In this document: one piece after another, positions 1-64,000 of the stretch
Position numbering within the stretch: the stretch's first letter is position 1
How the letters are laid out: every line of letters starts with the position of its first letter
Virus record (IMG/VR): IMGVR_UViG_3300035498_000956
DNA length: 64,000 nt
DNA from: a virus
Lineage: Duplodnaviria; Caudoviricetes
Reading direction: 5' to 3' (one strand)
Notes under the pieces: generated by a model
The model's input: the letters and a program-made list of their open reading frames with translations, nothing else
The model's database searches: none
What the model was told of the DNA's origin: nothing
Position numbers and translations under genes: made by a program

Positions 1-744
1 CACTGCTTTTTCACTTTCATAAACAATAGCAAAACCACTATCTTTTATCGCTTTACTATTGAAGTTTAATCCATATAAATTATATGCTAAAGGATGAGAA
101 TATAATGTTTTTTCTATTTTAATCGGCATATATTTACCGATAACTATGTCTTCTTCATTTAAAGAACGCGCGCGAATACCTATTAAATTATTATCTTTAT
201 CATAATGGGGAATGATTATTTTATTACGAGAAATTGAATAGAGTATATTAAATTTATCCATAGCATCTTTTGATATTCCATCTTCAAGCCATTCTACTGG
301 ATAATATTTATTGAACACTGATAATACATTTGGGTTATAATGTTTTAATTTAATTGACTGAATTTTTCTTGCATATTTATCGCTAATTCTTTCATATGGA
401 ATGTCTGCAAAATCAGTCAACATTGATTGTCTATAATCTTTGTTAATTATTAATAATACGTCTTTATAAAAATCATATTTCTTATGTAACAAACTATATC
501 GTTTTTCAAAAAGTTCGTAAATATCAAAAGTCTCATCACAACCACTATAACAATGAAATAATTTTGTATTTTTATAATAATATAATTTCATACTCGCTTC
601 TTCTGTATCATAGTTGTGACAGATTGTTGGAAAGATAATCGCATCATTTGTTTCCATATGTCTATCTGCGCCGAGATAATAAACTAATTCAATTATTCGG
701 TCAGAGTCTAACTCATCTCTTAAAATTCTTAATTCATTATCCAT
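1..744 (-). CDS. DNA primase, N-terminal part (runs off the window)
   Basis: Not in the ORF track. ATG at 744 after AGGAG translates MDNELRILRDEL...PTICHN...LFHCYSGC, a CHC2 zinc finger. Directly downstream of the helicase. Confidence 0.8.
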   Translation of the reverse strand, partial: MDNELRILRDELDSDRIIELVYYLGADRHMETNDAIIFPTICHNYDTEEASMKLYYYKNTKLFHCYSGCDETFDIYELFEKRYSLLHKKYDFYKDVLLIINKDYRQSMLTDFADIPYERISDKYARKIQSIKLKHYNPNVLSVFNKYYPVEWLEDGISKDAMDKFNILYSISRNKIIIPHYDKDNNLIGIRARSLNEEDIVIGKYMPIKIEKTLYSHPLAYNLYGLNFNSKAIKDSGFAIVYESEKAV

Positions 745-756
745 TTAATCTCTCCT

Positions 757-2946
757 TTACAATTCCCAACTATCTATAGCTTTTTTCTTACGAGCTTTAG
801 TGTCCATTTGACTTTGTTCTATTGATTCTTTTATTAAAGAACTACACTCATTTAACAACTCTTCCTCACTTTCTTTAATATCACATTCACATTTCTCATC
901 ATCAAAATTTAAATTACTATTAATTTTTTCTAATTGATCTAAAATTTCTTGCTCTTGATTTGCTTGTTCTAATTCAACAGGAGTTTGATTAATTTTCTCT
1001 TCTATAAATTCAATTCCTTTTATTTCTTCAAAATTAACCATTGGTGCAGTTTTATTAAATTCTGTTACTAATTGTTGAAAATATTTGTTTGTTGGAGGAA
1101 CGAATCGTATAATTTGGAAATCTTTAACTTCACAATAATTTGCATCTGTAATGAACATATCCTCTCTTCTCATAGTTCCTAAATCAATGCGTGACCAAAT
1201 TCTAACGTCAATCCAACGTCCACGTCTAACTTTATAAACGTCTGTTACTATATTGGGGAGATAACCAAAAGGAGAACTTAATTTTTTAATCATTTCTGCA
1301 TCATCTTTACTAACTCTTGTTGTAACATATCCTACATCCGCCATATCAGCTACTGCCTTTGAACCTCTAATATATTTATATCCTTTAATACCTTTTTCAT
1401 TGTCTAAATCTCCACTTGCTTGTGTACAAGTCATTACAAATACATCGAGTTCAGTTGCTAAATCCTTTAATGCGGTTGATAGCATCCTAAGTGCAACCAT
1501 ATAAATCTTCTTATTTCTAAGAAGTATAGACTATATTTCACGATATAATCAATATCGTATAACTCTTTCGGTTTTCATTGGCTTCGTTACCTAAAACCAA
1601 GATACGTATCAATAGTATCCCTACTCCCTCATGATAAGGGATAGTCGTTACAGGTTATTTTATTTCTAAAATTTTCCCTCGGTATTACCTGCTATCTTAC
1701 GAAAGACCGTAGGTTTTCTTAGTCAGCGTATTCGTCTTTGGGATATAGCGCCATCTCGCTATTTGCGCTAGTCTTATTTAGCTGATACCGATAGCCACTT
1801 ATGTGACCCCACTGATTAGTGGAAAAGTTATTTTAAGGACATTACAAGTTTATCCTCACGAATTCCTAAATCTCTAAACTCTCCTAATAAATTTGGAGAA
1901 CTAAAAATATAATCATAAAATATATTTTCAATTCCATATTTTAAAACATTTTGTCTTATAATTGTCTTTATTTGTGCAATACTAGGATCGCTTACGCGAA
2001 CAAATATAAAGTTATCAGAAAATAATTCAATTATTTGAATTGCAATTTCCGTTCTTTGTTTTTCTTCATCATTTAATAAGCCATATGTATATTTATCTTC
2101 ATTAATATCTGTTAAATATGACCAAATCATTGTTTGATATTCATCAACATCTTGCTCTGTTCCTATGAACAGGACTTTTTCACACGAACCAGTAGCTACC
2201 CACTGACCAATAGATGAGTCGAAGCGTATCGGATATGCTAAATAACAAGCTTGTGAAACCATAATCCTCGATTTGCCCGTATTAGTTGGACTCGTCTGAA
2301 GATACATTTTTCCTTTTCTCGCTCCACGACATATTGTATTATAAATATCTCCTTGTAACGGAGCGCCAACTTCAGGAGTTTGGCATAAATTATTTAATAA
2401 TTCTCTAGCATTTTTTGTAATTTTCTCAATTTCAACTTCAGAACCAAATAAATAATTACTTTCAAGCTCCGCTACATTACCTTTTACTATTGATAAAATA
2501 TTCTTTACTGTTAAAGTTTCAAATTTTTCATTAATCTTTTTTTGTTTTGGATTTAATATATCTTCACAATAAATATGATTTGTCTTATAACCTAACTTAT
2601 TTAAATCTCTTAGCAAATTAAATTTCTTTAATTTATTATAATAATAATTAAAATTTTCTGGCTGTGACACATCAAGTGCATCTTGCAAAAATTCAATTCC
2701 TTTTTGTTCTTGAAAAACTGCATAAATTGCGGGATTATCTTTTAAATAATTATCAATATCAATTTCACTAACTATTTCTGCATCATTCACGTATAAATTA
2801 TATATTGCTGAAAAACAATATTTTTCTAATTGACTTTCAAAATCGCCTACGGTTATATTATATTGGTCTATAAGACCTAATAAAGAAGGCTTTTTCATTA
2901 AATCTCCAAGAACTTGGAGAATTATATATTTATCTGTTTTTATCAC
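757..2946 (-). CDS. dnaB: Replicative DnaB-like (SF4) helicase, spliced: exon 1 1852-2946, exon 2 757-1497, ~611 aa
   Basis: Walker A SPTNTGKS, IGTEQ and FYDYI in exon 1; TCTQA and IRGSKAVADMAD in exon 2. Removing 1498-1851 gives in-frame ...GIRED|VALRML. Confidence 0.88.
1498..1851 (-). mobile_element. Group I intron (no ORF, 354 nt) in the helicase gene
   Basis: 5' exon ends GAGGAU and pairs with GUCCUU (P1, U.G at the splice site). UGUAAU pairs with 3' exon GUUGCA (P10). P7 is GACUAU/AUAGUC. The intron ends in G and splicing restores the frame. Confidence 0.9.
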
Positions 2947-2959
2947 CTAAAGCCCTCCT

Positions 2960-3490
2960 TTATATTTCGTTTAAATCAATTGTCTTTTTAATCTTTTTAT
3001 GTCGTTTTTGCGGAGAAATTTGAACTGTAATTTTTTCTTGTTCGTTTTGCTTTTCAATTGCTTCTTGAAAATCATTTTGCTTTTGTCTTTGTCCTTCCCA
3101 GTAGGCTCGTGCCTCATCAATAACATGAGGCACTATTCCTATTGTTTTCTTTGTAATTGGCATTTTTCTTATTTCATAAAAATATTTTAATGTTTGATAT
3201 GTTTGTTTGTATGTAATTCCTTGTTTGCGAAATTTTTCTATTTGTGTTAAATTCCACTTAGATATATCTTCATGAAATAATAAAATTATATAATCAACTA
3301 GTTCTTTTTTATCGTTTGCTAATTGCTGTTGAACTTTAATTGCTTGTGGGTCTTGATTTAAATAACGAGTTACTGTTCCTACTGAAATCCCCAACTCTTT
3401 TGCGACAGCACTCTTATTATGCATTTTTTCATATAGAACATATATTTGTTCTATTTGCTCTTGTGCAATTCTACTCATATCTTTAATCAC
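2960..3490 (-). CDS. HTH-domain protein upstream of the helicase (possible loader or regulator)
   Basis: KSAVAKELGISVGTVTRYL helix-turn-helix. Confidence 0.6.
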   Translation of the reverse strand: MIKDMSRIAQEQIEQIYVLYEKMHNKSAVAKELGISVGTVTRYLNQDPQAIKVQQQLANDKKELVDYIILLFHEDISKWNLTQIEKFRKQGITYKQTYQTLKYFYEIRKMPITKKTIGIVPHVIDEARAYWEGQRQKQNDFQEAIEKQNEQEKITVQISPQKRHKKIKKTIDLNEI

Positions 3491-3544
3491 CTTTCCTCTT
3501 TTTTACTATAATAATTATATCATAGATCAAAAGAAAAGTCAACT

Positions 3545-4741
3545 TTAACATTCATCTAAATATTGGGCGGCAGAAGCAGTTAAGCTACGTTCATTTGATG
3601 AAAGTTTAACCATACCAAAAATAGATGCAAATTGTGAGGACTTTCTTAATTGAGATAAAATTCTTAATCCGTTTTTATTTCTGAAAAGTTGACTATCGGC
3701 TTGTTTAATATCTCCGTCAAAGAAAATTCGAGTATTTTCTCCACAACGTCCGATTAATAGTTTTAAATGGTCTTCTGTTAAATTCTGTGCTTCATTGGCA
3801 ATTATAATGCTATTTTTAAAACTACGTCCACGAATATAGCCAAGAGGAACTATTTCTAATTGCCCCTTATCTAAATAACCTTGAACGTAATCTGCACCGA
3901 TTAAATCAATTAATGGACCAATAGAAGGTAATGCTTTATCATTAGCATCTCCAGGGAGAAAACCTAATTCCATGGCGTTTTCAGTATAAGCGTTATTAGG
4001 AATATAAACTATTTTATCAATGCGATTTTTTAATAACTCTTGCATTGCATAGTTATTTAACAACCAGCTTTTTCCACTGCCATAATTACCTATCGCCGCG
4101 ACAATTGTAATTGATGGGGTATTTAATAATTGCAATAAGCAATCTTGTTCTTTGTTTCTGCCTTTTACTTCCTCAAAACTATTAATTACGTGCTTATGAA
4201 CAGGAATGTAATTTCCTTTACGATATTGTCTTAAATCCAAGATTTCATCATTTTGATTTTTAAAAAGTACAAATTCATTTTCGTAAATTTGCTCATTATT
4301 AATAATATTTCCATGTTCATTATTTAAAATTGATTCTAATTCTGCACTATATAAATTTTCATCTGTCTCTAGTACTACAGTTACAATACCTTCATAATCA
4401 TCTGATTTACTATAACCAATAGCAGTCACATTTTGTGCTTGAGCTTGTACTTTTAAATATATATCATTAGTTACAATTGGAACATCATAATCTTTCGCGG
4501 CGGAAATCAATTGTAAATCAACAGCATCATTTCTAGTAACTGTATCAAATTGAATTTTATCCATATTCCTACTGATTTTAATTGCAGCTCTTCTAGCATT
4601 AAAAGCAGTTTCTTGATTTAGATTATTTTTTAATCCATCTAATTCTCTTAATACGCCTAATGTTAAAATTGGTTGTTCATAGTCATCTATAACATTTGGG
4701 AAATCTAATAATACACATGAGTCTATAATTCCTATCTTCAT
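3545..4741 (-). CDS. phoH: PIN-PhoH (PhoH2/YlaK-like) protein
   Basis: N-terminal PIN (IIDSCVLLD...ELDGLK...VTND); PhoH motifs GNYGSGKS, GFLPGD, YIRGRSF, EAQN, GDIKQAD. Confidence 0.88.
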   Translation of the reverse strand: MKIGIIDSCVLLDFPNVIDDYEQPILTLGVLRELDGLKNNLNQETAFNARRAAIKISRNMDKIQFDTVTRNDAVDLQLISAAKDYDVPIVTNDIYLKVQAQAQNVTAIGYSKSDDYEGIVTVVLETDENLYSAELESILNNEHGNIINNEQIYENEFVLFKNQNDEILDLRQYRKGNYIPVHKHVINSFEEVKGRNKEQDCLLQLLNTPSITIVAAIGNYGSGKSWLLNNYAMQELLKNRIDKIVYIPNNAYTENAMELGFLPGDANDKALPSIGPLIDLIGADYVQGYLDKGQLEIVPLGYIRGRSFKNSIIIANEAQNLTEDHLKLLIGRCGENTRIFFDGDIKQADSQLFRNKNGLRILSQLRKSSQFASIFGMVKLSSNERSLTASAAQYLDEC

Positions 4742-4817
4742 TCGAATCCTCCGTTTTATAACAAAAATAGGGAGAAATCCTAAAGACTTCTCCCTTTAAA
4801 TCTCAAAGAATTAAATT

Positions 4818-5768
4818 CTATAATTCTTTAATTTGGTCAAGAGCCTTAGATAATAAATCTTTATCATCTTCAGTAATCTGAGAGAATTTCGTCTCCTTTC
4901 CAAATACTTTATTTAAAATTTCTAATACTTCATTTTGTCTATTGACTTTTATCATACTAGACCATATTTCTTTTGCTTCATTCATCAAATCATCAAATGA
5001 TTTTTCATAGTATGGATTAACTTCATTGGTAGCTGTATCTCCAGTTTCAGCGGCTTGTTTATCAATAGCATCATAGATTGAATTAACAAAATTCTCATAA
5101 GAAAATTCAATTTTATCAACCATGTATTTGTATCTTGAACCAGCCAAGAATCTGTCGTTTCCTCTAAAGAACATATAAGCTTTTTCTTCATTATCATTAA
5201 CTTTTATGCGGCGGATATAAGCAATTATATCAACCATTTTATTAATGATATTGTAAGGACGAGTTGGCAACGCTGGAACAATTTGAGTATATTCCTCGCC
5301 TTTTTCGTCTTTAAATGTCTTTTCTGTTGAGTGAGAAACGAAAATTAAACCATAACCGAGAAAAGCTAAATCATAAAATGCTCTTTGAAATTCCTTAGAA
5401 GCCATATCATAACCTTGACCATAAGGAATATCACCTAACTTTTCTACACCATTTTGATTACAAATCCATTTTACACAAGCTTCCCACGCTATATCGCAAG
5501 TATCAATACCAAGTGTATTAAACTTTTCTTGAACTTGAGGCATTTTAGCTTGTTTAATTAATTGTTTAAATTCATCCCAGCTTTTTACGGGCTGAACATA
5601 CACATTATTTAACGCATTACTACCGGGTTCAAAAGAACATAACAAACATTTTTCAAATTTTGAAACTAATGTTGTCTTGCCTACTTTTGGAAGTCCGTAA
5701 ACCAAAGTAAACTTACCTTTAAGATTTTTACTAATAACTTGTGGTTCTAAATTCATTAAATCTATCAT
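4818..5768 (-). CDS. AAA_24 / Sak4-like NTPase (probable ssDNA-annealing recombinase)
   Basis: YGLPKVGKTT, IDTCD, FVSH, AGSR; adjacent to SSB. Confidence 0.75.
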   Translation of the reverse strand: MIDLMNLEPQVISKNLKGKFTLVYGLPKVGKTTLVSKFEKCLLCSFEPGSNALNNVYVQPVKSWDEFKQLIKQAKMPQVQEKFNTLGIDTCDIAWEACVKWICNQNGVEKLGDIPYGQGYDMASKEFQRAFYDLAFLGYGLIFVSHSTEKTFKDEKGEEYTQIVPALPTRPYNIINKMVDIIAYIRRIKVNDNEEKAYMFFRGNDRFLAGSRYKYMVDKIEFSYENFVNSIYDAIDKQAAETGDTATNEVNPYYEKSFDDLMNEAKEIWSSMIKVNRQNEVLEILNKVFGKETKFSQITEDDKDLLSKALDQIKEL

Positions 5769-5828
5769 ATAATATCCTCCAAACTAAACATATAACTCTC
5801 ATTTTAAACTTAAAAATCTTAAATTTAA

Positions 5829-5853
5829 GCAATAGAGGGATTACCTCTATTGC
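5829..5853 (-). terminator. Hairpin after ssb, probable terminator
   Basis: GCAATAGAGG / CCTCTATTGC inverted repeat. Confidence 0.55.
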
Positions 5854-5864
5854 ATTTACTTCCA

Positions 5865-6767
5865 TTAGAATCCAAAATCATTCATATCATTCTTCTTAGG
5901 CTTTGGAGCAGAACTCTTATTCTTCATCGCTTCAATTCTACCCTTTCTTTCACTAAGAACAACCTTTATATCATCTGCATCGTAAGAAAATTCCTCTTCA
6001 AGACCACTCTTTGAACCAGAAGCAAGAATTAATTCCTTAGAAGTCTTAGTTCTTGTACGAGTTATATCCTCACCAAATCCCATCTCTTCCTTATAAGTTT
6101 CAACTGTTTGACTATAAACAATGTAACCAGCTATCTTAACTGTATCGCCCTTGTTCCAATAAGTCTTAACGTGATTCTTTGCATTCTCATCTGTAATATA
6201 TACATCAATGATATCTGCCTTACCATTATAACCTATTACAATTGCTTTAAGAATTAGTCTACCAGTTGGATTACCTTCCTTATCATATTCCTCATCGATA
6301 TCGTTACCAACAACACAAGTCATTTGGAACTTAGCTCTTTGTTCAAAAGGAGCTGTCTTACTCTTCTTGGAAATGAAATTAGTTGATACTTGCCAACCTG
6401 TACGTTCCATCTTAGTTGATGGATCTACCCAAAGATTTTCTTCAAGCTTACCACGATTAATTATTACTCTATCTGCTTGAGATGGTTCATCTGCCGCCGC
6501 GAGAGACGTATAATCTTCTGCCATTTGAGCGATAGAATTATAGATTTGATTCTCGCCGCCATCCTTCTTCAATCTCATTGAGAACATTCTTACAGGAATT
6601 TCTTCCTCGTAAACTTGACCCTTAATTTCTTGGTCAACACCAATTATTGCCTTTGCAGAAATATAATCTCTGCCATCATTAGTTGTTCTCTTGTCTACTT
6701 CTAATTCCTTTAAAATACCTTCGATTTCAACTACATTTTCACATTGCTTAGTTCTAATATTTAACAT
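5865..6767 (-). CDS. Single-stranded DNA-binding protein (tandem OB-fold type)
   Basis: NVVEIEGIL and KGDTVKIAG OB-like strands, acidic/aromatic tail DMNDFGF. Start reassigned to ATG 6767, 7 nt after GGAGGA. Confidence 0.65.
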   Translation of the reverse strand: MLNIRTKQCENVVEIEGILKELEVDKRTTNDGRDYISAKAIIGVDQEIKGQVYEEEIPVRMFSMRLKKDGGENQIYNSIAQMAEDYTSLAAADEPSQADRVIINRGKLEENLWVDPSTKMERTGWQVSTNFISKKSKTAPFEQRAKFQMTCVVGNDIDEEYDKEGNPTGRLILKAIVIGYNGKADIIDVYITDENAKNHVKTYWNKGDTVKIAGYIVYSQTVETYKEEMGFGEDITRTRTKTSKELILASGSKSGLEEEFSYDADDIKVVLSERKGRIEAMKNKSSAPKPKKNDMNDFGF

Positions 6768-6835
6768 ACACATATCCTCCAAAGATAACACTTTATTCAT
6801 TTATTTTTTTTTACATTATAGAGATAAACTCTAAG

Positions 6836-6907
6836 CTAGAGAGGTAGGATTCGAACCTACGTATCATAAAATCAAAATTTATTGTCTCACCACTTGACTA
6901 CTCTCTA
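6836..6907 (-). tRNA. tRNA-Gln(UUG)
   Basis: Acceptor TAGAGAG/CTCTCTA, anticodon arm ATAAA-TTTTGAT-TTTAT, T arm GTAGG-TTCGAAT-CCTAC; CCA not encoded. Confidence 0.88.
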
Positions 6908-6964
6908 ATTTCTCTTGATTTTCTATAATTATTATATCATAATCTATAGGAAAAATCAATTAAG

Positions 6965-7037
6965 TGAAACTGGGGAGATTTGAACTCCCGACTTCCAAAT
7001 TAAAAGTTTGGCATTCTTCCGACTGAATTACAATTTC
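6965..7037 (-). tRNA. tRNA-Lys(UUU)
   Basis: Acceptor GAAATTG/CAGTTTC, anticodon arm CCAAA-CTTTTAA-TTTGG, T loop TTCAAAT. Confidence 0.9.
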
Positions 7038-7043
7038 ATTTAA

Positions 7044-7114
7044 AGCAAGTAGAGGTAATCGAAACCTCATCTTGTGCTTGGGAAGCACACATTCTACCGT
7101 TGAACTATACCTGC
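7044..7114 (-). tRNA. tRNA-Gly(CCC)
   Basis: Acceptor GCAGGTA/TACTTGC, anticodon arm TGTGC-TTCCCAA-GCACA, T loop TTCGATT. Confidence 0.88.
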
Positions 7115-7144
7115 ATATTAGAGGGGAAAGTCCCCTCTATTTAA

Positions 7145-7420
7145 TTACTCTTCTACCTGAGCATCTGGATCGTAATTTAGACCAGCTTCATTTAGTTGGA
7201 AATACTTAACTTCCTTTTGCTTACCATCAACTTCAACTGTTTCTGTTGACTTATCAACTAGACCCTTCTTAGCTAGACCAGTAACAGAACCAGTAACAGA
7301 ACCAGCCTTTTCAAAGCCTAGTGCAGTCATAACATCCTTGCAGGTAAACTTTGTACCGTAGTTATCCTTTAGAAATTGTAGTACCTTTCTTGAATTTTCA
7401 GACATTGGTTTCTTTGCCAT
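7145..7420 (-). CDS. Small winged-helix DNA-binding protein
   Basis: KVLQFLK...SVTGSVTGLAKKGLV...YFQLNEAG wHTH pattern; strong RBS. Confidence 0.65.
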   Translation of the reverse strand: MAKKPMSENSRKVLQFLKDNYGTKFTCKDVMTALGFEKAGSVTGSVTGLAKKGLVDKSTETVEVDGKQKEVKYFQLNEAGLNYDPDAQVEE

Positions 7421-7708
7421 AATTAAATCTCTCCTTTTAAATTAAAAATTATTTTATTTTTTAAATAGCTCGTTTTGCTATTTAACTTACTTAAATATTA
7501 TATCATAGGATTAAGAATTTTTCAATATCTTTAAAGCTTAATGCCTTTAAAAAATTTTTTTTCTTTTTCTTTTCTCAATCACTATAATTATTATACCATA
7601 ACTTTTGATTAAAGTCAACTATATGAACTTTTCAATGGTATTAAGAAAATCATTTAATATTTCTTGTTTGATTTTCTATAATTATTATATCATAACCTAC
7701 AACTAAAG

Positions 7709-8098
7709 TCAATTAGCATCAATGTCGCGTTGTATTGGCGTTTGTAACTTTTTAGCTAATTCTTGTACTGTTACAGAAGCTTCTTTCATATAACGATATT
7801 GAGCTTCCATACGAGCCGCCGCAAGATGTAAACAAGTTGCAATTAAATTAACGTCAAACATTGTTAACTCTTCATGATCTAAAATCTTACGTCTTAACTT
7901 TTCATATGTATCTACACTTGATCTATAAGATTCATAAAAAGGTCGATCTTCATCTTTTATATCTAAAGTGACTTTACCCTCTTTCTCTTTATCAAGCATA
8001 TCTACAACTTCTTGTAATTTATCTATAGCAGTTTCTACTGCCGCAAGAATTGGTTTTTCATTTTCTTTTACTAATTCTATTTTTTCTTGAAGTTCCAT
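7709..8098 (-). CDS. Hypothetical protein (helical)
   Basis: 129-aa ORF with RBS and its own promoter. Confidence 0.6.
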   Translation of the reverse strand: MELQEKIELVKENEKPILAAVETAIDKLQEVVDMLDKEKEGKVTLDIKDEDRPFYESYRSSVDTYEKLRRKILDHEELTMFDVNLIATCLHLAAARMEAQYRYMKEASVTVQELAKKLQTPIQRDIDAN

Positions 8099-8167
8099 CC
8101 TTATCTCACCTCACTATAAATATTATACTATAGGCTAATAAAAATATCAATAGGTATAAAGTAGGGA

Positions 8168-10549
8168 TTATATAATCCCTACTACGTACTCGTTATCTTT
8201 TAATTCCATAGCTTTAACACCAAGAGTCATACGATTACTCTCTCGAATATCGCCGCTATTAAATTTTAGAATATTATTATTTGAAATTACAATTATCTCC
8301 TCATCATTTCCTATTGGTTTAAATTGTACAACATTATCATTTTCATTAATTTTTTGAATTTTATTACCCTTAATTCCACGATTACAAATTCCAAACTCAT
8401 CAATAGAAGATTTCTTAATCAAGCCATTTTTAGTTACACTTACTATTGATTTTGTATTCTTTGCTACAATTTTTGCATCAATTACTTCATCATTTAATAA
8501 TTTAATTGCCTTAACTCCAGCTGTAGCTCTACCAATAGCAGTAATGTCAGTTGTTTCGATAATTATAAAGTTGCCTTGTCGCGTTAAAATTCCAACGTTT
8601 TCATCGTTTACAAATAGAACATTTACAACACTATCTCCATCTTTTAAATTAATTGCTTTTAAAGAACGTCCTTTTCTTAAAGTATATTCTCTACTTAATG
8701 TTTTCTTAATCATACCATTCTTAGTTAAAAAGACAAAATATTTCGCCGCGTCTTTCTTTTCATATGTTGTGATTGTAGCAATTTCTTCATTATCTTCAAA
8801 ATCAAATAAAGATTTTAAATTAATTTTACTATTTACTGGTAATTCACTGGTATTTGTAACAAACATTCTACCTAATGTTGTGAATACCATTAAACTAGAA
8901 AAATTATCGTCAGCCAATGTCTCAATTATGGTTTCTCCTTTAGCAAGTTTAATTTTAGCTCCTTTTCCGCCACGCTTTTGAGTTAATAGAGTAGAGCTTT
9001 CTTGTGTATAGATGTTATTGAGATTTGTATAGTGGATTAGTAGTTCTTTCTTTTCTATTGGTTCTGCATCTTCGTCTTCTGAAGTGAAATCAAGATTAAT
9101 ACATTTAGTACGGCGCTTATCTCCATATTTTTCTGCCATTGTTTGAATTTCTTTAATCATTTCTTCTTTAATCTTTTCTTCTGATTCTAAAATCAATTGA
9201 ATACGATCTGCAGTTTCTTGTTTTTGATTTCTTTCATTTTCTAATTTTTCGATTTCCAAATGAGTTAAACTCGATAATCTCATCTTTAATATTGCTTCTG
9301 CTTGTTTTTCAGATAAATCATAATTTTTCATAATTAATTGTTTGGCAGATTCTGTGTTTTTTGAACTTCTAATATCTTTTACTAAATCTTCTATGTTATG
9401 AAATGCAACAATTAATCCTTCTAAAATATGGATTCTGTCTAATAATTTAGATAAGTCATATTGATATGCTTTTATAATTATAGTTTTTAAATGTTGTAAA
9501 TATGCCTCCATACTTTCTTTCCATGTAAAAAGTTTAGGAATTTTACCATTATCTAGCATATTCATATTAATAGAATATGAATTTTGAAGAATTGTATGTT
9601 TATATAATAAACGAGTTACCTTTTCAACATTAGCATTTCTTGTTAATTTAATAAAAATTTTACAACCAGAGTAATCTGTGCCATCATATACACTTTCTAC
9701 GCCTAATAATAATCCATCTTCTATTGCTTTACTAATTGAAGCTACTGCATTATTAGTAAAAGTCATATATGGCATTTCTGTAACGATTAATTCCTTATTT
9801 TCATCATCATATTCTATTTTTGCTCTTACTAATGCGGCTTTACCATTTCCATATTTCAAACTTTCTTTTACTTCATCTTCATTAATAATGATTCCACCTG
9901 TAGGAAAATCAATAGGGCAATAAATGTCTTCAAAATCAATGTCTGGATTATTGATTAACTTTTCCAGCGCCACCGCGACATCTTTAAGATTATGTGGAGG
10001 TACAGAACTAGAACAAGCAACTCCAATACCAAAACTACCATTAACTAAACTAAAAGGAAATTTTGTTGGTAAAACAGTTGGATAATATTCTTCTTCTGTA
10101 TAATTTAATTTCCAATCGTCAATAGTTTCTTTTTCTAATAAAGAAGTCATCTCATATGCAATTTCATTTCCACGCATTTCAAGATAACGGGCTTGACTAT
10201 AGTCATCTCCACTTAAATAAGAACCATTATTACCTTGTACTTCAATAATTGGATAACGTAAAGAAAAATCTTGAGATAATCTTACTGCAGTACCTAAAAT
10301 AGATGCGTCACCATGAGGTGAATATCTCATAGCTCCATTAACAGTTGCTACAGCTTTTCTTCTCTTGTCTTTATAAGTAAGCTTATCTTTATATTGAGCA
10401 TATAATATAAAACGCGCTCCGCATTTTAGTCCATCTCGTGCATCTGGTAATGCACGAGTTTGGATAACATAAGATGCATAAGGCACATAAAATGCCTGTA
10501 AAGCATCACTAACTTCCCATTCTTTTCCATTAAATTGTATTTCTGCCAT
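8168..10549 (-). CDS. gyrA: DNA gyrase subunit A
   Basis: RALPDARDGLK, PHGD, catalytic ARY, GIGVA...PPHNL, GyrA-box QKRGGKG, C-terminal beta-pinwheel repeats. Confidence 0.93.
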   Translation of the reverse strand: MAEIQFNGKEWEVSDALQAFYVPYASYVIQTRALPDARDGLKCGARFILYAQYKDKLTYKDKRRKAVATVNGAMRYSPHGDASILGTAVRLSQDFSLRYPIIEVQGNNGSYLSGDDYSQARYLEMRGNEIAYEMTSLLEKETIDDWKLNYTEEEYYPTVLPTKFPFSLVNGSFGIGVACSSSVPPHNLKDVAVALEKLINNPDIDFEDIYCPIDFPTGGIIINEDEVKESLKYGNGKAALVRAKIEYDDENKELIVTEMPYMTFTNNAVASISKAIEDGLLLGVESVYDGTDYSGCKIFIKLTRNANVEKVTRLLYKHTILQNSYSINMNMLDNGKIPKLFTWKESMEAYLQHLKTIIIKAYQYDLSKLLDRIHILEGLIVAFHNIEDLVKDIRSSKNTESAKQLIMKNYDLSEKQAEAILKMRLSSLTHLEIEKLENERNQKQETADRIQLILESEEKIKEEMIKEIQTMAEKYGDKRRTKCINLDFTSEDEDAEPIEKKELLIHYTNLNNIYTQESSTLLTQKRGGKGAKIKLAKGETIIETLADDNFSSLMVFTTLGRMFVTNTSELPVNSKINLKSLFDFEDNEEIATITTYEKKDAAKYFVFLTKNGMIKKTLSREYTLRKGRSLKAINLKDGDSVVNVLFVNDENVGILTRQGNFIIIETTDITAIGRATAGVKAIKLLNDEVIDAKIVAKNTKSIVSVTKNGLIKKSSIDEFGICNRGIKGNKIQKINENDNVVQFKPIGNDEEIIVISNNNILKFNSGDIRESNRMTLGVKAMELKDNEYVVGII

Positions 10550-10614
10550 AGAATCTCTCCTTTTTTTTATTATAATAATATTATACTACAAATTAAATCT
10601 TTTGTCAATTTATT

Positions 10615-13521
10615 TTAATCCTCCAAATTTTCAAAATCCGCATGAGAGAAAACATAATCCTTTCTTGAAACAATATCTTCTCCTAAGAGAACGTCAAAAT
10701 AATATTTTGCCTGCTCAGCGTCGTCCATTTTAATTTGAACCATTCTAGCATCTTTTGAGAATATTGTTTGTCTAAAATCTTCAGGCTGAGATTCACCTAC
10801 GTATTACTCCATTATTTCTAATGGTACTGACCATTTCTTACTGTAAAAACAGCACATCGTTTCGGTTCTCATTGGCTTCGTTTCCTAAAACCAAGACGTG
10901 TATTAATAACGTCCCTACTCCCCAGCATTTCAACCTTAGGGATGGCCGATACAAGTTACTCAATTTCAATATAGGTTTTCCTATTATAAATTCTTTTAAA
11001 CACTTCTCTAGTTACTTTATCTTTAAAGTCTTGGTATAATTCATCTAAAGTTTCGGATGAAGATCTACGTCGAATTTCTCGTATTTCCTCTATACTAAGT
11101 CTTCGACCAGATCCTTTTCCAGGGTGGCTATTCCTCATCCAAGTATGAAAAGCTATATTTTCTTTGGTGAAAACATCCATATGTACCTTTGTCCAAGTAT
11201 CACCATTCCAAATTTTATGAAATCCACTTGGTCCAATTTTATCTTTATATTGTGCATACACCTCATCTTTTATCTGATGCTTATTATATGCTTCACGAAT
11301 ATTATATACATCAGCTTCAGATAATTTATGTCGTGGATGCCTTTCGCCATCTTGAATACGAAGAACCATATTACCACCTTCGTCTTCATTGTAACCATGT
11401 TTATAAGTATCATATAACTTTATATAATATATTTCCCAATCGTTTAATTCTTCTTGTGGACAAGTTTTTAATACTTCAAAATCAAAATTTTCTGTACCAT
11501 ATTTACGAAGAGCACGATAGAACGTTTTTTCATATTCTTTATTACTTTCAACATTCCAAAAAGCTCGTTGTATATGTGTTTTTCTACGTTTTTCAATATC
11601 AATACTTTGTCCAATATAACTATGTCCATTAATTTTATTTGTAAATTTATAAATTCCTATCATAAAATCACTCCTAATATAACGTGAGTGACTATTGAGT
11701 AACTCACGAGATTATCTTCTATTCTTGAAGTAGTTTTCCTAAGCCTTAACTTTAAGAAAAACGGATTACGAGAACGTTCAGACTCCCTCGTTAGCTAAGA
11801 TTTATCTTCTTAACCTCTATTAATAAAATAGATTAGATGTGTTAGGGCCAGACTATCTCTTACCCCTTTAATCTAGTTATATCACCTTTAGGTAATTCTT
11901 TTAGTTCTTTTTCGTTATAAGCAAAATATTTTTTACCTTTACTTTCAACTTTGAATAATGGAGTTACACCCCAATATACTTTACCTGCTTTAATTAATTC
12001 TGGATAATGACAATAGAGAAATGTTAAAACTAAACATACTATATCATATCCATCTTTATCCATATCCGCCATTATAACAATTTTACCATAACGTAATTTT
12101 TTAATATTAAATTTATCTCCCACGCCGCAACCAAAAGCAACGTGTAATTGTTTTACTTCCTCGTTTGCGGCAACTTTATCAGCAGGATTTTTTAAAGCAT
12201 TAATAATCTTACCTCTTAAATCAAAGCAAGCTGTAGTTTCAGAATCTCTCGCTTTAACAAGTGCTCCCTTTGCTGATTTTCCTTCACATATCATTAATTG
12301 TGAGGATTCATCATGTCTTCTGCAGTCAGCAAGCTTTTCTACTAGTATTGCTTTTTTCTTTAATTCTTTTTGAATATCATTATTACTTGATAAAATCGCC
12401 TCTCTTGCTTTATCAGCCGCAATTTCAGCTCGTTGCACCTTAACCATCATTTCAATAATTACAGAGAAATCATTAGTCTTACTAAATTCTTCTAATCCCT
12501 CTTTCATTGCTTGAGAAGTCAAAGTTCTAAGAGACGGCGTATTAATTTTAGATTTTGTTTGATTCGCAAATGATGGGTTTGCTACTTTACAATTAACCGC
12601 ATAGATTAATCCCTTTCTCATCGATTCAGGTTCTAAATTCTTTCCACTTAATTTTTTAATTTGTGTTGTAATAGCAGTTTTCGCTCCAGTAACAGGAGTT
12701 CCTCCCTCTGGACAATATAGTCCATTAACAAACACATAACTCTTTTCTTGTCCGCCAGTCCAAATAAAGGCTACTTCAACTTCATCTGTTCCATCAGTAG
12801 CAGAACAAATAATTGGTTTTTTCATTAATGGTTTTTTAGCTACATCTTTAATGAAATCTGCAATACCATTTTTAGAATAGTATTCTTGAGATTTACTATT
12901 ATCTTGATTTTTTATTATGAATTTAATACCTTTATTTAAATAGGCAATATTTTTTATTTCTTCACAAATTCTATCAAAAGAAAAAGATTCAGTTGCGTTA
13001 ATAAAAACTTTTTTATCTGGTTGGAATGTTATTAGAGTTCCGTCTTTTTCTTTTGTTGTAGTTTCTTCATAGGATTTAAGTAATCCTTCTTCAAAGATTG
13101 CTGTCGCTGATGTTCCACTTCGGTAACTCGTTACGATAAATTTGGAAGATGACATACATACTGCCGTTCCTCCGATTCCGTTCAATCCGCTACTATTTTT
13201 ATAAGAACCTTTATCAAACTTACCACCTGTATGAGATTCAGTATAAATTGCAACCAATATATTCCTATCATCTTTGATACCAAAAGGAACACCACGTCCG
13301 AAGTCACGGCATGATATCGTTCCGTCTGTCTCATCAAGTGTAAGAATGATGCTATCACCATATCCAGCGATTGCCTCATCAGTCGAGTTATTAATGATTT
13401 CCTTTAGGGCTTGATAGATGCCCTCTGTATCGTCTGTTCCAAGATACATTTGGATACGTTGACGCATCGCATTTCTGGTATCGAGGTGCTTTATATTATC
13501 TATATTATATTCTGTACTCAT
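10615..13521 (-). CDS. gyrB: DNA gyrase subunit B, spliced: exon 1 11862-13521, exon 2 10615-10799
   Basis: EIINNSTDE, DFGRGVP, HTGGKF, GLNGIG, LRGKIIN, MADMDKDG. Splicing gives RLKG-L-GESQPEDF...FENLED*, restoring the conserved KGLGE. Start set at ATG 13521 after GAGGAGG. Confidence 0.92.
10800..11861 (-). mobile_element. Group I intron in gyrB carrying a homing endonuclease gene
   Basis: Exon ends GGGGU and pairs with GCCCU (P1). P7 is GGCCAU/AUGGUC. Terminal G at 10800. Core sequence shared with the helicase intron. Confidence 0.9.
10956..11663 (-). CDS. Intron-encoded GIY-YIG homing endonuclease
   Basis: MIGIYKFTNKINGHSYIGQS...R...E...GYN; C-terminal helical DNA-binding repeats (KLSEADVYNIR, RLSIEEIREIR). 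Confidence 0.9.
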   Translation of the reverse strand: MIGIYKFTNKINGHSYIGQSIDIEKRRKTHIQRAFWNVESNKEYEKTFYRALRKYGTENFDFEVLKTCPQEELNDWEIYYIKLYDTYKHGYNEDEGGNMVLRIQDGERHPRHKLSEADVYNIREAYNKHQIKDEVYAQYKDKIGPSGFHKIWNGDTWTKVHMDVFTKENIAFHTWMRNSHPGKGSGRRLSIEEIREIRRRSSSETLDELYQDFKDKVTREVFKRIYNRKTYIEIE

Positions 13522-13589
13522 GTGATTCCTCCTCAAGTTCTCGCGTTTATTTTCTTCTCTCTGTGTCCCTCCCCTCATTTTCTATATTT

Positions 13590-13618
13590 ATTATATCACT
13601 CTTTAGCGGCAAAGTCAA
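13590..13618 (-). promoter_or_regulatory. sigmaA-type promoter for gyrB
   Basis: TTGACT-17 nt-TATAAT. Confidence 0.75.
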
Positions 13619-13789
13619 TTAATTTTCGTTTTGCCCGCTGGAGATTTTGTTTGTGATTCGTTTGGGTAATAGTTAAGGCGGCTAGTTTTGATTCCAGCCG
13701 CCTAGGTTTGAGTTATTTAATTATTTCGGAGTGTTATTTGAGCTGTTACTCAATCACTTGTTTTTATTTATAATTCACCCTATTAATGA

Positions 13790-14254
13790 GCTACGCTCAT
13801 CAAAAATTAGAGAAAATTGATTTTGAACTCTTTTTCTCTAACTTTACTTTTGACTTATGTTTTACACCTACTATTAAAATACTAAACGCCAAGACTTATT
13901 AAACCAGCAAAATAAAACCTTGTTAATTTAAGTTGTGCGCCTATTCGGTAGTCCATAGGCAAGCTGGTTTCTTTGTTCCTCCCCTTCTTTTACAACAATA
14001 CGTTTGTTGACGGCTTAAGTTCCCGTTTTGACGATATAAGTTACGATTAACTGTCATGGATTTTGACATTAATTCCTATAACGTGTGATTTAGAACTTCC
14101 CGCTCACAACACGATTAACAGCGTGGACTAGATAGGCATATCATCACGACATTCCTAAATAGCCTTTTTGATAACGGAGAGCTGTCTAAGCGTCCCTCTC
14201 CGCTTAACAACGAACTAAATCGACTTACGTTAAGCATTCTATATTCACTTTTCT
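13790..14254 (-). ncRNA. Putative large structured non-coding RNA (family unassigned; 3' end uncertain, may extend to ~13676)
   Basis: Consensus promoter at 14261-14289, no ORF, GC-richer than its flanks, many local and long-range helices. Confidence 0.6.
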
Positions 14255-14260
14255 AATATT

Positions 14261-14309
14261 ATTATACCATGTAAACTAGAAAAAGTCAATCCCATTAAGA
14301 GATTGACTT
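14261..14309 (-). promoter_or_regulatory. sigmaA promoter fused to the upstream terminator hairpin
   Basis: TTGACT(14289-14284)-17 nt-TATAAT(14266-14261); stem AAGTCAATC/GATTGACTT. Confidence 0.75.
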
Positions 14310-14317
14310 AATCAAAA

Positions 14318-14830
14318 TTATTTCTTTTTCTTATGATACTTTTTCGCCGCGGAATTTACAACGATTCCTTTATCTTTTTGCTCTTGTTCCCATTTACGTC
14401 TTTTCTCTGCTCGTTCAATTTCATATGTATTGATTCTACCCTCGGCCCAAATAATTTCTCTTTTGTCGGGCTTTAATCTTGCATCATCATCAAATAAAGT
14501 TTTCCATCTATCATCAAGAAAATATTCTAGTTGATAGATTTTCCTTTTTAATATTTCAACCTTCTTTTCATCTGTCTCTGTTTCTAGACATCTATTATAA
14601 TATGCATAGTCTCTTTCAATGATTGTTGGTAAATTTTTATCAAAAACCTTATGATTATGAGCTAAATATTTTGAATCCTTTAAAATCTTATTCCAAAATT
14701 TAACACCAAAGGGACTATCATAATCATGGATTCGTTGATTTTCTTTAACTAAATTCTTTATAACGTTTTTCTTCGTTCTTTTTACTGGCTTTGGACCTTT
14801 TCTCTTTTTCTCTTGATTTATATTTTCCAT
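14318..14830 (-). CDS. Hypothetical basic protein
   Basis: 170 aa, Lys/Arg-rich termini, RBS AGGAGG, own promoter. Confidence 0.65.
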   Translation of the reverse strand: MENINQEKKRKGPKPVKRTKKNVIKNLVKENQRIHDYDSPFGVKFWNKILKDSKYLAHNHKVFDKNLPTIIERDYAYYNRCLETETDEKKVEILKRKIYQLEYFLDDRWKTLFDDDARLKPDKREIIWAEGRINTYEIERAEKRRKWEQEQKDKGIVVNSAAKKYHKKKK

Positions 14831-14912
14831 ATAAATTCCTCCTTTATTTTTCTATTATCATTATATCAGAAAATAAAGAAAAAATCAAGCTAATTAAAGC
14901 TTGATTTTCATG

Positions 14913-16010
14913 TTACTTTTGAAATAGATATAAAAATTCTAAATCATAATCTTCTTGACGTTTCTTTCTTCCCTTCTTTCCATTTGTACCAATTTTATAT
15001 TTCTTAATAAATTTAAAACCAACTTTTTCTAGCTGTTCTAACCAATCTTCTGTAATATGATAATAATTTTTACTCTCATCTGAATAGTTATTTATATCAA
15101 CAGCAAAATATCCTCCAGTCTTTAACATATCATAACTATTTTTAACAGTATTATACACATAATTATTGACCCAATTATCATAATTTGCAAATTTAATTTC
15201 ACTTTGAGTATCTTCTGTACTATAATGCTCTAAATTAAAGAAAGGCGGGCATGAAAATATAAAATCAACAGACGAATTTGGTTCTATATGATTTTCAGAA
15301 CATTCTTTATATATTTTATAACTATTTTTTCTATTGGTGCATTGTTCAATATAAGAACCTAGATTTAATAGATTATCATATGTTTCAGTACATGGTTCTA
15401 CACCTATATATGTATAATTATTTTTACTTGATAATGCTCCTAGCATTCGCGCGCCAAAACCACAAGAATAATCATAAATTACACCATTTTTTGGACAAAA
15501 ACATTCATAAATAGCTTTAGCTCTCATTGGATTATAATTTGTTGGCATTTTACCATTTAATCTTCCAACACGAATAAAAAGATTACGCATATTAGAAATT
15601 TTTTCATGTTTAAAAGCAAAACGAAAAATTGTGTGTAAACAAGTTTCATTATAAAATTGATCATATAGGCTCATGTTTTTACCTTGTGTAGATGTAAATA
15701 AATTTGGAAACATAAAATCAAGAAAGACTTGTCCAGTATATGATCTAATATCTATATTTTCAGCATTAAAATCCATTACTGGATTGCTTTTAATACATCT
15801 TAAAATTTCTTTTCTAATTCCCTCTTGATTGTAATAATAAATAGGGAAAATATTAATTTCCCTAATTTTTTTTATAACTTGATTAATAATCCTATCTTGT
15901 TCATCTCTTGTTAGTTCTTTAAAATTATCTGGAATTAAGATATTTAAATCTTCAATAATACCACTATAGGCATCTTCTTTTTCTTGTGTAGCAATATAAT
16001 CCCACTGCAT
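14913..16010 (-). CDS. SAM-dependent DNA methyltransferase-like protein (amino-MTase type)
   Basis: Motif I YDYSCGFGARMLG, YIGVEP, motif IV-like FSCPPFFNLEHY. Confidence 0.75.
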   Translation of the reverse strand: MQWDYIATQEKEDAYSGIIEDLNILIPDNFKELTRDEQDRIINQVIKKIREINIFPIYYYNQEGIRKEILRCIKSNPVMDFNAENIDIRSYTGQVFLDFMFPNLFTSTQGKNMSLYDQFYNETCLHTIFRFAFKHEKISNMRNLFIRVGRLNGKMPTNYNPMRAKAIYECFCPKNGVIYDYSCGFGARMLGALSSKNNYTYIGVEPCTETYDNLLNLGSYIEQCTNRKNSYKIYKECSENHIEPNSSVDFIFSCPPFFNLEHYSTEDTQSEIKFANYDNWVNNYVYNTVKNSYDMLKTGGYFAVDINNYSDESKNYYHITEDWLEQLEKVGFKFIKKYKIGTNGKKGRKKRQEDYDLEFLYLFQK

Positions 16011-16021
16011 ACGAAGCCTCC

Positions 16022-16195
16022 TTAATATCCTAATAAATTATCCCATTTCTTATTTGCAACAAGAATTGGTAATTCTGTTTCACTAAATTTCTTCCATTTC
16101 TTCATAAAATCAATAGCACATTTACACTCATCACAATTTTCATCACATTCAGGATTATCCTTTTGTAAAGGACACTTTAATTGCTTAAATTTCAT
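16022..16195 (-). CDS. Small Cys-rich protein (57 aa), not in the ORF track
   Basis: MKFKQLKCPLQKDNPECDENCDECKCAIDF...LLGY*; TAATG coupling to the nrdG stop. Confidence 0.6.
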   Translation of the reverse strand: MKFKQLKCPLQKDNPECDENCDECKCAIDFMKKWKKFSETELPILVANKKWDNLLGY

Positions 16196-16731
16196 TATGA
16201 TTCCTCCTTAAAATATTCTTTACTTATATTTTCCCATTTTAATCCATTATCATAGAATTTATATGCTTGTTGATTTGTACTACCTCTAAAATCTAAAATT
16301 TTAGTGGAGCGGCTCTTATCATAACGTCCATCTATCATTATATCAATTAATTGTAAAAAATCAATAGCGCCATTAATTTTTAGAAAATTTTCTAATATAA
16401 ATCCAGTATAAACAATAATTTGTAAAGGTTCTTTACGATTTTTAATATCATCATTATCTCTAATTTCGCGGCAAAATTTGGTAACTGTATCTAAATTTCT
16501 TGGATGACAAGGATCGCCGCCGAGTAATACAAAACTTTTTATATGAGGATTCTTTAAAGATTCTATTATCTTATCTTCTATTGATTTATCAAATAGCTTC
16601 CCTGCATTAAAATCCCATGTTTCAGAATTAAAACAATCCTCGCAATGTTGTTCACAACCTGATACCCATAAAGTCGTGGATAATCCATGACTATTCGCAG
16701 TATCGAAATATAACACTTTTGAATAGTTCAT
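16195..16731 (-). CDS. nrdG: Anaerobic ribonucleotide reductase activase
   Basis: Radical SAM motif WVSGCEQHCEDCFN, LLGGDP, DGRY, FRGSTNQ. Confidence 0.93.
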   Translation of the reverse strand: MNYSKVLYFDTANSHGLSTTLWVSGCEQHCEDCFNSETWDFNAGKLFDKSIEDKIIESLKNPHIKSFVLLGGDPCHPRNLDTVTKFCREIRDNDDIKNRKEPLQIIVYTGFILENFLKINGAIDFLQLIDIMIDGRYDKSRSTKILDFRGSTNQQAYKFYDNGLKWENISKEYFKEES

Positions 16732-16732
16732 T

Positions 16733-17281
16733 TTAATCCTCCCATCTTAATCTGATAACACTACAATTTACTTGCACTCCATTAACTTTTCTTCTGGTTT
16801 CAATTACGTCAAAGCCTTGGGAAATTATCAAACGTTTAACAGAGGGCCATTTTAACTGTTTTCCACTTGTTCCTTTGAGATTAAAGAACTTACTAATCTT
16901 TTCTTTATCTTCTTTTAATAAAGGTTTTTCTAATAATCTTGTAATTAATTGAATAATTTCCTTTTTAGTTGGCTCTTTATCTTCTTTCTCTTGATATGAA
17001 TCAATAGAAGCATTGATTTTATTATAACCTTTTTCAATTGAATTATAAAGATTAATATAATAAGCTTCTCTTTCGTTTAATTCATCTTCTTTACATTCCT
17101 CTAAAATTTGGAATCTAAACCTATAAGGATGCTCATATAGTTCATAATGAAGCTCATCTTCAACTGAAGTCGCATAACGACCTTGTTCTATATGTTCTCC
17201 CCAGCGGCGAGATATATCAAGTGATTTTCCAATGTACTTCTTATTGTCACGAATATTTTCAATCATATAAATACCTATCAT
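16733..17281 (-). CDS. Free-standing GIY-YIG endonuclease
   Basis: MIGIYMIENIRDNKKYIGKS...RW...E...GYN. Confidence 0.8.
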   Translation of the reverse strand: MIGIYMIENIRDNKKYIGKSLDISRRWGEHIEQGRYATSVEDELHYELYEHPYRFRFQILEECKEDELNEREAYYINLYNSIEKGYNKINASIDSYQEKEDKEPTKKEIIQLITRLLEKPLLKEDKEKISKFFNLKGTSGKQLKWPSVKRLIISQGFDVIETRRKVNGVQVNCSVIRLRWED

Positions 17282-17345
17282 TTAAATATCCCCTTTCTGA
17301 TTTCTATAATTATTATATCATGGTTTAAGAGAAAAATCAATTTAA

Positions 17346-17717
17346 TTAAAATTCCTCCATTTGAAAATAAATTGGTGTACTGCCAATAATTGCCTGTGGA
17401 ACTAAAATTAATTTTAATATTGCTTGATTAATATCATTATCATATGCAACCATGTTGAATTTTTGTCCTCTTGATGTAAAATCTGCTTTTTGAATAAGTA
17501 AAAATGAATCTGTCGTTGTATTATGAAAAAATAATTGATTAAAATTTTGAGTTATTTTTATATGTTGTGTGTTAATATGATTTTTTTTCATTATATCTAA
17601 AGTATATTTTTGTAAGTTTTTGGAATAATGAGAGTAATCAACGTAAATAGCCATATGCAAATCAGATTTTGATTCTAATAATTGAAAAAATAACTTTAAT
17701 ATTGATTGATAATTCAT
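17346..17717 (-). CDS. Hypothetical protein
   Basis: 123 aa, RBS AGGAGG, own promoter. Confidence 0.6.
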   Translation of the reverse strand: MNYQSILKLFFQLLESKSDLHMAIYVDYSHYSKNLQKYTLDIMKKNHINTQHIKITQNFNQLFFHNTTTDSFLLIQKADFTSRGQKFNMVAYDNDINQAILKLILVPQAIIGSTPIYFQMEEF

Positions 17718-17808
17718 TTATATACCTCCTTTTGATTTGATAATATTATTATATTATAGGATAGAAAAAAAGTCAAGTCTGATATGACTTGACTTAATTT
17801 TCTTTTAA

Positions 17809-18771
17809 TTAATGAGGAATTTTTGCTGCTGTTAATAATTCTTCCATACCAAGTCCACCTTGTTCCCATTTTCTCATACAATAGTCATAGATATTAGGAT
17901 TAGATTGTTTTAATAGTTCAAAACGATTTGGTGATTTTTCTTTATGTACGCCAAAACCACAATATATACAACCTGTTTGATTTCGTTCTGTACAATATAA
18001 TTGATCATTTTCATTTCTTTTAATTTCTCCATAGCATTTAGATAAAGGTAGATCATATCGTAGTATATATTCTAAAATATCGTTATTGGTCCAAAAACCT
18101 AATGGTGTGCTAACTTTTCTTACTGCTTTAAAACTATTACATCCTTCTCTTAAATAAGATTCAAGTCTTTGTTTACTTTCTTCCGCTAAAGTCCCAATAA
18201 AAGGATGTCTGCCAGTTTCTTTTTCATATCTTTTAGCTGGTTCTTTCTTCATGATTGTACAACAAGCATCATTGATCATGTAGTCTGAATTGTTATATAA
18301 TTCAAGCGCATATTTAGGTAATGGAGAATATACATAGTCAAGACCAGTGGATTTCTTTGTACGAATGCCTTTAATATAACGTTCTTCTTGTTCATAGTCT
18401 CCTTTCTTATGTGATTGTCGCGCGGCGTAAAAGATATGTGATACTCCTTTTGTAAAAAGTGGATAGCCATATTCTTGAATAACTTCTCTAAAATTCTTTT
18501 TTGGTCTTAAAATTGTAATGTTTGGAATACTTTTTGCATTAGCTTTGTTTTCGGGCCATTCTAATCCAGTGTCAATATAAACAGCGGGTATATCAGGATA
18601 AACACTGCGAACCAAGTGAGTTAGAACCGTACTATCTTTCCCCCCCGAAGTTGAAATGTATACACCGTCTTGACCATATTCTTTTACCCATTCCATTATT
18701 CTTACTTTTGATTTTTCAATTTTAACATCTAATGGAAGTGCTTGTAACATTTTTAATTCGTCTCTTGTCAT
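17809..18771 (-). CDS. PAPS-reductase-family (PP-loop, Fe-S) protein
   Basis: STSGGKDSTVL, DTGLE, CCTIMKKEP, TGCIYCGFG. Confidence 0.85.
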   Translation of the reverse strand: MTRDELKMLQALPLDVKIEKSKVRIMEWVKEYGQDGVYISTSGGKDSTVLTHLVRSVYPDIPAVYIDTGLEWPENKANAKSIPNITILRPKKNFREVIQEYGYPLFTKGVSHIFYAARQSHKKGDYEQEERYIKGIRTKKSTGLDYVYSPLPKYALELYNNSDYMINDACCTIMKKEPAKRYEKETGRHPFIGTLAEESKQRLESYLREGCNSFKAVRKVSTPLGFWTNNDILEYILRYDLPLSKCYGEIKRNENDQLYCTERNQTGCIYCGFGVHKEKSPNRFELLKQSNPNIYDYCMRKWEQGGLGMEELLTAAKIPH

Positions 18772-18872
18772 TTAAATTCCTCCTATTATATTATCCAATC
18801 TATTGATTGGTAATAATATTTTACTATAAAATGGAAAAAAAGTCAAGTCCATAGGACTTGACTTTTAGGATT

Positions 18873-21005
18873 TTATTCATTTTCTATATTAACGTGTTTA
18901 ACCCTATCTAAAACATCATGTGCTCTTCCTCTTGTTAAATGATTAAGTGATGATAAATATCCACATACTCTAAAATTACTTCTTACTCGTTCAATTTCTC
19001 CACATTTAGGACATTGCCAATGAATAGTACTACCATCAACTATCTTTTTAAAATCATATCCACTAAAACCGCAATCAGGATTTTCACATTGAGAAACTTC
19101 GCTATTCATTTCTGCATATAAACAAGTATTACCTATATGTTCGATTATTTCTAATACTACATCTATATTATTAGATAAATTACACAATTCAACATAACTA
19201 ATACTTCCACCAGCAGTTTTATCACTAAATTGAGCTTCTTCAGTTAATTTACTAAAAGCATCAATAGGATGGAATACAGGAATGTGATAACCATTTGTTA
19301 TATAAGTTCTTTGAGTACCGTCTCCAATTTGTCCGAAATCTTTTATACACGCTCTTGCAACCTTATCAGTTAAAGTCTCACTAGGAGTAGAATACAATGC
19401 AATAGAAACATTAATTCTTTCACCCATCTTTTGATTTTCAGTATTAATATAATCTAAAATTTTATGAGCAAGTTCTTTACCTTTTCCTTCCCAGTGATTT
19501 TCTCCTGTAATATAATAAACCATTTCATAAAGTCCAATATATCCAATTGTTGCAGTTGCATATCCTCCATATACTAATTTAGATAGATCTTCTTCTGGTT
19601 GTAATCTTGCTACACCGCCATATTGATAAAGAATAGGGCATACTTTTGCTTTGATTTTGGCTACGTGCTCAACTCTCCAAACTAAATCTCTATATGCAAT
19701 ATTTAAATAATGTTCAAGATTTTTAAACATTATTTCTTCTGAATGGTTTGGATTGTTTTCCATTGCAATATAAGGCAAATTAAGTGTATTAACTCCGCAA
19801 TTAAAGCGTCCCCATGTTACAAAATTACCATCTTCATCTTTGTATGGGCTTAAAAGCGCGCGACAACCCATGCTTGGAGTGCATATGCCTTTTAATTCTA
19901 AATGTTTTTTGACACTCATATAATCAGGTACTAATCTTTTTGCTGTACACTCAGCGCAAAGTTTTGTAACATCATAATATTTCCCTCCACGCATTGTGTC
20001 TTCATCTAAGAAATATAGAATTTTTGGAAAATTAGAATTAATATAATGTCCACTTGCATCTTTAAAACCTTTAATTCTCTGATTTAAAATTTCTTTGAAT
20101 ACTAAAATTAAGTCATCAGTATATTGTGGGTCTTCATTTAAATATACAGAAATGGTTAAAAATACTGCTTGACCAACACTGGAGCATAAAGTTTGACATT
20201 GATATTGTAAAGTTTGACATCCGTCTTTAATTTCATTAAGCAATTCATCATTAACTAATTTTTCAAAAGTTTCATTATCAAGATTATATTTTTTAAATTT
20301 ATTTCTAATTTTTTGCCTACTTACATCCACATATTTTGCTAAATGTAATAAATTAATTGTTGTGCCGCCATAAGTATTTCCACTAACATAAGTAAGTGCT
20401 TGTGTTGCAACTGTACAAGCAGTTCTAAAACTTTTTGGCTGCTCGATCCAAGTAGAATTAATTTCACAACCTTTTAATATTTCCTCTAAATTTAGTAATT
20501 CGCAATTAAAAAGGGGTCGGAAACTATATGCCATATCGTGGAAATATACCACTTTACGATCATGTGCATCTAGACATTCTACTGGTAACGCATTTCTCAT
20601 TGCTTCTGTACTTGGAATTTCTGCAAGATAAGCATTTTTGATATGTGCTAATTCTGCATTTTTATTAGCATTTTCTTGAGCAACATCATCATTCATATAT
20701 AAAACTTTTTCCAATTCAGTTGGATTTTTTGAAATTCTTTCCTTATTCATTTTATAACTAGAATACTCTCTAGCAACATCAGGTAATTTCTTATACAAAA
20801 CTGACATAACGATATTCTCAATTGCACTAACATCAATCACATTGTCTTCCACTTGATTTAAAATCTCGCCTTGAATCTCATTCAAAACCTCATCAACCTT
20901 ATCAAAATCAGGCAAAGTAATTTGATTATATGATTGAATTATAGCTCTTTTAATTCTTTCTTTATTATACTCTTCTACTTTATTTCCCTTTTTTACTTGT
21001 ATCAT
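18873..21005 (-). CDS. nrdD: Anaerobic (class III) ribonucleoside-triphosphate reductase
   Basis: N-terminal ATP cone, SMGCR, GRFNCGVNTLNLP, YITNGYH, zinc CxxC pairs, glycyl-radical motif RVCGYL. Confidence 0.95.
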   Translation of the reverse strand: MIQVKKGNKVEEYNKERIKRAIIQSYNQITLPDFDKVDEVLNEIQGEILNQVEDNVIDVSAIENIVMSVLYKKLPDVAREYSSYKMNKERISKNPTELEKVLYMNDDVAQENANKNAELAHIKNAYLAEIPSTEAMRNALPVECLDAHDRKVVYFHDMAYSFRPLFNCELLNLEEILKGCEINSTWIEQPKSFRTACTVATQALTYVSGNTYGGTTINLLHLAKYVDVSRQKIRNKFKKYNLDNETFEKLVNDELLNEIKDGCQTLQYQCQTLCSSVGQAVFLTISVYLNEDPQYTDDLILVFKEILNQRIKGFKDASGHYINSNFPKILYFLDEDTMRGGKYYDVTKLCAECTAKRLVPDYMSVKKHLELKGICTPSMGCRALLSPYKDEDGNFVTWGRFNCGVNTLNLPYIAMENNPNHSEEIMFKNLEHYLNIAYRDLVWRVEHVAKIKAKVCPILYQYGGVARLQPEEDLSKLVYGGYATATIGYIGLYEMVYYITGENHWEGKGKELAHKILDYINTENQKMGERINVSIALYSTPSETLTDKVARACIKDFGQIGDGTQRTYITNGYHIPVFHPIDAFSKLTEEAQFSDKTAGGSISYVELCNLSNNIDVVLEIIEHIGNTCLYAEMNSEVSQCENPDCGFSGYDFKKIVDGSTIHWQCPKCGEIERVRSNFRVCGYLSSLNHLTRGRAHDVLDRVKHVNIENE

Positions 21006-21089
21006 TTATAATTCCTCCTTTTGATTTGATAATATCATTATATAACATTCTATAAAAAAAGTCAAGAGCAAAATGCTCTTGAACTTTTA

Positions 21090-21467
21090 CTATTCTCTAG
21101 TCTCTAATTGTACTAATTCATCATACAGTTCTTTTGCAAAAGAATTGCCACCATTTTTTTGATAGGCATCATAAAGACTTATTAAATCTTTCTTAACATT
21201 CTTTGGTAAATAACCTTTAGAAATCCATTCATCATAAATCTCTACAATCTCATGACGTAGCGCCGCGAGAGAAGCTTCCTTATTATCTCCCAATTTATTC
21301 TCTAAATTTTTAAATTGATCATTAAAAGATTCCTCATTTAATACTTCTTTAATTATATTTTTAATCCATGTTTTTGGTTTATTTAAAATTAAAGTTGCAC
21401 AAGTAGAAATTGTAATAATACTACCACATACGCCACCGATAATTGATAAAATCTCTATAACTCCCAT
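21090..21467 (-). CDS. Membrane-anchored phage protein (holin-associated type)
   Basis: N-terminal TM segment; LRHEI...LYDAY..NGGNS pattern. Confidence 0.55.
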   Translation of the reverse strand: MGVIEILSIIGGVCGSIITISTCATLILNKPKTWIKNIIKEVLNEESFNDQFKNLENKLGDNKEASLAALRHEIVEIYDEWISKGYLPKNVKKDLISLYDAYQKNGGNSFAKELYDELVQLETRE

Positions 21468-21880
21468 TATTTTATACCTCCTAAATAGTCATTATGATAA
21501 ATTGATCTAACTCTATAAGCTGGGTTATTAAAAATTTGCTCAAAAGTTAAATTTTCTAAATCCCAGTAGGGGATTCTAATAAGAGGTATATTTTTCCTAA
21601 TACAATATCGATTTTTAATTCTATCGTATCCTTTTCTTTTGTTAAAATTCGTAATAGTCTTATGGAAAAATTTAACAAATTGAAAATGAATTTCACTATC
21701 GTACTCAATTAAACAAATTAATTGATTTTGATTATTATACACTCCTATGTCAAAACGTAGAGGTGCGCCGTGACTACCTTTTAAATCACTAAACTCAACT
21801 TCTCTACGGCATTTTATATTATGTCGTTGTAAAATATTTATAATTTTCTGCTCTCCTTTACTTGGTTCATTAATCTTCAT
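21467..21880 (-). CDS. PD-(D/E)XK / DUF559-Vsr-like endonuclease
   Basis: SKGEQKI, LRFDIGV, IEYDSEIHF, DRIKN, LIRIPYW. Confidence 0.75.
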   Translation of the reverse strand: MKINEPSKGEQKIINILQRHNIKCRREVEFSDLKGSHGAPLRFDIGVYNNQNQLICLIEYDSEIHFQFVKFFHKTITNFNKRKGYDRIKNRYCIRKNIPLIRIPYWDLENLTFEQIFNNPAYRVRSIYHNDYLGGIK

Positions 21881-22718
21881 GTTGAATTTGATCTCTTGTT
21901 ATATACTTTTTTCTCTTTTTAGGAGGTGCAGGATATGGTAAAGGAGAATAAGGTGGATTTGATCCACAATCTTGATAATAAGGAACTTGATCAGGTTCGC
22001 AATGGAATGTTGCCAAATGATATAAAAATCCATGATGACCAAGAGGAACACCTTTAGGATAGATCCTAATTAAATCCTCTATACTTTCATTGTATTGTTT
22101 CTTATTCCAATCATAAAAATTACATCTAACTTCAGAAGAGAAGAAAGTGGTATTAATAACATCAGGTTCTTTCTTACAACATTCACAATTAGGCTGCTTT
22201 TCACTTAAATATTTATCACGCCATAAAGCTAAACCGACTTCAATTATTTCAATATCATCAGTTTGAATTTCATATATAGCTTTATAAATTGATTCTATTC
22301 CTTTTGATATAACCCATTTATCAGTACTATAAGTTGCATCAAACATCACACAATAACACTTTTTAAAGCGATAAAGGAAGTGAATTGTGTTTTCGTCCTC
22401 ATATTTAGCTTCTAAAAATTCTCCATCTTGTCCACTTATACTTTTAATTGTATTAGGGAATACTAAAGTTGTATCGTCTAATTGATTATTTAGTATTTCT
22501 CCTTTATAATTAGGGAAAGGACTAGGTGGCTGCATTGCTATTTCAAAGCTTTGAGCGGGATTGCCTAGTACATTTTCAATTAAGTAACAAGTTTTTAAAT
22601 AATCGTCTCTTAGATTGCAAATTTGGAAATGTTTACAAGTGAAACATTGCGGCTTAATTTTAATATGAGTTGGCTGAGGCAAATTACCAGGAATAGGTTT
22701 TAAATTTTTAGGAAACAT
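21870..22718 (-). CDS. Hypothetical Cys/Pro-rich protein
   Basis: 282 aa, CFTCKHFQIC, RBS GAGGTG. Confidence 0.6.
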   Translation of the reverse strand: MFPKNLKPIPGNLPQPTHIKIKPQCFTCKHFQICNLRDDYLKTCYLIENVLGNPAQSFEIAMQPPSPFPNYKGEILNNQLDDTTLVFPNTIKSISGQDGEFLEAKYEDENTIHFLYRFKKCYCVMFDATYSTDKWVISKGIESIYKAIYEIQTDDIEIIEVGLALWRDKYLSEKQPNCECCKKEPDVINTTFFSSEVRCNFYDWNKKQYNESIEDLIRIYPKGVPLGHHGFLYHLATFHCEPDQVPYYQDCGSNPPYSPLPYPAPPKKRKKYITRDQIQHED

Positions 22719-22811
22719 TTTATCACCTCTTATATAAAAAATGAGGAGTTCTGTTTAAAACTCCTCTACCAATATATGTAATTATCAAAGTGAAAAAATC
22801 AATAGGAATAG

Positions 22812-23957
22812 TTAATCCTTCCAAATATCTCGAATGTCACAATCTTGCCAATTTTTGTCATCTCTAAAACGTACCAATCTAGGATGGCGCATAGAAAAGT
22901 TTCCATCAATATGTTCTAGTTCCATACAAGTTGCAACACAACATTTATATTTCCACTCTTCATTATTTTGGACGATTCCTTTCTTAACCTCGTCAGTTAC
23001 GCCGCTAACATAACCAATAGGAATAATTCTATCATTTTCTTTATCATACGCCGCTAATTCAACAGACCCAGCCCATCCATAGAAATAATTTTTAGTTACA
23101 GGGACTATTGGTTTGCCATTCATATAGTCAGTATAATACTTACCTTCTAATTTTTCACCAGTCTTTTCAGAACTCCATAGTTGCCAGTTATCTACATCTT
23201 TTCCTGTGTATAATTTAGTTGCTTCTTTATATCGTCCGCTTAAGAAACAATCTATTCCATCTTCCAATTCTTTTTTAAGTTTAAGTGTTTTCCATGCAGT
23301 TCTTTTGCCGCAAAGATAATGACAATCTTTTTGAGTTATAACAATACCTTCACCGCCAATAGCAATAGTATCAATAAAGAGATTCCACAAATCTTCTCCT
23401 TCTAGATATTCTGCTACTTCAATATAATCATTACTAGAAATTTTTGTTAAATATTGACCAGTTCTAACTTCTATTGGTGTTTCAATCAAAGATTTCCCAT
23501 CATATGCTAATACATCAAAACAATAGAAATGGAGCCTTTTACCTTTCTCTTGACGTTGAAGTGCTTTTTCTAGTAAACAACCTAAAATTGTAGTTACCTT
23601 ACGAGACCCCTCATCATCTTTAAAATAGATTTCACCTAATAATGCAGTACCATTAGGAATCTCTTTTAGTTCATCAATTATATGGGGTATCCAATCTACC
23701 TTATCAGCATAATCTCCATTAACATTAGTATTACGACCTCTCATATAGAAATTTCCGTCCATATCTTTAATAATTAAAGAAAAGACTCCATCCATTTTTC
23801 TCGCGCCGATATAGTCACCACTTAATGTCATATATTTTGCCTTTTCAGTTTTATTTCCTTTATAAGATTTACTAATGCTATAATACTTCATGGCTTCCAT
23901 TTGACCGAAATCAAATCCATCAATCATAATATTCTCACAAATCTTTATATCTGCCAT
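22812..23957 (-). CDS. ATP-dependent DNA ligase
   Basis: Motif I RKMDG, LLGEIY, FDVL, GEGIVI, LKLKK, RHPRLVRFRDDK. Confidence 0.9.
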   Translation of the reverse strand: MADIKICENIMIDGFDFGQMEAMKYYSISKSYKGNKTEKAKYMTLSGDYIGARKMDGVFSLIIKDMDGNFYMRGRNTNVNGDYADKVDWIPHIIDELKEIPNGTALLGEIYFKDDEGSRKVTTILGCLLEKALQRQEKGKRLHFYCFDVLAYDGKSLIETPIEVRTGQYLTKISSNDYIEVAEYLEGEDLWNLFIDTIAIGGEGIVITQKDCHYLCGKRTAWKTLKLKKELEDGIDCFLSGRYKEATKLYTGKDVDNWQLWSSEKTGEKLEGKYYTDYMNGKPIVPVTKNYFYGWAGSVELAAYDKENDRIIPIGYVSGVTDEVKKGIVQNNEEWKYKCCVATCMELEHIDGNFSMRHPRLVRFRDDKNWQDCDIRDIWKD

Positions 23958-24012
23958 ATAAAAATCCTCCTTAAATTTGATAATTCTATTATACCTTACT
24001 TTTCAATAAAAA

Positions 24013-24492
24013 TCAATAGAGAAAAGATTTCTTCGCCGCCACTGCTAATTGGTCAACATATTCATTAAATTTTACTCCTTGATGTCCTTTAACTTTTTGA
24101 AAGGTTATATCATATTCTAGGAAATAATCGTAGATTTGTTTAATCAATTCTAAATTTTTAATCTCGCCGCCTTTCTTTTTCCATCCATTAGCTTTCCATT
24201 TTTTACTCCAAACAGTTATACAATTAATGGAATAAGCACTATCAGAACAGATGCAAAGCGTGTCATTGTCTTGTTTTCTTTCTAAATACATTTTTATTCC
24301 ATTTAATATACCTAATAATTCTTGTTCATTATTAGTAGTTACTTTCATTCCTTCTGATTTTTCACAAATAATTTGATTATCGGCGCTATCAATTAAGATA
24401 GCACCATAACCTCCCGCTCCTTTATGATATTCACCATTACGCTTAACCATCGTTGCCGCGCCATCACAATAACATACATAATGTTTACTCAT
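24013..24492 (-). CDS. rnhA: Ribonuclease HI
   Basis: YCDGA, TTNNEQEL, SDSAYS, KVKGH, NEYVDQLA. Confidence 0.92.
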   Translation of the reverse strand: MSKHYVCYCDGAATMVKRNGEYHKGAGGYGAILIDSADNQIICEKSEGMKVTTNNEQELLGILNGIKMYLERKQDNDTLCICSDSAYSINCITVWSKKWKANGWKKKGGEIKNLELIKQIYDYFLEYDITFQKVKGHQGVKFNEYVDQLAVAAKKSFLY

Positions 24493-24566
24493 AAAATTCT
24501 CCTTTCAAATTCCCTTTTGATTTTTATCATAGACTTATTATCTCATGTTTTAAGGAAAAAGTCAAC

Positions 24567-25076
24567 TTAATTTTTTATATGATTATTATAAAATTCTTTC
24601 GCCGCGAAATATAGATCTTCTTTTGTATGATTATTATCAATGATGTAATCATATGAATAATTTTCTACGTTTTTATCTGCATCGTTATTAAATTTAGTAT
24701 CAGTTTTTCTATCAATAAAAATTGTTTCTGCTTTAAAATCATCAACAAAACGTTGTATTTCTTCAGGTTCTCTACAATGAATAAAAAGAGCTGTTGCATC
24801 TTGAATATATAAATTATGAATCATTTTGGAAATATTTTGATATGGTAAATCATTCCATTCAGTTAATAAATTTTTTAGATTACATAACATTTTTCTACTC
24901 TTTTCATTCTTTTCTCCATTCCAACCTAACATATCCATTGCTAATTGTTTAATATTATCAATAGTAGACATGATGTGAATATCTATTACTCCATCTTGTC
25001 TCGCACAATCTTGAACGTAATAACAAAATGTGTCTTTTCCTGCTGTTGCATATCCATTAATTACAAATATCTTCAT
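24567..25076 (-). CDS. P-loop nucleotide (dNMP) kinase-like protein
   Basis: INGYATAGKDT, CREPEE, YDYIIDN. Confidence 0.7.
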   Translation of the reverse strand: MKIFVINGYATAGKDTFCYYVQDCARQDGVIDIHIMSTIDNIKQLAMDMLGWNGEKNEKSRKMLCNLKNLLTEWNDLPYQNISKMIHNLYIQDATALFIHCREPEEIQRFVDDFKAETIFIDRKTDTKFNNDADKNVENYSYDYIIDNNHTKEDLYFAAKEFYNNHIKN

Positions 25077-25983
25077 ATAGACCTCCTAAGATCTCTCTTT
25101 TTTCCTCTTGATTTGCGAATCCATCAAAAATTATATCATTGGTTAACAAAGATTTCAATTGGTTTTGTGACTCTTCATAATCAAAATTATAAAAATAATT
25201 AAAATCTAATCTAGGGGTATTAATACTATTTTTTATATATGTTCCCATTAATTTTTGATTATCATTAGATATTTCGCCGCAATAAATAGCGACAACATCT
25301 TTTCTATTGATTAAATCAGTTAATTTATGGAAATAATCTTCATCTTTATCTTGGCAGTTTATAATTAGAGTGGAATAATGAATATCATTATTATTAAAAT
25401 TAAAACAATTTCTTTTATAATAATCTAAGAAATCTTCTCTACAACAACGATGTGTTTCTTGTGTCATAGTTAAATCATCTTTAAAATGACATAAGAGAGA
25501 ATTGTTGAAATTATAGTTATTTGATGCATAAAAATACTTTAACATATAGTTCATCATCTTAAGCGTCATGTCTTTAATAGGATAATAATCAGCTATGAAT
25601 TTACTATAAGTTTTCTTTTCATTAAGTACATAACATATAGGATTAAAAGGGGATACAACAAATATATCTTCACGCTTTATAGATTTGTCTTTAATTTTAC
25701 GATAGTGTTTGTTTCTCTTTTTTAAATATTTGTGTGTATGATACGTCTTTCCATATATATATACTTCGTTATTAACGAATGGAGATAAAGTATCTATAAT
25801 ACAGAAAGTTAAAAAGCTCTCAAGATTATCTTGATAATCAAGAACGATCTTTTTATTGAGGGCTTTTGTTTTTATATCATTAATTAAAAGAGTTAATTTA
25901 TAATTACAATATGATGCGTATGGGACTTTTTCCCTTTCATAATCTAAATTTAACGCATATAAATTTTTTAGTGTTTCATCCAC
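25057..25983 (-). CDS. Hypothetical protein
   Basis: Start reassigned to GTG 25983 after GAGGTG; first gene of the leftward arm. Confidence 0.6.
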   Translation of the reverse strand: MDETLKNLYALNLDYEREKVPYASYCNYKLTLLINDIKTKALNKKIVLDYQDNLESFLTFCIIDTLSPFVNNEVYIYGKTYHTHKYLKKRNKHYRKIKDKSIKREDIFVVSPFNPICYVLNEKKTYSKFIADYYPIKDMTLKMMNYMLKYFYASNNYNFNNSLLCHFKDDLTMTQETHRCCREDFLDYYKRNCFNFNNNDIHYSTLIINCQDKDEDYFHKLTDLINRKDVVAIYCGEISNDNQKLMGTYIKNSINTPRLDFNYFYNFDYEESQNQLKSLLTNDIIFDGFANQEEKREILGGLYEDICN

Positions 25984-26005
25984 TATTATCACCTCACTAT
26001 AATAT

Positions 26006-26134
26006 ATTATATAATAGACTAGAGAAAAAGTCAATTGGTATAGAAAATAATACCAATTTTACTAATGATAGTAGTAAAAATTCACTGGTAAAAATTGTAA
26101 TATAATTGACTTTTTTATTATTCTATTATATAAT
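26006..26134. promoter_or_regulatory. Divergent sigmaA promoters with intervening inverted repeats (strand-switch point)
   Basis: Minus TTGACT(26034)-17-TATAAT(26011); plus TTGACT(26106)-17-TATAAT(26129); AATTGGTA..TACCAATT between them. Confidence 0.75.
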
Positions 26135-26161
26135 ATAAATATAGGATGAGGAGATGATAAA

Positions 26162-26452
26162 ATGCTAACATACAGAATGTTTACAGCAAGTTGTGAACCA
26201 AGTGTGAATGTAATTGATTTAATATTTGAACACTTGGAAAAAGACCACAAATTAAAATATCCTTCTCATATTGTGCATTTCATTGGTTTTGAAGCACCAG
26301 TAGGAACTCCATTTACTCTAAATGGAGAAGAGTTTGTAGTTCCTAAATGTGGTCACTTTATAACCCCTTTTGATAAGGATTGTTATGTCAATATTACAGA
26401 ATTATATTTTGATCGTGGTTGTTCAGACCAAAATATTTATTACATCATATAA
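26162..26452 (+). CDS. Hypothetical protein
   Basis: 96 aa, RBS GAGGAG. Confidence 0.6.
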   Translation: MLTYRMFTASCEPSVNVIDLIFEHLEKDHKLKYPSHIVHFIGFEAPVGTPFTLNGEEFVVPKCGHFITPFDKDCYVNITELYFDRGCSDQNIYYII

Positions 26453-26470
26453 TAAAAAGGAGGGATATGA

Positions 26471-29400
26471 ATGTTTCATCCATTTTTAGGATATCATGGT
26501 GGAAGCGGAGACGGAAGTGGAGGATCTGGTACTGATGGCAGAGGGATTGATTCTATTAGTTTTACTTCTAGTACTGGTGGCAGCACTGCAGGAATAGCTG
26601 GTGCGACTGATACTTATACTATTGTTTATACAGATGGTTCTACTAGTACTTTTAAAGTACAAAATGGTGCTGATGGTAAAGTTGGTAGTGACGGTAAAGA
26701 TGGTAAAGACGGTACTAATGGAACTAATGGTATTGACGGTAAAGATGGACAGTCGGCGTATGAAATATGGCGAGACAATCTAGATCCAGATGGTTCTGTA
26801 GATGAATTTTTACTATATATAAAAGGTAAAACTGGCGCGGATGGTCAAGATGGTGAGTCTTTAGATTATACATGGGACGGAACTAAATTAGGCATAAAGA
26901 AAGAAAGTGAAACAACTTACACTTATGTCGATCTACAAGGTCCTCAAGGTGAAAAAGGTGCTGATGGTACTAATGGTAAAGATGGTACTAATGGTGTTGA
27001 CGGCGCGCAAGGTCCAGCTGGTAATGATGGTGAAGATGGTATATCTGTTACTGATGCAAAAATTGATGACAATGGTCATTTAATTGTAACATTATCAAAT
27101 GGTAAGACAATTGATGCGGGTAATGCCAAGGGTGCGGATGGCCTACAGGGAGAAAATGGTGCAGATGGCACCAATGGCTCGGATGGTCAAGATGGTCAAG
27201 ATGGTAAATCGGCGTATAGAATTTGGTTAGATTTAGGTAATACTGGTAGTGAACAAGACTTTATCGATAGTTTAAAGGGAGATAAAGGCGATACTGGTGA
27301 AACTGGAGCTAATGGTCAAGATGGTCAGGACGGTACAAATGGTACTGATGGTGTTGATGGTGTTTCTCTTGATTTTCAATGGGACGGCACTAAGTTAGGT
27401 GTAAAAACATCCGAACAAACTGAGTACTCTTATGTCGATTTAAAAGGCGAAAAGGGAGATCAAGGTGAACAAGGTGTAGCTGGTGAAAATGGTAAAGACG
27501 GAGAAGATGGTGAAGATGGATTCTCTCCAGTAATTGAAGTCTTTAAGCACGTTATGACTTGGACTATTGCTACTAGTGAGACTCCTGGTAATGTAGCATA
27601 TTATAATAATGATACTAGCGTTACTAAATTTGATTTAACTGGTAGAGATAGCGTTGATATTATTTGCTGGTGGTTTGCTAACAGTAATGTTACAGATTCT
27701 ATTGATTTACAAATCGATTTCTATAAAGATGGACAAATAGTTAAAACAGATACAGTAGATGCTGTTACTAGTCGTCAACTTGAATATGAGACTACTGATT
27801 ATGATTATTTAACTATTACATCACCTAATAATATTAATGCAACTGGTCAAATTGTTTATAACGATGAGACTCAGGATGCTGGATATTTCTTAAAAATTAC
27901 TTATAAAGAAAACGATATTTTCCAAACAATAGTAACTGAGAATTTAAAAGGTTCAGATGGTGTTGATGGAGAAGCTGGCGCGACAGGTACAGATGGTATT
28001 TCTGTTACGGACGCAGAAGTAGATGAAAATGGCGATTTGATTATCACATTAAGCACTGGCGATAAAATCAATGCTGGTCACGTTAAAGGCGAAGATGGTA
28101 TTGATGGTGAAGCTGGTGGCGCGAAAGGTGATAAAGGTGACGATGGACGTGGTATAAAATCTGTTTCTGTTGATGAGGATGGTAATATTTATGTTACTTA
28201 TACTGATGAAACTACCGAATATGTTGGTAAAATTGAATTTACTGGTATAAAAGGTGACCAAGGTGAAAAGGGAGACACTGGTGAAAAAGGTGAACAGGGT
28301 GCTGATGGTCGTGGTATAGCATCAACTAGCATTGATGAAGATGGTAATCTATCTGTTACTTATACTGATAATGAAACTGAAGTCGTTGGTAATATAAAAG
28401 GACCAAAAGGTGACACTGGCTCAGCGGGCCAAAATGGTGTTGATGGAGATGACGGTATTTCTATCACTAATGCTGAAGTTAATAGTGATGGCGATCTAAT
28501 TGTTACATTAAGCAATAATACTACTATTAACGCTGGCAATGTTATGGGTGACGATGGAGACGATGGTCGTGGAATTAAATCTGTTGCTATTGATCTCACA
28601 GGTAATTTAACTGTATATTATACTGATGATACTGAGGAATCAGTAGGTAATGTTAAAGGACCTCAAGGCGAGAAAGGTGAGAAAGGCGACACTGGTGAAC
28701 AGGGCGAACAAGGTCTTCAAGGTGAAAAGGGTGATACTGGTGAACAGGGTATCCAAGGTGAGCAAGGTATTCAAGGCGAACAGGGTATCCAAGGTGAAAA
28801 AGGAGATAAAGGTGAAGATGGCATATCTATTACTGATGCTTCTATTACTGATGAGGGCACATTAAAACTCGAATTTAGTGATGGTAGTTCTAAAGATGTA
28901 GGTAAAGTTGTCGGAGCTGACGGTCAAGATGGTACTAATGGTACTGATGGAACAAATGGTACTGATGGTAAAGATGGCGTATCTCCAACTATTACAGAAA
29001 ATCCTGATAATACTTCTAAAGTTTATAAATTAAATATTACAAATGCCGATGGCACTGTTATTATAACTCCAAACCTAAAGGGCGCTGATGGTGATGGTAC
29101 TGGTGATAATACTAGTACAATTTTAATTGATAATTTTACAATTAAGAAAACTTCAGAAGATGAAGACGGAGTAATTTATGGCGCGGGTGCTGATATTACA
29201 GGAACAACTTATACTATTGATAATGATTATAATATTAGCTTACTAGACGATGCAGCGGAAATTAGTGATACTACTTCAACAACTCAAGCTGGTACTGGTG
29301 CGGAAATATTTAATGTTAGTAGACAAAATTTTGGTGATACTAACACTAACTATGCTGTTGGTAATTATTCTCATGCAGAAGGTACTGGTACTACAGCAGT

Positions 29401-32400
29401 AGGAATAAATGCTCATTCAGAGGGTAGAACAACTAAAGCTATTGGCGATTATTCTCACGCTGAAGGTGGCGGAACTACAGCAAGTGGTTCTACTTCTCAT
29501 GCTGAAGGTGGTGGCGCAACTGCTTCTGGAACAGGTGCACACGCAGAAGGTGGTGCTACTACAGCAAGTGGAAATAATTCTCATGCAGAGGGTGGAGAAA
29601 CCACAGCAAAAGGACAATATTCACACGCTGAAGGATACAAATCTATTGCTTCAGGCTTAAATTCCCACGCAGAAGGAGAAGAAGTTGAGGCTTCAGGAGA
29701 TACCTCTCATGCAGAGGGTTATAAAGCTCGTGCACTTGGTAAATATTCTCATGCAGAGGGTGTAAATGTTCAAGCAGCTGCAGAATCAACTCATGCAGAA
29801 GGTATAGCAGGCATTGCCAGTGGATATAATTCACACGTAGAAGGAAATGCAACATATGCATCAAGCGATTCAGCTCATGCAGAGGGCGAAGAAACTGAAG
29901 CAAGTGGATATAATGCACACGCAGAGGGTAATAATACTGAAGCAAGTGGAGATTACTCTCATGCTGAAGGTTTAGGTTCTACTGCAAATAAACAAGGTGC
30001 TCATGCAGAGGGCAATAGTACAGTAGCGAGCAGTTATAATGCTCATGCTGAAGGCGATAGTACAGAAGCAAGTGGTCCTAATAGCCATGCAGAAGGATAT
30101 AAGACTGTTGCTTCAAATCCATATGCTCATGCAGAAGGCATAAGCAGTACTGCTTCTGGAAATGCTACTCATGCAGAAGGTAATAGCACAATAGCGAGTG
30201 GAGATTATACTCATGCAGAAGGTTCTGAGTCTCAAGCAAGTGGTAAATATACTCATGCAGAAGGCTATAACACTACAGCAAGCATGATTAGCTCTCATGC
30301 AGAAGGCTATAAAACAACAGCAAGTTCATCATATTCTCATGCAGAAGGTGTTAGCACAATTGCAAAAGCAGCGAGTGCTCATGCAGAAGGAAATACTACT
30401 GTTGCATCTGGTGAAAATTCTCATGCACAAGGATGGGGAACTATTGCTGCTGGTGCTAATCAGGACGTTTCTGGTAAGTGGAATATTGCTGATGATACAA
30501 AAAGATATGCAATGTTAATTGGTGATGGTACATCTGATACTAATCGTCATAACTTATTTGGCGTTGGTTGGGATGGAAATATCTACATTAATGATATTGC
30601 TATTGATTTTACTAAACTTAATAATCTTAAAATTGAAGAAATTGACAGTGATGATACTACAGCAATAAAGGCATATAGATTAACTGATGGAACTGACACT
30701 TTAGGAGATATTATCAACATTCCTAAAGATTTAGTTGTAAAATCAGGTGAAGTACTTGAATGTACTGAAGAAAACAAGCCTCTAACTGGTTTGAAGGTTG
30801 GAGATAAATATATAGATTTGACTATTGCTAATTCTGATAACACTCATATTTACATTGATCTCAAGGATTTAGTTGATCCATATGAATTACCAATAGCAAC
30901 TGACACAATTCTTGGCGGCGTAAAAATTGATAAGTATACAATTCTTAGCAAAGATGATGGTACAATTTATGGTGTTGGCGCGGATGTAACTGGTAATGAA
31001 TTTTCAATTACAACAACATCTGATAGTAACATAGAAACTACAACGTCATATACAGCAGGGACTGGAGCAGAAGTCTTTAATGTATCTCAAAAGACCGCTA
31101 AAGGTATAATTAATGAAAATGTTGCGGCTGGTAATTATTCTCATGCAGAAGGTTTTGCAACTCATGCATTAGGAAATTACTCACATTCAGAAGGTAATCA
31201 TACTACTGCATCAGGAGATAATGCTCATGCTGAAGGTATTGCAACTGAAGCTCAAGCTAATTTCTCTCATGCTGAGGGTCAATCTACTATTGCATCAGGT
31301 TTATCAGCTCATGCAGAAGGAGCTGAAACTCATGCAACAAAAGATAATGCTCATGCTGAAGGTTCTAATACTACTGCTAGTGGATACAATTCCCATGCAG
31401 AGGGCGCATCATCTCAAGCAACAGGCGATTTAGCTCATGCTGAAGGTCGTACAACTACTGCAAGTGGAGATTCATCTCACGCAGAGGGATATCAAACTCA
31501 AGCAACAGGTTATGTAACTCATGCAGAGGGCGTATCTACAAATGCATCAGGAGAATATTCTCACGCAGAGGGCAATGCTTCAATTGCAAGTGGATCTGTT
31601 TCTCATGCCGAAGGTAGTCAAACACAAGCAAATGGTATTAGTTCTCACTCAGAAGGATATTTTATTGCAGAAACGGATGATACTAGTATAATTTATACTA
31701 TAGCTGATGGAACAGGCTCTCACGCAGAGGGCGTTGGTACTCATGCTATTGAAGAGGGGTCACACGCTGAAGGTTATAATACTATTGCAGGTCAAGAAGA
31801 AATTAAAAATGATTCAGACGAAATTACACAACAAAAGAGTACATATTGTCATGCAGAAGGATATAAGACTCAAGCTACTGGAGATATATCTCATGCAGAA
31901 GGTTGGAATACTCTCGCTAGTGGTACAAGATCTCACGCAGAGGGCGGAAAAACTACTGCAAGTGGAATTTATTCTCATGCAGAAGGAGTCAATACTACTG
32001 CAAGTAAGAGTTCTGCTCATGCAGAGGGCACTTCTACTAAAGCAATCGGACTCGGTTCACACGCAGAAGGCTTATATACTACTGCAAGTGGTAATTATGG
32101 TCATGCCGAAGGTAGTAATACAGAAGCGACTGGATATAACACTCATGCAGAAGGTGTATGGTCTATTGCAAGCGGCGGAGCTTCTCACGCAGAAGGAACT
32201 TCTACTAAAGCACAAGGCGGCAATTCTCATGCAGAGGGTAGTAATACTACTGCAAGTGGTAATTATTCTCACGCAGAGGGTACTGAATCAGTAGCATCTG
32301 GTGAAGCATCTCATGCACAAGGTACTGGTACTATCGCCGCGGGCGAAAATCAAGATGTTCTAGGTAAATGGAACATTTCTGATGACACTGAAAAATATGC

Positions 32401-34504
32401 GATGTTGATTGGCGATGGTACAGATGATGATAATCGTCATAATCTATTCGGTGTAGGCTGGGACGGAAATATCTATATCAATGATATTGCTATTGATATC
32501 AGAAAAATGGGAGATTTTAAAATTGAACAAATTGACAGTAGCAATAATTCAACAGTTAAATCCTATAGATTAACCGATGGAACTCAAACTTTAGGTGATG
32601 TTATTGATATTCCTAAAGACTTGGTTGTAAAATCAGGTGAAGTTCTTGAATGTACTGAAGATGATAAACCTTTAACTGGATTAAAAGTCGGGGATAAGTA
32701 CATTGATTTGACTATTGCTAATACAGATAATACTCATATTTACATTGATTTAAAAGATTTAATCGATCCATATGAATTGCCAATTGCTTCAGATACAGTT
32801 CTTGGCGGAGTTAAAATAGATAACTATACAATTTTAAATACAGAAGACGGAACAATTTATGGTGTCGGCGCGGATGTAACTGGTAATGAATTTTCAATTA
32901 CTACCACTGATGCTGACAATCAAGATGTTACAAAGACATATACTGCTGGTACGGGAGCAGAAGTCTTTAATGTATCTCAAAAAACACCTAAGGGTATAAC
33001 TAATGAAAATATTGCAACTGGTAACTATTCTCATGCAGAAGGATTGAATACTAAAGCATTGGGAAATATGGCACACTCAGAAGGTAATAGAACAACGGCT
33101 AGTGGATATTATGCTCATGCCGAAGGTTATAGTACAACTGCAGAGGGTTATAATTCTCACGCAGAAGGATCAGGTAGTTCTACATCAGGAAGTGCTGCTC
33201 ATGCAGAAGGATATAATACAATTGCTAGTGGCCATAGTGCTCATGCAGAAGGTAATGCTTCTACAGCTTCTGGCGCAACTACTCATGCGGAAGGTTCAGG
33301 AACTCAGGCAACAGGAGATACGTCTCACGCAGAAGGTAATACTTCAATAGCAAGCGGTAATAGTTCTCATGCTGAAGGTAGCACTACAATTGCGAATGGA
33401 TTTAGCTCTCATGCAGAAGGCTCTGATTCAACTGTTGTTGGTGATGCAGGTCACGTTGAAGGATCTGCTAATATTTCTGCTGGTGAAGGTTCACACGCCG
33501 AAGGCGGAGCAACTCATGCTGGTGTAGATAGTAGTAATGTTTCTATTGATGATGATGGTAGCATTTCTATAGCAGAAGAAAATCAAGTTAATTATTGTCA
33601 TGCTGAGGGTTATGGCACTCAAGCAAGTGGAGTAGCTGCTCATTCAGAGGGATATCAGACAAAAGCTACTGGAAATTATTCTCATGCTAGTGGCAATAAG
33701 ACAATTGCTAGTGGTGAAGCATCATATGCACTTGGATATGACACTTTAGCTTCTGGAATTGGAAGCTTCGCGATAGGTATAAATACTCATGCTATTGGTG
33801 ATTATAGCCATTCAGAAGGTAGCGATACTTACGCTTATGCTAAGCGCTCTCATGTTGAAGGATCTTTAACACATACAGGAAATAATGATAAAGTATTTAC
33901 AGCTATCAATTTTTCAAATTCTTCCACAACAGAACAAGAAGTAAAAGAAGTAATTGATTTTAATAATGATACAGGTCAGAATGCCCATGCAGAGGGCGAT
34001 GCTACATACGCTTTAAGTTTATCTTCTCATGCAGAAGGCATTGAATCAATATCTGCAGGAAATTATTCTCACGCTGAAGGTCAAAGCACAGCAGCTTTAG
34101 GTAAATGCGCACATTCAGAAGGCTATTACAGTAAAGCTAAAGGAAGTTCCTCTCATGCAGAAGGTTCAGGAACACTAGCACAAGGAGAATATTCTCATGC
34201 GGAAGGCCTAGAAACAACAGCACAAGGAAATTATTCTCATGCTAGTGGGCAAGGTACAGTAGCAGCAGCAGACGGATCTATGGCTATTGGTCAATATAAT
34301 ATAGCTGATGAAAATTATGCATTTACTATTGGTAATGGTACTAATAAGAACGATCGTAAAAATGCATTTGCAATTGACTGGAATGGTAATATTTACTTAG
34401 GTGATACTACAGAAGGAATTAACTTAAATGATTTAAATGAAATGTTAGGTAACATTAAAGATGTTTTAGACACTATTGTAAACGCGGGAGGTAGTGAAGA
34501 ATAA
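26471..34504 (+). CDS. Giant fibre/adhesin: collagen-like Gly-X-Y segments plus YadA-head-like (S)HAEG repeats
   Basis: Many GxDGxD/GEKGDT triplet runs in the first ~880 aa, then three blocks of ~14-aa SHAEG repeats, each ending in a IGxGT...R.N.F...W.GN unit. Confidence 0.8.
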   Translation: MFHPFLGYHGGSGDGSGGSGTDGRGIDSISFTSSTGGSTAGIAGATDTYTIVYTDGSTSTFKVQNGADGKVGSDGKDGKDGTNGTNGIDGKDGQSAYEIWRDNLDPDGSVDEFLLYIKGKTGADGQDGESLDYTWDGTKLGIKKESETTYTYVDLQGPQGEKGADGTNGKDGTNGVDGAQGPAGNDGEDGISVTDAKIDDNGHLIVTLSNGKTIDAGNAKGADGLQGENGADGTNGSDGQDGQDGKSAYRIWLDLGNTGSEQDFIDSLKGDKGDTGETGANGQDGQDGTNGTDGVDGVSLDFQWDGTKLGVKTSEQTEYSYVDLKGEKGDQGEQGVAGENGKDGEDGEDGFSPVIEVFKHVMTWTIATSETPGNVAYYNNDTSVTKFDLTGRDSVDIICWWFANSNVTDSIDLQIDFYKDGQIVKTDTVDAVTSRQLEYETTDYDYLTITSPNNINATGQIVYNDETQDAGYFLKITYKENDIFQTIVTENLKGSDGVDGEAGATGTDGISVTDAEVDENGDLIITLSTGDKINAGHVKGEDGIDGEAGGAKGDKGDDGRGIKSVSVDEDGNIYVTYTDETTEYVGKIEFTGIKGDQGEKGDTGEKGEQGADGRGIASTSIDEDGNLSVTYTDNETEVVGNIKGPKGDTGSAGQNGVDGDDGISITNAEVNSDGDLIVTLSNNTTINAGNVMGDDGDDGRGIKSVAIDLTGNLTVYYTDDTEESVGNVKGPQGEKGEKGDTGEQGEQGLQGEKGDTGEQGIQGEQGIQGEQGIQGEKGDKGEDGISITDASITDEGTLKLEFSDGSSKDVGKVVGADGQDGTNGTDGTNGTDGKDGVSPTITENPDNTSKVYKLNITNADGTVIITPNLKGADGDGTGDNTSTILIDNFTIKKTSEDEDGVIYGAGADITGTTYTIDNDYNISLLDDAAEISDTTSTTQAGTGAEIFNVSRQNFGDTNTNYAVGNYSHAEGTGTTAVGINAHSEGRTTKAIGDYSHAEGGGTTASGSTSHAEGGGATASGTGAHAEGGATTASGNNSHAEGGETTAKGQYSHAEGYKSIASGLNSHAEGEEVEASGDTSHAEGYKARALGKYSHAEGVNVQAAAESTHAEGIAGIASGYNSHVEGNATYASSDSAHAEGEETEASGYNAHAEGNNTEASGDYSHAEGLGSTANKQGAHAEGNSTVASSYNAHAEGDSTEASGPNSHAEGYKTVASNPYAHAEGISSTASGNATHAEGNSTIASGDYTHAEGSESQASGKYTHAEGYNTTASMISSHAEGYKTTASSSYSHAEGVSTIAKAASAHAEGNTTVASGENSHAQGWGTIAAGANQDVSGKWNIADDTKRYAMLIGDGTSDTNRHNLFGVGWDGNIYINDIAIDFTKLNNLKIEEIDSDDTTAIKAYRLTDGTDTLGDIINIPKDLVVKSGEVLECTEENKPLTGLKVGDKYIDLTIANSDNTHIYIDLKDLVDPYELPIATDTILGGVKIDKYTILSKDDGTIYGVGADVTGNEFSITTTSDSNIETTTSYTAGTGAEVFNVSQKTAKGIINENVAAGNYSHAEGFATHALGNYSHSEGNHTTASGDNAHAEGIATEAQANFSHAEGQSTIASGLSAHAEGAETHATKDNAHAEGSNTTASGYNSHAEGASSQATGDLAHAEGRTTTASGDSSHAEGYQTQATGYVTHAEGVSTNASGEYSHAEGNASIASGSVSHAEGSQTQANGISSHSEGYFIAETDDTSIIYTIADGTGSHAEGVGTHAIEEGSHAEGYNTIAGQEEIKNDSDEITQQKSTYCHAEGYKTQATGDISHAEGWNTLASGTRSHAEGGKTTASGIYSHAEGVNTTASKSSAHAEGTSTKAIGLGSHAEGLYTTASGNYGHAEGSNTEATGYNTHAEGVWSIASGGASHAEGTSTKAQGGNSHAEGSNTTASGNYSHAEGTESVASGEASHAQGTGTIAAGENQDVLGKWNISDDTEKYAMLIGDGTDDDNRHNLFGVGWDGNIYINDIAIDIRKMGDFKIEQIDSSNNSTVKSYRLTDGTQTLGDVIDIPKDLVVKSGEVLECTEDDKPLTGLKVGDKYIDLTIANTDNTHIYIDLKDLIDPYELPIASDTVLGGVKIDNYTILNTEDGTIYGVGADVTGNEFSITTTDADNQDVTKTYTAGTGAEVFNVSQKTPKGITNENIATGNYSHAEGLNTKALGNMAHSEGNRTTASGYYAHAEGYSTTAEGYNSHAEGSGSSTSGSAAHAEGYNTIASGHSAHAEGNASTASGATTHAEGSGTQATGDTSHAEGNTSIASGNSSHAEGSTTIANGFSSHAEGSDSTVVGDAGHVEGSANISAGEGSHAEGGATHAGVDSSNVSIDDDGSISIAEENQVNYCHAEGYGTQASGVAAHSEGYQTKATGNYSHASGNKTIASGEASYALGYDTLASGIGSFAIGINTHAIGDYSHSEGSDTYAYAKRSHVEGSLTHTGNNDKVFTAINFSNSSTTEQEVKEVIDFNNDTGQNAHAEGDATYALSLSSHAEGIESISAGNYSHAEGQSTAALGKCAHSEGYYSKAKGSSSHAEGSGTLAQGEYSHAEGLETTAQGNYSHASGQGTVAAADGSMAIGQYNIADENYAFTIGNGTNKNDRKNAFAIDWNGNIYLGDTTEGINLNDLNEMLGNIKDVLDTIVNAGGSEE
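30420..33085 (+). repeat. Internal ~770-bp duplication in the fibre gene (~30420-31195 and ~32310-33085)
   Basis: Near-identical NQDV.GKWNI...PKDLVVKSGEVLECTE...GNYSHAEG modules at a constant offset of 1890 nt. Confidence 0.85.
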
Positions 34505-35490
34505 TGGCTACAATTGCGGAACTCTTAAACGAATTAAAAGTTCAGCAGAAAAATTTAGCAGCTAATCTAACTTCCAAAGGAGTCGAAGCCGAGGGGACTG
34601 AGAAACTTAATACCTTAGTCCCTAAGGTATTAGATATTCCTGTTGATGGAATAGATACAAGTGATGCTACTGCTACTGCTGATGATATTTTATTAGATAA
34701 AACGGCATATGCCAATGGGAAAAAGATTACTGGTACTATTCTTTTACAAGAAGAACAAACAATCATTCCTTCTACTATTAATAAAACAATTAGTAAGGGA
34801 ATCTACATAAATGGAACTCAAACAATTCAAGGTGATGAAAATTTAATTCCCGAAAATATTAAAAAGGGGGTTTCAATTTTTGGAGTTGAAGGTACTTGTG
34901 AAGGTGGAGGAGATTCAACAGAAACACTAGACTCAATTCTATTTGACTCTTCAAGTTTTTCAAGTGCTCAAGAAACACTTAGTGCTTATGGCGACTTAAT
35001 TTATATTACAGAAGACGATGGTGCAAGCTTTACTAAATTATCAGAAACTGATAAAATTGATAATACAGATAATCAAAGTTATATTGGTGACAGCACTCGC
35101 CGTTATGGTATTTATATGGGTAACTGGGCAGATAATACAACAAAAAATGGCATTTTGTTTATGAATCCAATTCAACTTAGTGCATCTCATATTTTATTCG
35201 TATTTAATTGTAATATTAATAGCTGGGCAAGCCAAACTCTTAATATGTATGCTATTAAAGCGACAGGAGAAACTGCAGATGAAATTGTAGCTTCTGTAGT
35301 AGAAAAAATTGCAGATGAAGATTTTGCAGCTACACAAACGGTTTCAATTAGCGGTACAAATAGTAATACTAATTATTATATTCAAGCAAATGACATTTTA
35401 ACCGCGGGAGATTACTATTTATATATTACAGGAACTCAAAAGGGACAAAATGATTTCTCATATGTCACTGTACAGGTAATCAATTATTAG
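34504..35490 (+). CDS. Tail/fibre-associated protein
   Basis: DTSDATATADDILLDKTAYANGKKITGT and NLIPENIKKGVSIFGVEG motifs typical of phage tail proteins; coupled to the fibre gene. Confidence 0.6.
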   Translation: MATIAELLNELKVQQKNLAANLTSKGVEAEGTEKLNTLVPKVLDIPVDGIDTSDATATADDILLDKTAYANGKKITGTILLQEEQTIIPSTINKTISKGIYINGTQTIQGDENLIPENIKKGVSIFGVEGTCEGGGDSTETLDSILFDSSSFSSAQETLSAYGDLIYITEDDGASFTKLSETDKIDNTDNQSYIGDSTRRYGIYMGNWADNTTKNGILFMNPIQLSASHILFVFNCNINSWASQTLNMYAIKATGETADEIVASVVEKIADEDFAATQTVSISGTNSNTNYYIQANDILTAGDYYLYITGTQKGQNDFSYVTVQVINY

Positions 35491-35500
35491 AGGTGATCAT

Positions 35501-35911
35501 ATGTATAGAATATCAAAAACAACTGTTGATGAAAGTAGTTATGAACTACTTTGTAGAACAATTTATAAAATAACTTTAAGAGAAAATATTAAAAAAGTTG
35601 TTAAAAATTATACATATAATGAATATAATACCATCATTCAATATGATGGGGACGATATTCTTCAATATATAGCAGACAATAGAGAAGCTTTAGTAGTGCA
35701 AGCAAAGAGGGATGAAGACGTTCAGACCGTTACAGATAAAATTGATAGTTATAATGCTAAGTTAACAAAATATAGTAAAAAATTTGTTAATCTTTATCAA
35801 GATTATCTAGATGGTAACGCAACAGAAACAGAATTAAATGTTTTGTTAAAAACCATTTCGACTCTACAGTCTTCAATTGAAACGCAACAGACAGAGTTGA
35901 CAAATTTATAG
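35501..35911 (+). CDS. Hypothetical protein (possible fibre chaperone)
   Basis: 136 aa, coiled-coil C-terminus, located after fibre genes. Confidence 0.55.
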   Translation: MYRISKTTVDESSYELLCRTIYKITLRENIKKVVKNYTYNEYNTIIQYDGDDILQYIADNREALVVQAKRDEDVQTVTDKIDSYNAKLTKYSKKFVNLYQDYLDGNATETELNVLLKTISTLQSSIETQQTELTNL

Positions 35912-35923
35912 AGGTGAATATAA

Positions 35924-37519
35924 ATGGATATTAAATATAAATTAATAGACGTATCAAAGCATAATGGGACTATTGATTTCTCAAGAGTAAAATCAGCAGG
36001 AATTGATGGCGTTATAATTCGTGCTGGGTATGGTAATAGCACAACTGATCCAAAGTTTGTAGAATACATTAAGGATGCTACAAATGCTGGTCTTCATGTT
36101 GGTGTCTATTGGTTTGGTTATGCTTATACAGATGCTTCTGCAAAACAGGAGGCAGAATATTGTATTAGCGTTCTAAAACCATATCTTGGTAAAATTGATT
36201 TACCAGTTTATTACGATTGGGAATATGATAGTTATAATTATGCTGTTAAGAACGGTGTGACTCCAACTAAGGCTACAATTTCTCAATGGACTAAAACATT
36301 CTGTTCTGCACTTGAAAAAGCAGGTTATTATGTTGGTGTCTATGGTAATGTTGATTATCTAACTAATTACTTTACTGATGAGATTAAAAAGAATTATACA
36401 ATTTGGGTAGCTCAATGGGCAAGTAAATGCACTTATAGTGGCAGTTATGATGTATGGCAATATGGAGCAGAAACTAATAAGATTGATAGTCAATATGTCG
36501 ATGGTATTAGTGGTGTTGTTGATAAGGATTATTGCTATGTTGATTTTCCATCTATAATCAAGAGTAAAGGATTAAATGGATATACTGCAACTAAAACTAC
36601 TGATACAACTACAACTACTGATACAACTACTAAATCAACTACAACAACTACTAGTTCCGCGGCGAAAAAAGGTGACGTTAATAATGATGGAAAAGTTGAT
36701 GTTAATGATTTAGAAACTCTTGAACACGCTTATCTATATAAAGAAACTGATAAACTTGATAGTACTGCGGCTGATATAAATGGCGATGGTAAAATTGATG
36801 CAAGTGATGTAACGGAATTAAAGAAAACTCTTATTGAGAGCGGACAGAGTGTTACAACTACTACTGATTCAACATCTACCAAAACAGAATCTACTACAAC
36901 CAAAACAGAATCTACTACAACCAAAACAGAATCTACTTCAACAGCAACAGAATCTACTACGACTAAAACAACTACAACCTATCCAACTTTAACAAATTCT
37001 GTAGTGACTTATTCTCTAACGAAAGACGGTAGTACATATCTAAGCCCTCATTTCCAAGTTAAAGAATTTGCGTCTACAAATGGCACGAAAACTTATTCAG
37101 ATGATGTTTTAATTCATGGTAATCTAATCACAATGCTAGAGCAACTTTATGATAAACTAAATTGCACATCAATAACAATCAATAGTGGCTATAGAACCGC
37201 AGCTCATGATAAAGCAATCGGCGGCTCTGGTTCTGGTCAACACGTTCTTGGTAAGGCGGCTGATATCGTTTGCAAGAACAAGGATGGCGTTATAAATGCA
37301 AAAATAGTTTGTTGCGTTGCAGCCGATTTAGGTTTCGGTGGTGTAGCTAATATTTCTAGTAAATATCAAGCAGTTCATGTTGATGTAAGATCTGGTAGTA
37401 AGTACTATGGCGATGAAATTAAAGGAACTAGTTCAATTTGGAAATACAACTCTAAGTGGACTGATTTCTATACTTACTTTGGATTAACTGCTTCTGATGT
37501 AGCTAAATATACAGCATGA
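35924..37519 (+). CDS. Modular endolysin: GH25 muramidase - Thr linker - dockerin - Thr linker - peptidase M15
   Basis: IDVSKHNG, IRAGYG, YDWEY (GH25); GDVNNDGKVDVNDL and ADINGDGKIDASDV (dockerin); SGYR, SGQHVLGKAADI, VHVD (M15). Confidence 0.9.
   Translation: MDIKYKLIDVSKHNGTIDFSRVKSAGIDGVIIRAGYGNSTTDPKFVEYIKDATNAGLHVGVYWFGYAYTDASAKQEAEYCISVLKPYLGKIDLPVYYDWEYDSYNYAVKNGVTPTKATISQWTKTFCSALEKAGYYVGVYGNVDYLTNYFTDEIKKNYTIWVAQWASKCTYSGSYDVWQYGAETNKIDSQYVDGISGVVDKDYCYVDFPSIIKSKGLNGYTATKTTDTTTTTDTTTKSTTTTTSSAAKKGDVNNDGKVDVNDLETLEHAYLYKETDKLDSTAADINGDGKIDASDVTELKKTLIESGQSVTTTTDSTSTKTESTTTKTESTTTKTESTSTATESTTTKTTTTYPTLTNSVVTYSLTKDGSTYLSPHFQVKEFASTNGTKTYSDDVLIHGNLITMLEQLYDKLNCTSITINSGYRTAAHDKAIGGSGSGQHVLGKAADIVCKNKDGVINAKIVCCVAADLGFGGVANISSKYQAVHVDVRSGSKYYGDEIKGTSSIWKYNSKWTDFYTYFGLTASDVAKYTA
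36878..36961 (+). repeat. 21-bp tandem repeat in the lysin linker (TKTESTT, 3 copies plus 1 degenerate)
   Basis: ACCAAAACAGAATCTACT(A/T)CA repeated. Confidence 0.8.
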
Positions 37520-38361
37520 TAGAAAATAATGTAAAAAATATTGATGGGCTTGATGTCCATCAATATTCTATTATACAGAACAATAGGACAAATCTTGATA
37601 TGCCACAAAGATTAATGAAAAAAATTACTGGGATTTCATTATATCTTGAGGAACATCCAAATACTTATTCGGTAGAGGATTATCTAAATGATTTGTTTAA
37701 TGGGGACAAAAAAGATTTTAGACCTCATTTTATAATTGATAGTAATCAAGTGTGGCAAATTTTGCCGCTAAAATTGTGTGGGTGGCATAGTGGAAAAGGT
37801 GGAGATGTCAGAAATAGACAACACATTTCAATTTTATGTATAGATATTCATGCGTTTGGAAGCGTTAGACAATTAATGGCAACGTTAATGTATCAGTTTA
37901 ATATTTCAACAGATGATATTTATTTGTCAGATGGTTTTTCTTCTATTGATTTTAAATCAGAAAAAGAGGAATTAAAACAAATGGTAATTGATAGAAAAAT
38001 TTTACATGGAGATAAGGTTATTTTGCCGTTTAAAATTAATTCAAACTTTTGGAAGAATTGCTCCACAGATGGTGAGATTTATAGTATTAAAACTCCTATA
38101 CAAAATTTTGAATGTGAGGGAATTGAATTTCGTACTCATACAATAAATGGAAAATGGACAGAATGGACTACTGGAGTAGCATATAAAATCAATCGTAGCC
38201 CTATTGATTTAATTGAATTTAGATCTCCTCAGTATGAGATTTATTATAAAGTTGGTAAGATGATTGGAAAAATGTCGAAATGGCAAAGTTCTGGTTCATA
38301 TGGACAACAAATTAATAGAATACAGATATATGTGATTAAAAAGGAGGGAGAGGAATGTTAG
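37516..38361 (+). CDS. Amidase_2-like protein, probably degenerate, with a Trp-containing C-terminal region
   Basis: HFIID..VWQILPL..GWHSG..G..RQHISI pattern; canonical first Zn-ligand His not evident. Confidence 0.6.
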   Translation: MIENNVKNIDGLDVHQYSIIQNNRTNLDMPQRLMKKITGISLYLEEHPNTYSVEDYLNDLFNGDKKDFRPHFIIDSNQVWQILPLKLCGWHSGKGGDVRNRQHISILCIDIHAFGSVRQLMATLMYQFNISTDDIYLSDGFSSIDFKSEKEELKQMVIDRKILHGDKVILPFKINSNFWKNCSTDGEIYSIKTPIQNFECEGIEFRTHTINGKWTEWTTGVAYKINRSPIDLIEFRSPQYEIYYKVGKMIGKMSKWQSSGSYGQQINRIQIYVIKKEGEEC

Positions 38362-38657
38362 CAACTCTTTTTGGAATTGATTCTACTACCTTATTAGGGT
38401 CGATTAGTGCTTTGGCGGCGATAACGAGTGTTATAGTAGAGATTTTAAAGAAGATTTTGCCAGATAAAGTACCTACACAGATTGTGACTTTGATTGTGGG
38501 AATAATTGTTTCTTTGGTTTGTGTAATATTATTTTCTGGGATTAGTGTTTCTTCTATTGTTTTAGGAATATTAGAAGGATTTGGTGTTAGTTATGCTTCT
38601 ATGTATGGATATGATACACTTAAGGATATTATTGATAAATTTGGTGGTGATGAGTAA
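38355..38657 (+). CDS. Holin
   Basis: 100 aa, ~3 hydrophobic segments, VEILKK and SMYGYD, next to lysins. Confidence 0.75.
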   Translation: MLATLFGIDSTTLLGSISALAAITSVIVEILKKILPDKVPTQIVTLIVGIIVSLVCVILFSGISVSSIVLGILEGFGVSYASMYGYDTLKDIIDKFGGDE

Positions 38658-41140
38658 TGGCTTCAGCTATTGGATATAAACAGACTACTGAAACAGAAAC
38701 AGGTGAACAAGATACTCTATATATAAATGAAGTATGGGGTACTTTACCTGTGTTGATAGGAAATGTTTTAAGAGCAAATGCATGGACACCAATTCCTGAA
38801 AAGAATCGTCAAGGAAAACTTTATCGAACAGTGCGTACAGATGTTTATGAAACTGATTCTGATAATATAGATTATACTTGTACTCAAGAAACAGGCGTTA
38901 GTCTTTTAATGCCTCAGTATGCGCGTAGAGTTGAAGTTGAAGATTTAGATAAAAATTTTTGGGTTATTGGTAATTTATTAGATTCTGTTGTTAATGCATT
39001 ATGGGGCGAAAAGAGTTTAGTAAAGACGGTTGAAGCATTGATTGATGAATTAAATGACGTAAAAAATATGATTGGTGGTACAACAGTTGTAAGTGTTGAT
39101 ATGAGAATTGGAGATAATGATACTAAAAATGTATTTTCAACAATTGATTTACAAAATATGTATGTAGTTTTAAAAACAGATAGTTCATCAAGAGAATTTA
39201 AAGTGCCAATTTCACATTATAGCTCAACTACTAGTTCTAATGCACTGCGAGGTGTTTTTACTTCTTGGTCAGAAGTGTGCGCATATCATCGTGAACATCC
39301 AACAGTTGCTATTTTTGATGCAGATTTCTTTTTTGACTCAAATAATACGCAAATAGATCCTAATAATAAGAAAACAGATGCTAATGGTAATGAAACGGAG
39401 ATCAAGTGTTGTTCTCTTAGACAATATTTAAATTATATTATGACAAATGACATTGGTGTTGCAGATTTACTTGATACAAATAATTATACATTACCAAACA
39501 CTGCATATGTAGTTCTATTTGGTAAAGGGCAATATCAAATAGATAAGGAGAATAATACTTGTTTAAAAATGATTAAATATGACAGTGATGGAAATGAATT
39601 AGCTTGGACAAGATATCGATTTAATAGTAACACTTTATTTTTACAAGTAAATGATTTGTATAATTATGAATTAGTTTCTTTTTCTTTAGGAACAAATAAT
39701 CGTTATTTAGATTTGAGTAACAGCATAAAAAAATCATATTATGATCATCAGCAGAGTAATGTGATTCATGACATTAACACTGAGCCACTTGATACACAAT
39801 ATAAAACAATGTTTTTGCAAAACAATTTTGGTGCATCAAATTATTTAGGAGACTTGTATACCTATAGTGCAGTTCCTAATATTTTTATTAAAGATACTAA
39901 TTCACCTGCATTAACAGATGGGACAGATTCTGAAGTAAAACGAGTAATCCCATTGACATATTTTATACCCGAGTTAAATAACTATACTAATAATGTGACA
40001 AGTGTACAATTATATCAGCCAGATATTACTATTTGCAAATTTGATGTAGATGACTTTACTTATGAACCAAAAACTTTACAGCATATTCAGTTATTAACTG
40101 ATACGACTATTACTAATCCATTATTGGTTAATGAGTATAGTTTATCTGGCGTAAATGGTCAATGTGATTTATTTGCTGGACAAGGATATTTAGAGAATAA
40201 TAAGTGTACGCAAACATTTGCAAATTTGTTTACTAATAGTAGTAATGCTGTAACAGCAAACGATATCTCTCCAAGAATTAATCCTAGTGATTCAACAATC
40301 GTACAAGAAATTGATTCATTGAGAAAATTTTCTTTAGATTATAATAAATTTTATAGTGATGTAGTAAATTATACTCCTACAGCTCCAGCAACTAAATCTC
40401 TGTTTCATGATGCATTATATGGAGAATTATATGGAACAATATTATGGCAATTAATTAATAAATATAATACAACAATCAGAAAATTAACGAATAATCAAAC
40501 ATCAAATCTATTAGAAACTTTAATGGGAAGCATTACTTATTATTATAGAAACATTATTTGTTGCAGTTTTGTTCGTGATAGGGCACGTAGAACGGCAAAA
40601 CCTATTAATTTAGATAAGATGCAATTTAGGGGTACAGTAGGTAGTCACGCTTATCGTAATGCAACACATTATATGATCTTTGGAATTAGGAGACATGATC
40701 AGGTATATGAAACAGACGACTACATTAAAGACAATATAGGAGAACCTAAAAAGAATGAAATTAATGCTTTATTTCCGGGTCGTATAGAATTAATTGATGT
40801 TGGAAAAACAGGATTGACAATTAGCAATTCTTCAGATAATGCTACATTACATACTGTTAAATTATTTCAAATATATCAAGCAAATACAAAAGGTTGTTTT
40901 GATAGTGATTCATATGTAGGATTTAACGGTACTCATTTAAGTAATTATACATATTATCATGGTACGAAAGAACAGGCACTAGGTGGAAGAAAAAATTTTA
41001 TTGGTTATATAATATTATTATGGAGTCAAGATGGAGATAGTATAGAACATACAAATGAAGAAAAAGAAGGACAAACATTATGTCAAATTCGTAATTTCGC
41101 TTTATATGGTTCTACAGCTCCTGGATATGTTATTTATTAA
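38657..41140 (+). CDS. Large hypothetical protein (possibly virion-associated)
   Basis: 827 aa, Asn/Thr-rich, coupled to the holin stop. Confidence 0.6.
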   Translation: MASAIGYKQTTETETGEQDTLYINEVWGTLPVLIGNVLRANAWTPIPEKNRQGKLYRTVRTDVYETDSDNIDYTCTQETGVSLLMPQYARRVEVEDLDKNFWVIGNLLDSVVNALWGEKSLVKTVEALIDELNDVKNMIGGTTVVSVDMRIGDNDTKNVFSTIDLQNMYVVLKTDSSSREFKVPISHYSSTTSSNALRGVFTSWSEVCAYHREHPTVAIFDADFFFDSNNTQIDPNNKKTDANGNETEIKCCSLRQYLNYIMTNDIGVADLLDTNNYTLPNTAYVVLFGKGQYQIDKENNTCLKMIKYDSDGNELAWTRYRFNSNTLFLQVNDLYNYELVSFSLGTNNRYLDLSNSIKKSYYDHQQSNVIHDINTEPLDTQYKTMFLQNNFGASNYLGDLYTYSAVPNIFIKDTNSPALTDGTDSEVKRVIPLTYFIPELNNYTNNVTSVQLYQPDITICKFDVDDFTYEPKTLQHIQLLTDTTITNPLLVNEYSLSGVNGQCDLFAGQGYLENNKCTQTFANLFTNSSNAVTANDISPRINPSDSTIVQEIDSLRKFSLDYNKFYSDVVNYTPTAPATKSLFHDALYGELYGTILWQLINKYNTTIRKLTNNQTSNLLETLMGSITYYYRNIICCSFVRDRARRTAKPINLDKMQFRGTVGSHAYRNATHYMIFGIRRHDQVYETDDYIKDNIGEPKKNEINALFPGRIELIDVGKTGLTISNSSDNATLHTVKLFQIYQANTKGCFDSDSYVGFNGTHLSNYTYYHGTKEQALGGRKNFIGYIILLWSQDGDSIEHTNEEKEGQTLCQIRNFALYGSTAPGYVIY

Positions 41141-41236
41141 TAAATTAAGTCAAGCTTTACCGCTTGACTTTTTTTATAATCTATTCTATAATAATAGAGT
41201 AAGATAAAAACACGACACATTAATGGAGGGATTAAT

Positions 41237-42325
41237 ATGGAGTTAAATCAAAATCAAAAGAAAGCAATCGAAGCCACTGAAAATAAAGTCCTTGTAGTTA
41301 GTTCTGCGGGCAGTGGAAAAACCACCACATTAACAGAAAGAATTAAATTCTTACTTAATCAAGGGGTTAATCCAAATCAAATTGTTGCCATATCTTTTAC
41401 AAATATGTCAGCAGAAGAAATGAGACGTAGGATTCCTAACGCTCCTAAAGAATTATTTATAGGCACACTACATAGTTACGCTAATAAAATTCTTCAATTA
41501 AACGGGGTAGATACTACCGATGCAATAGCAAATCAAAAATTCGATTGGTTAATAAATGAAGGCATTAAAGCTAAAAAGATTCCAACAATTAGACATCTAT
41601 TAATTGATGAATTTCAAGACTTATGTGATAATGAATATTCTTTTGCTTGTCATTTAAATGCTGATAATTTCTACGCTGTAGGTGACCCAAAACAATATAT
41701 CTATGGTTTTAAAGGAGCAAATGACGATTTCATTTTTAATCTATATTATGATAAAGCTTGTACAAAATACTATTTAAGGGAAAACTATCGTTCTTATGGC
41801 AACATCCTATCATTCGCAGAAGAAAAAATTCAATATTTAAAAAGAAAAATTCCTTGTAAGATAATTCCTAAATTACAAGGCACAGGTTACATAGAAAAAT
41901 GTAGCTTTTCTGACGCACTACAAGATCTCTACTATAGTGGAGACTGGAATAACTGGTTTATTCTAGCACGAACTAATGCTGAAATTGAATATGTAATGGG
42001 CGAATTAAGAAAGAAAAGTATTCCTTGCACAACTTTCAAACAAGCAGATATGAACTCATTTGAATTAGACGATTTAATGCAAGAAGATACAGTCAAAGTC
42101 TTAACAGTTCATGCCGCGAAAGGACTTGAAAGAGAAAAAGTAATTGTTGTCGGGGCAAAAATGTATAATGAAGATGAAGAAAGAATTAGTTATGTTGCGG
42201 CGACAAGAGCAAAGAAAGTTCTCTATTGGTGTCCTTCACCTAAAATAGCAAAAAACAAATATAACAAGCACGTTGACAATCGTAAATCAACAAAACTATC
42301 AAATGTAAAAATGATGGAGTGGTAA
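41237..42325 (+). CDS. Compact UvrD/PcrA-like SF1 helicase
   Basis: SAGSGKT, SFTN, GTLHS, IDEFQD, VGDPKQYIYGF, ENYRS, TVHAAKGLE, YVAATRAK. Confidence 0.9.
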   Translation: MELNQNQKKAIEATENKVLVVSSAGSGKTTTLTERIKFLLNQGVNPNQIVAISFTNMSAEEMRRRIPNAPKELFIGTLHSYANKILQLNGVDTTDAIANQKFDWLINEGIKAKKIPTIRHLLIDEFQDLCDNEYSFACHLNADNFYAVGDPKQYIYGFKGANDDFIFNLYYDKACTKYYLRENYRSYGNILSFAEEKIQYLKRKIPCKIIPKLQGTGYIEKCSFSDALQDLYYSGDWNNWFILARTNAEIEYVMGELRKKSIPCTTFKQADMNSFELDDLMQEDTVKVLTVHAAKGLEREKVIVVGAKMYNEDEERISYVAATRAKKVLYWCPSPKIAKNKYNKHVDNRKSTKLSNVKMMEW

Positions 42326-42328
42326 TAT

Positions 42329-42847
42329 ATGGCAATTTATGTAACAAGTGATAATCATTTTTGTGAGAAATGGGAGGAGAGAGGATTCTCCTCCGAGTCT
42401 CAATTGAATGATTACTTAATTGAAAAATGGAATCAAACAGTTCAACCTAATGATGAGGTCTATGCTCTTGGTAATTTTGCTCATGGACAAATTAAATCAA
42501 TAGAAGATGTATTTAAAAGACTTAATGGAAAAATTACAATTTTTTATAATGATACTTGTGAACAGCTTTTACGTCCTATATGGGAAAATATTGGGGCTTA
42601 TAAAGCAATTCACTATTCATATTTTTCAAGTAAACTAAAATTGAATTTTTACTATTATCAAGATAAAATCAAGAGACCTCTAGAAGAGGATTGGTTAATA
42701 TGTTACGGCGGCGAACAAGACAGCAATCCTGTGTGGAGTGATTACGGTTTATCTGTCAACGCAGCTTATTGGGATAATTGCCCAGTAAATATAGATGATG
42801 TAAGAGATATTTGGGAGAGAATGAAGGACTGGCAGGAGGAAAAATAA
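42329..42847 (+). CDS. Degenerate calcineurin-like phosphoesterase
   Basis: TSDNHF and WNQTV.P.DEVY.LG present; GD changed to GN; no GNHD or GHxH. Confidence 0.6.
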   Translation: MAIYVTSDNHFCEKWEERGFSSESQLNDYLIEKWNQTVQPNDEVYALGNFAHGQIKSIEDVFKRLNGKITIFYNDTCEQLLRPIWENIGAYKAIHYSYFSSKLKLNFYYYQDKIKRPLEEDWLICYGGEQDSNPVWSDYGLSVNAAYWDNCPVNIDDVRDIWERMKDWQEEK

Positions 42848-43455
42848 TGATAAAGATTTTTAATATAGAGATTGATGGATGGCAAGCGGCGATAAGAGGA
42901 ATGAGAAATCCTATGAATAGTTGGTCTAAAAGCGATAGTACTTATTCTCCTCTTGAAATAGGTCAAGCGGATTTACAGCTCATGACAAATTTGTCTAAGG
43001 CGGGGACAGAACATGGTAAGTTCATGAGAATGATTAACATTACTTTTGATATTGAAGCACCATTATATTATTGGAAAGAATTTGATACTTATAAAGTTGG
43101 CACAACTCGTAATAGTTGTAGCACTATGCATAAAATTCAATCTAAAGAATTTACTTTAAATGACTTTTCTTGTGAGCATTTAAATGAAGATTCTATTAGA
43201 GGATTGGGTACTATTGTTCAAATTTTAAATAAGTATCGAGGAGATTTTAATAGTACAAAAAATAAAGACGACTGGTGGCAAATGATTCAGCTTTTACCTT
43301 CCAGCTATAATCAAAAAGCAACCATATCAACAAATTATGCTGTATTAAAAAATATATATCATCAAAGAAAAAATCATAAGTTAGACGAGTGGAGAGAATT
43401 TTGCGATTGGATTGAAACGTTACCTTACGCACAAGAACTAATAGTAAACGCTTAA
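42847..43455 (+). CDS. ThyX/Thy1-like protein (phage type)
   Basis: AIRGMRNP, HGKFMRMI, APLYYWKEFDTY, SCSTMH, LLPSSYNQ, QRKNHKLDEW; start at ATG 42847. Confidence 0.65.
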   Translation: MIKIFNIEIDGWQAAIRGMRNPMNSWSKSDSTYSPLEIGQADLQLMTNLSKAGTEHGKFMRMINITFDIEAPLYYWKEFDTYKVGTTRNSCSTMHKIQSKEFTLNDFSCEHLNEDSIRGLGTIVQILNKYRGDFNSTKNKDDWWQMIQLLPSSYNQKATISTNYAVLKNIYHQRKNHKLDEWREFCDWIETLPYAQELIVNA

Positions 43456-43538
43456 AAATCGAGGGCTTTATGCCCTTGATTTTTTCTTTAAAATACGCTA
43501 TAATATAAATGTAATAAAAATTAAGGAGGACAATACTT

Positions 43539-43958
43539 ATGGAAATAGAAAATAAAGATTGGTATAATAAGATGACAGATGATGAATCACAAAAGGTAAT
43601 ATCCGTTATAGCAAGTTACATTAATAAAATGGCAGAAAGCAATAAAAGATTACGTCAACGAATCACTGAAATGCAAGATTCAACGACTTATAAAAAACTT
43701 GAAGAAGAAAATAAAACATTAAGAGAACAGCAGACTCATAGTGTTAATTTCGGTTTAAGTCAAGAGCAAGTTGACTATGGTAAACAATTATTTCAAGAAC
43801 ACGTTGAACAGACACATCCAGATTCTGGCAAGTCTTTAATGACCCCTTATCATTATGAGATTTGTTTAGACGGCGGTGGAATATTCTCTAATGGAAAATA
43901 TGTTGTTTGTGATAAATGTAAACTTAAAATGGAAATTAATAAAGATGAAAGAGAATAG
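43539..43958 (+). CDS. Hypothetical protein
   Basis: 139 aa, RBS AAGGAGG, own promoter. Confidence 0.6.
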   Translation: MEIENKDWYNKMTDDESQKVISVIASYINKMAESNKRLRQRITEMQDSTTYKKLEEENKTLREQQTHSVNFGLSQEQVDYGKQLFQEHVEQTHPDSGKSLMTPYHYEICLDGGGIFSNGKYVVCDKCKLKMEINKDERE

Positions 43959-44156
43959 TTCCTATTGATTTTTAATAGAGGGTATGATATGATTAATTTG
44001 TTAAATGAAATCGGGACAGATGAAATTTGGTTATTGACCTTACAAGGATTGGAAATGTTGACAATTATTTTTTATCACTTGATTAATTAAAAACAGTTGA
44101 TTTTCTTTTTAAATTATGATATAATAATTATAGTGAAATTGAGAAAGGAGTTTAAA

Positions 44157-44249
44157 ATGAAATTTTTATTAGTGTGTGCCGTGTTATTTTTGCTTTATTA
44201 CACTGGTACAGATATATTGTTATCAATATTTTTTGACGATAGAAAGTAA
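44157..44249 (+). CDS. Small membrane peptide (30 aa), not in the ORF track
   Basis: MKFLLVCAVLFLLYYTGTDILLSIFFDDRK*, RBS AAGGAG, promoter at 44097. Confidence 0.5.
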   Translation: MKFLLVCAVLFLLYYTGTDILLSIFFDDRK

Positions 44250-44263
44250 AGGAGAATATTTAT

Positions 44264-44512
44264 ATGGTTAGAACTGTTATTAGTGTACAATTTAAAGACA
44301 AGAATAAAGTATTTAGGGGTAGAAACTATGATTACATACTTAATAGAGAGGAGGAAATTCCTGAAAAGGGAACTATTGTTCGCTTACTGGATGATGATTA
44401 TAATTATGTTGTCCACGGAACTAGATTAAAGATAAATGATATTCAAGAGAAGGATGTAAATGAGGAGGAGTATGTTTCTGTTCGTTACATCAGAGCTTCA
44501 TTAGATGATTAA
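44264..44512 (+). CDS. Hypothetical protein
   Basis: 82 aa, RBS AAGGAG. Confidence 0.6.
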   Translation: MVRTVISVQFKDKNKVFRGRNYDYILNREEEIPEKGTIVRLLDDDYNYVVHGTRLKINDIQEKDVNEEEYVSVRYIRASLDD

Positions 44513-44524
44513 AGGAGAGATAAT

Positions 44525-44812
44525 ATGGCTAAGCGTATTACTGATGAGATGATTGTTCAGATTAATGAAGAGTATAGTCGTGACCCAGTAAAAAGTCATG
44601 TAGCTAAAAAGCTGGGGATTTCCCCAGCGACAGTTACAAAATATCTAAAGGATAATTATCAAGAGATAAAGAATCAAGTTGTAGAAAAAACTAATTTTGA
44701 ACTACCTGACGCGGCGACAATAAAACTAGGTGATGATTGGGGAGCGTTATGTGCTTTATCAGAAGAAGAATGGGCGGAGTTGAAGGAATTGCAAAAGTCT
44801 ATTCTTGTATAG
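44525..44812 (+). CDS. HTH-domain protein
   Basis: KSHVAKKLGISPATVTKYL. Confidence 0.65.
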   Translation: MAKRITDEMIVQINEEYSRDPVKSHVAKKLGISPATVTKYLKDNYQEIKNQVVEKTNFELPDAATIKLGDDWGALCALSEEEWAELKELQKSILV

Positions 44813-44825
44813 AAAGGAGAATTAT

Positions 44826-45110
44826 ATGACTAGTTTTGTAGTACAAAAAGCGTGTGATATGGTTAAATATATGATAAGACCTGATACTGATGATTGGGTT
44901 ATCAAAACTGAGGGGTCATATGGTGTTTTTGCGGCGAGAGTTGTGGGATTGTCGTTTGCACAATATCTACAATATATTAGGGATAATTATAATGGGATAA
45001 TTGTAGGTAATCAAGGCTATAGCTCTATTCAATTTAAGAATAAAGCTGATGCCGAAAGATGTGCTAAATTTCTTAATGAACGCCTATTGATTGTAAAGGA
45101 GAATGTATAA
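44826..45110 (+). CDS. Hypothetical protein
   Basis: Start reassigned to ATG 44826 after AAGGAG. Confidence 0.6.
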   Translation: MTSFVVQKACDMVKYMIRPDTDDWVIKTEGSYGVFAARVVGLSFAQYLQYIRDNYNGIIVGNQGYSSIQFKNKADAERCAKFLNERLLIVKENV

Positions 45111-46099
45111 TGAAAAGATTAATTATATTAGTAGGTCTGCCCGCAAGTGGCAAAAGCACAATAGCAAAAAATTTAGTCATTCAACATGGCGGAGTAGTTG
45201 TAGCTACTGATAAGATTAGAGAAGAGCTATATGGTACTAGAAAAGAACTGGGTGGTAAAGAAATCTTTACTGAAGCAAAAAATCGTATTATTAAAGCTTT
45301 TAAAGATGGGGAGAAAAACGTTTATTTTGATGCAACAAATCTACGTAGTAAGAAACGAGCATCATTTATTAGGTCAATTCAAGAACAGATTGATGAGAAA
45401 ATTTCTGTTGTAGCTCTTTTGATTGCTGTATCAAAAGATACAGTGAGAATCCAAAATGAAAGGAGACCTCAAGAGCATCAAGTTCCAGCTTATGTGATAG
45501 AGAGGATGTTAAGAAATTTTCAAATGCCGATGTATCATGAAGGATTTAGTCACATTATAGTTTTTTATAATGATATTTTTAATTTTATGCATGAGTACAA
45601 TATACATAATCAACATTTCTTTGGGGCAATATTAGATTTAATGGATTTTGACCAAGAAAGTCATTATCACTCATTAACACTAGGCGAACACTTGTACGCA
45701 ACTTGTATAAATCTTAGAGAAATGATGCGTGGAGATGCATTTAGAGACGGGCAAGAGGATAGGTTTCAAACTGTTTCTGAGGCTGGTTTATTGCATGATA
45801 TAGGAAAGCAGTATACGAAGACGTTTTATAATACAAAGGGAGTATTAGATGATACAGCTCATTACTATGGTCATGAAAGTTTTGGGGCGTATGAATCTTT
45901 ATTCTATCCAACTAAAGCTAAGAGTGGTATGAAAGCGATTATTTATAGGGCACAGCTCATAAGCAATCATATGATGCCATATCATTTTAATACTAAATCT
46001 CAAACAGAGCTAAATAAAAAATTGTTAAGGAAATTTAAAGACCAAAATTTCGTTGATGATTTAATGTTGTTACATATGAGTGACGTTAATAGTCACTAA
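45110..46099 (+). CDS. Polynucleotide-kinase-like P-loop domain fused to an HD phosphohydrolase
   Basis: VGLPASGKST, TDKIR, FDATN, NERR (kinase); YHSLTLGEH, LLHDIGK, YYGHE, NHM (HD). Confidence 0.8.
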   Translation: MKRLIILVGLPASGKSTIAKNLVIQHGGVVVATDKIREELYGTRKELGGKEIFTEAKNRIIKAFKDGEKNVYFDATNLRSKKRASFIRSIQEQIDEKISVVALLIAVSKDTVRIQNERRPQEHQVPAYVIERMLRNFQMPMYHEGFSHIIVFYNDIFNFMHEYNIHNQHFFGAILDLMDFDQESHYHSLTLGEHLYATCINLREMMRGDAFRDGQEDRFQTVSEAGLLHDIGKQYTKTFYNTKGVLDDTAHYYGHESFGAYESLFYPTKAKSGMKAIIYRAQLISNHMMPYHFNTKSQTELNKKLLRKFKDQNFVDDLMLLHMSDVNSH

Positions 46100-46207
46100 T
46101 TAAATGGGTACTCTTATTTTTCTAGAGTACCCTAAAAGTGTTGATACTTAATCGTTAGACTAAAACGTAAGACAAATGTCTTATGTAAATAAATTGAGGT
46201 GAATATT

Positions 46208-46753
46208 ATGGCAACAAAAGAAATTATTGATGCTTCTGTACTAGCTAATAGAGAATGTAATTGTAGTACTTCTAGTTCTAGTAGCACTACTTCTACGAAG
46301 CCTGATTGTGTTCCATATCCTCCTCAGGGTTTCTATCCTCCTTATCCTCCTTATCCATATCCTGCATCATATCCAGCAGGCGATGGTCCAGAGGCTATAA
46401 ACCCTTGCAAAAATTCTATCGAAGTTCAAATTGCAAAAATGAGCAAGAAGGCTTCTGTAATCAGAAAGATGTTAAATAATCTACAAAAGAGACGTAAGCC
46501 AATCATCATTTCTATTGGTGGGGTGCAATATAATTTCGGTTGCTATTCTACTATATCTGAGAACGGTGAGGAAGTAAGCGTTGTAGATTCTACTTCTGCT
46601 GATGAAATTAATTATGGTGAGCAAGTAGAAGAAATGCTTGTTTACGAGTTAAAGGCAATTATAGCAAAGATTGAAGAATTATCTGCTGAATTGACTGAAA
46701 GTATTGAAATAGGGGATCTTCCTGAAGGTACTGAGTCAACAGTTACGGCTTAA
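46208..46753 (+). CDS. Hypothetical protein with a Pro/Tyr-rich tract
   Basis: PYPPQGFYPPYPPYPYP; flanked by hairpins at 46106-46132 and 46771-46800. Confidence 0.6.
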   Translation: MATKEIIDASVLANRECNCSTSSSSSTTSTKPDCVPYPPQGFYPPYPPYPYPASYPAGDGPEAINPCKNSIEVQIAKMSKKASVIRKMLNNLQKRRKPIIISIGGVQYNFGCYSTISENGEEVSVVDSTSADEINYGEQVEEMLVYELKAIIAKIEELSAELTESIEIGDLPEGTESTVTA

Positions 46754-46770
46754 TTAGTACAGAACGAAAT

Positions 46771-46800
46771 AAGGAGAGGTATATTTACCTCTCTTTTTCT
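46771..46800 (+). terminator. Intrinsic terminator
   Basis: GAGAGGTA/TACCTCTC stem followed by a T run. Confidence 0.7.
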
Positions 46801-46962
46801 TTTCCTATTGATTTTGTTTAAAGACTATTATATAATTAATATAGAAAATCAAAAGCAAACAGCTAGAAAAAACGTTTAGAACTTAAACGTTAAAACCTAG
46901 TTGAAAAAATCTTTAGATTACGATATAATATTAATAGAAAATCAAGAGAGGAGAAATCGAGT

Positions 46963-47400
46963 ATGAAAGTAACTGTTAAAAAAATTCCAAAGGGTAAACA
47001 ATCTTATAAGCATTGCCTTAAAGAAGAAATTCCTTTTTGGGAAAAGGATAACTTTGAGTGTAATGATAAAGAATATTTTAAAGCATTCAAAAATACCTAT
47101 GGTTTTAGCCCCGCTGAAGTGTGGAGCTTAGACTATACGATTGCACGTTTTGTATTACCTCGCCTTATTTACTTTAGAGATAATCTAAACGGTTGTCCAT
47201 CTTCTTTTATAGAAGACCCACTTAATAGTGAATCTTGCAATGCAGGACATGAGAAATGGGAAGAGGCTTTAAATAAAATGATTAAGGCTTTCTATCTGCT
47301 CGCCAACTATGACTGGTTTGACTATAGACAAAAGGATAGAGAGACTATTAAAGAGGGGCTTGAGTTATTTGCTAAGCACTTTACAAACCTTTGGGATTAA
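46963..47400 (+). CDS. Hypothetical phage protein
   Basis: 145 aa; WSLDYTIA...PRL...GCP...W...LNKMI..F...GLELF...LWD pattern common in phages. Confidence 0.65.
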   Translation: MKVTVKKIPKGKQSYKHCLKEEIPFWEKDNFECNDKEYFKAFKNTYGFSPAEVWSLDYTIARFVLPRLIYFRDNLNGCPSSFIEDPLNSESCNAGHEKWEEALNKMIKAFYLLANYDWFDYRQKDRETIKEGLELFAKHFTNLWD

Positions 47401-47414
47401 TAAGGAGGCACTAT

Positions 47415-47774
47415 ATGTATAAAATTGTTGATACCAATAGTGAAACTGCAGAGACTAAATTCTTTCATAATCTTTATGACGCTTGTTATTTCTTTGCTGA
47501 GCAAACTGTTGATTTTGATGCATATAATGATTTAATTGACGAATGTTATAACACATATGAAATTATGGGGATGGAGTATTCACCATCATATGTGTTTAAA
47601 ACAATTGACCCAATTGCATATGAGTGCAGTTATGATGATTATCTTGACGGCGTAGCAAGTGATTACTATTACGAACTAGGCATGATAGATGCAGAAGAAT
47701 TTCAAAAAGGATATGATTATGTAAGTTGTGGATATACAATTTACGAGATAGAAGGAGGAGCAATAAATGAATAA
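47415..47774 (+). CDS. Hypothetical acidic protein
   Basis: Start at ATG 47415 after AGGAGG. Confidence 0.6.
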   Translation: MYKIVDTNSETAETKFFHNLYDACYFFAEQTVDFDAYNDLIDECYNTYEIMGMEYSPSYVFKTIDPIAYECSYDDYLDGVASDYYYELGMIDAEEFQKGYDYVSCGYTIYEIEGGAINE

Positions 47775-48069
47775 TGTAGATACAATTAAAATTATCAATA
47801 GTATAATGAAGAAAACCTTTACATTTAAGGTAACCCAAGTAGATATTCTAGAAGATGACGGCGAAAAGAAGAAATTAGGGGTTTCTAATTGTGAGTATGA
47901 AAAGACTTCTAGAAAGAAATTTATCAAGGATTTAGTGGATACTTCTACTGATATACCAGTAGAGATTTGCTATGGTGAGCCAGATAGATATCAAATGGGG
48001 CATATCTATTTAAGACGAGATGGTAAATTTGCATATATGCTTGCCCCAAGAATTGATACTGTTGATTAA
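47767..48069 (+). CDS. Hypothetical protein
   Basis: 100 aa, RBS GGAGGAG. Confidence 0.6.
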   Translation: MNNVDTIKIINSIMKKTFTFKVTQVDILEDDGEKKKLGVSNCEYEKTSRKKFIKDLVDTSTDIPVEICYGEPDRYQMGHIYLRRDGKFAYMLAPRIDTVD

Positions 48070-48147
48070 AATTGTAGATTATAATATAATAATTACAGTG
48101 ATTGAGAGAAATATTTAAATGTTTTTAATTGAAAAGGAGAAAATTAT

Positions 48148-48492
48148 ATGAACGCAACAGAAAGAAAGAATTTTGCAAAGGATGTTTTAGTCAAAAACCT
48201 AGACCTAGAAGGTTTTACTCAAATTGGGGATTATGAATATGCGTTTCCTGTTTATATGCCCGATGATACCGTAATGTACGCTCGTTTTGAGGTTAAGGCT
48301 TGTAGTGAAAAAGATGTAAATAGAAAGGATGGCACTGTATTAAAAGCATTTGATATTGATAGTGCTGTAGCTAAATATCAAGAGAAGCTAAATGAAAAGG
48401 CGGAGAAGTTAGCTAAGAAGGCACAAAAATCTAAGAAAACAACTAAGAAGAAAGAAACTGAAGAAACTCCTACTGAGATGGTAGATTTTTAA
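48148..48492 (+). CDS. Hypothetical protein with a Lys-rich tail
   Basis: 114 aa, RBS AAGGAG, own promoter. Confidence 0.6.
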   Translation: MNATERKNFAKDVLVKNLDLEGFTQIGDYEYAFPVYMPDDTVMYARFEVKACSEKDVNRKDGTVLKAFDIDSAVAKYQEKLNEKAEKLAKKAQKSKKTTKKKETEETPTEMVDF

Positions 48493-48641
48493 AGGTATTG
48501 ACTTTTTTCAAATAGTGTGATATAATAGACGTATAGCTTGGAAGTTCCCTCACTTCTAAGAAATAATATAGTATTTATTTGTTAATTAGGACTAGCTTAA
48601 TAGCTAGTCTTAATTATTAAAATTTGTATGGAGGGCTGACA

Positions 48642-49400
48642 ATGATTAATAATGATATACAAAAATATACAGAGCGATGTATGTTGTTCTATTTTTTTGA
48701 TTCAATACCATTATTGCGAAATGCTGAAAAAAATCGTGTTGTGCAAGACTTTATTGACATAAGAGACATAGACAAAGAATTAGCAGATAAAATGGTATTA
48801 TGTGCTAGAGATATAAGCAATGGATATGGAGAGCGTAGAGTTGGCAGAATTTTACTACAAACTTTAGCAACTTTAGACCCAACAAAAGTTATAAGGAATT
48901 TATCCACATTTGTTGAAATAGGTAGATGGGATGATTTATTTATATTAGAGGGCACTCCATGTGAAGATGCAATGTGGAAATTTATTAAAAAACAAATTAA
49001 ACAAGATTTAGACGATATGAAAGATGGTAAAAATATTTCTTATTTATTCAAATGGATGCCATCTATTAATACTTCTAGTAAAGAAAAAGTTAGATTAGCT
49101 AAAAAGATTTGTACACTCTTTGGTTACACTGAAAGAGAATATAGGAAAATGTTATCAAAAGGAAGGGAATATTTAAGAATAGTTGAAAGAAAAATGAGTG
49201 CAAATCAATGGGACGATATAATTTTTGAAGTTGTACCTGTCGCGGCGAAACGACAGTATCATAAATCTTTCAAACGTCATTGTTCTTCTTTTGATTATGA
49301 ACAAAAAGAATGTCCTATTCAAACTGTTGATGTTAATCAAGTGGAACAATCTCAATATGAACTAATGATAGAAAAATTAAACAGTTACGAATATAAATAG
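48642..49400 (+). CDS. DUF2828 / TROVE-like helical protein (short, no C-terminal vWA seen)
   Basis: ARDIS.GYGERR, GRWDDL, KWMPS, YRKMLS, IVERKMSANQW..I.F..VP; start at ATG 48642 after GGAGG. Confidence 0.65.
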   Translation: MINNDIQKYTERCMLFYFFDSIPLLRNAEKNRVVQDFIDIRDIDKELADKMVLCARDISNGYGERRVGRILLQTLATLDPTKVIRNLSTFVEIGRWDDLFILEGTPCEDAMWKFIKKQIKQDLDDMKDGKNISYLFKWMPSINTSSKEKVRLAKKICTLFGYTEREYRKMLSKGREYLRIVERKMSANQWDDIIFEVVPVAAKRQYHKSFKRHCSSFDYEQKECPIQTVDVNQVEQSQYELMIEKLNSYEYK

Positions 49401-49459
49401 GGTCAATGTTTAAAAGGAAACAGCTATCTCTGAGGTTCGAATCCTCAGTTGACCCATCA
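49400..49459 (+). ncRNA. tRNA-like mini-RNA lacking the anticodon arm
   Basis: GGGTCAA/TTGACCC acceptor stem, TGAGG-TTCGAAT-CCTCA T arm, short GTTT-AAAAGG-AAAC D-like hairpin, only ~9 nt where the anticodon arm should be. Confidence 0.55.
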
Positions 49460-49489
49460 GTAAGAGAGGTTCGCCTCACTTAATTTTAA

Positions 49490-49569
49490 AAGACTTTTAC
49501 AGCTTTTTAATGTTTAAACGAAAGTCTTGCATTTAAGACCTACACAGCATTATTTTATTTAATAGGTCT
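49490..49569 (+). repeat. Two AGAC..ACAGC..GTCT hairpin units
   Basis: AAGACTTTT-ACAGC...GAAAGTCTT (49490-49528) and AGACCTA-C-ACAGC...TAGGTCT (49536-49569). Confidence 0.55.
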
Positions 49570-49576
49570 AGTCATA

Positions 49577-49607
49577 AAAGATAGGGGAGCTTTGCTTCCC
49601 TATTTTT
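49577..49607 (+). terminator. Intrinsic terminator
   Basis: ATAGGGGAGC/GCTTCCCTAT stem followed by TTTT. Confidence 0.75.
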
Positions 49608-49713
49608 GTTTGCAGATTTTTATTGCTTTGTCTGTTGATTCTGCCCGCAAATTATGATATAATAATTATAGTAAATGAGGAAAGCAGAGACCGCAGATGA
49701 AGGGAGAATGTGT

Positions 49714-50082
49714 ATGAGAGATACTATAGAGAAACCAAGGTTTATATGCACTGGTAAGGAAGAGAACTATAATGTCCATACTTATGCTGTTGATAAGAAC
49801 AGTTCTAAGAAATGGAATGAGTACACAATCTATAACATAGTGTTGTCAGATGGTCGTGTTACCACGTACTTTGATGATGTATCAGAAGCTGTTGAGTATG
49901 CTAAGAAAAGGCTAGTTGTAAAGGGTAGAGGTAAGGTAACAAAGGCTCTTGCACAGATACTAATACAAGATAGTAAAACTGGGGCGGAGCATCTAGTGGC
50001 TTTAGTTGAAAAGGAGATAGTCCGCCACTATAGAATGATAGGTAAACCTAAAGAGATAAAGTTAGAAGACGAAGAAATGTAG
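49714..50082 (+). CDS. Hypothetical protein
   Basis: Start reassigned to ATG 49714 after GGGAG; own promoter. Confidence 0.6.
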   Translation: MRDTIEKPRFICTGKEENYNVHTYAVDKNSSKKWNEYTIYNIVLSDGRVTTYFDDVSEAVEYAKKRLVVKGRGKVTKALAQILIQDSKTGAEHLVALVEKEIVRHYRMIGKPKEIKLEDEEM

Positions 50083-50131
50083 ATTATAATGGGCGGGCGG
50101 ATGGGATTAATACTTTAAAGGAGGGCTGTTT

Positions 50132-50662
50132 ATGAGAGAACTATTTACGGCAGATCTTCATATCGGGCATACAAATATTATCAAACATTGCAATCGCCCC
50201 TTTGAAGATACAGATGAAATGAATAAAATAATACTTGATAATTGGAATAAGACTGTACAAAGAGATGACCTTGTATATATACTTGGTGATGTTGCTCTAA
50301 GTAATAGATATGGAGTTGAAGAATTTCTTCAAAAAGCTAAAGGTAGGAAAATTCTTATTAAAGGAAATCATGATGGCTGGGTTAAAGGTCATTTTAGATT
50401 TTTCTTTGAGGATGTGCTTTCTTATCTTCAAATCAGGAGAAATGGAAAAATCATTACAATGTGTCATTATCCAATGATGAGTTGGGAGGGCATTAATAAA
50501 AATGGTATTATGCTATACGGACATATACATAATAATAGACCAATGATTTATCTACCTCAAATGTATAATGTAGGAATGGATGTTAATGGATTTAGACCTG
50601 TTACTCTTGATGAGGCAGTAATGAATAATAAGGAATATTATGGAGAGGAGTATGATATATAA
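50132..50662 (+). CDS. Calcineurin-like metallophosphoesterase
   Basis: TADLH, LGDV, GNHD, CHYP and YGHIH all intact. Confidence 0.88.
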   Translation: MRELFTADLHIGHTNIIKHCNRPFEDTDEMNKIILDNWNKTVQRDDLVYILGDVALSNRYGVEEFLQKAKGRKILIKGNHDGWVKGHFRFFFEDVLSYLQIRRNGKIITMCHYPMMSWEGINKNGIMLYGHIHNNRPMIYLPQMYNVGMDVNGFRPVTLDEAVMNNKEYYGEEYDI

Positions 50663-51783
50663 TGTTAGAGATTCAAAAGTTTTTAATACAATATGATGAT
50701 GCATTAGAGAGATTGACTAAACCTCCTTATAATTTAAAAATCAAAAGTAAGAATGGTCTTTATATATTTAGTTATCGTCAATTTGATAGTGATTTTACTT
50801 TAGAAATCGTTAAAGAGTCAAGAGGTCTAATACTTGAAGCTGATACGTGGAAAGTAGTTCGTTACTCTTTTAAAAAGTTTGGTAATTATGGGGAATCTTA
50901 CGCCGACAAAATTGATTGGGACAGTGCTGTTGTTACTGAAAAAATTGACGGCAGTATTATAGCTCTTTACTATTATAATGGAAAGTGGAATGTTGCAACA
51001 AATGGTATGATTGATGCAGAGGATGCTCCTTTAATGGAGACTTGCATTTATAAAAACTATAAAGAGTTGTTTGATTCCGCGGCGAAAAAGGTAGGATTGG
51101 ATTATAGTCATTTAAACACTTCTATGTGTTATACTTTTGAACTGGTCAGTGAATTTAATAAAATTGTATTAGACTATCCTCTTGATTTATATCATTTATC
51201 TACAAGAAATCTTACTACCCTTGAGGAAATAGAGATTGATATTGGAATACGTAAACCGCAGACTTTCGCATTGTCCAGTTTAGCTGATGTTATTGACGCG
51301 GCGAAAGCGTTAGGTAAAAATGGGGAAGGATTTGTCGTTAAGGATAAAAATTGCAATCGTATTAAAGTTAAATCCCCTGAATATGTTTTGGGACATAAGC
51401 TAAGGGATAGTGTAACTACTGCAGAGCTATTGGATATTGTAAAGAGGGGTGAACAAGAAGAGTTTTTAACATATTTTTCTGGTCTAGAAAGTCGTATTCA
51501 AAGAATAGAGCAATACTATAAAGAGGTATCTAAAGCTATCAGCCAGCAAATCACCAATGCAATCAATCTCTATAAAGAAAATTCTAATCGAAAGGATTTT
51601 GCTTTGGCTATTGATTCTCAAAAAATTCCTATAGCTTATAGACAATTTTATTTTACAGCTTATGGCGAGCTTACAGCTCATAGAGATTCGCCTTATAAGA
51701 CTATTATAAAAAAGTATTTTGATAATACTCCTTCTGCTAAGATTTTAAAAACATTTCCTATTGACGATTTTACGTTAAATTAG
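50662..51783 (+). CDS. RNA ligase (T4 Rnl1-like)
   Basis: ESRGLIL, FKKFGN, motif I TEKIDGS, TFELVS, GEGFVV, RIKVKSPEY; TAATG-coupled to the phosphoesterase. Confidence 0.85.
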   Translation: MLEIQKFLIQYDDALERLTKPPYNLKIKSKNGLYIFSYRQFDSDFTLEIVKESRGLILEADTWKVVRYSFKKFGNYGESYADKIDWDSAVVTEKIDGSIIALYYYNGKWNVATNGMIDAEDAPLMETCIYKNYKELFDSAAKKVGLDYSHLNTSMCYTFELVSEFNKIVLDYPLDLYHLSTRNLTTLEEIEIDIGIRKPQTFALSSLADVIDAAKALGKNGEGFVVKDKNCNRIKVKSPEYVLGHKLRDSVTTAELLDIVKRGEQEEFLTYFSGLESRIQRIEQYYKEVSKAISQQITNAINLYKENSNRKDFALAIDSQKIPIAYRQFYFTAYGELTAHRDSPYKTIIKKYFDNTPSAKILKTFPIDDFTLN

Positions 51784-51941
51784 CCCGCTAATATCGCACT
51801 AAAAACATCTGCATAAATGAATAAAGCGGAGATTTAGTGAATCATGCGTTGAAAAAAATTACTTTAGAATTAATGTTTCTATTGATTTTTCTCAAAGGAT
51901 ATGATATAATAATATTACATTAATAAAAGGAGGAGATACCG

Positions 51942-52040
51942 ATGATTACAATGAGTGTTGTTAAATTTGTATGTATTTGTATCGTCTGCTTGTGTGGAGG
52001 GTGGAATGCTCATTACATCTATGATAGATACATCAGCTAA
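51942..52040 (+). CDS. Small hydrophobic peptide (32 aa), not in the ORF track
   Basis: MITMSVVKFVCICIVCLCGGWNAHYIYDRYIS*, RBS AGGAGG, own promoter. Confidence 0.5.
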   Translation: MITMSVVKFVCICIVCLCGGWNAHYIYDRYIS

Positions 52041-52105
52041 ACCGAGTTGAAATTTTTCACAGAGTATGATATAATAATAACATCATTGAAAAAGGAGTGA
52101 TTTTT

Positions 52106-52258
52106 ATGTTGAATGTTTCAACAATGTTATTACTTATTTGTGTTTTCGTTGAGTGTTTTTGCCTCGGCGGACAAGTTACTCTTTTATTGCTGGGGTCTCA
52201 GAGAGATAAGCATGAGAAAAGAGAAACTGAGAATGATGACTCAGTTGAAAAAAAATAG
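52106..52258 (+). CDS. Small membrane protein (50 aa), not in the ORF track
   Basis: MLNVSTMLLLICVFVECFCLGGQVTLLLLG...; RBS AAGGAG, own promoter. Confidence 0.5.
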   Translation: MLNVSTMLLLICVFVECFCLGGQVTLLLLGSQRDKHEKRETENDDSVEKK

Positions 52259-52340
52259 AGGTTATGATATAATAATTACAGAGCTTTAAAAGAGCTGAAA
52301 AGAAAAAAAAGTTTAGAGTTAATTAAAAGGAGAACAGTTT

Positions 52341-52589
52341 ATGAGAAATAAAATTACACTTTTAGGTATGAGAGATATTCAAGAATTTGTTAACATCTGT
52401 GCTAACATCGATAGTGAGGTCGTACTTTATTGTCCAGTAAACGGATATAGAGTAAGTGCAAAGTCACTATTAGGGGCAATTGCTTCTATGGAATGGAATG
52501 AGGTCTGGGTTGAATGTGATAAGGATATTTATTCCTCAATTGAAAAGTTTATTAAAGTTAGTTCTGATTCTACAGTATATCATTCATAA
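52341..52589 (+). CDS. HPr-like protein (Ser46-type motif kept, His15 absent)
   Basis: 82 aa; EFVNIC...VSAKSLLGAIA matches the HPr V(N/D)AKS(I/L)(M/L)G motif. Confidence 0.7.
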   Translation: MRNKITLLGMRDIQEFVNICANIDSEVVLYCPVNGYRVSAKSLLGAIASMEWNEVWVECDKDIYSSIEKFIKVSSDSTVYHS

Positions 52590-52635
52590 AGAGAGATAAA
52601 TAGAAAAGGTTTAACAAAAAGAAAGGGGAACATCA

Positions 52636-52806
52636 ATGTTATTCTTATTTAAAATTTGTTTAGCTTTAATGGTAGGTTTTCTTGATTTCTTTTTAATGGA
52701 TTATATTAAGGGGAATAAGAAAATCTCATCAGGAGCAAAACTAAGAAACCTATATCTATGTGTAGGTATTTACGTAATCGTTTGTTTTACTTTATTGTTT
52801 TCATAA
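52636..52806 (+). CDS. Small two-TM membrane protein (56 aa), not in the ORF track
   Basis: MLFLFKICLALMVGFLDFFLM...LYLCVGIYVIVCFTLLFS*. Confidence 0.5.
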   Translation: MLFLFKICLALMVGFLDFFLMDYIKGNKKISSGAKLRNLYLCVGIYVIVCFTLLFS

Positions 52807-52823
52807 TCAAAAGGAGAATGTAT

Positions 52824-53279
52824 ATGGATAGATTTTTTATTAATGATAATAATGACGCTAACAAAAAGATTAGTGAACTATTCATTAGAATAGATTGTGC
52901 TTTAGCGAAATTAGAAAGTGAAGGAAAGATTGAAAGTAGGATTAATGAAGATGGAGAAGTGGTTTGGAGTTTAACTGATGCTGAACGCCAAAGATTAATA
53001 AATCAACAGGAAGATAATGGAGATTTAGAGAATGAACGTCACTTAATGAATGGGTATATGACATCAAAGATGGATGATATTCTCCAAGATATGGAGGAGT
53101 TTGAGATTTCTAGTTATGAAGATTTCTATAACTATATTGACTATCAATATGAAAACTTTAATAAAAAAGAAAAACAATTCTTGGAAGAGGAATGGGAGAT
53201 TTCGAGTACAAGAGATTTAATGATAGCGATGTTTGATTTTTATAATGATTTTTATTTAAATGGAATGACGGAGTGGTAA
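52824..53279 (+). CDS. Hypothetical acidic protein
   Basis: Start at ATG 52824 after AAGGAG. Confidence 0.6.
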   Translation: MDRFFINDNNDANKKISELFIRIDCALAKLESEGKIESRINEDGEVVWSLTDAERQRLINQQEDNGDLENERHLMNGYMTSKMDDILQDMEEFEISSYEDFYNYIDYQYENFNKKEKQFLEEEWEISSTRDLMIAMFDFYNDFYLNGMTEW

Positions 53280-53282
53280 ATT

Positions 53283-53648
53283 ATGGAAGTTAGTTATTCT
53301 ATATTACAATATCGCCCCAGTAGCAAAAAAGTACCCACGGCAATTATTGGAACTCTTTATCAAGTTAAAGATATAGGGGAATATATTTTGATGCCGTCCT
53401 GTACTGGAGTAGAATATCATCTTGGAATTATTGACATGATTGTAGATGAGATTGAAGAAATGAATAATCAAACAGTCGCAACTAGGTTAGAAGATTATAT
53501 ATCATTTTTTAAGAATGAGTATTTTTTTAGCCCAGTGATAGATTTTGAGATAGATGATTCACAGGATGTAGATTGGGAACGTTTGTTTAAAAATCGTACA
53601 GAATTTATTTGGAACTATATTGTTGAATCTATTTTTGCAGATAGATAA
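53283..53648 (+). CDS. Hypothetical protein
   Basis: 121 aa, in operon. Confidence 0.55.
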   Translation: MEVSYSILQYRPSSKKVPTAIIGTLYQVKDIGEYILMPSCTGVEYHLGIIDMIVDEIEEMNNQTVATRLEDYISFFKNEYFFSPVIDFEIDDSQDVDWERLFKNRTEFIWNYIVESIFADR

Positions 53649-53677
53649 ATGACAATAATATTTTAGGAGGACAATAC

Positions 53678-54091
53678 ATGAGCAATAGAAATTATGGATA
53701 CAAAATAGGTATAGGTATTACTCCTATTGGTCAGCTAGAAGGACATTCTATATTAGATTATAAGAATGATTTAATTAATTATTTCTATAATCATAAGTTT
53801 GACTTAGATATTGAACTAGATGTTGACGTTATAGCTCAAGCAATAGACAATGAAATAGACCCCTTGAAGTGTTATTCATTACAGCTAACAAGAGAGGAGT
53901 TTGAATCTAATTTAGCTGATATGGTAAATGAATTGCGTCTATTGAGTGAAATGTCAGATAATCTATATGTAACATTTGAAACTTATGGAGAATTATTCTC
54001 TGATTATCAACGCTATTATTATTACAAAGGCGAAGAATATATTGCTGATAAGATGCTTTCTTTTGGCAATTTTGACATATACGAAATATAG
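53678..54091 (+). CDS. Hypothetical protein
   Basis: 137 aa, RBS AGGAGG. Confidence 0.6.
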   Translation: MSNRNYGYKIGIGITPIGQLEGHSILDYKNDLINYFYNHKFDLDIELDVDVIAQAIDNEIDPLKCYSLQLTREEFESNLADMVNELRLLSEMSDNLYVTFETYGELFSDYQRYYYYKGEEYIADKMLSFGNFDIYEI

Positions 54092-54105
54092 GGAGGATTA
54101 TTTAT

Positions 54106-54453
54106 ATGAAGAAGGTATATTCATGGGGAGAATTTGAAGCATTTGCAAAGGAAACTGGTTTGAAATTTAATCCAAAGGAGAAAAAGGTAAATGAAGACAA
54201 GAGAGAAGCTCAAAGAAAGAAGTTTCTAGAGTGTAAGTCTTGCCATGGTCAACGTACTTATCTAGCAGGGACTAACTGCTTGATTTGTAATTGTGAAGTT
54301 GAGCGAGAAAAGGAGATTCCTGTTAAAGATAAGTTTGGTAAGGTTATTAATAAAAAGAAGGAAATTGTTAAAGAATCTTGTGGCATAGTAGACTTGATAG
54401 CCCCTGAATATCAGGACTATGCACGTTATCTATTTGAAGATAATGAGAGTTAA
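54106..54453 (+). CDS. Hypothetical Cys-containing protein
   Basis: CKSC...CLICNC; RBS GGAGG. Confidence 0.6.
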   Translation: MKKVYSWGEFEAFAKETGLKFNPKEKKVNEDKREAQRKKFLECKSCHGQRTYLAGTNCLICNCEVEREKEIPVKDKFGKVINKKKEIVKESCGIVDLIAPEYQDYARYLFEDNES

Positions 54454-54564
54454 AAAAAATGATAAGACTAATGACAGTACGGATATAGTGAAAGCTTTTA
54501 AAGAACTTTCATCAAGACTACGTTTATATTCAAAGTCTATATAATTAATACGGAGGAATTTAAA

Positions 54565-55044
54565 ATGGGAAGAATTTATGAATGTCCAATATGTAAGAAG
54601 AAATATAATGCTCTACAGCCTATGATTGATTGTGCTAAGAAATGTGAAGCACAAGAGCAAGAGGCAGAAGCAAAAAGACTTAAGCAAGAAGCTCAAGAAC
54701 AGCTCATTAAGCAAACCTATGCTGATGTGCAGAGAGTTTATAAAGAACTTTGCAATAAGGTTACTGCTTATAATAGATTAATTGCAGGTACTAACAAGAC
54801 CGCACTAACAGCCACACTTACATCTGAGGATTATAATAAGCAGTGTAAATGCGGGGCAAAGACTAGTACTATTAAGAATAATAAGGATGTAGAAAAGACA
54901 GAGACACCTAAGAAGGCAACTGCTAAGCAAGAGCAAGATAATCAAAAGGTAATTCGCACTGACATAAACAAGCTTGAAGAAGAGCTTTTAAAGGACGAAG
55001 ATATAAGCAAGCTAATAGAAACTTTAGCAGGTTTCTTCATATAG
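54565..55044 (+). CDS. Hypothetical zinc-finger/coiled-coil protein
   Basis: YECPICKKKY...CAKKC; RBS GGAGG. Confidence 0.6.
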   Translation: MGRIYECPICKKKYNALQPMIDCAKKCEAQEQEAEAKRLKQEAQEQLIKQTYADVQRVYKELCNKVTAYNRLIAGTNKTALTATLTSEDYNKQCKCGAKTSTIKNNKDVEKTETPKKATAKQEQDNQKVIRTDINKLEEELLKDEDISKLIETLAGFFI

Positions 55045-55049
55045 TTTAA

Positions 55050-55077
55050 AAGGGGCAAATTTTTGCCCCTTATTTTT
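55050..55077 (+). terminator. Intrinsic terminator
   Basis: AAGGGGCAAA/TTTGCCCCTT stem followed by a T-rich tail. Confidence 0.7.
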
Positions 55078-55098
55078 ATATATAGGAGTTGGTAAAAT

Positions 55099-55293
55099 AT
55101 GGTATTTAATGTGTACAAGGGCGGTGAGTTCTATGGAAAAGCAGATAGCTTTTACAGCTTGGCAAAGTTAGTTATTTCTCCTGATGACGACTTCGTGAGT
55201 AAGGCAATTGAATTAAAAGACAAATTCTATTTGGCTAATGTAAAAGACATCCGAGAAATCTTTTTTGAAGATTACAGAATTACTTTCTCTTGA
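55099..55293 (+). CDS. Hypothetical protein
   Basis: 64 aa, RBS AGGAG. Confidence 0.5.
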   Translation: MVFNVYKGGEFYGKADSFYSLAKLVISPDDDFVSKAIELKDKFYLANVKDIREIFFEDYRITFS

Positions 55294-55350
55294 ATTTTTC
55301 TTTAGACTATTATATAATTAATATAGAAAATCAAGAGAGGAGAATGTGGA

Positions 55351-55581
55351 ATGAAATTCTATGTTTGTGATGTTAAAGCGGGTCTGGTGATTGGTAATAT
55401 GAAATCAATAGATGATGTTATCACATACCTAACTAGCGGTCAAAATTACGTAGATTCAGTAGACCGCCTGCTGGACGAAACAATGATTAAAACTCATTAC
55501 CAAAGCAGTGCTGATAGACGCTACTTTGAAATCTATCGTATGCCTCTTAATGTAATAAAAGTTTTTTGGAAGACAGATTAA
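55351..55581 (+). CDS. Hypothetical protein
   Basis: 76 aa, RBS GAGGAG, own promoter. Confidence 0.55.
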   Translation: MKFYVCDVKAGLVIGNMKSIDDVITYLTSGQNYVDSVDRLLDETMIKTHYQSSADRRYFEIYRMPLNVIKVFWKTD

Positions 55582-55646
55582 GCTAATTGATTTTATTTAC
55601 AACCTGTGATATAATAATTATAGTGAATTTGAAAAGGAGAGCTGAA

Positions 55647-55967
55647 ATGGGAAAGAAATATTTTAAAATTGATAATCCTAATTCTATCGATAAAGCCATC
55701 ATTGAGGTGTTAGAAAAATATAGAACAGGGGATAGAGAATTTTATCTCTATCTGACTAGACGGCAAATTAATGGTGGGTTTATCTCAATGGAGCAAGAGA
55801 TAGATTTACTACTTGATAATTTAATTGAGAATCAACAACTAATAACTGCAAAATTTATTTGTGAAAATATTTCTTTCTTTTCAGTTATTACTATCGCATA
55901 TGTGTTGCCTAATGGAAATCTTAGGCTCTTACAAGATGAGTTATGTTGTACAAACGCTGAGGGTTAA
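55647..55967 (+). CDS. Hypothetical protein
   Basis: Start reassigned to ATG 55647; the upstream part of the ORF is promoter sequence. Confidence 0.55.
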   Translation: MGKKYFKIDNPNSIDKAIIEVLEKYRTGDREFYLYLTRRQINGGFISMEQEIDLLLDNLIENQQLITAKFICENISFFSVITIAYVLPNGNLRLLQDELCCTNAEG

Positions 55968-55986
55968 ATAAGGAGGACGTTAGCTT

Positions 55987-56391
55987 ATGGAAATGAATAG
56001 TAATGTGGCTATTAATAATCTTTTTCTAGACGTTTTAGCAAAGTATAAAACGCCTACAGGACATTATAAAACCAAGAGAACGGTTACCGTAGAGCATGAG
56101 GACAGTGGAGAATATGGTTCTTATGTAATAGAGCTAGATGAGGAGATAAATAATGTAATAAATGAGCATGATAATGTAGTGCTAGATGGTGAGATTTTAG
56201 CGGGCGGATGTAGTGCCTATGAGATTACACCTGATAAGCGTTACATATCCTTATCTATTGGTATTGCTGTACTAAGACAAACTGATGTTGAGCCTGATTT
56301 GTCATTTTATGATACATACAGAGGTGGAGTATACTATCAAATGCATGAGTTCTTACCACTATCTCCATTTGAAATTGAAAAATTGACATAA
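55987..56391 (+). CDS. Hypothetical protein
   Basis: 134 aa, RBS AGGAGG. Confidence 0.6.
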   Translation: MEMNSNVAINNLFLDVLAKYKTPTGHYKTKRTVTVEHEDSGEYGSYVIELDEEINNVINEHDNVVLDGEILAGGCSAYEITPDKRYISLSIGIAVLRQTDVEPDLSFYDTYRGGVYYQMHEFLPLSPFEIEKLT

Positions 56392-56459
56392 AAACATAAT
56401 TGATTTTTCTTAAAGAGTATGATATAATAATTACAGAAAATGAGAAAGGGGTTTTGCAT

Positions 56460-56624
56460 ATGGCAAAAATCGTAATACTTTGTATAGGTGGAATAGCAAT
56501 GAAGAATTATACAAACTATATGGAAGAGGAACAATGTAGTATTTTCAATCCTGATGATACTATTCAATTCTATTTCCTATTGGCATTTTATCTTGTCCTC
56601 TGTTTGGTATTTTTCTTCTTGTAA
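56460..56624 (+). CDS. Small protein with C-terminal TM segment
   Basis: Hydrophobic C-terminus; start uncertain. Confidence 0.4.
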   Translation: MAKIVILCIGGIAMKNYTNYMEEEQCSIFNPDDTIQFYFLLAFYLVLCLVFFFL

Positions 56625-56713
56625 TACACTTGATTTCGCCCGCAAATTATGATATAATAATTATAGAAAATGAGAGTTAAGTTTGACAGTTTCTTTTGAA
56701 AGGAGAACTGAGT

Positions 56714-57013
56714 ATGAATAGTTTTGATATGTTTATGCAAGTAGAAGATATGTATAGTGAAGATGAAGAGTCAGCTCTAAGAGAATATCTCAAGGAGTTA
56801 ACTATAGAGGACGCAAATAAAGTAGTGGCTGATACAGTCACTGCCATCAATGCAATCAGAACTCAAAAGAGAAGTCTAGACAGCTGGCATCAATACATCA
56901 CCTATAGATATAAGAATATTCTAACTCAAGATAATAAGGCGGTACTACGTATCGTATTTAATATCAACAGTAGTGAAGAGTTCTTCCTATTGATAATTAG
57001 AAACTTATTTTAA
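56714..57013 (+). CDS. Hypothetical protein
   Basis: Start at ATG 56714 after AAGGAG. Confidence 0.55.
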   Translation: MNSFDMFMQVEDMYSEDEESALREYLKELTIEDANKVVADTVTAINAIRTQKRSLDSWHQYITYRYKNILTQDNKAVLRIVFNINSSEEFFLLIIRNLF

Positions 57014-57018
57014 GGAGG

Positions 57019-57420
57019 GTGAATATGGTTACTTATAGTGATAAAACTCTCCGAGAGATACATAATGAATGTTTCAAGGTCTATGTCACTGATGGCTCAT
57101 TTGAGCCATTAAGTGATGGCTTTGATTTCATTGAGGAAAAATATCAAGTGAAAGAAAGATTAGAGCATATTTTTAAAGATGTGGAAGTTCAAACTCAACG
57201 ATGTATTTTAATAGGGACAGTATTTTGTTGCATCGTGCCTAACAAAACTTTTATAGAAATTCAAAGCGTGTTTGCTACAATGGTTATGATGATGCGTGAA
57301 TTAGATATTCCACAAATTATCATTCCAGAATTTTCTAATAATTGGAATGACATCAAAATTGCACTTGAAAACAGCTGTGATATTATTCCAGCTGATATAA
57401 AGATTTGTAAGGAGGTATAG
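57019..57420 (+). CDS. Hypothetical protein
   Basis: 133 aa, RBS AAGGAGG. Confidence 0.55.
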   Translation: MNMVTYSDKTLREIHNECFKVYVTDGSFEPLSDGFDFIEEKYQVKERLEHIFKDVEVQTQRCILIGTVFCCIVPNKTFIEIQSVFATMVMMMRELDIPQIIIPEFSNNWNDIKIALENSCDIIPADIKICKEV

Positions 57421-57511
57421 CTATGGTAAATATAGTTATTAATAATGATATTAATAATTCAGTAGTTGAATTGAACGTGCCAGTTCAAATAGCTTATGAA
57501 TTAGCCGACTA

Positions 57512-58042
57512 ATGTCGATAATGGAAGAGATTTATATTATGACGCATTTAATACATCAGTTTGATGAAGGAGGCAACGTGTTTAGTTTGATTTCACAAGG
57601 TTCTTCAAAATCAGTTTGGGAAGTTGCTGAGGGTTATGTCATAAAAACTCCCAATATGGAATATGATTATTGTCAAGACGAGATTAATTTATATAATGAA
57701 GCTCGTGAACAAGGACTAAGTAAATTCTTTGCTTTGACTTTTAAGTTTGATAATCATGAAATTCAAGAGCGGGTTGAACCAGTAGAGATGGTTCAATGCC
57801 AAGATACAAAGCAGATAGTTCAATGGAATACAGATATGACTGGTAAAGGATTTGAAACTATTCAATATGAAATGTCTGTTAATTTACAGCAGAAACTTCT
57901 AGAAAAATATGGTGAGGAAGAGCTACTAAAGTTTGATGAGTTCGTTACTAATTTTGGTATTAATGATATTAGAGATAATAACTGGGGTTATAATGAACGA
58001 GGTAATCTAGTATTATTTGATTTTAGTGGTTACGCCGATTAG
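57512..58042 (+). CDS. Protein-kinase-like fold protein
   Basis: ISQGSSKSVW, YVIKTP, E helix, IQERV, catalytic-loop-like DIRDNN, LFDFSG. Confidence 0.7.
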   Translation: MSIMEEIYIMTHLIHQFDEGGNVFSLISQGSSKSVWEVAEGYVIKTPNMEYDYCQDEINLYNEAREQGLSKFFALTFKFDNHEIQERVEPVEMVQCQDTKQIVQWNTDMTGKGFETIQYEMSVNLQQKLLEKYGEEELLKFDEFVTNFGINDIRDNNWGYNERGNLVLFDFSGYAD

Positions 58043-58054
58043 GGGAATAGATAG

Positions 58055-58639
58055 ATGGATTTAAACAAAAGAAAGAAGTTATCGAATTTATGGGTGATTT
58101 CAGGTTTTGTAGTAAATTTAGTATCATCTTTTGTTTATCCCTTCGTCTATTATATAGCACTGCAAGCTATTCCATCGAGTTTATTGTCTTTTGAGCAGAT
58201 AATAAGTTGCCTTGGAGTAGCTTTTTTTGGTTTTCTATGGAATAGAATAGGGGATAAACTGTTTCGACATTTTACTAGTGCAATTCTTATCAACATCATA
58301 GGAACGATTGCTATTATTATAGTTACGTTATTGACTAAAAATTTATCAGCTTATTATTTAATCAACGTGGTTATCGCCGCGACAGTATCAACGAATGTAA
58401 CCTGCGGGCATATTAAAATGAAGACATTGATTAATCCGACAAGCGAAGAACGAGAACATTTTGACAACCGCAATAACACAGCTTATTCAATAGGAACACT
58501 ATGTGGGGCGACGCTGGCATTGTTTTCTTCTATTGACTTTACAACGGCATTTGTGGCATCGAATATAATATACATAATAGATGATATCGTGTCCATCTAT
58601 ATTTATAAGCAGATAAAATCAAATGAAAAACAGAGTTGA
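58055..58639 (+). CDS. Multi-pass membrane protein (half-MFS-like)
   Basis: ~6 hydrophobic segments; GFLWNRIGDKL resembles the MFS motif A loop. Confidence 0.6.
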   Translation: MDLNKRKKLSNLWVISGFVVNLVSSFVYPFVYYIALQAIPSSLLSFEQIISCLGVAFFGFLWNRIGDKLFRHFTSAILINIIGTIAIIIVTLLTKNLSAYYLINVVIAATVSTNVTCGHIKMKTLINPTSEEREHFDNRNNTAYSIGTLCGATLALFSSIDFTTAFVASNIIYIIDDIVSIYIYKQIKSNEKQS

Positions 58640-58689
58640 TTTTATTTTTAGCTTACGTTATAATAATAAAAGAAAGTGAGGGGATGCCA

Positions 58690-58917
58690 ATGGAGAAAAT
58701 TATTCTAAAATATAGATGGCAAGTTTATTTAATGTTGACAGGTTTGAGATTATTTAATGTGGATGAAAAAGTATTAGTTGCAATTTCTATTATTATATGC
58801 GGAGTTAAGTTAAAGGATGCGTATAATAGACAAGAGAAAGACGGTACTATTATTAATGGAACTAGTCTTTCTCTTAATATAATTAGTTTAATGAGCAGTC
58901 TATTGAATTGGACTTAA
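58690..58917 (+). CDS. Small membrane protein
   Basis: Start reassigned downstream of the promoter. Confidence 0.45.
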   Translation: MEKIILKYRWQVYLMLTGLRLFNVDEKVLVAISIIICGVKLKDAYNRQEKDGTIINGTSLSLNIISLMSSLLNWT

Positions 58918-58986
58918 TTGAAAGTGACGACAGATTATGATATAATAATTACAGTAAATGAGAAAAGCAGAGACAAATAAGAAAGG

Positions 58987-59463
58987 ATGATGTATATGAC
59001 AAACATCGCAACTGAGCTATATAATTGTGGAGGCTATGCCCTCGAGACATATGATTGGTATGACCCATCTCCTCTTGATATTAACATAGACTACTATGAT
59101 GAGTTTATCAATGAGGATTTACATATTGATGACGGCGTTGTGTATGATACAATATATGAAGCTTTATTAGACGGCGACTTAACAGAATCCCACCTTATGG
59201 AATACATGGTACACAATATTCTTATCGATGTTCATAGAAAGATTAGAAGAATCAATGACCTTTCTGAATTACAAGAGAATGAATATGGTGTACTATTTAG
59301 AGGAGGCTGTGACGATTTTCACTTCATCAAATATGAAGACGGAGTATTCAGCCATAAAATGGGCGGAAGAAAAGTTGAAATATTGGACATTTCAGAAGAA
59401 TGGGAGATAGATTGGTTAGGTTATACAAGCGAAACTTATTATTTCGCTATTGCTAGGAGGTAG
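58987..59463 (+). CDS. Hypothetical protein (Cys-His motif, possible papain-like fold)
   Basis: YNCGGYAL...DFHF...FSHKMG. Confidence 0.55.
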   Translation: MMYMTNIATELYNCGGYALETYDWYDPSPLDINIDYYDEFINEDLHIDDGVVYDTIYEALLDGDLTESHLMEYMVHNILIDVHRKIRRINDLSELQENEYGVLFRGGCDDFHFIKYEDGVFSHKMGGRKVEILDISEEWEIDWLGYTSETYYFAIARR

Positions 59464-59467
59464 TTAT

Positions 59468-60340
59468 ATGCAAGATTTTACTTTTTATGGAAAAATAAAA
59501 TATAAGGGTACTATTACTTCAGATGGAAAGTTAATAGGTGAATCTTATCTAGACAATGATTATAAAATAGTTAGAAGTGTTCGTTATCATGGTGGAGAAA
59601 AGTGTTCGGATTATACTAATTCTTCTCATTCAGTAACAATAGCAGGAGCTAAATTCTATGTTAAAGAGCAGGTGGGCTTAAATTTAAAATCTGTGTTTAC
59701 ATATGATGAGCTAATGAGGTTGATATCTGTTGAGGTTTATGATTTAGAAGAAAACAAACTCGATACTCTTTATATTTATAGCTATATTCAAGATACTAAT
59801 ATTGTAGCAACATATCTAGACGCAATTAAGCACGAATATATTACTGTTTATTATAATAAAAATAATCTCTATACGTATATAAATATGAATACTCAAAAAA
59901 TAGTTGCAACCTATTCTAACACAGACAAAAAATGTATAACATATTATGATACAGAGGGCAATGTTGTACAAACAATGTATAAAGATGATACTTCAGAGGT
60001 TGCTGATTGCAGTGATGGTAGTTACATCTATTCTGCATATAATAAAGACGGCGAATTAATTAAGTATATTAGTATCATGCCCGATGAAGATAATAAAGCT
60101 CCTAGTACTATTAGTGTACAAACTTTCCGTTATGATGATGAGAATCGAGAAATTTATAGCTCAATTGAAAGTAGATGGGATAATTTATATGACCTTGAAG
60201 AAACAGAATCTTATTATAATAAAGAGGGGCTAATCGATAAAGAAGTTATTTCTGTAACTCAAATAGATAAGGACGGACGCAGAATAAATGAACAATATGA
60301 GTATAACTATAATTGGGAAATTATAGACGAAGAGGAATAA
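59468..60340 (+). CDS. Hypothetical protein with YD-like beta repeats
   Basis: YYDTEGNVV, YNKDGELI, YDDENREI, YYNKEGLI. Confidence 0.55.
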   Translation: MQDFTFYGKIKYKGTITSDGKLIGESYLDNDYKIVRSVRYHGGEKCSDYTNSSHSVTIAGAKFYVKEQVGLNLKSVFTYDELMRLISVEVYDLEENKLDTLYIYSYIQDTNIVATYLDAIKHEYITVYYNKNNLYTYINMNTQKIVATYSNTDKKCITYYDTEGNVVQTMYKDDTSEVADCSDGSYIYSAYNKDGELIKYISIMPDEDNKAPSTISVQTFRYDDENREIYSSIESRWDNLYDLEETESYYNKEGLIDKEVISVTQIDKDGRRINEQYEYNYNWEIIDEEE

Positions 60341-60357
60341 AGAGGAGGAGTAATAAA

Positions 60358-60777
60358 ATGATTCGAGATTTAGAAGTTTGTTTTTTAAATGAAACTGGTA
60401 TGGAGTTAAGATATTTTGATTTGTTAGATGATGAATATGTAATGACACATCTCTCAGGAAAAGAAAAATGTATGAATGACCTTCCTGAATTAAAATACAT
60501 AATTTTACCATCATCTGAAGCACAAGATGAATTTATTGACATCATGCATAAAGCGGGCGAAATGTGCGGATGTAATTTTGATTTGCCAAAAAGTGATATC
60601 AAAAATGGTATTATATATCGTTATGATAAAGATAAGTGGAGCGTAATTCCAATTGAAGAACTGCAAGAAGCAAAACATATATTTATGACTGGCTCAGGAT
60701 TTAATGAACATTGGTTCGTTATTAATAAGTTAATAGACTTAAAAGATTTTCGTAGAAAACACCTAAAATTAACATAA
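60358..60777 (+). CDS. Hypothetical protein
   Basis: Start at ATG 60358 after GAGGAGGAG. Confidence 0.55.
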   Translation: MIRDLEVCFLNETGMELRYFDLLDDEYVMTHLSGKEKCMNDLPELKYIILPSSEAQDEFIDIMHKAGEMCGCNFDLPKSDIKNGIIYRYDKDKWSVIPIEELQEAKHIFMTGSGFNEHWFVINKLIDLKDFRRKHLKLT

Positions 60778-60866
60778 TAACATAGTTGCAAAAATCAGCA
60801 GACTATGATATAATAATTATAGAAAATCAAAAAGCCGAGGGTTAAATTGAAAAGGAGAAAATGCAT

Positions 60867-61373
60867 ATGAAAAAGATTTATGTTGCTTTTGATGGTTGCC
60901 AATTCAATAGTGCTTATGAGTGTCTCGTTTATGAGGAAGCTCGTAATAAAAACATATCAGAGTCTTTCAAAAAGACTATTAGAGCATATGATACTAATGG
61001 CGAAGAACTAGAAATTCCTAGTCTTATAGGAATCCTTCCTACTGATTATGATAATCAAAACGCATATCAAGAGATAAAAGATACTTTTCCTGATGAAGCA
61101 GAAGAATGTTTTGCGTTTGCAGAAGAAATGACATATATTAGCTGTGGAGACGCAGGTAATCTACAAAAGTTCAAAGAACAGATGAAAGCTCTAGGCGTGT
61201 TAACTGGATTTGATATAGACCTACCAGTAGAACAAATCTTTTATTCTCACGGGGTTTTCTATTTTAATGAGGAGACTCAAAAATTTGAAGCCATTACAGA
61301 ACAGCAATATAAAACAGCAAGAACTCTATCTGCTGTGTGTGACATGATTGATGAAGAGTTTCTCCCATTTTAG
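60867..61373 (+). CDS. Hypothetical protein
   Basis: YVAFDG..F.S..EC..YE N-terminal motif; own promoter. Confidence 0.6.
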   Translation: MKKIYVAFDGCQFNSAYECLVYEEARNKNISESFKKTIRAYDTNGEELEIPSLIGILPTDYDNQNAYQEIKDTFPDEAEECFAFAEEMTYISCGDAGNLQKFKEQMKALGVLTGFDIDLPVEQIFYSHGVFYFNEETQKFEAITEQQYKTARTLSAVCDMIDEEFLPF

Positions 61374-61466
61374 GGAGGAAGACAACTCAACTGAGTTGAT
61401 TTCTTTCATAAATCATGATATAATAATTATAGAAAATCGGAAATCAAGTGTAAAGAATAAAGGAGA

Positions 61467-62072
61467 ATGTTTATGGAACTAAAGAAAAATATTACAAATG
61501 CAATCGAGTTCGTTGACGGTTTCGACCTTTCAGTCGAGGACAAGGAAAAGCTTATGTGTAAGCTGGTTACACTAGAATGTGTAAAGAGCAAGAACGAAGA
61601 GTTAAGGAATGAAATTAAAGAACTAAAACAGGGAGTCAAGAATTGTCAATCTCCTTATAAAAAATCTAAAGAACACAAAAAAGTGGTCGATAGATATAAT
61701 GAGATTGAATTTAGAATAGACTATCAGCACAACGGCATGACAGAAATCTATTCTGATTACGACCTATGGAACTTTATCTACTATCTCTACGTTGATGCCG
61801 ACGAGGTAATTGGTAGGTATCTAGATAAATATGCGTGGGACGAAATGAACGGAGCTGATGGTATTATTAAGGAACTAAATGATAATCCACAGTTTATCTC
61901 TCAAATGAGATTGTCTATTGCAACAGCACTCTATAATGAAATTTTGGCAAGATGTGTATTAAATTATCAGAGGGGCAATAGAGAGACTCGATTTGAATTA
62001 GATATATATTCCTCTACACCTAAGATTGAAAACAGAATTTACATAAAAATGTTAAATGATTTAGAAGACTAG
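61467..62072 (+). CDS. Hypothetical protein
   Basis: 201 aa, RBS AAGGAG, own promoter. Confidence 0.6.
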   Translation: MFMELKKNITNAIEFVDGFDLSVEDKEKLMCKLVTLECVKSKNEELRNEIKELKQGVKNCQSPYKKSKEHKKVVDRYNEIEFRIDYQHNGMTEIYSDYDLWNFIYYLYVDADEVIGRYLDKYAWDEMNGADGIIKELNDNPQFISQMRLSIATALYNEILARCVLNYQRGNRETRFELDIYSSTPKIENRIYIKMLNDLED

Positions 62073-62111
62073 TAAAGAGCTGTAAAGAATCAGTAGAAAG
62101 GGGAGATTGAT

Positions 62112-62528
62112 ATGAAATCATTCACTTGTAGTTTAGTGTTATATTTCTATAATGAAGGTGAGTGTATTTACACGTTTGACCATGAAGTGTGGTCTAATCA
62201 ATTTCCTCTTAAGAATGCCTTTGAGGGCATAGCTGATTGTTTACAGCTCATTTCTGTTTCTGATGAGCTGGGATACCACTATGATTTGACCGTAAAACAA
62301 GTTAGATATTGTTACGATTTTCTTCAAAGATTTTATAGAGATTACTATAATAGTAGTAAAGCAAGAGCATTACTATCTCTCTTGAAAGACTATAATACGG
62401 ACGCTTATTTCGCCCGCATAAGCACAGATAGTCGCATGGAGTGGGAATTGAATCATGAGTTTGCGTTAAAAGTATTAGAGTTTGATAATATAAAAATTCG
62501 TTATTTCTATGAGGAATATCCCTCTTGA
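62112..62528 (+). CDS. Hypothetical protein
   Basis: 138 aa, RBS GGGGAG. Confidence 0.55.
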   Translation: MKSFTCSLVLYFYNEGECIYTFDHEVWSNQFPLKNAFEGIADCLQLISVSDELGYHYDLTVKQVRYCYDFLQRFYRDYYNSSKARALLSLLKDYNTDAYFARISTDSRMEWELNHEFALKVLEFDNIKIRYFYEEYPS

Positions 62529-62602
62529 TTTTGTTCGCAGAGTGTGATATAATTATTACAGTAAATGAGAAAAACAGAAACGAGTTTGAAAGGGGAGTGC
62601 AT

Positions 62603-63376
62603 ATGTTAAGAATGATTAGCGAGCAAGAGCAAGAGAGAGTTACAGCTATGGTTAAAATGATAGTTGGTGACGCTAAGAGAATATATAATCTCCGTGATGA
62701 TTGTGACTACATAGTAATTTCCTCTGAAACAGAGGGGAATACTCTCTATTCAATTGACGACATTCAGGACTTGTTAATAGAGCAAATGAAAAAGCAGTTC
62801 GGCACAGCTCAAAATTATGAATGTAATATATCAGTTAGTAAAGGTCTTACTAAACTTGTAATTGTTGATTCTACAAGAGAATATGCAATCAAGATACCAT
62901 TTACGGGGAGTGCATATGCAATAAATGAAGATTATACAGATTATAATTTCTATCCACTAAACTGTAATTATTGTAAAGAGGAGCAGGATATTTATAATAG
63001 TCTACCTGACAGTGTTAAGCCTATATTCGCAGAAACTAGATATCTATTATCAGTGAACGATTATATCGAAGTATACATACAAGAGCAGGTAGAAGAAGCC
63101 TTTGACGAAAGCTGGAAAAATGACGGTAGTTTGACTATTGATGATTTACCAGAAAAAGAGAAAGCACCAATGCAAAGCTTTAGAAAAAAGGGATATGTGT
63201 GGGATTTAGACCAGCAGTTTATCTATGATATTCTACTACGTTATGGCGAAATGACTGTTGAGGAGCTTATGGATACAATTTATGATGAGAATATTAATGA
63301 TTTACACAACGGAAATTATGGATATACAAGAGACGAAGAGCCAAAGATATTTGATTACAGTGGATGGAGAGACTAA
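62603..63376 (+). CDS. Protein-kinase-like fold protein
   Basis: SKGLTKLV, YAIKIP, CKEE, IQEQV, DLHNGN, IFDYSG; start at ATG 62603. Confidence 0.72.
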   Translation: MLRMISEQEQERVTAMVKMIVGDAKRIYNLRDDCDYIVISSETEGNTLYSIDDIQDLLIEQMKKQFGTAQNYECNISVSKGLTKLVIVDSTREYAIKIPFTGSAYAINEDYTDYNFYPLNCNYCKEEQDIYNSLPDSVKPIFAETRYLLSVNDYIEVYIQEQVEEAFDESWKNDGSLTIDDLPEKEKAPMQSFRKKGYVWDLDQQFIYDILLRYGEMTVEELMDTIYDENINDLHNGNYGYTRDEEPKIFDYSGWRD

Positions 63377-63473
63377 AATAGAGGCGGTGACCTAGTTGCC
63401 TTAATGCCCAGCTTATGATATAATTATTATAGTAAATGAGAAAAGCAGAGACGAGTTTGAAAGGGGAATGCAT

Positions 63474-64000
63474 ATGTTAAGAGAGATTAACAAACAAGAG
63501 GTAGAGGAAATCAAAGCTATAGTACAGGTTGCAACACTCTACGGTAAAGCAGTCTATTCAACTGTCGAAGATAATGACTTAGCTATAATAGAATTTGAAG
63601 ATGATATGATGGTATGCTATACAGTAGGCGAGCTACTCAATAAACTTAAATGGGACATTGCAACTAAACTGGGCGGAAGTAAAGAAGATTATATGGATAG
63701 ATTCCACATTTATAAAGGAGCAACTAAGCTTGTCATAGATGATGTTGAGAGAGATTATGTGATAAAGATACCTCTAGAAGGCGAAGCATCTACAGATGAT
63801 GATGGTATTTACTACCAATCTTTTAATTACGAGTATGACTACTGTGACATAGAAAAGAATATATACGAAGACTTACCTTACTGCGTTAAGCCTCTATTTG
63901 CAGAGACTCAATTCCTCTGCACTCTTGATAATTCAATATCAATCTATATACAAGAAAAGGTTACTGAATCATTCTACGACAGCGAGCAGGGTAGTAGAGA
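63474..64000 (+). CDS. Protein-kinase-like paralog (runs off the window)
   Basis: Not in the ORF track. MLREINKQE...YKGATKLVI...YVIKIP...YCDIEKNIY...VKPLFAET...YIQEKV aligns with 62603-63376. Confidence 0.72.
   Translation, partial: MLREINKQEVEEIKAIVQVATLYGKAVYSTVEDNDLAIIEFEDDMMVCYTVGELLNKLKWDIATKLGGSKEDYMDRFHIYKGATKLVIDDVERDYVIKIPLEGEASTDDDGIYYQSFNYEYDYCDIEKNIYEDLPYCVKPLFAETQFLCTLDNSISIYIQEKVTESFYDSEQGSR

Follow-up and report, generated by a model that had tools for sequence, protein, structure and literature searches.

The question raised by this stretch of DNA is why a phage genome of 32% GC carries the same GC-only palindrome again and again, and what could have put it there. The 64-kb stretch analyzed here (the window) is part of the 158-kb genome of an uncultured phage, probably of gut Clostridia, which has an SPbeta-like replication module and comes from animal-gut samples; no match to the window was obtained by megablast against GenBank phages or by scanning viral and metagenome contigs for exact words. 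The original prediction had listed 15 copies of CGCSGCG where less than one is expected, and all of these were exact at the listed positions, with no further copies in the window. Dinucleotide-preserving shuffles yielded a mean of 0.11 copies and a maximum of 2, and an order-2 model predicts 0.30, so that the excess over chance is more than 100-fold, at about 1 site per 4 kb. Among 77 GC-only heptamers CGCSGCG ranks first in the window, the runner-up occurring 7 times. As a pattern the word is its own reverse complement with an odd length of 7 bp, and the absence of CGCWGCG from the window indicates that a G/C centre is required. The sites are dispersed along the window without clustering, at random-looking spacings of 219 to 8052 bp, and five additional ones were found outside the window, the analysis covering all but about 74 kb of the genome.

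The consensus core is CGC-S-GCG, and its flanks are weaker and symmetric, with T at -3 and A at +3. Within the window 28 of 30 half-sites show this T/A flank, and the five sites outside show it in 6 of 10 half-sites, the symmetry being weaker there; T/A is also favoured at -1/+1. The extension TCGCSGCGA, predicted to be frequent, does exist, at 4 of the 15 sites, and the predicted 13-bp palindrome TTTCGCCGCGAAA was found at 24597..24609. Partial words are enriched as well: of 31 one-off variants of CGCSGCG in the window, 22 have their mismatch at an outer position (NGCGGCG accounting for 19), and GCGGCGA occurs 23 times where 0.48 copies are expected.

All 15 sites lie within ORFs and are read in the single frame NNC-GCS-GCG, that is X-Ala-Ala, in agreement with the original prediction, which had also noted the preference for other Ala codons (GCA 45%, GCT 37%, GCG 13% and GCC 5% in the window). 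In the PhoH-like gene, the site at 4094..4100 is spelled GTC GCG GCG within IVAAIG, where relatives have IIYAGG or ILYASG, and the one at 4496..4502 is spelled TCC GCC GCG within ISAAKD, where relatives have LYIAKA or IELTKS. In the gene for topoisomerase II subunit A (8744..8750), GAC GCG GCG encodes KDAAKY, and four relatives have LV, QV, NI and KV instead of the two alanines. In the PAPS-reductase-like gene (18421..18427), TAC GCC GCG encodes FYAARQ, the 75%-identity relative having IQYARY. In the YorF-like gene (6495..6501), CTC GCG GCG GCA encodes SLAAAD and the same relative has SMAAAD, so that this Ala-Ala is ancestral. Ala-Ala is thus missing from relatives at four of the five orthologous positions checked (LV/QV/NI/KV, YA, IA/LT and QY instead), which indicates that the word was made there by amino-acid replacement.

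The other sites are located in a 170-amino-acid ORF adjoining the methyltransferase-like gene, near the C-terminus (14345..14351, NSAAKK), in a 125-amino-acid ORF (21261..21267, SLAALR), in a dNMP-kinase-like gene, where the full 13-bp palindrome encodes YFAAKE, in the fibre gene block (32335..32341, TIAAGE), in a GH25/dockerin/M15 lysin gene (36658..36664, SSAAKK), in a short ORF of 70+ amino acids with the same X-Ala-Ala frame (44710..44716, PDAAT), in a phrog_850 RNA-binding-protein gene (49241..49247, PVAAKR), twice in the RNA ligase gene (51078..51084, DSAAKK, with DSAVKK in a 95%-identical variant protein, and 51297..51303, IDAAKA), and in a 194-amino-acid ORF (58375..58381, VIAATV). Taken together, comparison with related proteins shows that synonymous recoding gave rise to some of the sites, and that residue replacement producing a new Ala-Ala was the more frequent route.

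The excess cannot be put down to codon usage. When the expectation is calculated analytically from the 52 Ala-Ala pairs and the frequencies of C at third positions (0.087), of GCS (0.18) and of GCG (0.127), about 0.1 sites are predicted (52 x 0.087 x 0.18 x 0.127), against the 15 observed. GCG-GCG occurs 18 times with 0.8 expected and GCC-GCG 5 times with 0.4 expected; GCG is the second codon in 23 of 35 cases against a usage of 12.7%, and C precedes 15 of the 23 GCS-GCG pairs compared with 8.7% C at third positions (binomial p ~3e-11). That all sites are transcribed in one frame, and that a palindrome would appear in the transcript whichever its orientation, might suggest a signal at the level of RNA or translation, such as a special context of Ala-Ala codons or a motif in the mRNA that a phage RNA-binding protein or nuclease would recognize, and the phage does encode an RNA ligase, a polynucleotide kinase and a Ro/TROVE-like protein. 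However, translation gives no reason for the two-fold symmetry, the preceding NNC or the T/A at -3/+3, and relatives with the same RNA-handling genes are without the word. In addition, 6 further GCGGCGA are read as NGC GGC GAN in a Gly frame, so that the effect is not limited to the Ala codon pair, and an RNA-level signal appears very improbable.

A second possibility is that restriction-site avoidance, combined with codon constraints, produces the word as a side effect, CGCSGCG being the default spelling of X-Ala-Ala without GCWGC, GGCC and CCGG. Avoidance of GCWGC had been dismissed in the original prediction, and in this respect the prediction has to be corrected: GCWGC occurs 21 times in the window against 42.5 expected (0.49), 13 of these copies lie inside the fibre genes (26471-35490) and the remaining 8 in the other 55 kb, which means a four- to fivefold depletion outside the fibre genes. 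In L024, 2 GCWGC stand against 31 GCSGC. GGCC and CCGG are at 0.17 and 0.06 of expectation, the pair GCG-GCC, which contains GGCC, does not occur at all, and in the window and the relatives alike the 4-mers that a phage avoids are also absent from that phage's own word. Nevertheless, GCWGC avoidance accounts only for GCS at the first Ala codon and not for the rest of the word, and to that extent the dismissal stands. The GCG at the second codon, the preceding C with the flanks, and the new Ala-Ala obtained by replacement are left unexplained, and the relatives G001 and G003 enrich GCSGC five- to sixfold without any GCWGC depletion. As a complete account, avoidance is therefore quite improbable; it could rather act as a second, independent push toward GCS at the first Ala codon. 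The distribution along the window bears on the time scale: the 9-kb block of fibre genes, which differ between strains and keep their GCWGC, holds a single CGCSGCG, whereas the replication module has 1 per ~3 kb (about 0.35 per kb, compared with 0.23 per kb for the window), which fits a slow accumulation.

The abundance of GCGGCGA permits a third reading, in which an oriented GCGGCGA(A) is the true signal, either Chi-like or strand-specific in connection with replication or transcription, and the palindrome is a by-product. Known Chi sites are G-rich, as GCGGCGA is, and like the Chi sites of RecBCD/AddAB, which are G-rich 5-8-mers present about once per 4 kb, it is found once per 3-4 kb and mostly on the G-rich strand; 20 of 23 copies follow the coding or G-rich strand in each arm, and the strand changes where the GC skew reaches its minimum, near 25 kb of the window. 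Outside the window, however, co-orientation drops to 6 of 10, and the overall 26 of 33 copies co-oriented with genes correspond to what the bias of GCG over GCC codons would give. Moreover, C precedes GCGGCG far above background, the coding strand reads CGCCGCG at four sites, and five candidate host-type genomes, chosen as lysin relatives and not established as hosts, show no excess of GCGGCGA over a reversed control. Chi is asymmetric and defined by a host enzyme, whereas CGCSGCG is palindromic and codon usage accounts for its bias in orientation. An oriented signal is accordingly considered improbable.

The symmetry of the word would be expected if the sites bound a dimeric phage or host protein for genome organization, compaction, packaging or replication control, similarly to Noc/ParB and with no role for methylation. 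The 13-bp two-fold-symmetric consensus with its required G/C centre, the dispersed, unclustered distribution, a selection strong enough for amino-acid changes, and an HTH_7 protein and other small proteins without assigned role encoded near the sites would all agree with this, and Noc sites and parS are likewise two-fold-symmetric sites of 13-16 bp with tens of copies along a genome. However, no ParB/Noc family protein was detected among the ~45 window ORFs scanned with Pfam and PHROG, the density is much higher than that of Noc sites or parS, the spacing looks random, and close relatives do without any such word. With partial words enriched too, a stepwise ratchet is a better fit than selection acting on whole binding sites. 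We regard dimeric-protein sites as rather unlikely, though to be kept in mind. The original prediction had also offered a gyrase site; type IIA topoisomerase sites are weakly disfavoured by the odd length of the symmetry.

Among the related phages compared, CGCSGCG is lineage-specific, with other GC palindromes or none in the relatives. The 75% relative (L042) has 5 GC-only heptamers with 3.8 expected, which is no excess. G001 (66%) has no CGCSGCG but carries GCGGCCGC 14 times where ~0.1 is expected, L044 (67%) has 7 GCCGGC in 22 kb, and G003 (55%) contains 49 TGCSGCA against 7.4 expected. Five CGCSGCG sites in L044 had made it a potential second carrier; as one of them forms a terminator stem and others lie in longer GC runs, it was rejected as a clear parallel case.

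A candidate for the enzyme that reads the word is P0002 (14913..16010, -), a lineage-private gene with a SAM-methyltransferase fold located between nrdG and gyrB. Its product displays motif I as DYSCGFG and motif IV as SCPPF, and some of its homologues carry PF01555. The fold is that of a generic class I SAM methyltransferase and is closest to rRNA/tRNA enzymes, so that even DNA as a substrate is only putative. Across the window phage and its relatives the nrdG-gyrB slot is a variable methyltransferase island: P0002 occupies it in the window, a C5 methyltransferase in G001, one C5 and two Dam-like methyltransferases in L042, and none in L043. In a near relative P0002 is missing exactly, with a joint at 14908->16022, and P0002 was looked for in G001 and G003 and is absent from both. 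For the two C5 methyltransferases of G001, searches of PDB sequences indicate family membership only. Contigs with P0002 homologues of 48-49% have 0, 1 and 0 CGCSGCG, which shows no link to the word at that distance and does not bear on specificity, and L042 has no GC-only word in spite of its three island methyltransferases. The ORF at 21870-22718, which contains an NPPY string, was also considered as a methyltransferase and dropped, as it had no family or PDB match. For the idea, raised in the original prediction, that CGCSGCG may be a methyltransferase target, the evidence is only circumstantial.

In several respects the word resembles the highly iterated palindromes (HIP) of cyanobacteria, namely HIP1 (GCGATCGC) and the alternate HIPs, which include GCsGC of Cyanothece PCC 7822 and each have a matching methyltransferase (Elhai 2015, PMC4390886). 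Like CGCSGCG, HIP words are short GC-rich palindromes, roughly a hundred-fold over-represented and scattered inside genes, a different palindrome takes over in related genomes, one-off variants concentrate at outer positions, and lineage-specific methyltransferases, here a putative one, co-occur. The GCSGC core of CGCSGCG is itself a published alternate HIP. Unlike HIP words, CGCSGCG is a 7-bp odd palindrome in a low-GC phage and not in a cyanobacterial chromosome, its density stays below the 0.5-2.5 per kb reported for cyanobacterial HIPs (Elhai 2015, PMC4390886), the methyltransferase of matching specificity is here a candidate, and its sites demonstrably arose from amino-acid replacement. 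The predicted likeness to HIP1, as a positively maintained DNA-level word, is strengthened: the word survives the codon-usage expectation, amino-acid replacements made part of the sites, and the relatives have differing palindromes. Very short patch (VSP) repair has been described as over-representing CCWGG and its relatives in E. coli (Bhagwat and McClelland 1992; Merkl et al. 1992; both as cited in PMC4687349). There a methyltransferase target grows commoner, through biased mismatch correction and with no selection on the site. The enrichment caused by VSP repair in E. coli is less than two-fold and involves T-to-C changes only, whereas the excess seen here also needed transversions (CTA GTA to GCG GCG), and Vsr, searched for in the two relatives G001 and G003, was not found. 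The DNA uptake sequences (USS/DUS) of Pasteurellaceae and Neisseriaceae (PMC1939737) are likewise DNA-level words building up inside genes at tolerant positions; they are, however, not palindromes, serve uptake in competent bacteria and are family-wide, whereas CGCSGCG is private to one phage lineage.

These results show that a positive pressure at the DNA level has put the word into long-resident genes, at roughly one site per 4 kb and at positions that the protein can tolerate. That CGCSGCG is a HIP-like word kept by this pressure, with a symmetric sequence-specific enzyme, possibly P0002, as its reader, is a reading to which we give about even credence, the reader and the mechanism being the inferred parts. 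Behind the pressure would be a DNA enzyme or binding protein that is two-fold symmetric and sequence-specific and that shifts its specificity fast between lineages, and the leading candidate would be a methyltransferase-linked process involving the phage's own P0002 or a host enzyme. Sites might accumulate through selection for marked sites or through a repair ratchet biased by methylation, as Elhai (2015) suggested in the case of HIP words. A broader and rather doubtful extension is that each large phage of the SPbeta-like gut group has its own GC-only palindrome as a genome word, in tens of copies within its own genes and even at the price of altered amino acids, serving as a self-mark read by the rapidly swapped modification enzyme of the nrdG-gyrB island. 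Such a mark could separate phage from host DNA in host-DNA breakdown, repair or packaging, and after a swap of the enzyme the old word would decay and a new one build up.

Short palindromes are restriction sites, and phages are known to avoid them for that reason. The opposite is seen here, as this phage enriches one specific word while avoiding others, and in its relatives the words concerned are different ones. The origin of cyanobacterial HIP words has long been unexplained, and by analogy the resemblance of CGCSGCG to them may offer a small, fast-evolving system for testing whether such words originate from functional selection or from methylation-biased repair. Its assets are a genome of 158 kb, sister strains of which some possess the candidate methyltransferase and some do not, and an island whose enzyme can be exchanged. 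Pressure for a DNA-level word can alter protein sequence, which matters for the interpretation of substitution patterns in phage genes.

The word CGCSGCG occurs exactly 15 times in the window, at all the positions of the original prediction and nowhere else, compared with a mean of 0.11 and a maximum of 2 in dinucleotide-preserving shuffles and an order-2 Markov expectation of 0.30. In a sequence of 31.8% GC it ranks first among 77 GC-only heptamers (runner-up, 7), CGCWGCG is absent from the window, and five more CGCSGCG sites lie in the next 12 kb outside it. All 15 sites are located within ORFs and in one and the same frame, NNC GCS GCG, so that each encodes X-Ala-Ala. Among the 52 Ala-Ala pairs of the window, 18 are spelled GCG-GCG and 5 GCC-GCG, where codon usage predicts 0.8 and 0.4, respectively; GCG-GCC, a codon pair that contains the avoided GGCC, is not used at all. 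A C precedes 15 of the 23 GCS-GCG pairs, C making up 8.7% of third positions (binomial p ~3e-11). The codon-usage-preserving expectation for the full word, obtained as the analytic product of codon frequencies in the window, is 52 x 0.087 x 0.18 x 0.127 = ~0.1. This value and the excess of the preceding C indicate that the enrichment survives codon-aware reasoning. At 14345, 36658 and 51078, the sites share an identical stretch of 15 bases, TTCCGCGGCGAAAAA, which encodes S-A-A-K-K in three unrelated proteins; given the flank preferences described below, this common context may be due to chance.

Five of the sites were compared with the residues found at the corresponding places in relatives. 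In topoisomerase II subunit A, the window phage has KDAAKY (GAC GCG GCG), whereas the relative with 75% identity has KDLVKY (GAC CTA GTA) and those with 69, 67 and 66% have KKQVEY, RDNIDY and KEKVKY. In PhoH, IVAAIG corresponds to IIYAGG and ILYASG, and ISAAKD to LYIAKA and IELTKS, while FYAARQ of a PAPS-reductase-like protein corresponds to IQYARY. The YorF-like protein, with SLAAAD in the window phage and SMAAAD, SLASAE and SSDAAE in relatives, is the only one of the five compared sites with an ancestral Ala-Ala. By these comparisons, the other four sites were created by residue replacement, and neither codon-pair preference nor site avoidance would produce sites made in this way. All sites are kept in close strains; an RNA ligase variant of 95% identity has DSAVKK in place of DSAAKK, so that this site differs in a near relative.

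The symmetry of the word extends into its flanks. Within the window, T/A occupies the -3/+3 position in 28 of 30 half-sites and the -1/+1 position in 18 of 30. Five independent sites from beyond the window have A at position 3 in only 6 of their 10 half-sites (34/40 overall), and the flank preference is therefore real yet weaker than it first appeared. Read on the coding strand, 11 of the 15 sites are CGCGGCG and 4 are CGCCGCG. For the sub-word GCGGCGA, the window contains 23 sites where 0.48 would be expected, 20 of them on the coding strand; outside the window, the coding strand carries 6 of 10 (79% overall); as this approximates the bias of GCG over GCC codons, an oriented Chi-like signal is unnecessary. 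Six GCGGCGA sites lie in a different frame, NGC GGC GAN, so that it is the DNA word, and not an Ala codon pair, that is under pressure. One-off variants of CGCSGCG deviate at outer positions in 22 of 31 cases.

Restriction-site avoidance was considered as an alternative origin of the word. Many short palindromic words are strongly depleted in the window: CCGG (2 vs 32 expected, 0.06), GGCC (9 vs 52, 0.17), GATC (58 vs 220, 0.26), CCWGG (5 vs 34, 0.15) and GAATTC (1 vs 28), and GCATGC, GAGCTC, GGATCC and GTCGAC are each absent. The occurrence of GCAGC and GCTGC had been taken as an argument against GCWGC avoidance, but GCWGC is in fact depleted (21 vs 42.5 expected), the fibre genes contributing 13 of these 21 occurrences, and in L024, a 20.7-kb replication stretch, GCSGC and GCWGC stand at 31:2. 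This depletion accounts for GCS as the first Ala codon and for that alone: it leaves unexplained the choice of GCG, a codon of 12.7% usage, as second codon in 23 of 35 pairs, as well as the preceding C, the flanks and the newly made Ala-Ala pairs, so that, as predicted, avoidance fails as the whole explanation. In the relatives G001 (66% identity) and G003 (55%), GCSGC is enriched 5-6 fold and GCWGC depletion is absent. GGCC and CCGG are avoided in the window, where CGCG is not; in G001 the avoided words include CGCG and GTAC, with GGCC tolerated, and in G003 they include GGCC (1 vs 146 expected), GCGC and CTAG; the 4-mers avoided by a given phage are absent from that phage's own word.

Relatives carry other words, or none. 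The 139.6-kb contig L042 (75% identity in topoisomerase II-A) has 5 GC-only heptamers against 3.8 expected in 22 kb, and L043 (69%), in which no single word dominates, has 14 where 5 are expected. The complete genome of G001 (178,685 bp, TAG-recoded) contains no CGCSGCG and has GCGGCCGC 14 times against ~0.1 expected, its Ala-Ala-Ala being spelled GCG GCC GCA, and G003 has TGCSGCA 49 times against 7.4. In TAG-recoded L044 (67%), 42 GC-only heptamers are found against 9.5 expected, including 7 GCCGGC; L044 was rejected as a CGCSGCG parallel, its five sites lying partly in a terminator stem and longer GC runs.

By exact protein look-up, the window is part of a 158,354-bp JGI metagenome contig (record position = 94466 - x for window position x). 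Genes diverge from about 26 kb in the window, where GC skew also flips. The window encodes topoisomerase II subunits A and B, NrdD/NrdG, PhoH, an ATP-dependent ligase, RNase H, an RNA ligase, a polynucleotide kinase, a Dda-like helicase, GIY-YIG and HNH homing endonucleases, a 2677-aa collagen/YadA-repeat fibre and a GH25-dockerin-M15 lysin; adjoining genes for PolIII-alpha, RecJ, ClpP, dUTPase and a YorF-like protein form an SPbeta-like replication module. Relatives of the lysin occur in MAGs of Oscillospiraceae, Clostridia, Lachnospiraceae and Ruminococcus, and 31% of the window's sampled words were found in an animal-gut metatranscriptome (run X1). The window phage uses the standard genetic code, and the code differs among its relatives: TAG readthrough raises the coding fraction of G001 (L003-L011) from 0.57 to 0.85, PhoH of L044 contains 8 in-frame TAG, L030 reads TAG as Q, and L028 and L029 can be translated only with TGA=W. 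The GIY-YIG ORF at 10956-11693, between gyrB and gyrA, is skipped by contigs in all four runs compared, indicating that this homing-endonuclease gene is variable in presence; in strain L051/L052 it is gyrB that is split, into pieces of 115, 206 and 431 aa.

The density of CGCSGCG peaks in the conserved replication module and reaches its minimum in the fibre genes, which vary between strains and hold a single site in 9 kb, and in the early-gene region, a pattern that fits slow build-up in long-resident DNA. The fibre genes (26471-35490) have a GC content of 0.36-0.39, above the rest, retain GCW-GCN Ala-Ala pairs and GCWGC, and vary in length by strain (over 1512, 2549 and 2677 aa); they look like recently exchanged DNA that the resident word and avoidance regime has yet to shape. 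Inside the 2677-aa fibre gene, 46 copies of TCTCATGCAGARGG spaced by 42 bp (29369-34206) encode a 14-residue repeat of the S-H-A-E-G type in the YadA-head/collagen region, and it is this repeat that gives rise to the remaining top-ranking k-mers of the window.

A candidate reader of the word is P0002 (14913..16010, minus strand; 365 aa), located in the slot between nrdG and gyrB (14318-17281). It shows the motifs DYSCGFG (motif I) and SCPPF (motif IV), and its confident model (pLDDT 90.5) matches generic class I SAM methyltransferases only, with Bud23, Trm11 and TrmI at the top. The predicted methyltransferase fold is secure, and DNA is its putative substrate. PF01555 is found in some homologues, and more distant ones from phages bear the annotation N4-cytosine or DNA methyltransferase. 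In the protein collection searched, no homologue exceeds 50% identity, and P0002 is absent from G001 and G003. The content of this variable island differs lineage by lineage, comprising differing methyltransferases, a PAPS-reductase-like gene or homing endonucleases: L042 (2279-7085) has one C5 and two Dam-like methyltransferases and a PAPS reductase, L043 (7194-8000) only an HNH gene, and G001 (L020) a C5 methyltransferase, a second one lying elsewhere. In a related-strain contig from run X4, a joint from 14908 to 16022, carrying 6 other bases at the junction, removes exactly P0002. The two small C5 methyltransferases of G001 are at L019 1501-2412 and L020 1264-2187. For one of them, the closest resemblance is to the Dnmt3 catalytic domain. 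The second can be aligned with M.HhaI 74-319 starting at its very first residues and matches plant DRM-type methyltransferases in a later stretch (204-269), so that its motifs may be in permuted order. Three results count against a methyltransferase link: contigs with 48-49% P0002 homologues lack the CGCSGCG word, L042 has three methyltransferases yet no GC-only word, and a search for Vsr in G001 and G003 found none.

The highly iterated palindromes (HIPs) of cyanobacteria, HIP1 and its alternates, are GC-rich palindromes with 500-2500 copies per Mb; other palindromes, including GCsGC, take the place of HIP1 in some genomes, each HIP has a matching methyltransferase, one-off variants fall at outer positions, and a methylation-dependent mismatch-repair ratchet has been proposed (Elhai, PMC4390886). 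Like them, CGCSGCG is a palindrome with outlier enrichment, is replaced in relatives and shows its one-off variants at outer positions, which supports the predicted analogy to HIP1, but it differs in its phage carrier, its density of 0.23 per kb and its unproven methyltransferase. No description of such words in phages of Firmicutes was found in the literature collection searched. We are confident that CGCSGCG is a positively driven DNA-level signal. A methyltransferase-linked driver, although unproven, is the best single guess; the explanation as a whole, in which a HIP-like word would be maintained by positive DNA-level pressure through a symmetric, sequence-specific reader, possibly linked to a methyltransferase, stands at about even between acceptance and doubt.

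Follow-up and report, generated by a model that had tools for sequence, protein, structure and literature searches.

A probable stand-alone gene for a large, pseudoknotted RNA in a clade of uncultured low-GC phages

What is made from the ORF-free stretch that separates the gene of a 170-aa basic protein from gyrB in the early module of a large, ~30% GC phage? In the window (the whole 64,000-nt stretch of DNA that was analysed), this module lies on the minus strand and encodes RNase H, an ATP-dependent DNA ligase, NrdD, NrdG, GIY-YIG endonucleases, GyrB, and GyrA. An earlier note on this DNA had described a TTGACT-17-TATAAT promoter directed into a stretch without ORFs, and both are there: the promoter was found at 14289-14261, and the window's ORF list holds no frame longer than 42 aa in 13676-14289. 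We consider it probable that the locus is a stand-alone gene for a large, trans-acting structured phage RNA whose activity depends on its fold, and that this RNA represents a new, narrowly distributed family. The features at and around the locus are the following.

14318-14830 (-): ORF of the 170-aa basic protein, upstream of gyrB
14309-14283 (-): terminator hairpin of the upstream 170-aa protein gene, overlapped by the RNA promoter
14261..14289 (-): predicted RNA promoter, TTGACT-17-TATAAT with an extended -10 TG, 11/12 matches
13802..13841 (-): AU-rich hairpin and U5, aligned opposite the canonical intrinsic terminators of relatives
13677..13801 (-): trailing spacer, part of the transcript only with read-through
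13801-13785 (-): small hairpin in the trailing spacer
13782-13766 (-): motif UAGGGUGAAUUAUAAAU in the trailing spacer, resembling the post-terminator motif of relatives
13703-13677 (-): GC-rich hairpin in the trailing spacer, without a U-tract
13618-13590 (-): gyrB promoter, the next of the same type, separate from the RNA promoter
11860-13578 (-): gyrB ORF, 572 aa
10956-11663 (-): free-standing GIY-YIG homing endonuclease gene between the end of the 572-aa GyrB ORF and gyrA
16733-17281 (-): free-standing GIY-YIG homing endonuclease gene, with a homologue immediately upstream of the RNA gene in phages of the L016 type

We place the putative transcription start near 14254, ~7 nt past the -10 box. 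The 3' end of the window RNA is most likely the hairpin with U5 at 13841-13802; because this hairpin lies opposite the terminators of relatives, the RNA would be ~450 nt long (14254 to ~13802) and not 580 nt, so that the lower end of the ~450-580 nt proposed earlier would fit better than the upper. The hairpins previously reported at 13786-13842 and 13677-13703 both exist, but the one at 13703-13677 has no U-tract, and the end is now placed at 13802. A strict terminator scan accepts neither the 13841-13802 nor the 13703-13677 hairpin. The minimum free energy of 13676-14262 is -149.3 kcal/mol (z = -4.42, minus strand against shuffled controls), and the fold of 13780-14256 (z = -3.53) was equalled by 0 of 100 shuffles.

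Relatives were reached through the 170-aa protein, which led to a copy 99% identical to that of the window (L001) and to L005, on a 152-kb contig, where an ORF-free promoter-to-terminator unit has short conserved blocks in common with the window. Patterns derived from these blocks, together with two covariance models, R1 (Pa/Pb) and R2 (3' core), recovered the full set: six diverged sequence types, spread over 12 IMG/VR viral contigs and two metagenome contigs. The carriers are uncultured, low-GC phages with near-complete genomes of ~150-180 kb. The lengths of the types are as follows.

Window type: 467-nt stretch, RNA ~450 nt
L005 type: 578 nt
L015 type: 615 nt
L048 type: ~615 nt
L016 group: 625-626 nt
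L025/L026/L093/L108 group: 613 nt

A promoter of the type TTGACT-17-(TG)nTATAAT precedes five of the six types (the -10 box of L005 is TATACT), and a hairpin with a U-tract ends all six, in the relatives as canonical intrinsic terminators. Exactly one copy was counted in each of three genomes with a completeness of 92% or more, two of which have terminal repeats. The 5' hairpins P1, X, Y, and Pi and the 3' AACUCAU...GACGG element of the longer relatives are absent from the window copy; on this comparison it is a minimal version of the family core, and, given the absent 5' domain and weak terminator, it could be a decaying copy.

Scanned over 74 loci of ligase-sharing phages (1.2 Mb), R1 and R2 found no distant members: scores drop from at least 83 bits to at most 26 bits, and the best weak matches (L085, L084) lie inside ligase genes. 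Two specific DNA patterns gave 0 matches in 185,579 bacterial and archaeal genomes, a single chance match having been rejected by R1, and a metagenome scan gained only the L025/L026 type. Pattern matches at L011-L013, L017, L019, L022-L024, and L107 fall in coding DNA and were set aside as chance. By blastn, the locus with 10 kb around it has no similar DNA in 50,697 phage records, and the best tblastn match of GyrB in phage records is 36% identical, which points to a phage with no cultured relative. We found no description of the RNA family in the literature, and a survey of structured RNAs in IMG/VR reported only elements of 29-151 nt (PMC10690425).

At the gathering threshold, cmscan of the whole window against Rfam 15 returned three tRNAs only, and relaxed scans (E <= 10) of the window region, L005, L015, and L018 gave chance-level matches to unrelated small RNAs. 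No Rfam 15 match to ROOL, GOLLD, OLE, raiA, HEARO, 6S, RNase P, tmRNA, or group I intron falls at the RNA locus, and ARAGORN found no tmRNA, in agreement with the previous statement that tmRNA ends and an RNase P consensus are missing from it.

The divergence among versions allows the pairing to be tested. Mean column identity is 70-75% with near-identical copies included, and the six types have only short conserved blocks in common. We compared paired cells in the alignment with slid partners and, for Pa/Pb, also with shuffles; the covariation rests on few independent changes, the family being six sequence types. In the window RNA, from the 5' end, the elements are these.

14239..14248 (-): 5' motif GUGAAUAUAG, conserved (GUGAAUAG or UUGAAUAG in relatives); the window RNA begins just before it
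14202..14235 (-): helix Ph, GCUUAAC/GUUAAGC, with covariation
14175..14202 (-): helix Pa, CGGAGAG/CUCUCCG, whose loop holds the PK1 5' strand (14188-14182)
14126..14164 (-): long hairpin Pb, GGCUA..UAGG / CCUA..UAGUC, with covariation
14115..14121 (-): PK1 3' strand CUGUUAA, partner of the Pa loop segment UAGACAG
14084..14108 (-): hairpin Pg, UGUGA/UCACA (AAUAA/UUAUU in L005)
14035..14080 (-): helix Pj, UAUAGG/CUUAUA, enclosing the UGUCA/UGACA hairpin and a conserved AUCGUAA
13993..14033 (-): best-conserved block, with CGUCAAAA, hairpin Pe (CGG/CCG), and hairpin Pf (CAACAA-ACGUA-UUGUUG)
13975..13992 (-): purine-rich, Shine-Dalgarno-like motif UAAAAGAAGGGGAGGAAC, conserved, including a G-rich run
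13901..13970 (-): helix Pc, AAACCAGC/GCUGGUUU, enclosing hairpin Pd
13960-13939 (-): hairpin Pd, GCCUAU/AUAGGC, with loop GGACUA at 13954-13949
13954-13949 with 14130-14125 (-): candidate PK2 by complementarity, Pd loop GGACUA with UAGUCC

At least 12 predicted helices are supported by base-pair covariation. In the Pa/Pb domain 97.5% of cells are paired, against 42-47% with slid partners, and both sides change in 10 of 20 pairs, against 1-2 slid, a count reached by 0 of 500 shuffles; for Pe/Pf/Pc, 95% are paired against 31-47% slid, with both-side changes in seven pairs. Pa reads CGCAGUA/UACUGCG or CGCAGUG/CACUGCG in relatives, and the tip of Pb is strongly conserved as A(C/A)UGUCGnGAUGAUA(G/U)G. 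Pd takes the form of five distinct, fully pairing stems at one place (GCCUAU/AUAGGC, GUCUUAUA/UAUAGAC, CGAUG/CAUCG, CCCUUA/UAAGGG, and CUACUUA/UAAGUAG). Each of Pd, Ph, Pj, Pi, and Y has 3-5 differing, fully pairing sequences at an equal position; for instance, relatives have CAUGGU/ACCAUG, CAUAGU/ACUAUG, UUAAGGU/ACCUUAA, and UAGAAUAG/CUAUUCUA at the position of Ph, and UUAAUA/UAUUAA, GAGAA/UUCUC, and UUAAGA/UCUUAA at that of Pj. Pairing is kept in the same way as in Pd by Ph, Pj, and Pg and, in the longer versions, by P1, X, Y, and Pi. Matched changes occur even within the close pair L015/L048 (e.g., CAUGGU/ACCAUG vs CAUAGU/ACUAUG), and of the five substitutions in total that distinguish the 99% identical L001 from the window copy, the two in helices both lead to G.U wobbles. 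All six helices listed in the earlier note are present at the places it gave. GCUUAAC/GUUAAGC, GGAGAG/CUCUCC, CAACAA/UUGUUG, GCCUAU/AUAGGC, and AAACCAGC/GCUGGUUU are kept by compensatory changes, whereas UGUCA/UGACA is not, being an insert hairpin of the window copy only.

The predicted pseudoknot PK1, formed between the 3' half of the Pa loop and the segment directly after Pb, is clearly supported by covariation: 85.7% of cells are paired against 39-49% slid, both sides change in three pairs (9 cells against 0-2), and across versions the strands read ACAG/CUGU, AAAGA/UCUUU, UAAAUGA/UCAUUUA, UAAACAA/UUGUUUA, and AACGG/CCGU. The alignment also suggests a second pseudoknot, the candidate PK2, in which AGUCCA/UGGACU, proposed before as a long-range pair, would join the Pd loop to the Pb 3' strand; it is able to form in six of six versions. 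Its support is strongest in the window copy and the L025 type, and there PK2 is the longest Watson-Crick complement of the Pd loop anywhere in the RNA. It overlaps the outer 4-5 pairs of Pb, which covary themselves, and in some versions a CCUCUCC motif of the 5' domain could be an alternative partner of the purine loop of Pd. Joint changes in the Pd loop and in both strands of Pb, seen in the window copy, suggest alternative or intermolecular pairing. The other long-range (kissing) pair put forward earlier, AAGUUC/GAACUU, loses its complementarity in the other versions. The proposed collection of homologues and test of covariation has in this way yielded six types and compensatory pairing.

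Across the phages, the RNA gene is found in three slots of a replication module that is syntenic in other respects.

Slot 1: between RNase H and ligase; L015, L048, and the L016 type
Slot 2: between nrdD and nrdG; the L025 type
Slot 3: after nrdG or the 170-aa protein gene and before gyrB; the window and L005

The Lys/Arg-rich 170-aa protein, which matches no Pfam or PHROG family, had been suggested as a partner of the RNA. It is absent from G004, a complete, RNA-bearing, 180-kb genome, and its gene lies ~7 kb from the RNA in L016-type phages and is not adjacent to it in the L025 type either. The absence and the distance leave the partnership without support and, judged from gene content, the protein is not an obligate partner of the RNA. 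Within the same module, the nrdD genes of relatives (L020:2087-4745, L026:3453-6372) align with the window NrdD piecewise, in two or three separate segments, a hint that they carry inserts (introns or inteins), none of which is found in the window copy.

These comparisons establish a conserved single-copy gene, with a promoter and terminator recognizable in the DNA, for a large RNA that is predicted to be pseudoknotted and that has no catalogued relative. The locus has the marks of a stand-alone structured ncRNA gene, namely its own promoter and terminator, compensatory pairing, and no conserved ORF, and the earlier suggestion of a new large phage ncRNA agrees with an RNA that is promoter-driven, structured, pseudoknotted, and without an Rfam match. 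Host RNA polymerase would transcribe the gene early from the near-consensus extended -10 promoter, and this transcription, presumably strong as well as early, would stop at the intrinsic terminator. The RNA would fold into at least 12 conserved helices tied by PK1, with the candidate PK2 competing with the base of Pb, and may act in trans through its three-dimensional fold, as a protein scaffold or decoy or as a self-associating RNA particle. Selection appears to have kept the pairing and a few unpaired motifs, and not a coding frame or a given neighbour gene.

We think it unlikely that the RNA is an ornate machine, either a self-assembling multimer or a translation-targeting decoy. As a multimer, it could use the three-way complementarity of the Pd loop and Pb 5' strand with the Pb 3' strand for intermolecular strand exchange; self-association through PK2-type contacts is speculative. 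As a decoy, it could use the exposed Shine-Dalgarno-like GGGGAGG and, in relatives, the mimic of the 16S rRNA 3' tail (UGAUCACCUC). Interference with translation, also a speculative idea, comes to mind because the Shine-Dalgarno-like UAAAAGnnGGGGAGG recurs in the gyrB leader and because relatives carry UGAU(U/C)ACCUC. The purine motif AAAAGAAGGGGAGGAAC (13975-13991, minus strand) recurs as AAAAUGAGGGGAGGGAC at 13565-13581 on the same strand, at the start of the gyrB leader; this copy stands ~60 nt upstream of the start codon (listed 13578) and within the listed gyrB ORF. Loose matches to the motif number 3 in the window against 0.19 expected, the third being an ordinary ribosome-binding site. 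In the 5' domain of relatives (L048:7885-7900, L015:3135-3150, L025 ~5295-5310), a hairpin is followed by UGAU(U/C)ACCUC(C/U), an element that resembles helix 45 with the anti-Shine-Dalgarno tail in 16S rRNA (GAUCACCUCC); this domain is missing from the window copy.

Leaving aside ribosomes, RNase P, and introns, we know of only a handful of large RNAs with complex folds. The family of the window RNA would be an additional one, unrelated to ROOL and GOLLD, with a compact conserved core of ~450 nt and clear boundaries in its promoter and terminator, and the natural minimal version in the window, alongside the longer versions, offers structural biologists a new target. Phage biologists gain one more example with which to ask about the role of such RNAs early in infection; a narrow distribution and an uncultured host limit its value.

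A giant cis-acting leader or attenuator, in which the RNA senses a signal and controls terminator read-through into a replication or nucleotide-metabolism gene, would fit the layout of promoter, structured RNA, terminator, and gene, and we regard it as improbable. The genes downstream of the RNA are gyrB, nrdG, DNA ligase, and an ORF that is nucleotidase-like by eye, all concerned with replication or nucleotides, and in L005 a DNA-modification gene of the Mom family. The next gene of L015 and L048 begins ~60-70 nt past the terminator, with only a ~35-nt motif between and no sigma-70-type promoter visible, and this short distance keeps the cis-acting leader alive. Leaders normally travel with their gene, whereas here the downstream gene differs between versions; moreover, in the window the RNA is set apart from gyrB by a further hairpin and by a consensus promoter distinct from its own, a length of 450-626 nt is far above known attenuator sizes, and no alternative pairing of the terminator/antiterminator kind was seen. 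The conserved ~35-nt motif, AGGG(A/G)AAAAUCUAU..AA.UC..UC.GG, stands after the terminator in four versions, and the window has a weaker form of it (window 13766-13782 (-), L005:5577-5612, L015 ~3688-3722, L025 ~4775-4810); it moves with the RNA cassette, not with the downstream gene. As a recurrent phage promoter the motif was rejected, its 8 matches in the window against 6.2 expected being no enrichment.

It is quite unlikely that the locus yields a replication-origin transcript or pre-primer RNA of the ColE1 RNA II or T4 oriF/oriG type, with a fold that controls R-loop formation or priming. Like those transcripts, the RNA is ~0.5 kb long, promoter-driven, structured, and set in a replication context: it always lies within the replication module, adjoins RNase H in three versions, and has a strong constitutive promoter, a conserved G-rich run, and a single copy. 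Unlike them, it ends at an intrinsic terminator in every copy, with no run into an origin, and it shifts among three slots in otherwise syntenic relatives. A search for iterons, direct repeats, and AT-rich unwinding repeats found none, strand and GC skew switch at ~26 kb and not at the RNA locus, and the conserved pseudoknotted architecture goes well beyond the known needs of R-loop control of the ColE1/T4 type.

The variable position among close relatives, the GIY-YIG endonuclease gene directly upstream in L016-type phages, a genome rich in endonucleases and intron-like inserts, and the conserved ~35-nt post-terminator motif that moves along with the RNA could all speak for a selfish mobile cassette, or for what is left of a mobile element (such as a degenerate intron or an RNA associated with a homing endonuclease), without function for the phage. 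We hold this to be very unlikely. The RNA is bounded by a consensus promoter and a terminator of its own; the genes on both sides are complete, and none is interrupted as a host gene is by a group I intron. Pairing has been under purifying selection in six diverged versions, which speaks for a function. The locus gives no group I or II signal: the group I intron model (RF00028) has no match at E <= 10 in 13500-14400, and the same relaxed mode, as a check of its sensitivity, finds a group I intron match elsewhere in the window, at 1507-1605 (27.5 bits, E = 4.9e-5). The latter match, on the minus strand between two helicase-like ORFs, is below the gathering threshold.

ROOL and GOLLD are large, ornate RNAs of Firmicutes prophages and phages, were lately found to form unprecedented RNA-only cages, and are obscure in their biology. 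The earlier note had named membership of this class as one of two options for the window RNA, and its suggested cmscan against Rfam matched no family at the locus; four members of the family gave no Rfam match at E <= 10. They are nonetheless the nearest kind to the window RNA (PMC5737381, PMC12286853), which is likewise several hundred nucleotides long and phage-borne, has many helices, multistem junctions, and pseudoknots, forms its own transcription unit, and combines a conserved core with a variable peripheral domain. That it is a very diverged ROOL or GOLLD beyond the reach of narrow Rfam models seems to us highly doubtful. The similar size, phage context, and multi-junction pseudoknotted fold (450-626 nt, at least 12 helices, PK1) are a resemblance, not homology; the phage is apparently of an anaerobic gut or rumen type, and ROOL has an average length of 581 nt and few invariant nucleotides (PMC5737381). 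In four versions no ROOL, GOLLD, OLE, or raiA match appears at E <= 10 with relaxed filters, the RNA does not reach the ROOL (RF03087) membership cut-off of 99.1 bits, and the ROOL model matches none of three whole related contigs, though control genomes are silent too, which makes this last result weak by itself. The RNA gene does not share the frequent ROOL/GOLLD location, beside tRNA genes and in prophages, the nearest tRNAs (6835-7114) being ~6.7 kb from its likely 3' end, and its distribution is far narrower (six types in one phage clade). Multimeric cages, a property of ROOL and GOLLD, would be speculative for the window RNA family.

Two further groups of RNAs invite comparison. OLE and raiA are carried on chromosomes and occur widely among bacteria; OLE, in addition, has partner proteins with dedicated genes. 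The window RNA is like them in being highly structured, stand-alone, and abundant-looking, with conserved unpaired motifs that hint at protein or RNA partners; unlike them it is found only in phages, has no constant neighbour gene, and matches nothing in Rfam. For the long ncRNAs of Staphylococcus phage K (Kayvirus), we know of no published covariation model. These RNAs are highly transcribed, their role is obscure, and they have been likened to GOLLD and ROOL for their position beside tRNA genes (PMC9241854). The window RNA is similarly a long ncRNA of a large, low-GC phage (phage K is a Firmicutes phage), but it differs in that the blastn search of the locus found no similar DNA among the phage records.

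Lastly, it is extremely improbable that the locus encodes one or more small proteins, such as the 40- and 42-aa ATG ORFs at 14115-14237 and 13941-14069 in the window copy: in the near gap-free Pa-Pb alignment a single frame is open in all versions but the window and its 99%-identical twin L001, but that sole widely open frame is broken by a stop in the window copy, the position and frame of the ORFs are not conserved in other versions, the variable columns have no third-position excess, with variation highest at would-be codon position 1, and the substitutions are compensatory for pairing. The window RNA stretch has 10-16 stops per forward frame, all versions have 8-20 in each forward frame under the standard code, and a conserved short ORF, which the earlier note had named as grounds for giving up a noncoding RNA, was found in none of the six versions. 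Reading TAG, TGA, or TAA as sense likewise revealed no long conserved frame in any version, a test that matters for TAG because the neighbouring Mom-family gene of L005 is readable only in that way. This gene, just downstream of the RNA at L005:5655-6803 (+) (contig IMGVR_UViG_3300035517_000383), matches PF25680 with 143.7 bits over profile positions 2-202 of 202 and needs at least seven in-frame TAG codons as sense, which suggests either TAG recoding in the phage or a decayed gene.

What the first reader, a model, noticed from the sequence alone, without database searches (positions are those of the whole stretch)
48498..49607. Candidate new RNP system: DUF2828/TROVE-like protein co-transcribed with an anticodon-less tRNA mimic and ACAGC hairpin RNAs
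Seen: a single unit runs promoter (48498), structured leader (hairpins at ~48537-48560 and ~48583-48615), DUF2828-like gene, then ~170 nt of non-coding structure before a terminator (49577). That stretch holds (i) a ~57-nt tRNA-like RNA starting on the stop codon, with acceptor stem, perfect T arm and a GG-containing D-like loop but no anticodon arm; (ii) a GAGG-UUCG-CCUC hairpin; (iii) two stems with different but complementary arms that both display ACAGC at the 5' side of the loop. ACAGC also occurs in the tRNA-like unit. Established: Ro60/TROVE proteins bind Y RNAs, bacterial Y RNAs mimic tRNA, and these genes often neighbour RNA-repair enzymes. Inference: a phage Ro/Y-RNA-like particle. 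The tRNA mimic may be a nuclease decoy or an RNase P/Z processing signal that releases the ACAGC RNAs as ligands of the protein.
Basis: partly seen in the sequence, partly recalled or inferred. Interest (0 to 1): 0.85.

Follow-up and report, generated by a model that had tools for sequence, protein, structure and literature searches.

The report
Minimal phage Ro60-like protein with partner hairpins
A large uncultured gut phage encodes a shortened relative of the ring-shaped RNA-binding protein Ro60, and the same transcript carries a tRNA look-alike and two small hairpins of an RNA type that accompanies this protein family in many phages; this is probably a stripped-down, unpublished kind of Ro/Y-RNA particle linked to RNA repair.

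Summary
One unit runs from promoter 48498 through a 115-nt structured leader, a 252-aa DUF2828 gene, a 57-nt anticodon-less tRNA-like fold, a UUCG hairpin and two AGAC-N4-ACAGC-loop-GTCT hairpins to terminator 49577-49607.

The hairpins are minimal members of a widespread "clamp helix + ACAGCAA" RNA family. I found this family independently beside DUF2828 genes in about 80 phage loci. All 79 covariance-model hits lie on the gene's strand, 51 of them within 700 nt upstream of the start codon. A model built only from other phages picks hairpin 1 as the best hit in the whole 64-kb window.

The nearest full-length relative folds like Ro60 (Foldseek top 13 hits all Ro60/TROVE). The window protein keeps only the helical ring part and lacks the vWA domain. 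Both its hairpins deviate from the consensus (ACAGCUU and ACAGCAU).

This scan has already reported the DUF2828/ACAGCAA pairing on other DNA at least 55 times. I found it in no Rfam family, and my only targeted paper search (the term DUF2828) returned nothing relevant. New here are the vWA-less protein, the co-transcribed 3' position of the RNAs, and the mini-tRNA whose first G is the last base of the stop codon.

Binding, processing and function are inferred, not shown. A decaying remnant cannot be excluded.

The parts
48498..48526 (+). Sigma-70-type promoter, TTGACT-17-TATAAT with extended -10 TG
   Evidence: 11 of 12 matches. It is one of a family of near-identical early promoters in this region (family D4).
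48537..48560 (+). Leader hairpin 1 (9 bp)
   Evidence: fold; the leader as a whole has z = -4.4.
48583..48616 (+). Leader hairpin 2 (15 bp, loop UAAU). Its outer pairs (UAGGAC...GUCUUA) resemble a handle clamp, but it has no ACAGC.
   Evidence: fold. It sits where relatives carry a handle just before the RBS. The model R1 does not score it. The resemblance is my reading only.
48642..49400 (+). 252-aa short DUF2828 protein: the TROVE-like helical domain only, with no vWA/DUF7788 domain
   Evidence: The nearest relative, P0010 (495 aa, 46% identity), folds like Ro60.
49400..49456 (+). 57-nt tRNA-like unit: acceptor stem 49400-49406/49449-49455, D-like hairpin with GG loop, ACAGC at 49420-49424, T arm 49430-49448, discriminator A. 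No anticodon arm. Its first G is the third base of the TAG stop codon.
   Evidence: z = -3.0. Not called by ARAGORN or Rfam.
49461..49482 (+). UAAG-A-GAGG-UUCG-CCUC-A-CUUA hairpin (UUCG tetraloop)
   Evidence: z = -3.2.
49490..49528 (+). Handle hairpin 1: AAGACUUU U ACAGCUU, a 17-nt loop, then AAAGUCUU
   Evidence: R1, built from other phages only, scores it 19.7 bits. It is the best hit of the 64-kb window on both strands, E = 0.063, and E = 0.0013 locally.
49535..49570 (+). Handle hairpin 2: AGACCUA C ACAGCAU, loop, then UAGGUCU (7 bp)
   Evidence: R1 scores it 10.1 bits, the second-best local hit. The stem differs from hairpin 1 by compensatory changes.
49577..49607 (+). Intrinsic terminator (14-bp stem followed by a U tract)
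45110..46099 (+). Neighbour: AAA_33 kinase + HD phosphohydrolase (polynucleotide kinase-like)
   Evidence: phrog_505, polynucleotide kinase.
50132..50662 (+). Neighbour: calcineurin-like metallophosphoesterase
50662..51783 (+). Neighbour: T4 Rnl1-type RNA ligase
   Evidence: PF09511, 54.3 bits against a 28.3-bit cut-off.

Best explanation
This is a minimal version of a phage Ro60-like ribonucleoprotein module that sits within an RNA heal-and-seal gene cluster.

Shown:
- One promoter-to-terminator unit encodes a vWA-less, TROVE-like helical protein of the DUF2828 family.
- Its 3' untranslated part holds a tRNA-like fold and two hairpins built like the 'clamp helix + ACAGC(AA)' RNAs that accompany DUF2828 genes, on the same strand, in many unrelated phages.

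Inferred:
- The protein docks on the clamp plus the single-stranded ACAGC motif, as Ro60 docks on the conserved stem of a Y RNA.
- The tRNA-like unit (acceptor stem, T arm and GG elbow) is recognised by host RNase P and RNase Z. Cleavage would separate the mRNA from a roughly 150-nt RNA whose 5' end is protected by the UUCG hairpin and whose 3' end is protected by the terminator.
- The particle works with the neighbouring kinase/HD, phosphoesterase and Rnl1 ligase on damaged tRNA or other structured RNA during infection.
- Because the first G of the acceptor stem is the last base of the stop codon, RNase P-type cleavage would leave the mRNA without a stop codon. That could couple RNA release to shut-off of the protein.
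For: RNA family:
- ACAGCAA lies within 700 nt upstream of DUF2828 89 times on the gene strand and 2 times on the other strand, across 80 IMG/VR loci.
- In 30 seed handles from other phages, the 8-bp clamp is 97.8% paired and all 8 pairs show changes on both sides. No shuffle or slid control reaches this.
- Model R1 finds 79 hits at E <= 0.01 in 65 loci, all on the + strand. By my count, 51 lie within 700 nt upstream of the start codon.
- In the window, R1's best hit over 128 kb is hairpin 1. Hairpin 2 is second locally.
- L090 carries another short protein (246 aa, 41% identity) with the same tandem pair of minimal handles (AAGACUCUAACAGCAAGG...GAGUCUU and AAGACACUAACAGCUUU...AGUGUCUU) between tRNA genes.

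Protein:
- DUF2828 and phrog_850 membership.
- P0010 model has pLDDT 93.7, and its Foldseek top 13 hits are all Ro60/TROVE, E 9e-9 to 1e-5.
- The short model aligns 217-218 of 252 residues to Ro60 chains, which rank 2 and 3.

Context:
- Pnk-like kinase/HD, metallophosphatase and Rnl1 lie within 4 kb.
- There is no terminator between the stop codon and the hairpins.
Against: - No binding, processing or expression data exist.
- Both window handles lack the terminal AA that about 85% of clear handles have, and they score far below typical members.
- The protein lacks the vWA domain present in nearly all relatives, and its closest relative is full length. The unit could therefore be decaying.
- The Ro60 match of the short model is within the noise for helical repeats, and Foldseek finds nothing.
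- There is no sequence-level link to Pfam TROVE.
- The tRNA-like unit is seen only in seven >99% identical contigs, so no covariation is available. Only one loosely similar unit (L070:2974) was found elsewhere.
- In relatives the handles are mostly upstream of the gene, not downstream.
Confidence: 0.58

Rival explanations
1. Decaying remnant. A rearrangement replaced the 3' half of a full-length DUF2828 gene (the vWA domain). What remains is a truncated, possibly non-functional ORF plus degenerate handles and a collapsed tRNA gene left over from an ancestral tRNA/handle array.
For: - Nearly all of the 80 relatives are 480-540 aa.
- The sister of the window protein is full length (support 0.93).
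- Homology to P0010 runs right up to the stop codon, which is shared with the tRNA-like unit.
- Both handles carry non-consensus ACAGCUU and ACAGCAU and score low.
- In L007, a true tRNA-Gly lies 25 nt after the DUF2828 stop codon, the place the tRNA-like unit occupies here.
Against: - The ORF is intact, has its own strong promoter, a long structured leader and an RBS, and is conserved in seven metagenome contigs.
- vWA-less forms that end at the same domain boundary recur in at least three separate places on the tree (P0001; the group P0012/P0014/P0011/P0113; and P0003 and P0036, which fall outside the displayed subtree). They are intact ORFs at 35-45% identity.
- L090 pairs such a short form with the same tandem minimal handles.
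- The acceptor and T arms of the tRNA-like unit are perfect, which is not expected of a decaying pseudogene.
Confidence: 0.22
2. The hairpins are cis-acting mRNA elements (3'-end stability or processing signals, or operators for autoregulation) rather than free partner RNAs. The protein, or a host factor, binds them on the mRNA to control its own level.
For: - In many relatives one handle sits in the 5' leader a few nucleotides before the RBS of DUF2828 (for example L029, L030, L032, L050, L053, L068). That is the classic position for a translational operator.
- Here the hairpins are part of the same transcript.
Against: - In the window they lie after the stop codon, where they cannot block initiation.
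- In other loci many handles stand free between tRNA genes or inside tRNA bodies, far from the RBS. That fits trans-acting RNAs.
- The two roles are not exclusive.
Confidence: 0.12
3. The tRNA-like unit is a decoy or bait for host tRNA-targeting nucleases or tRNA-binding enzymes, or the 'cargo' that recruits repair enzymes. It is not merely a processing signal.
For: - It keeps the tRNA top half and elbow (acceptor stem, T arm, GG loop), which many tRNA-binding enzymes recognise.
- Bacterial YrlA Y RNAs carry a tRNA-like domain that tRNA enzymes act on (PMC4201824).
- In relatives, handles are grafted into complete tRNA bodies.
- Rnl1 and a Pnk-like enzyme are neighbours.
Against: - It has no anticodon arm, which is the target of the known anticodon nucleases.
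- It is not physically joined to a handle by a clamp.
- No conservation data exist.
Confidence: 0.2

Closest known systems
Ro60/Rsr with Y RNAs, especially tRNA-like YrlA of bacteria and mycobacteriophages (Chen et al. 2014, PMC4201824; Rfam RF02553), and Ro60 of Thermus phage phiLo (PMC12135203; PDB 9l5y)
   Same: - A helical-repeat protein of Ro60 fold (shown for the full-length relative P0010).
- Encoded beside small structured RNAs on the same strand.
- tRNA mimicry in the RNAs.
- RNA-repair genes as neighbours.
   Different: - No sequence match to Pfam TROVE.
- The window protein has no vWA domain.
- The RNA signature is a 7-8-bp clamp plus single-stranded ACAGC(AA), not the Y RNA stem.
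- No YrlA hit.
- The RNAs here are in the 3' UTR of the protein's own mRNA.
DUF2828 with 'helix + ACAGCAA handle' RNAs, as reported repeatedly by this scan on other phages, giant viruses and bacteria. I found it in no Rfam family, and my one targeted paper search (DUF2828) returned nothing relevant.
   Same: - Same protein family.
- Same clamp geometry (AAGAC-N3-4 / N3-4-GUCUU).
- Same ACAGC core, same strand, adjacent position.
- tRNA-derived parts nearby.
   Different: - The protein is truncated to the ring domain.
- Only two cargo-less handles, both with non-consensus last two bases.
- Handles lie downstream and are co-transcribed, rather than in an upstream tRNA/handle array.
- The tRNA-like part is separate from the handles and lacks an anticodon arm.
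Class I RNAs of dictyostelid amoebae (Kjellin et al. 2021, PMC7919456; Rfam RF01414)
   Same: - A short covarying stem joins the 5' and 3' ends.
- A conserved, unpaired 11-nt motif follows the 5' arm; its invariant positions 6, 9, 10 and 11 are C, C, A, A (PMC7919456). This fits ..ACAGCAA.
- The interior is variable.
   Different: - RF01414 does not hit the window (E <= 10) or five handle-rich loci (E <= 0.1).
- The paper reports the class as unique to Dictyostelia, with an RRM protein as binder.
- The actual motif letters are from my memory, not from the text I could read.
T4-type tRNA heal-and-seal repair (Pnk plus Rnl1) and jumbo-phage RNA repair sets with a ROT/TROVE protein (Iyer et al. 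2021, PMC7824862)
   Same: Kinase/HD, phosphoesterase and Rnl1-family ligase lie next to a TROVE-like protein. The review notes that some jumbo phages add a TROVE protein with a tRNA-like partner.
   Different: That review names no RNA motif. Here the RNA partner candidates are defined, and the protein is a short form.
tRNA-like processing signals (tRNA punctuation; the MALAT1 mascRNA 3'-end module; from my own knowledge)
   Same: A tRNA-shaped element embedded in a longer transcript that could direct RNase P and RNase Z cleavage.
   Different: No anticodon arm at all, only 57 nt, and cleavage is untested.

Membership tests
Ro60/TROVE ribonucleoprotein | Ring-shaped helical-repeat (TROVE) fold | tested here: inconclusive
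- Nearest full-length relative P0010: the top 13 Foldseek hits are all Ro60/TROVE, E 9e-9 to 1e-5, TM 0.33-0.59.
Ro60/TROVE ribonucleoprotein | C-terminal vWA (MIDAS) domain | tested here: not met
   The protein ends at residue 252, before the vWA domain. It has no DUF7788 or VWA hit. tblastn of the vWA-bearing P0002 finds nothing else in the window. P0010 has DUF7788 and VWA_2.
Ro60/TROVE ribonucleoprotein | Sequence membership in Pfam TROVE (PF05731) | tested here: not met
   No TROVE hit at E <= 10 for P0001, P0010, P0012, P0013 or P0014. A profile search against PDB sequences returns no Ro60.
Ro60/TROVE ribonucleoprotein | Adjacent Y RNA of a described type (YrlA, Yrn1) | tested here: not met
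   No Rfam Y RNA or YrlA match at E <= 10 in 47500-50500.
Ro60/TROVE ribonucleoprotein | Protein binds the neighbouring RNA | not testable with these tools
   Needs EMSA, RIP or a co-structure.
DUF2828 + ACAGCAA-handle RNA pairing (scan-internal, unpublished) | DUF2828 protein | tested here: met
   PF11443 at 42.7 bits against a 29-bit cut-off; phrog_850 at E = 1e-37; 2812 homologues at E <= 0.001.
DUF2828 + ACAGCAA-handle RNA pairing (scan-internal, unpublished) | 7-8-bp covarying clamp followed by unpaired (U/A)ACAGCAA, on the gene's strand, near the gene | tested here: inconclusive
   Clamp, ACAGC core, strand and proximity are all present. Hairpin 1 is the top R1 hit of the window (19.7 bits, E = 0.063) and hairpin 2 scores 10.1 bits. 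The last two bases are UU and AU instead of AA, and the scores are below the 27-54 bits of clear members. Non-AA variants do exist elsewhere.
tRNA | Cloverleaf with anticodon arm | tested here: not met
   ARAGORN finds no tRNA at this position; its three calls are at 6835-7114. There is no RF00005 match at E <= 10. Only 9 nt lie between the D-like hairpin and the T arm.
tRNA | Acceptor stem stacked on a T arm with a canonical T loop; D-loop GG | tested here: met
   7-bp acceptor stem, 6-bp T stem, UUCGAAU loop, AAAAGG loop.
Dictyostelid Class I RNA (RF01414) | Match to the family covariance model | tested here: not met
   No RF01414 hit in the window region at E <= 10, nor in five handle-rich loci at E <= 0.1.
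T4-type RNA heal-and-seal set | Polynucleotide kinase/phosphatase plus Rnl1-family ligase | tested here: met
   AAA_33 + HD (45110-46099), Metallophos (50132-50662), and RNA_lig_T4_1 at 54.3 bits against a 28.3-bit cut-off (50662-51783). Enzyme activity was not tested.

The most novel reading that the evidence does not exclude
A vWA-less Ro60-type ring and its own RNA partners are made from a single transcript. A 57-nt anticodon-less tRNA mimic directs host RNase P and RNase Z to release a two-handle small RNA. The same cut removes the last base of the stop codon, turning the mRNA into a non-stop message. Particle assembly would then switch off further protein synthesis. This would be a self-limiting, minimal Ro/Y-like particle dedicated to phage RNA repair.
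Probability: 0.12. Interest if true: 0.85.

Novelty: new variant of a known kind. Interest (0 to 1): 0.6.

Why it matters
Ro60 and its Y RNAs are conserved from bacteria to humans, and Ro60 is a major autoantigen. How the RNA partner directs the ring is still only partly understood.

The DUF2828/ACAGC-handle pairing looks like a second, undescribed solution to the same problem, and it is widespread in phages.

This locus offers the smallest form found here:
- a 252-aa protein without the vWA domain;
- two roughly 35-40-nt cargo-less hairpins;
- a 57-nt tRNA top-half mimic;
- all on a 1.1-kb transcription unit next to RNA-repair enzymes.

That makes it a convenient test case for three questions. 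Does the ring domain alone recognise the clamp plus ACAGC? How are partner RNAs cut out of an mRNA? Is the vWA domain dispensable?

If it is instead a decaying copy, it shows how such modules erode.

Tried and rejected
- Split gene or intron: the 135-aa ORF downstream (49675-50082) does not match the vWA half, and no vWA-coding sequence exists anywhere in the window. Reading through the TAG stop adds only 10 codons before a TGA (read from the sequence).
- Whole genome: none is held for this window, so a separate vWA gene elsewhere in the phage could not be checked.
- Covariation from close relatives: six metagenome copies are >99% identical and have no change in 49400-49610.
- Similar DNA in GenBank phages: none.
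- Exact tRNA-like 3' half: not found in IMG/VR or in 185,579 species genomes.
- Looser acceptor + T-loop pattern: returned only a few unrelated tRNAs, for example in Gracilibacteria.
- Alignment of the tRNA-like unit to the window's three tRNAs and to the L007 tRNA-Gly: only the universal T loop is shared. No parent tRNA was identified.
- Tandem-handle pattern: no hit in IMG/VR. In the metagenome collection, the hits that kept both clamps paired were mostly unrelated satellite-type repeats. Two real handle pairs were found, and one (L188) lies in front of a DUF2828 gene.
- Descriptor search for other short acceptor + T-arm units in about 85 loci: only L070:2974 is a possible analogue.
- Second-best R1 hit of the window (3282-3337, minus strand): has a poor clamp and lies inside an ORF, so it is likely chance.
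- Synteny of the unknown ORF after the unit with that of L088: no similarity.
Full report
**What is there**

The region is an early-type gene block of a large AT-rich uncultured phage, in which almost every gene has its own strong promoter. One such promoter (48498-48526, TTGACT-17-TATAAT with TG) is followed by an unusually long 115-nt leader with two strong hairpins (48537-48560 and 48583-48616; z = -4.4). Next come an RBS and a 252-aa ORF (48642-49400).

After the stop codon there are about 210 nt with no ORF. They fold far better than shuffles (z = -4.07, 0 of 200) into:
- a 57-nt tRNA-like unit (49400-49456);
- a UUCG-capped hairpin (49461-49482);
- two hairpins with different but complementary stems, each showing ACAGC on the 5' side of the loop (49490-49528 and 49536-49569);
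- a terminator (49577-49607).

ARAGORN and Rfam call nothing here. AGAC-N4-ACAGC occurs only twice in both strands of the 64-kb window, both times here.

**The protein**

It is a DUF2828 family member (42.7 bits against a 29-bit cut-off) and matches phrog_850 'RNA-binding protein', but only profile positions 44-225 of 476. Nearly all of 80 IMG/VR relatives, and most of the 150 best representatives, are 480-540 aa and add a DUF7788/vWA domain. The window protein stops in the helix that precedes that domain. No vWA-coding sequence is found elsewhere in the window.

- Its AlphaFold model (pLDDT 83.8) is all-helical. Foldseek finds nothing significant.
- I therefore folded the nearest full-length relative, P0010 (46% identity, sister on the tree with 0.93 support). 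Its pLDDT is 93.7, and its 13 best Foldseek matches are all Ro60/TROVE structures (E 9e-9 to 1e-5).
- There is no sequence-level match to Pfam TROVE or to Ro60 chains.

So the family is Ro60-like by fold, and the window encodes only its ring-type domain.

**The hairpins belong to a widespread RNA family**

While scanning 80 related loci for T-loop motifs, I saw ACAGCAA recurring just upstream of DUF2828. The counts are as follows.
- ACAGCAA lies within 700 nt upstream of the gene 89 times on the gene strand and 2 times on the other strand.
- Most copies have the form (A)AGAY-N3-4-(U/A)ACAGCAA-variable interior-N3-4-RUCUU(G).
- In an alignment of 30 such elements from other phages, the 8-bp clamp is 97.8% paired. 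All eight pairs show changes on both sides, and no shuffled or slid control comes near. The seeds were picked for having a stem, so the strand bias and the model search are the more independent tests.
- The covariance model R1 finds 79 hits at E <= 0.01 in 65 loci, every one on the DUF2828 strand. By my count, 51 lie within 700 nt upstream of the start codon, and several abut the RBS.
- In other loci the same module is grafted, in circularly permuted form (hairpin followed by ACAGCAA), into the anticodon arm of otherwise complete tRNA bodies of 100-140 nt.
- Rfam has no family that hits these elements.

**The window's hairpins in that family**

R1 contains no window sequence. Its best hit in the whole window, both strands and filters off, is hairpin 1 (19.7 bits, E = 0.063). 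In the local region, hairpin 2 is second (10.1 bits).

Both are weak members. Their loops carry no cargo, and the motif ends in UU and AU instead of AA. Such variants exist elsewhere but are a minority.

The closest parallel is L090. There, another short DUF2828 (246 aa, 41% identity) is preceded by the same kind of tandem pair of minimal handles, one with ACAGCAA and one with ACAGCUU, lying between tRNA genes. A third short-form locus, L088, has three degenerate handle-like hairpins (ACUGCAC, AUCAGCUAA) next to tRNA genes.

**Short forms**

vWA-less proteins ending at about the same point occur in at least three separate places on the tree. The window protein groups with full-length P0010. 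P0012, P0014, P0011 and P0113 group elsewhere. P0003 and P0036 fall outside the displayed subtree. Four of them (P0003, P0012, P0014, P0036) are complete genes inside contigs. This fits either a repeatedly viable ring-only form or a recurrent way of decaying. I cannot tell which.

**The tRNA-like unit**

It has a perfect 7-bp acceptor stem, a 6-bp T stem with a UUCGAAU loop, and a small hairpin with AAAAGG in its loop. Only 9 nt (including ACAGC) lie where the anticodon and variable arms should be.
- I estimate that such an acceptor + T-arm unit is expected about 0.05 times per window by chance. A descriptor search found it to be nearly unique among about 85 loci.
- No parent tRNA could be found.
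- All copies are >99% identical, so neither conservation nor a recent deletion can be shown.
- Its first G is the third base of the TAG stop codon.
- In the related L007, a true tRNA-Gly lies 25 nt after the DUF2828 stop codon. A tRNA at this position may therefore be ancestral.

**How it most likely works**

Shown: co-transcription architecture, family membership of the protein, Ro60-like fold of the family, the RNA family and its tight same-strand linkage to DUF2828, and RNA-repair neighbours (kinase/HD, metallophosphatase, Rnl1).

Inferred:
- The ring domain binds the clamp plus ACAGC.
- The tRNA-like top half is cut by RNase P and RNase Z, releasing a small RNA protected by the UUCG hairpin and the terminator.
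- The particle assists or regulates repair of damaged tRNA or other structured RNA.
- RNase P cleavage would leave a non-stop mRNA.

I put about 0.58 on the partner-RNA reading and about 0.22 on decay. The cis-regulatory and decoy variants are partly compatible with the main reading.

**Relation to what is known**

The closest known system is Ro60/Rsr with tRNA-like YrlA Y RNAs (PMC4201824), together with phage Ro60 (PMC12135203). A jumbo-phage review notes TROVE proteins in RNA-repair sets (PMC7824862). Membership in that family fails on sequence, on the vWA domain and on the RNA type. The claim here is 'works like', not 'is'.

The published description (short covarying terminal stem; 11-nt unpaired motif with invariant C6, C9, A10, A11; PMC7919456) fits ..ACAGCAA. 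However, RF01414 does not hit these RNAs.

This scan has already reported the DUF2828/ACAGCAA pairing at least 55 times on other DNA. I reached it independently before looking. A search for the term DUF2828 returned nothing relevant.

**Verdict**

For this particular copy it is uncertain, because the copy is minimal and possibly degenerate. It is a new variant of a known kind, of moderate-to-high interest, mainly as the smallest experimental handle on the system.

Noticed in passing
L007:4679-7227: In the closest vWA-bearing relative (59% identity), the DUF2828 ORF starts at the equivalent of residue 63 and is directly preceded by a GIY-YIG/NUMOD3 homing-endonuclease gene (5099-5908). The gene looks split by a mobile endonuclease or intron. 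The upstream exon was not located.
   Followed up: no
L049:3276-3645; L069:3389-3638; L055:3310-3423; L082:3369-3635: tRNA bodies of 100-140 nt. The Rfam tRNA model matches them end to end, with a 38-59-nt insert in the anticodon arm. The insert is a hairpin followed by ACAGCAA, which is a circular permutation of the free handle.
   Followed up: partly
L088:9780-9935: Three handle-like hairpins with a good AAGAC/GUCUU-type clamp but variant motifs (ACUGCAC; AUCAGCUAA twice). They lie next to tRNA-Gly and tRNA-Ser, 4 kb downstream of another short DUF2828 gene.
   Followed up: partly
L090:1338-1414: A tRNA with a CUA anticodon (ARAGORN 'tRNA-Pyl', an amber-suppressor type), not recognised by the Rfam tRNA model. 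It sits in the same small tRNA/handle array.
   Followed up: no
window 48583-48616: A 15-bp leader hairpin whose outer pairs (UAGGAC...GUCUUA) look like a handle clamp without the ACAGC motif. It sits where relatives carry a handle before the RBS. It may be a vestigial handle or unrelated.
   Followed up: partly
window 44097-55635: About ten near-identical promoter units (TTGAYT-N17-TGATATAAT plus the first leader bases), one per small gene. Those listed with their genes have much shorter leaders than the 115-nt DUF2828 leader.
   Followed up: partly
L069:8335-8391: HDV-like ribozyme match (RF02682, 40.5 bits, just under the 44-bit gathering score) directly after a tRNA gene in a phage contig.
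   Followed up: no
L008:1369-1454: A c-di-GMP-I riboswitch aptamer (69.3 bits) in a phage contig, 2.5 kb upstream of its DUF2828 gene.
   Followed up: no
window 48817: The window differs from all six metagenome copies by G->A, which gives Ser59 here and Asn59 in them. This is the only difference inside the gene. None lies in 49400-49610.
   Followed up: yes
L070:2974-3039: A 66-nt unit with a perfect 7-bp acceptor stem and a canonical T arm but an AU-rich interior with no clear D or anticodon arms, upstream of a DUF2828 gene. It is the only possible analogue of the window's mini-tRNA.
   Followed up: no
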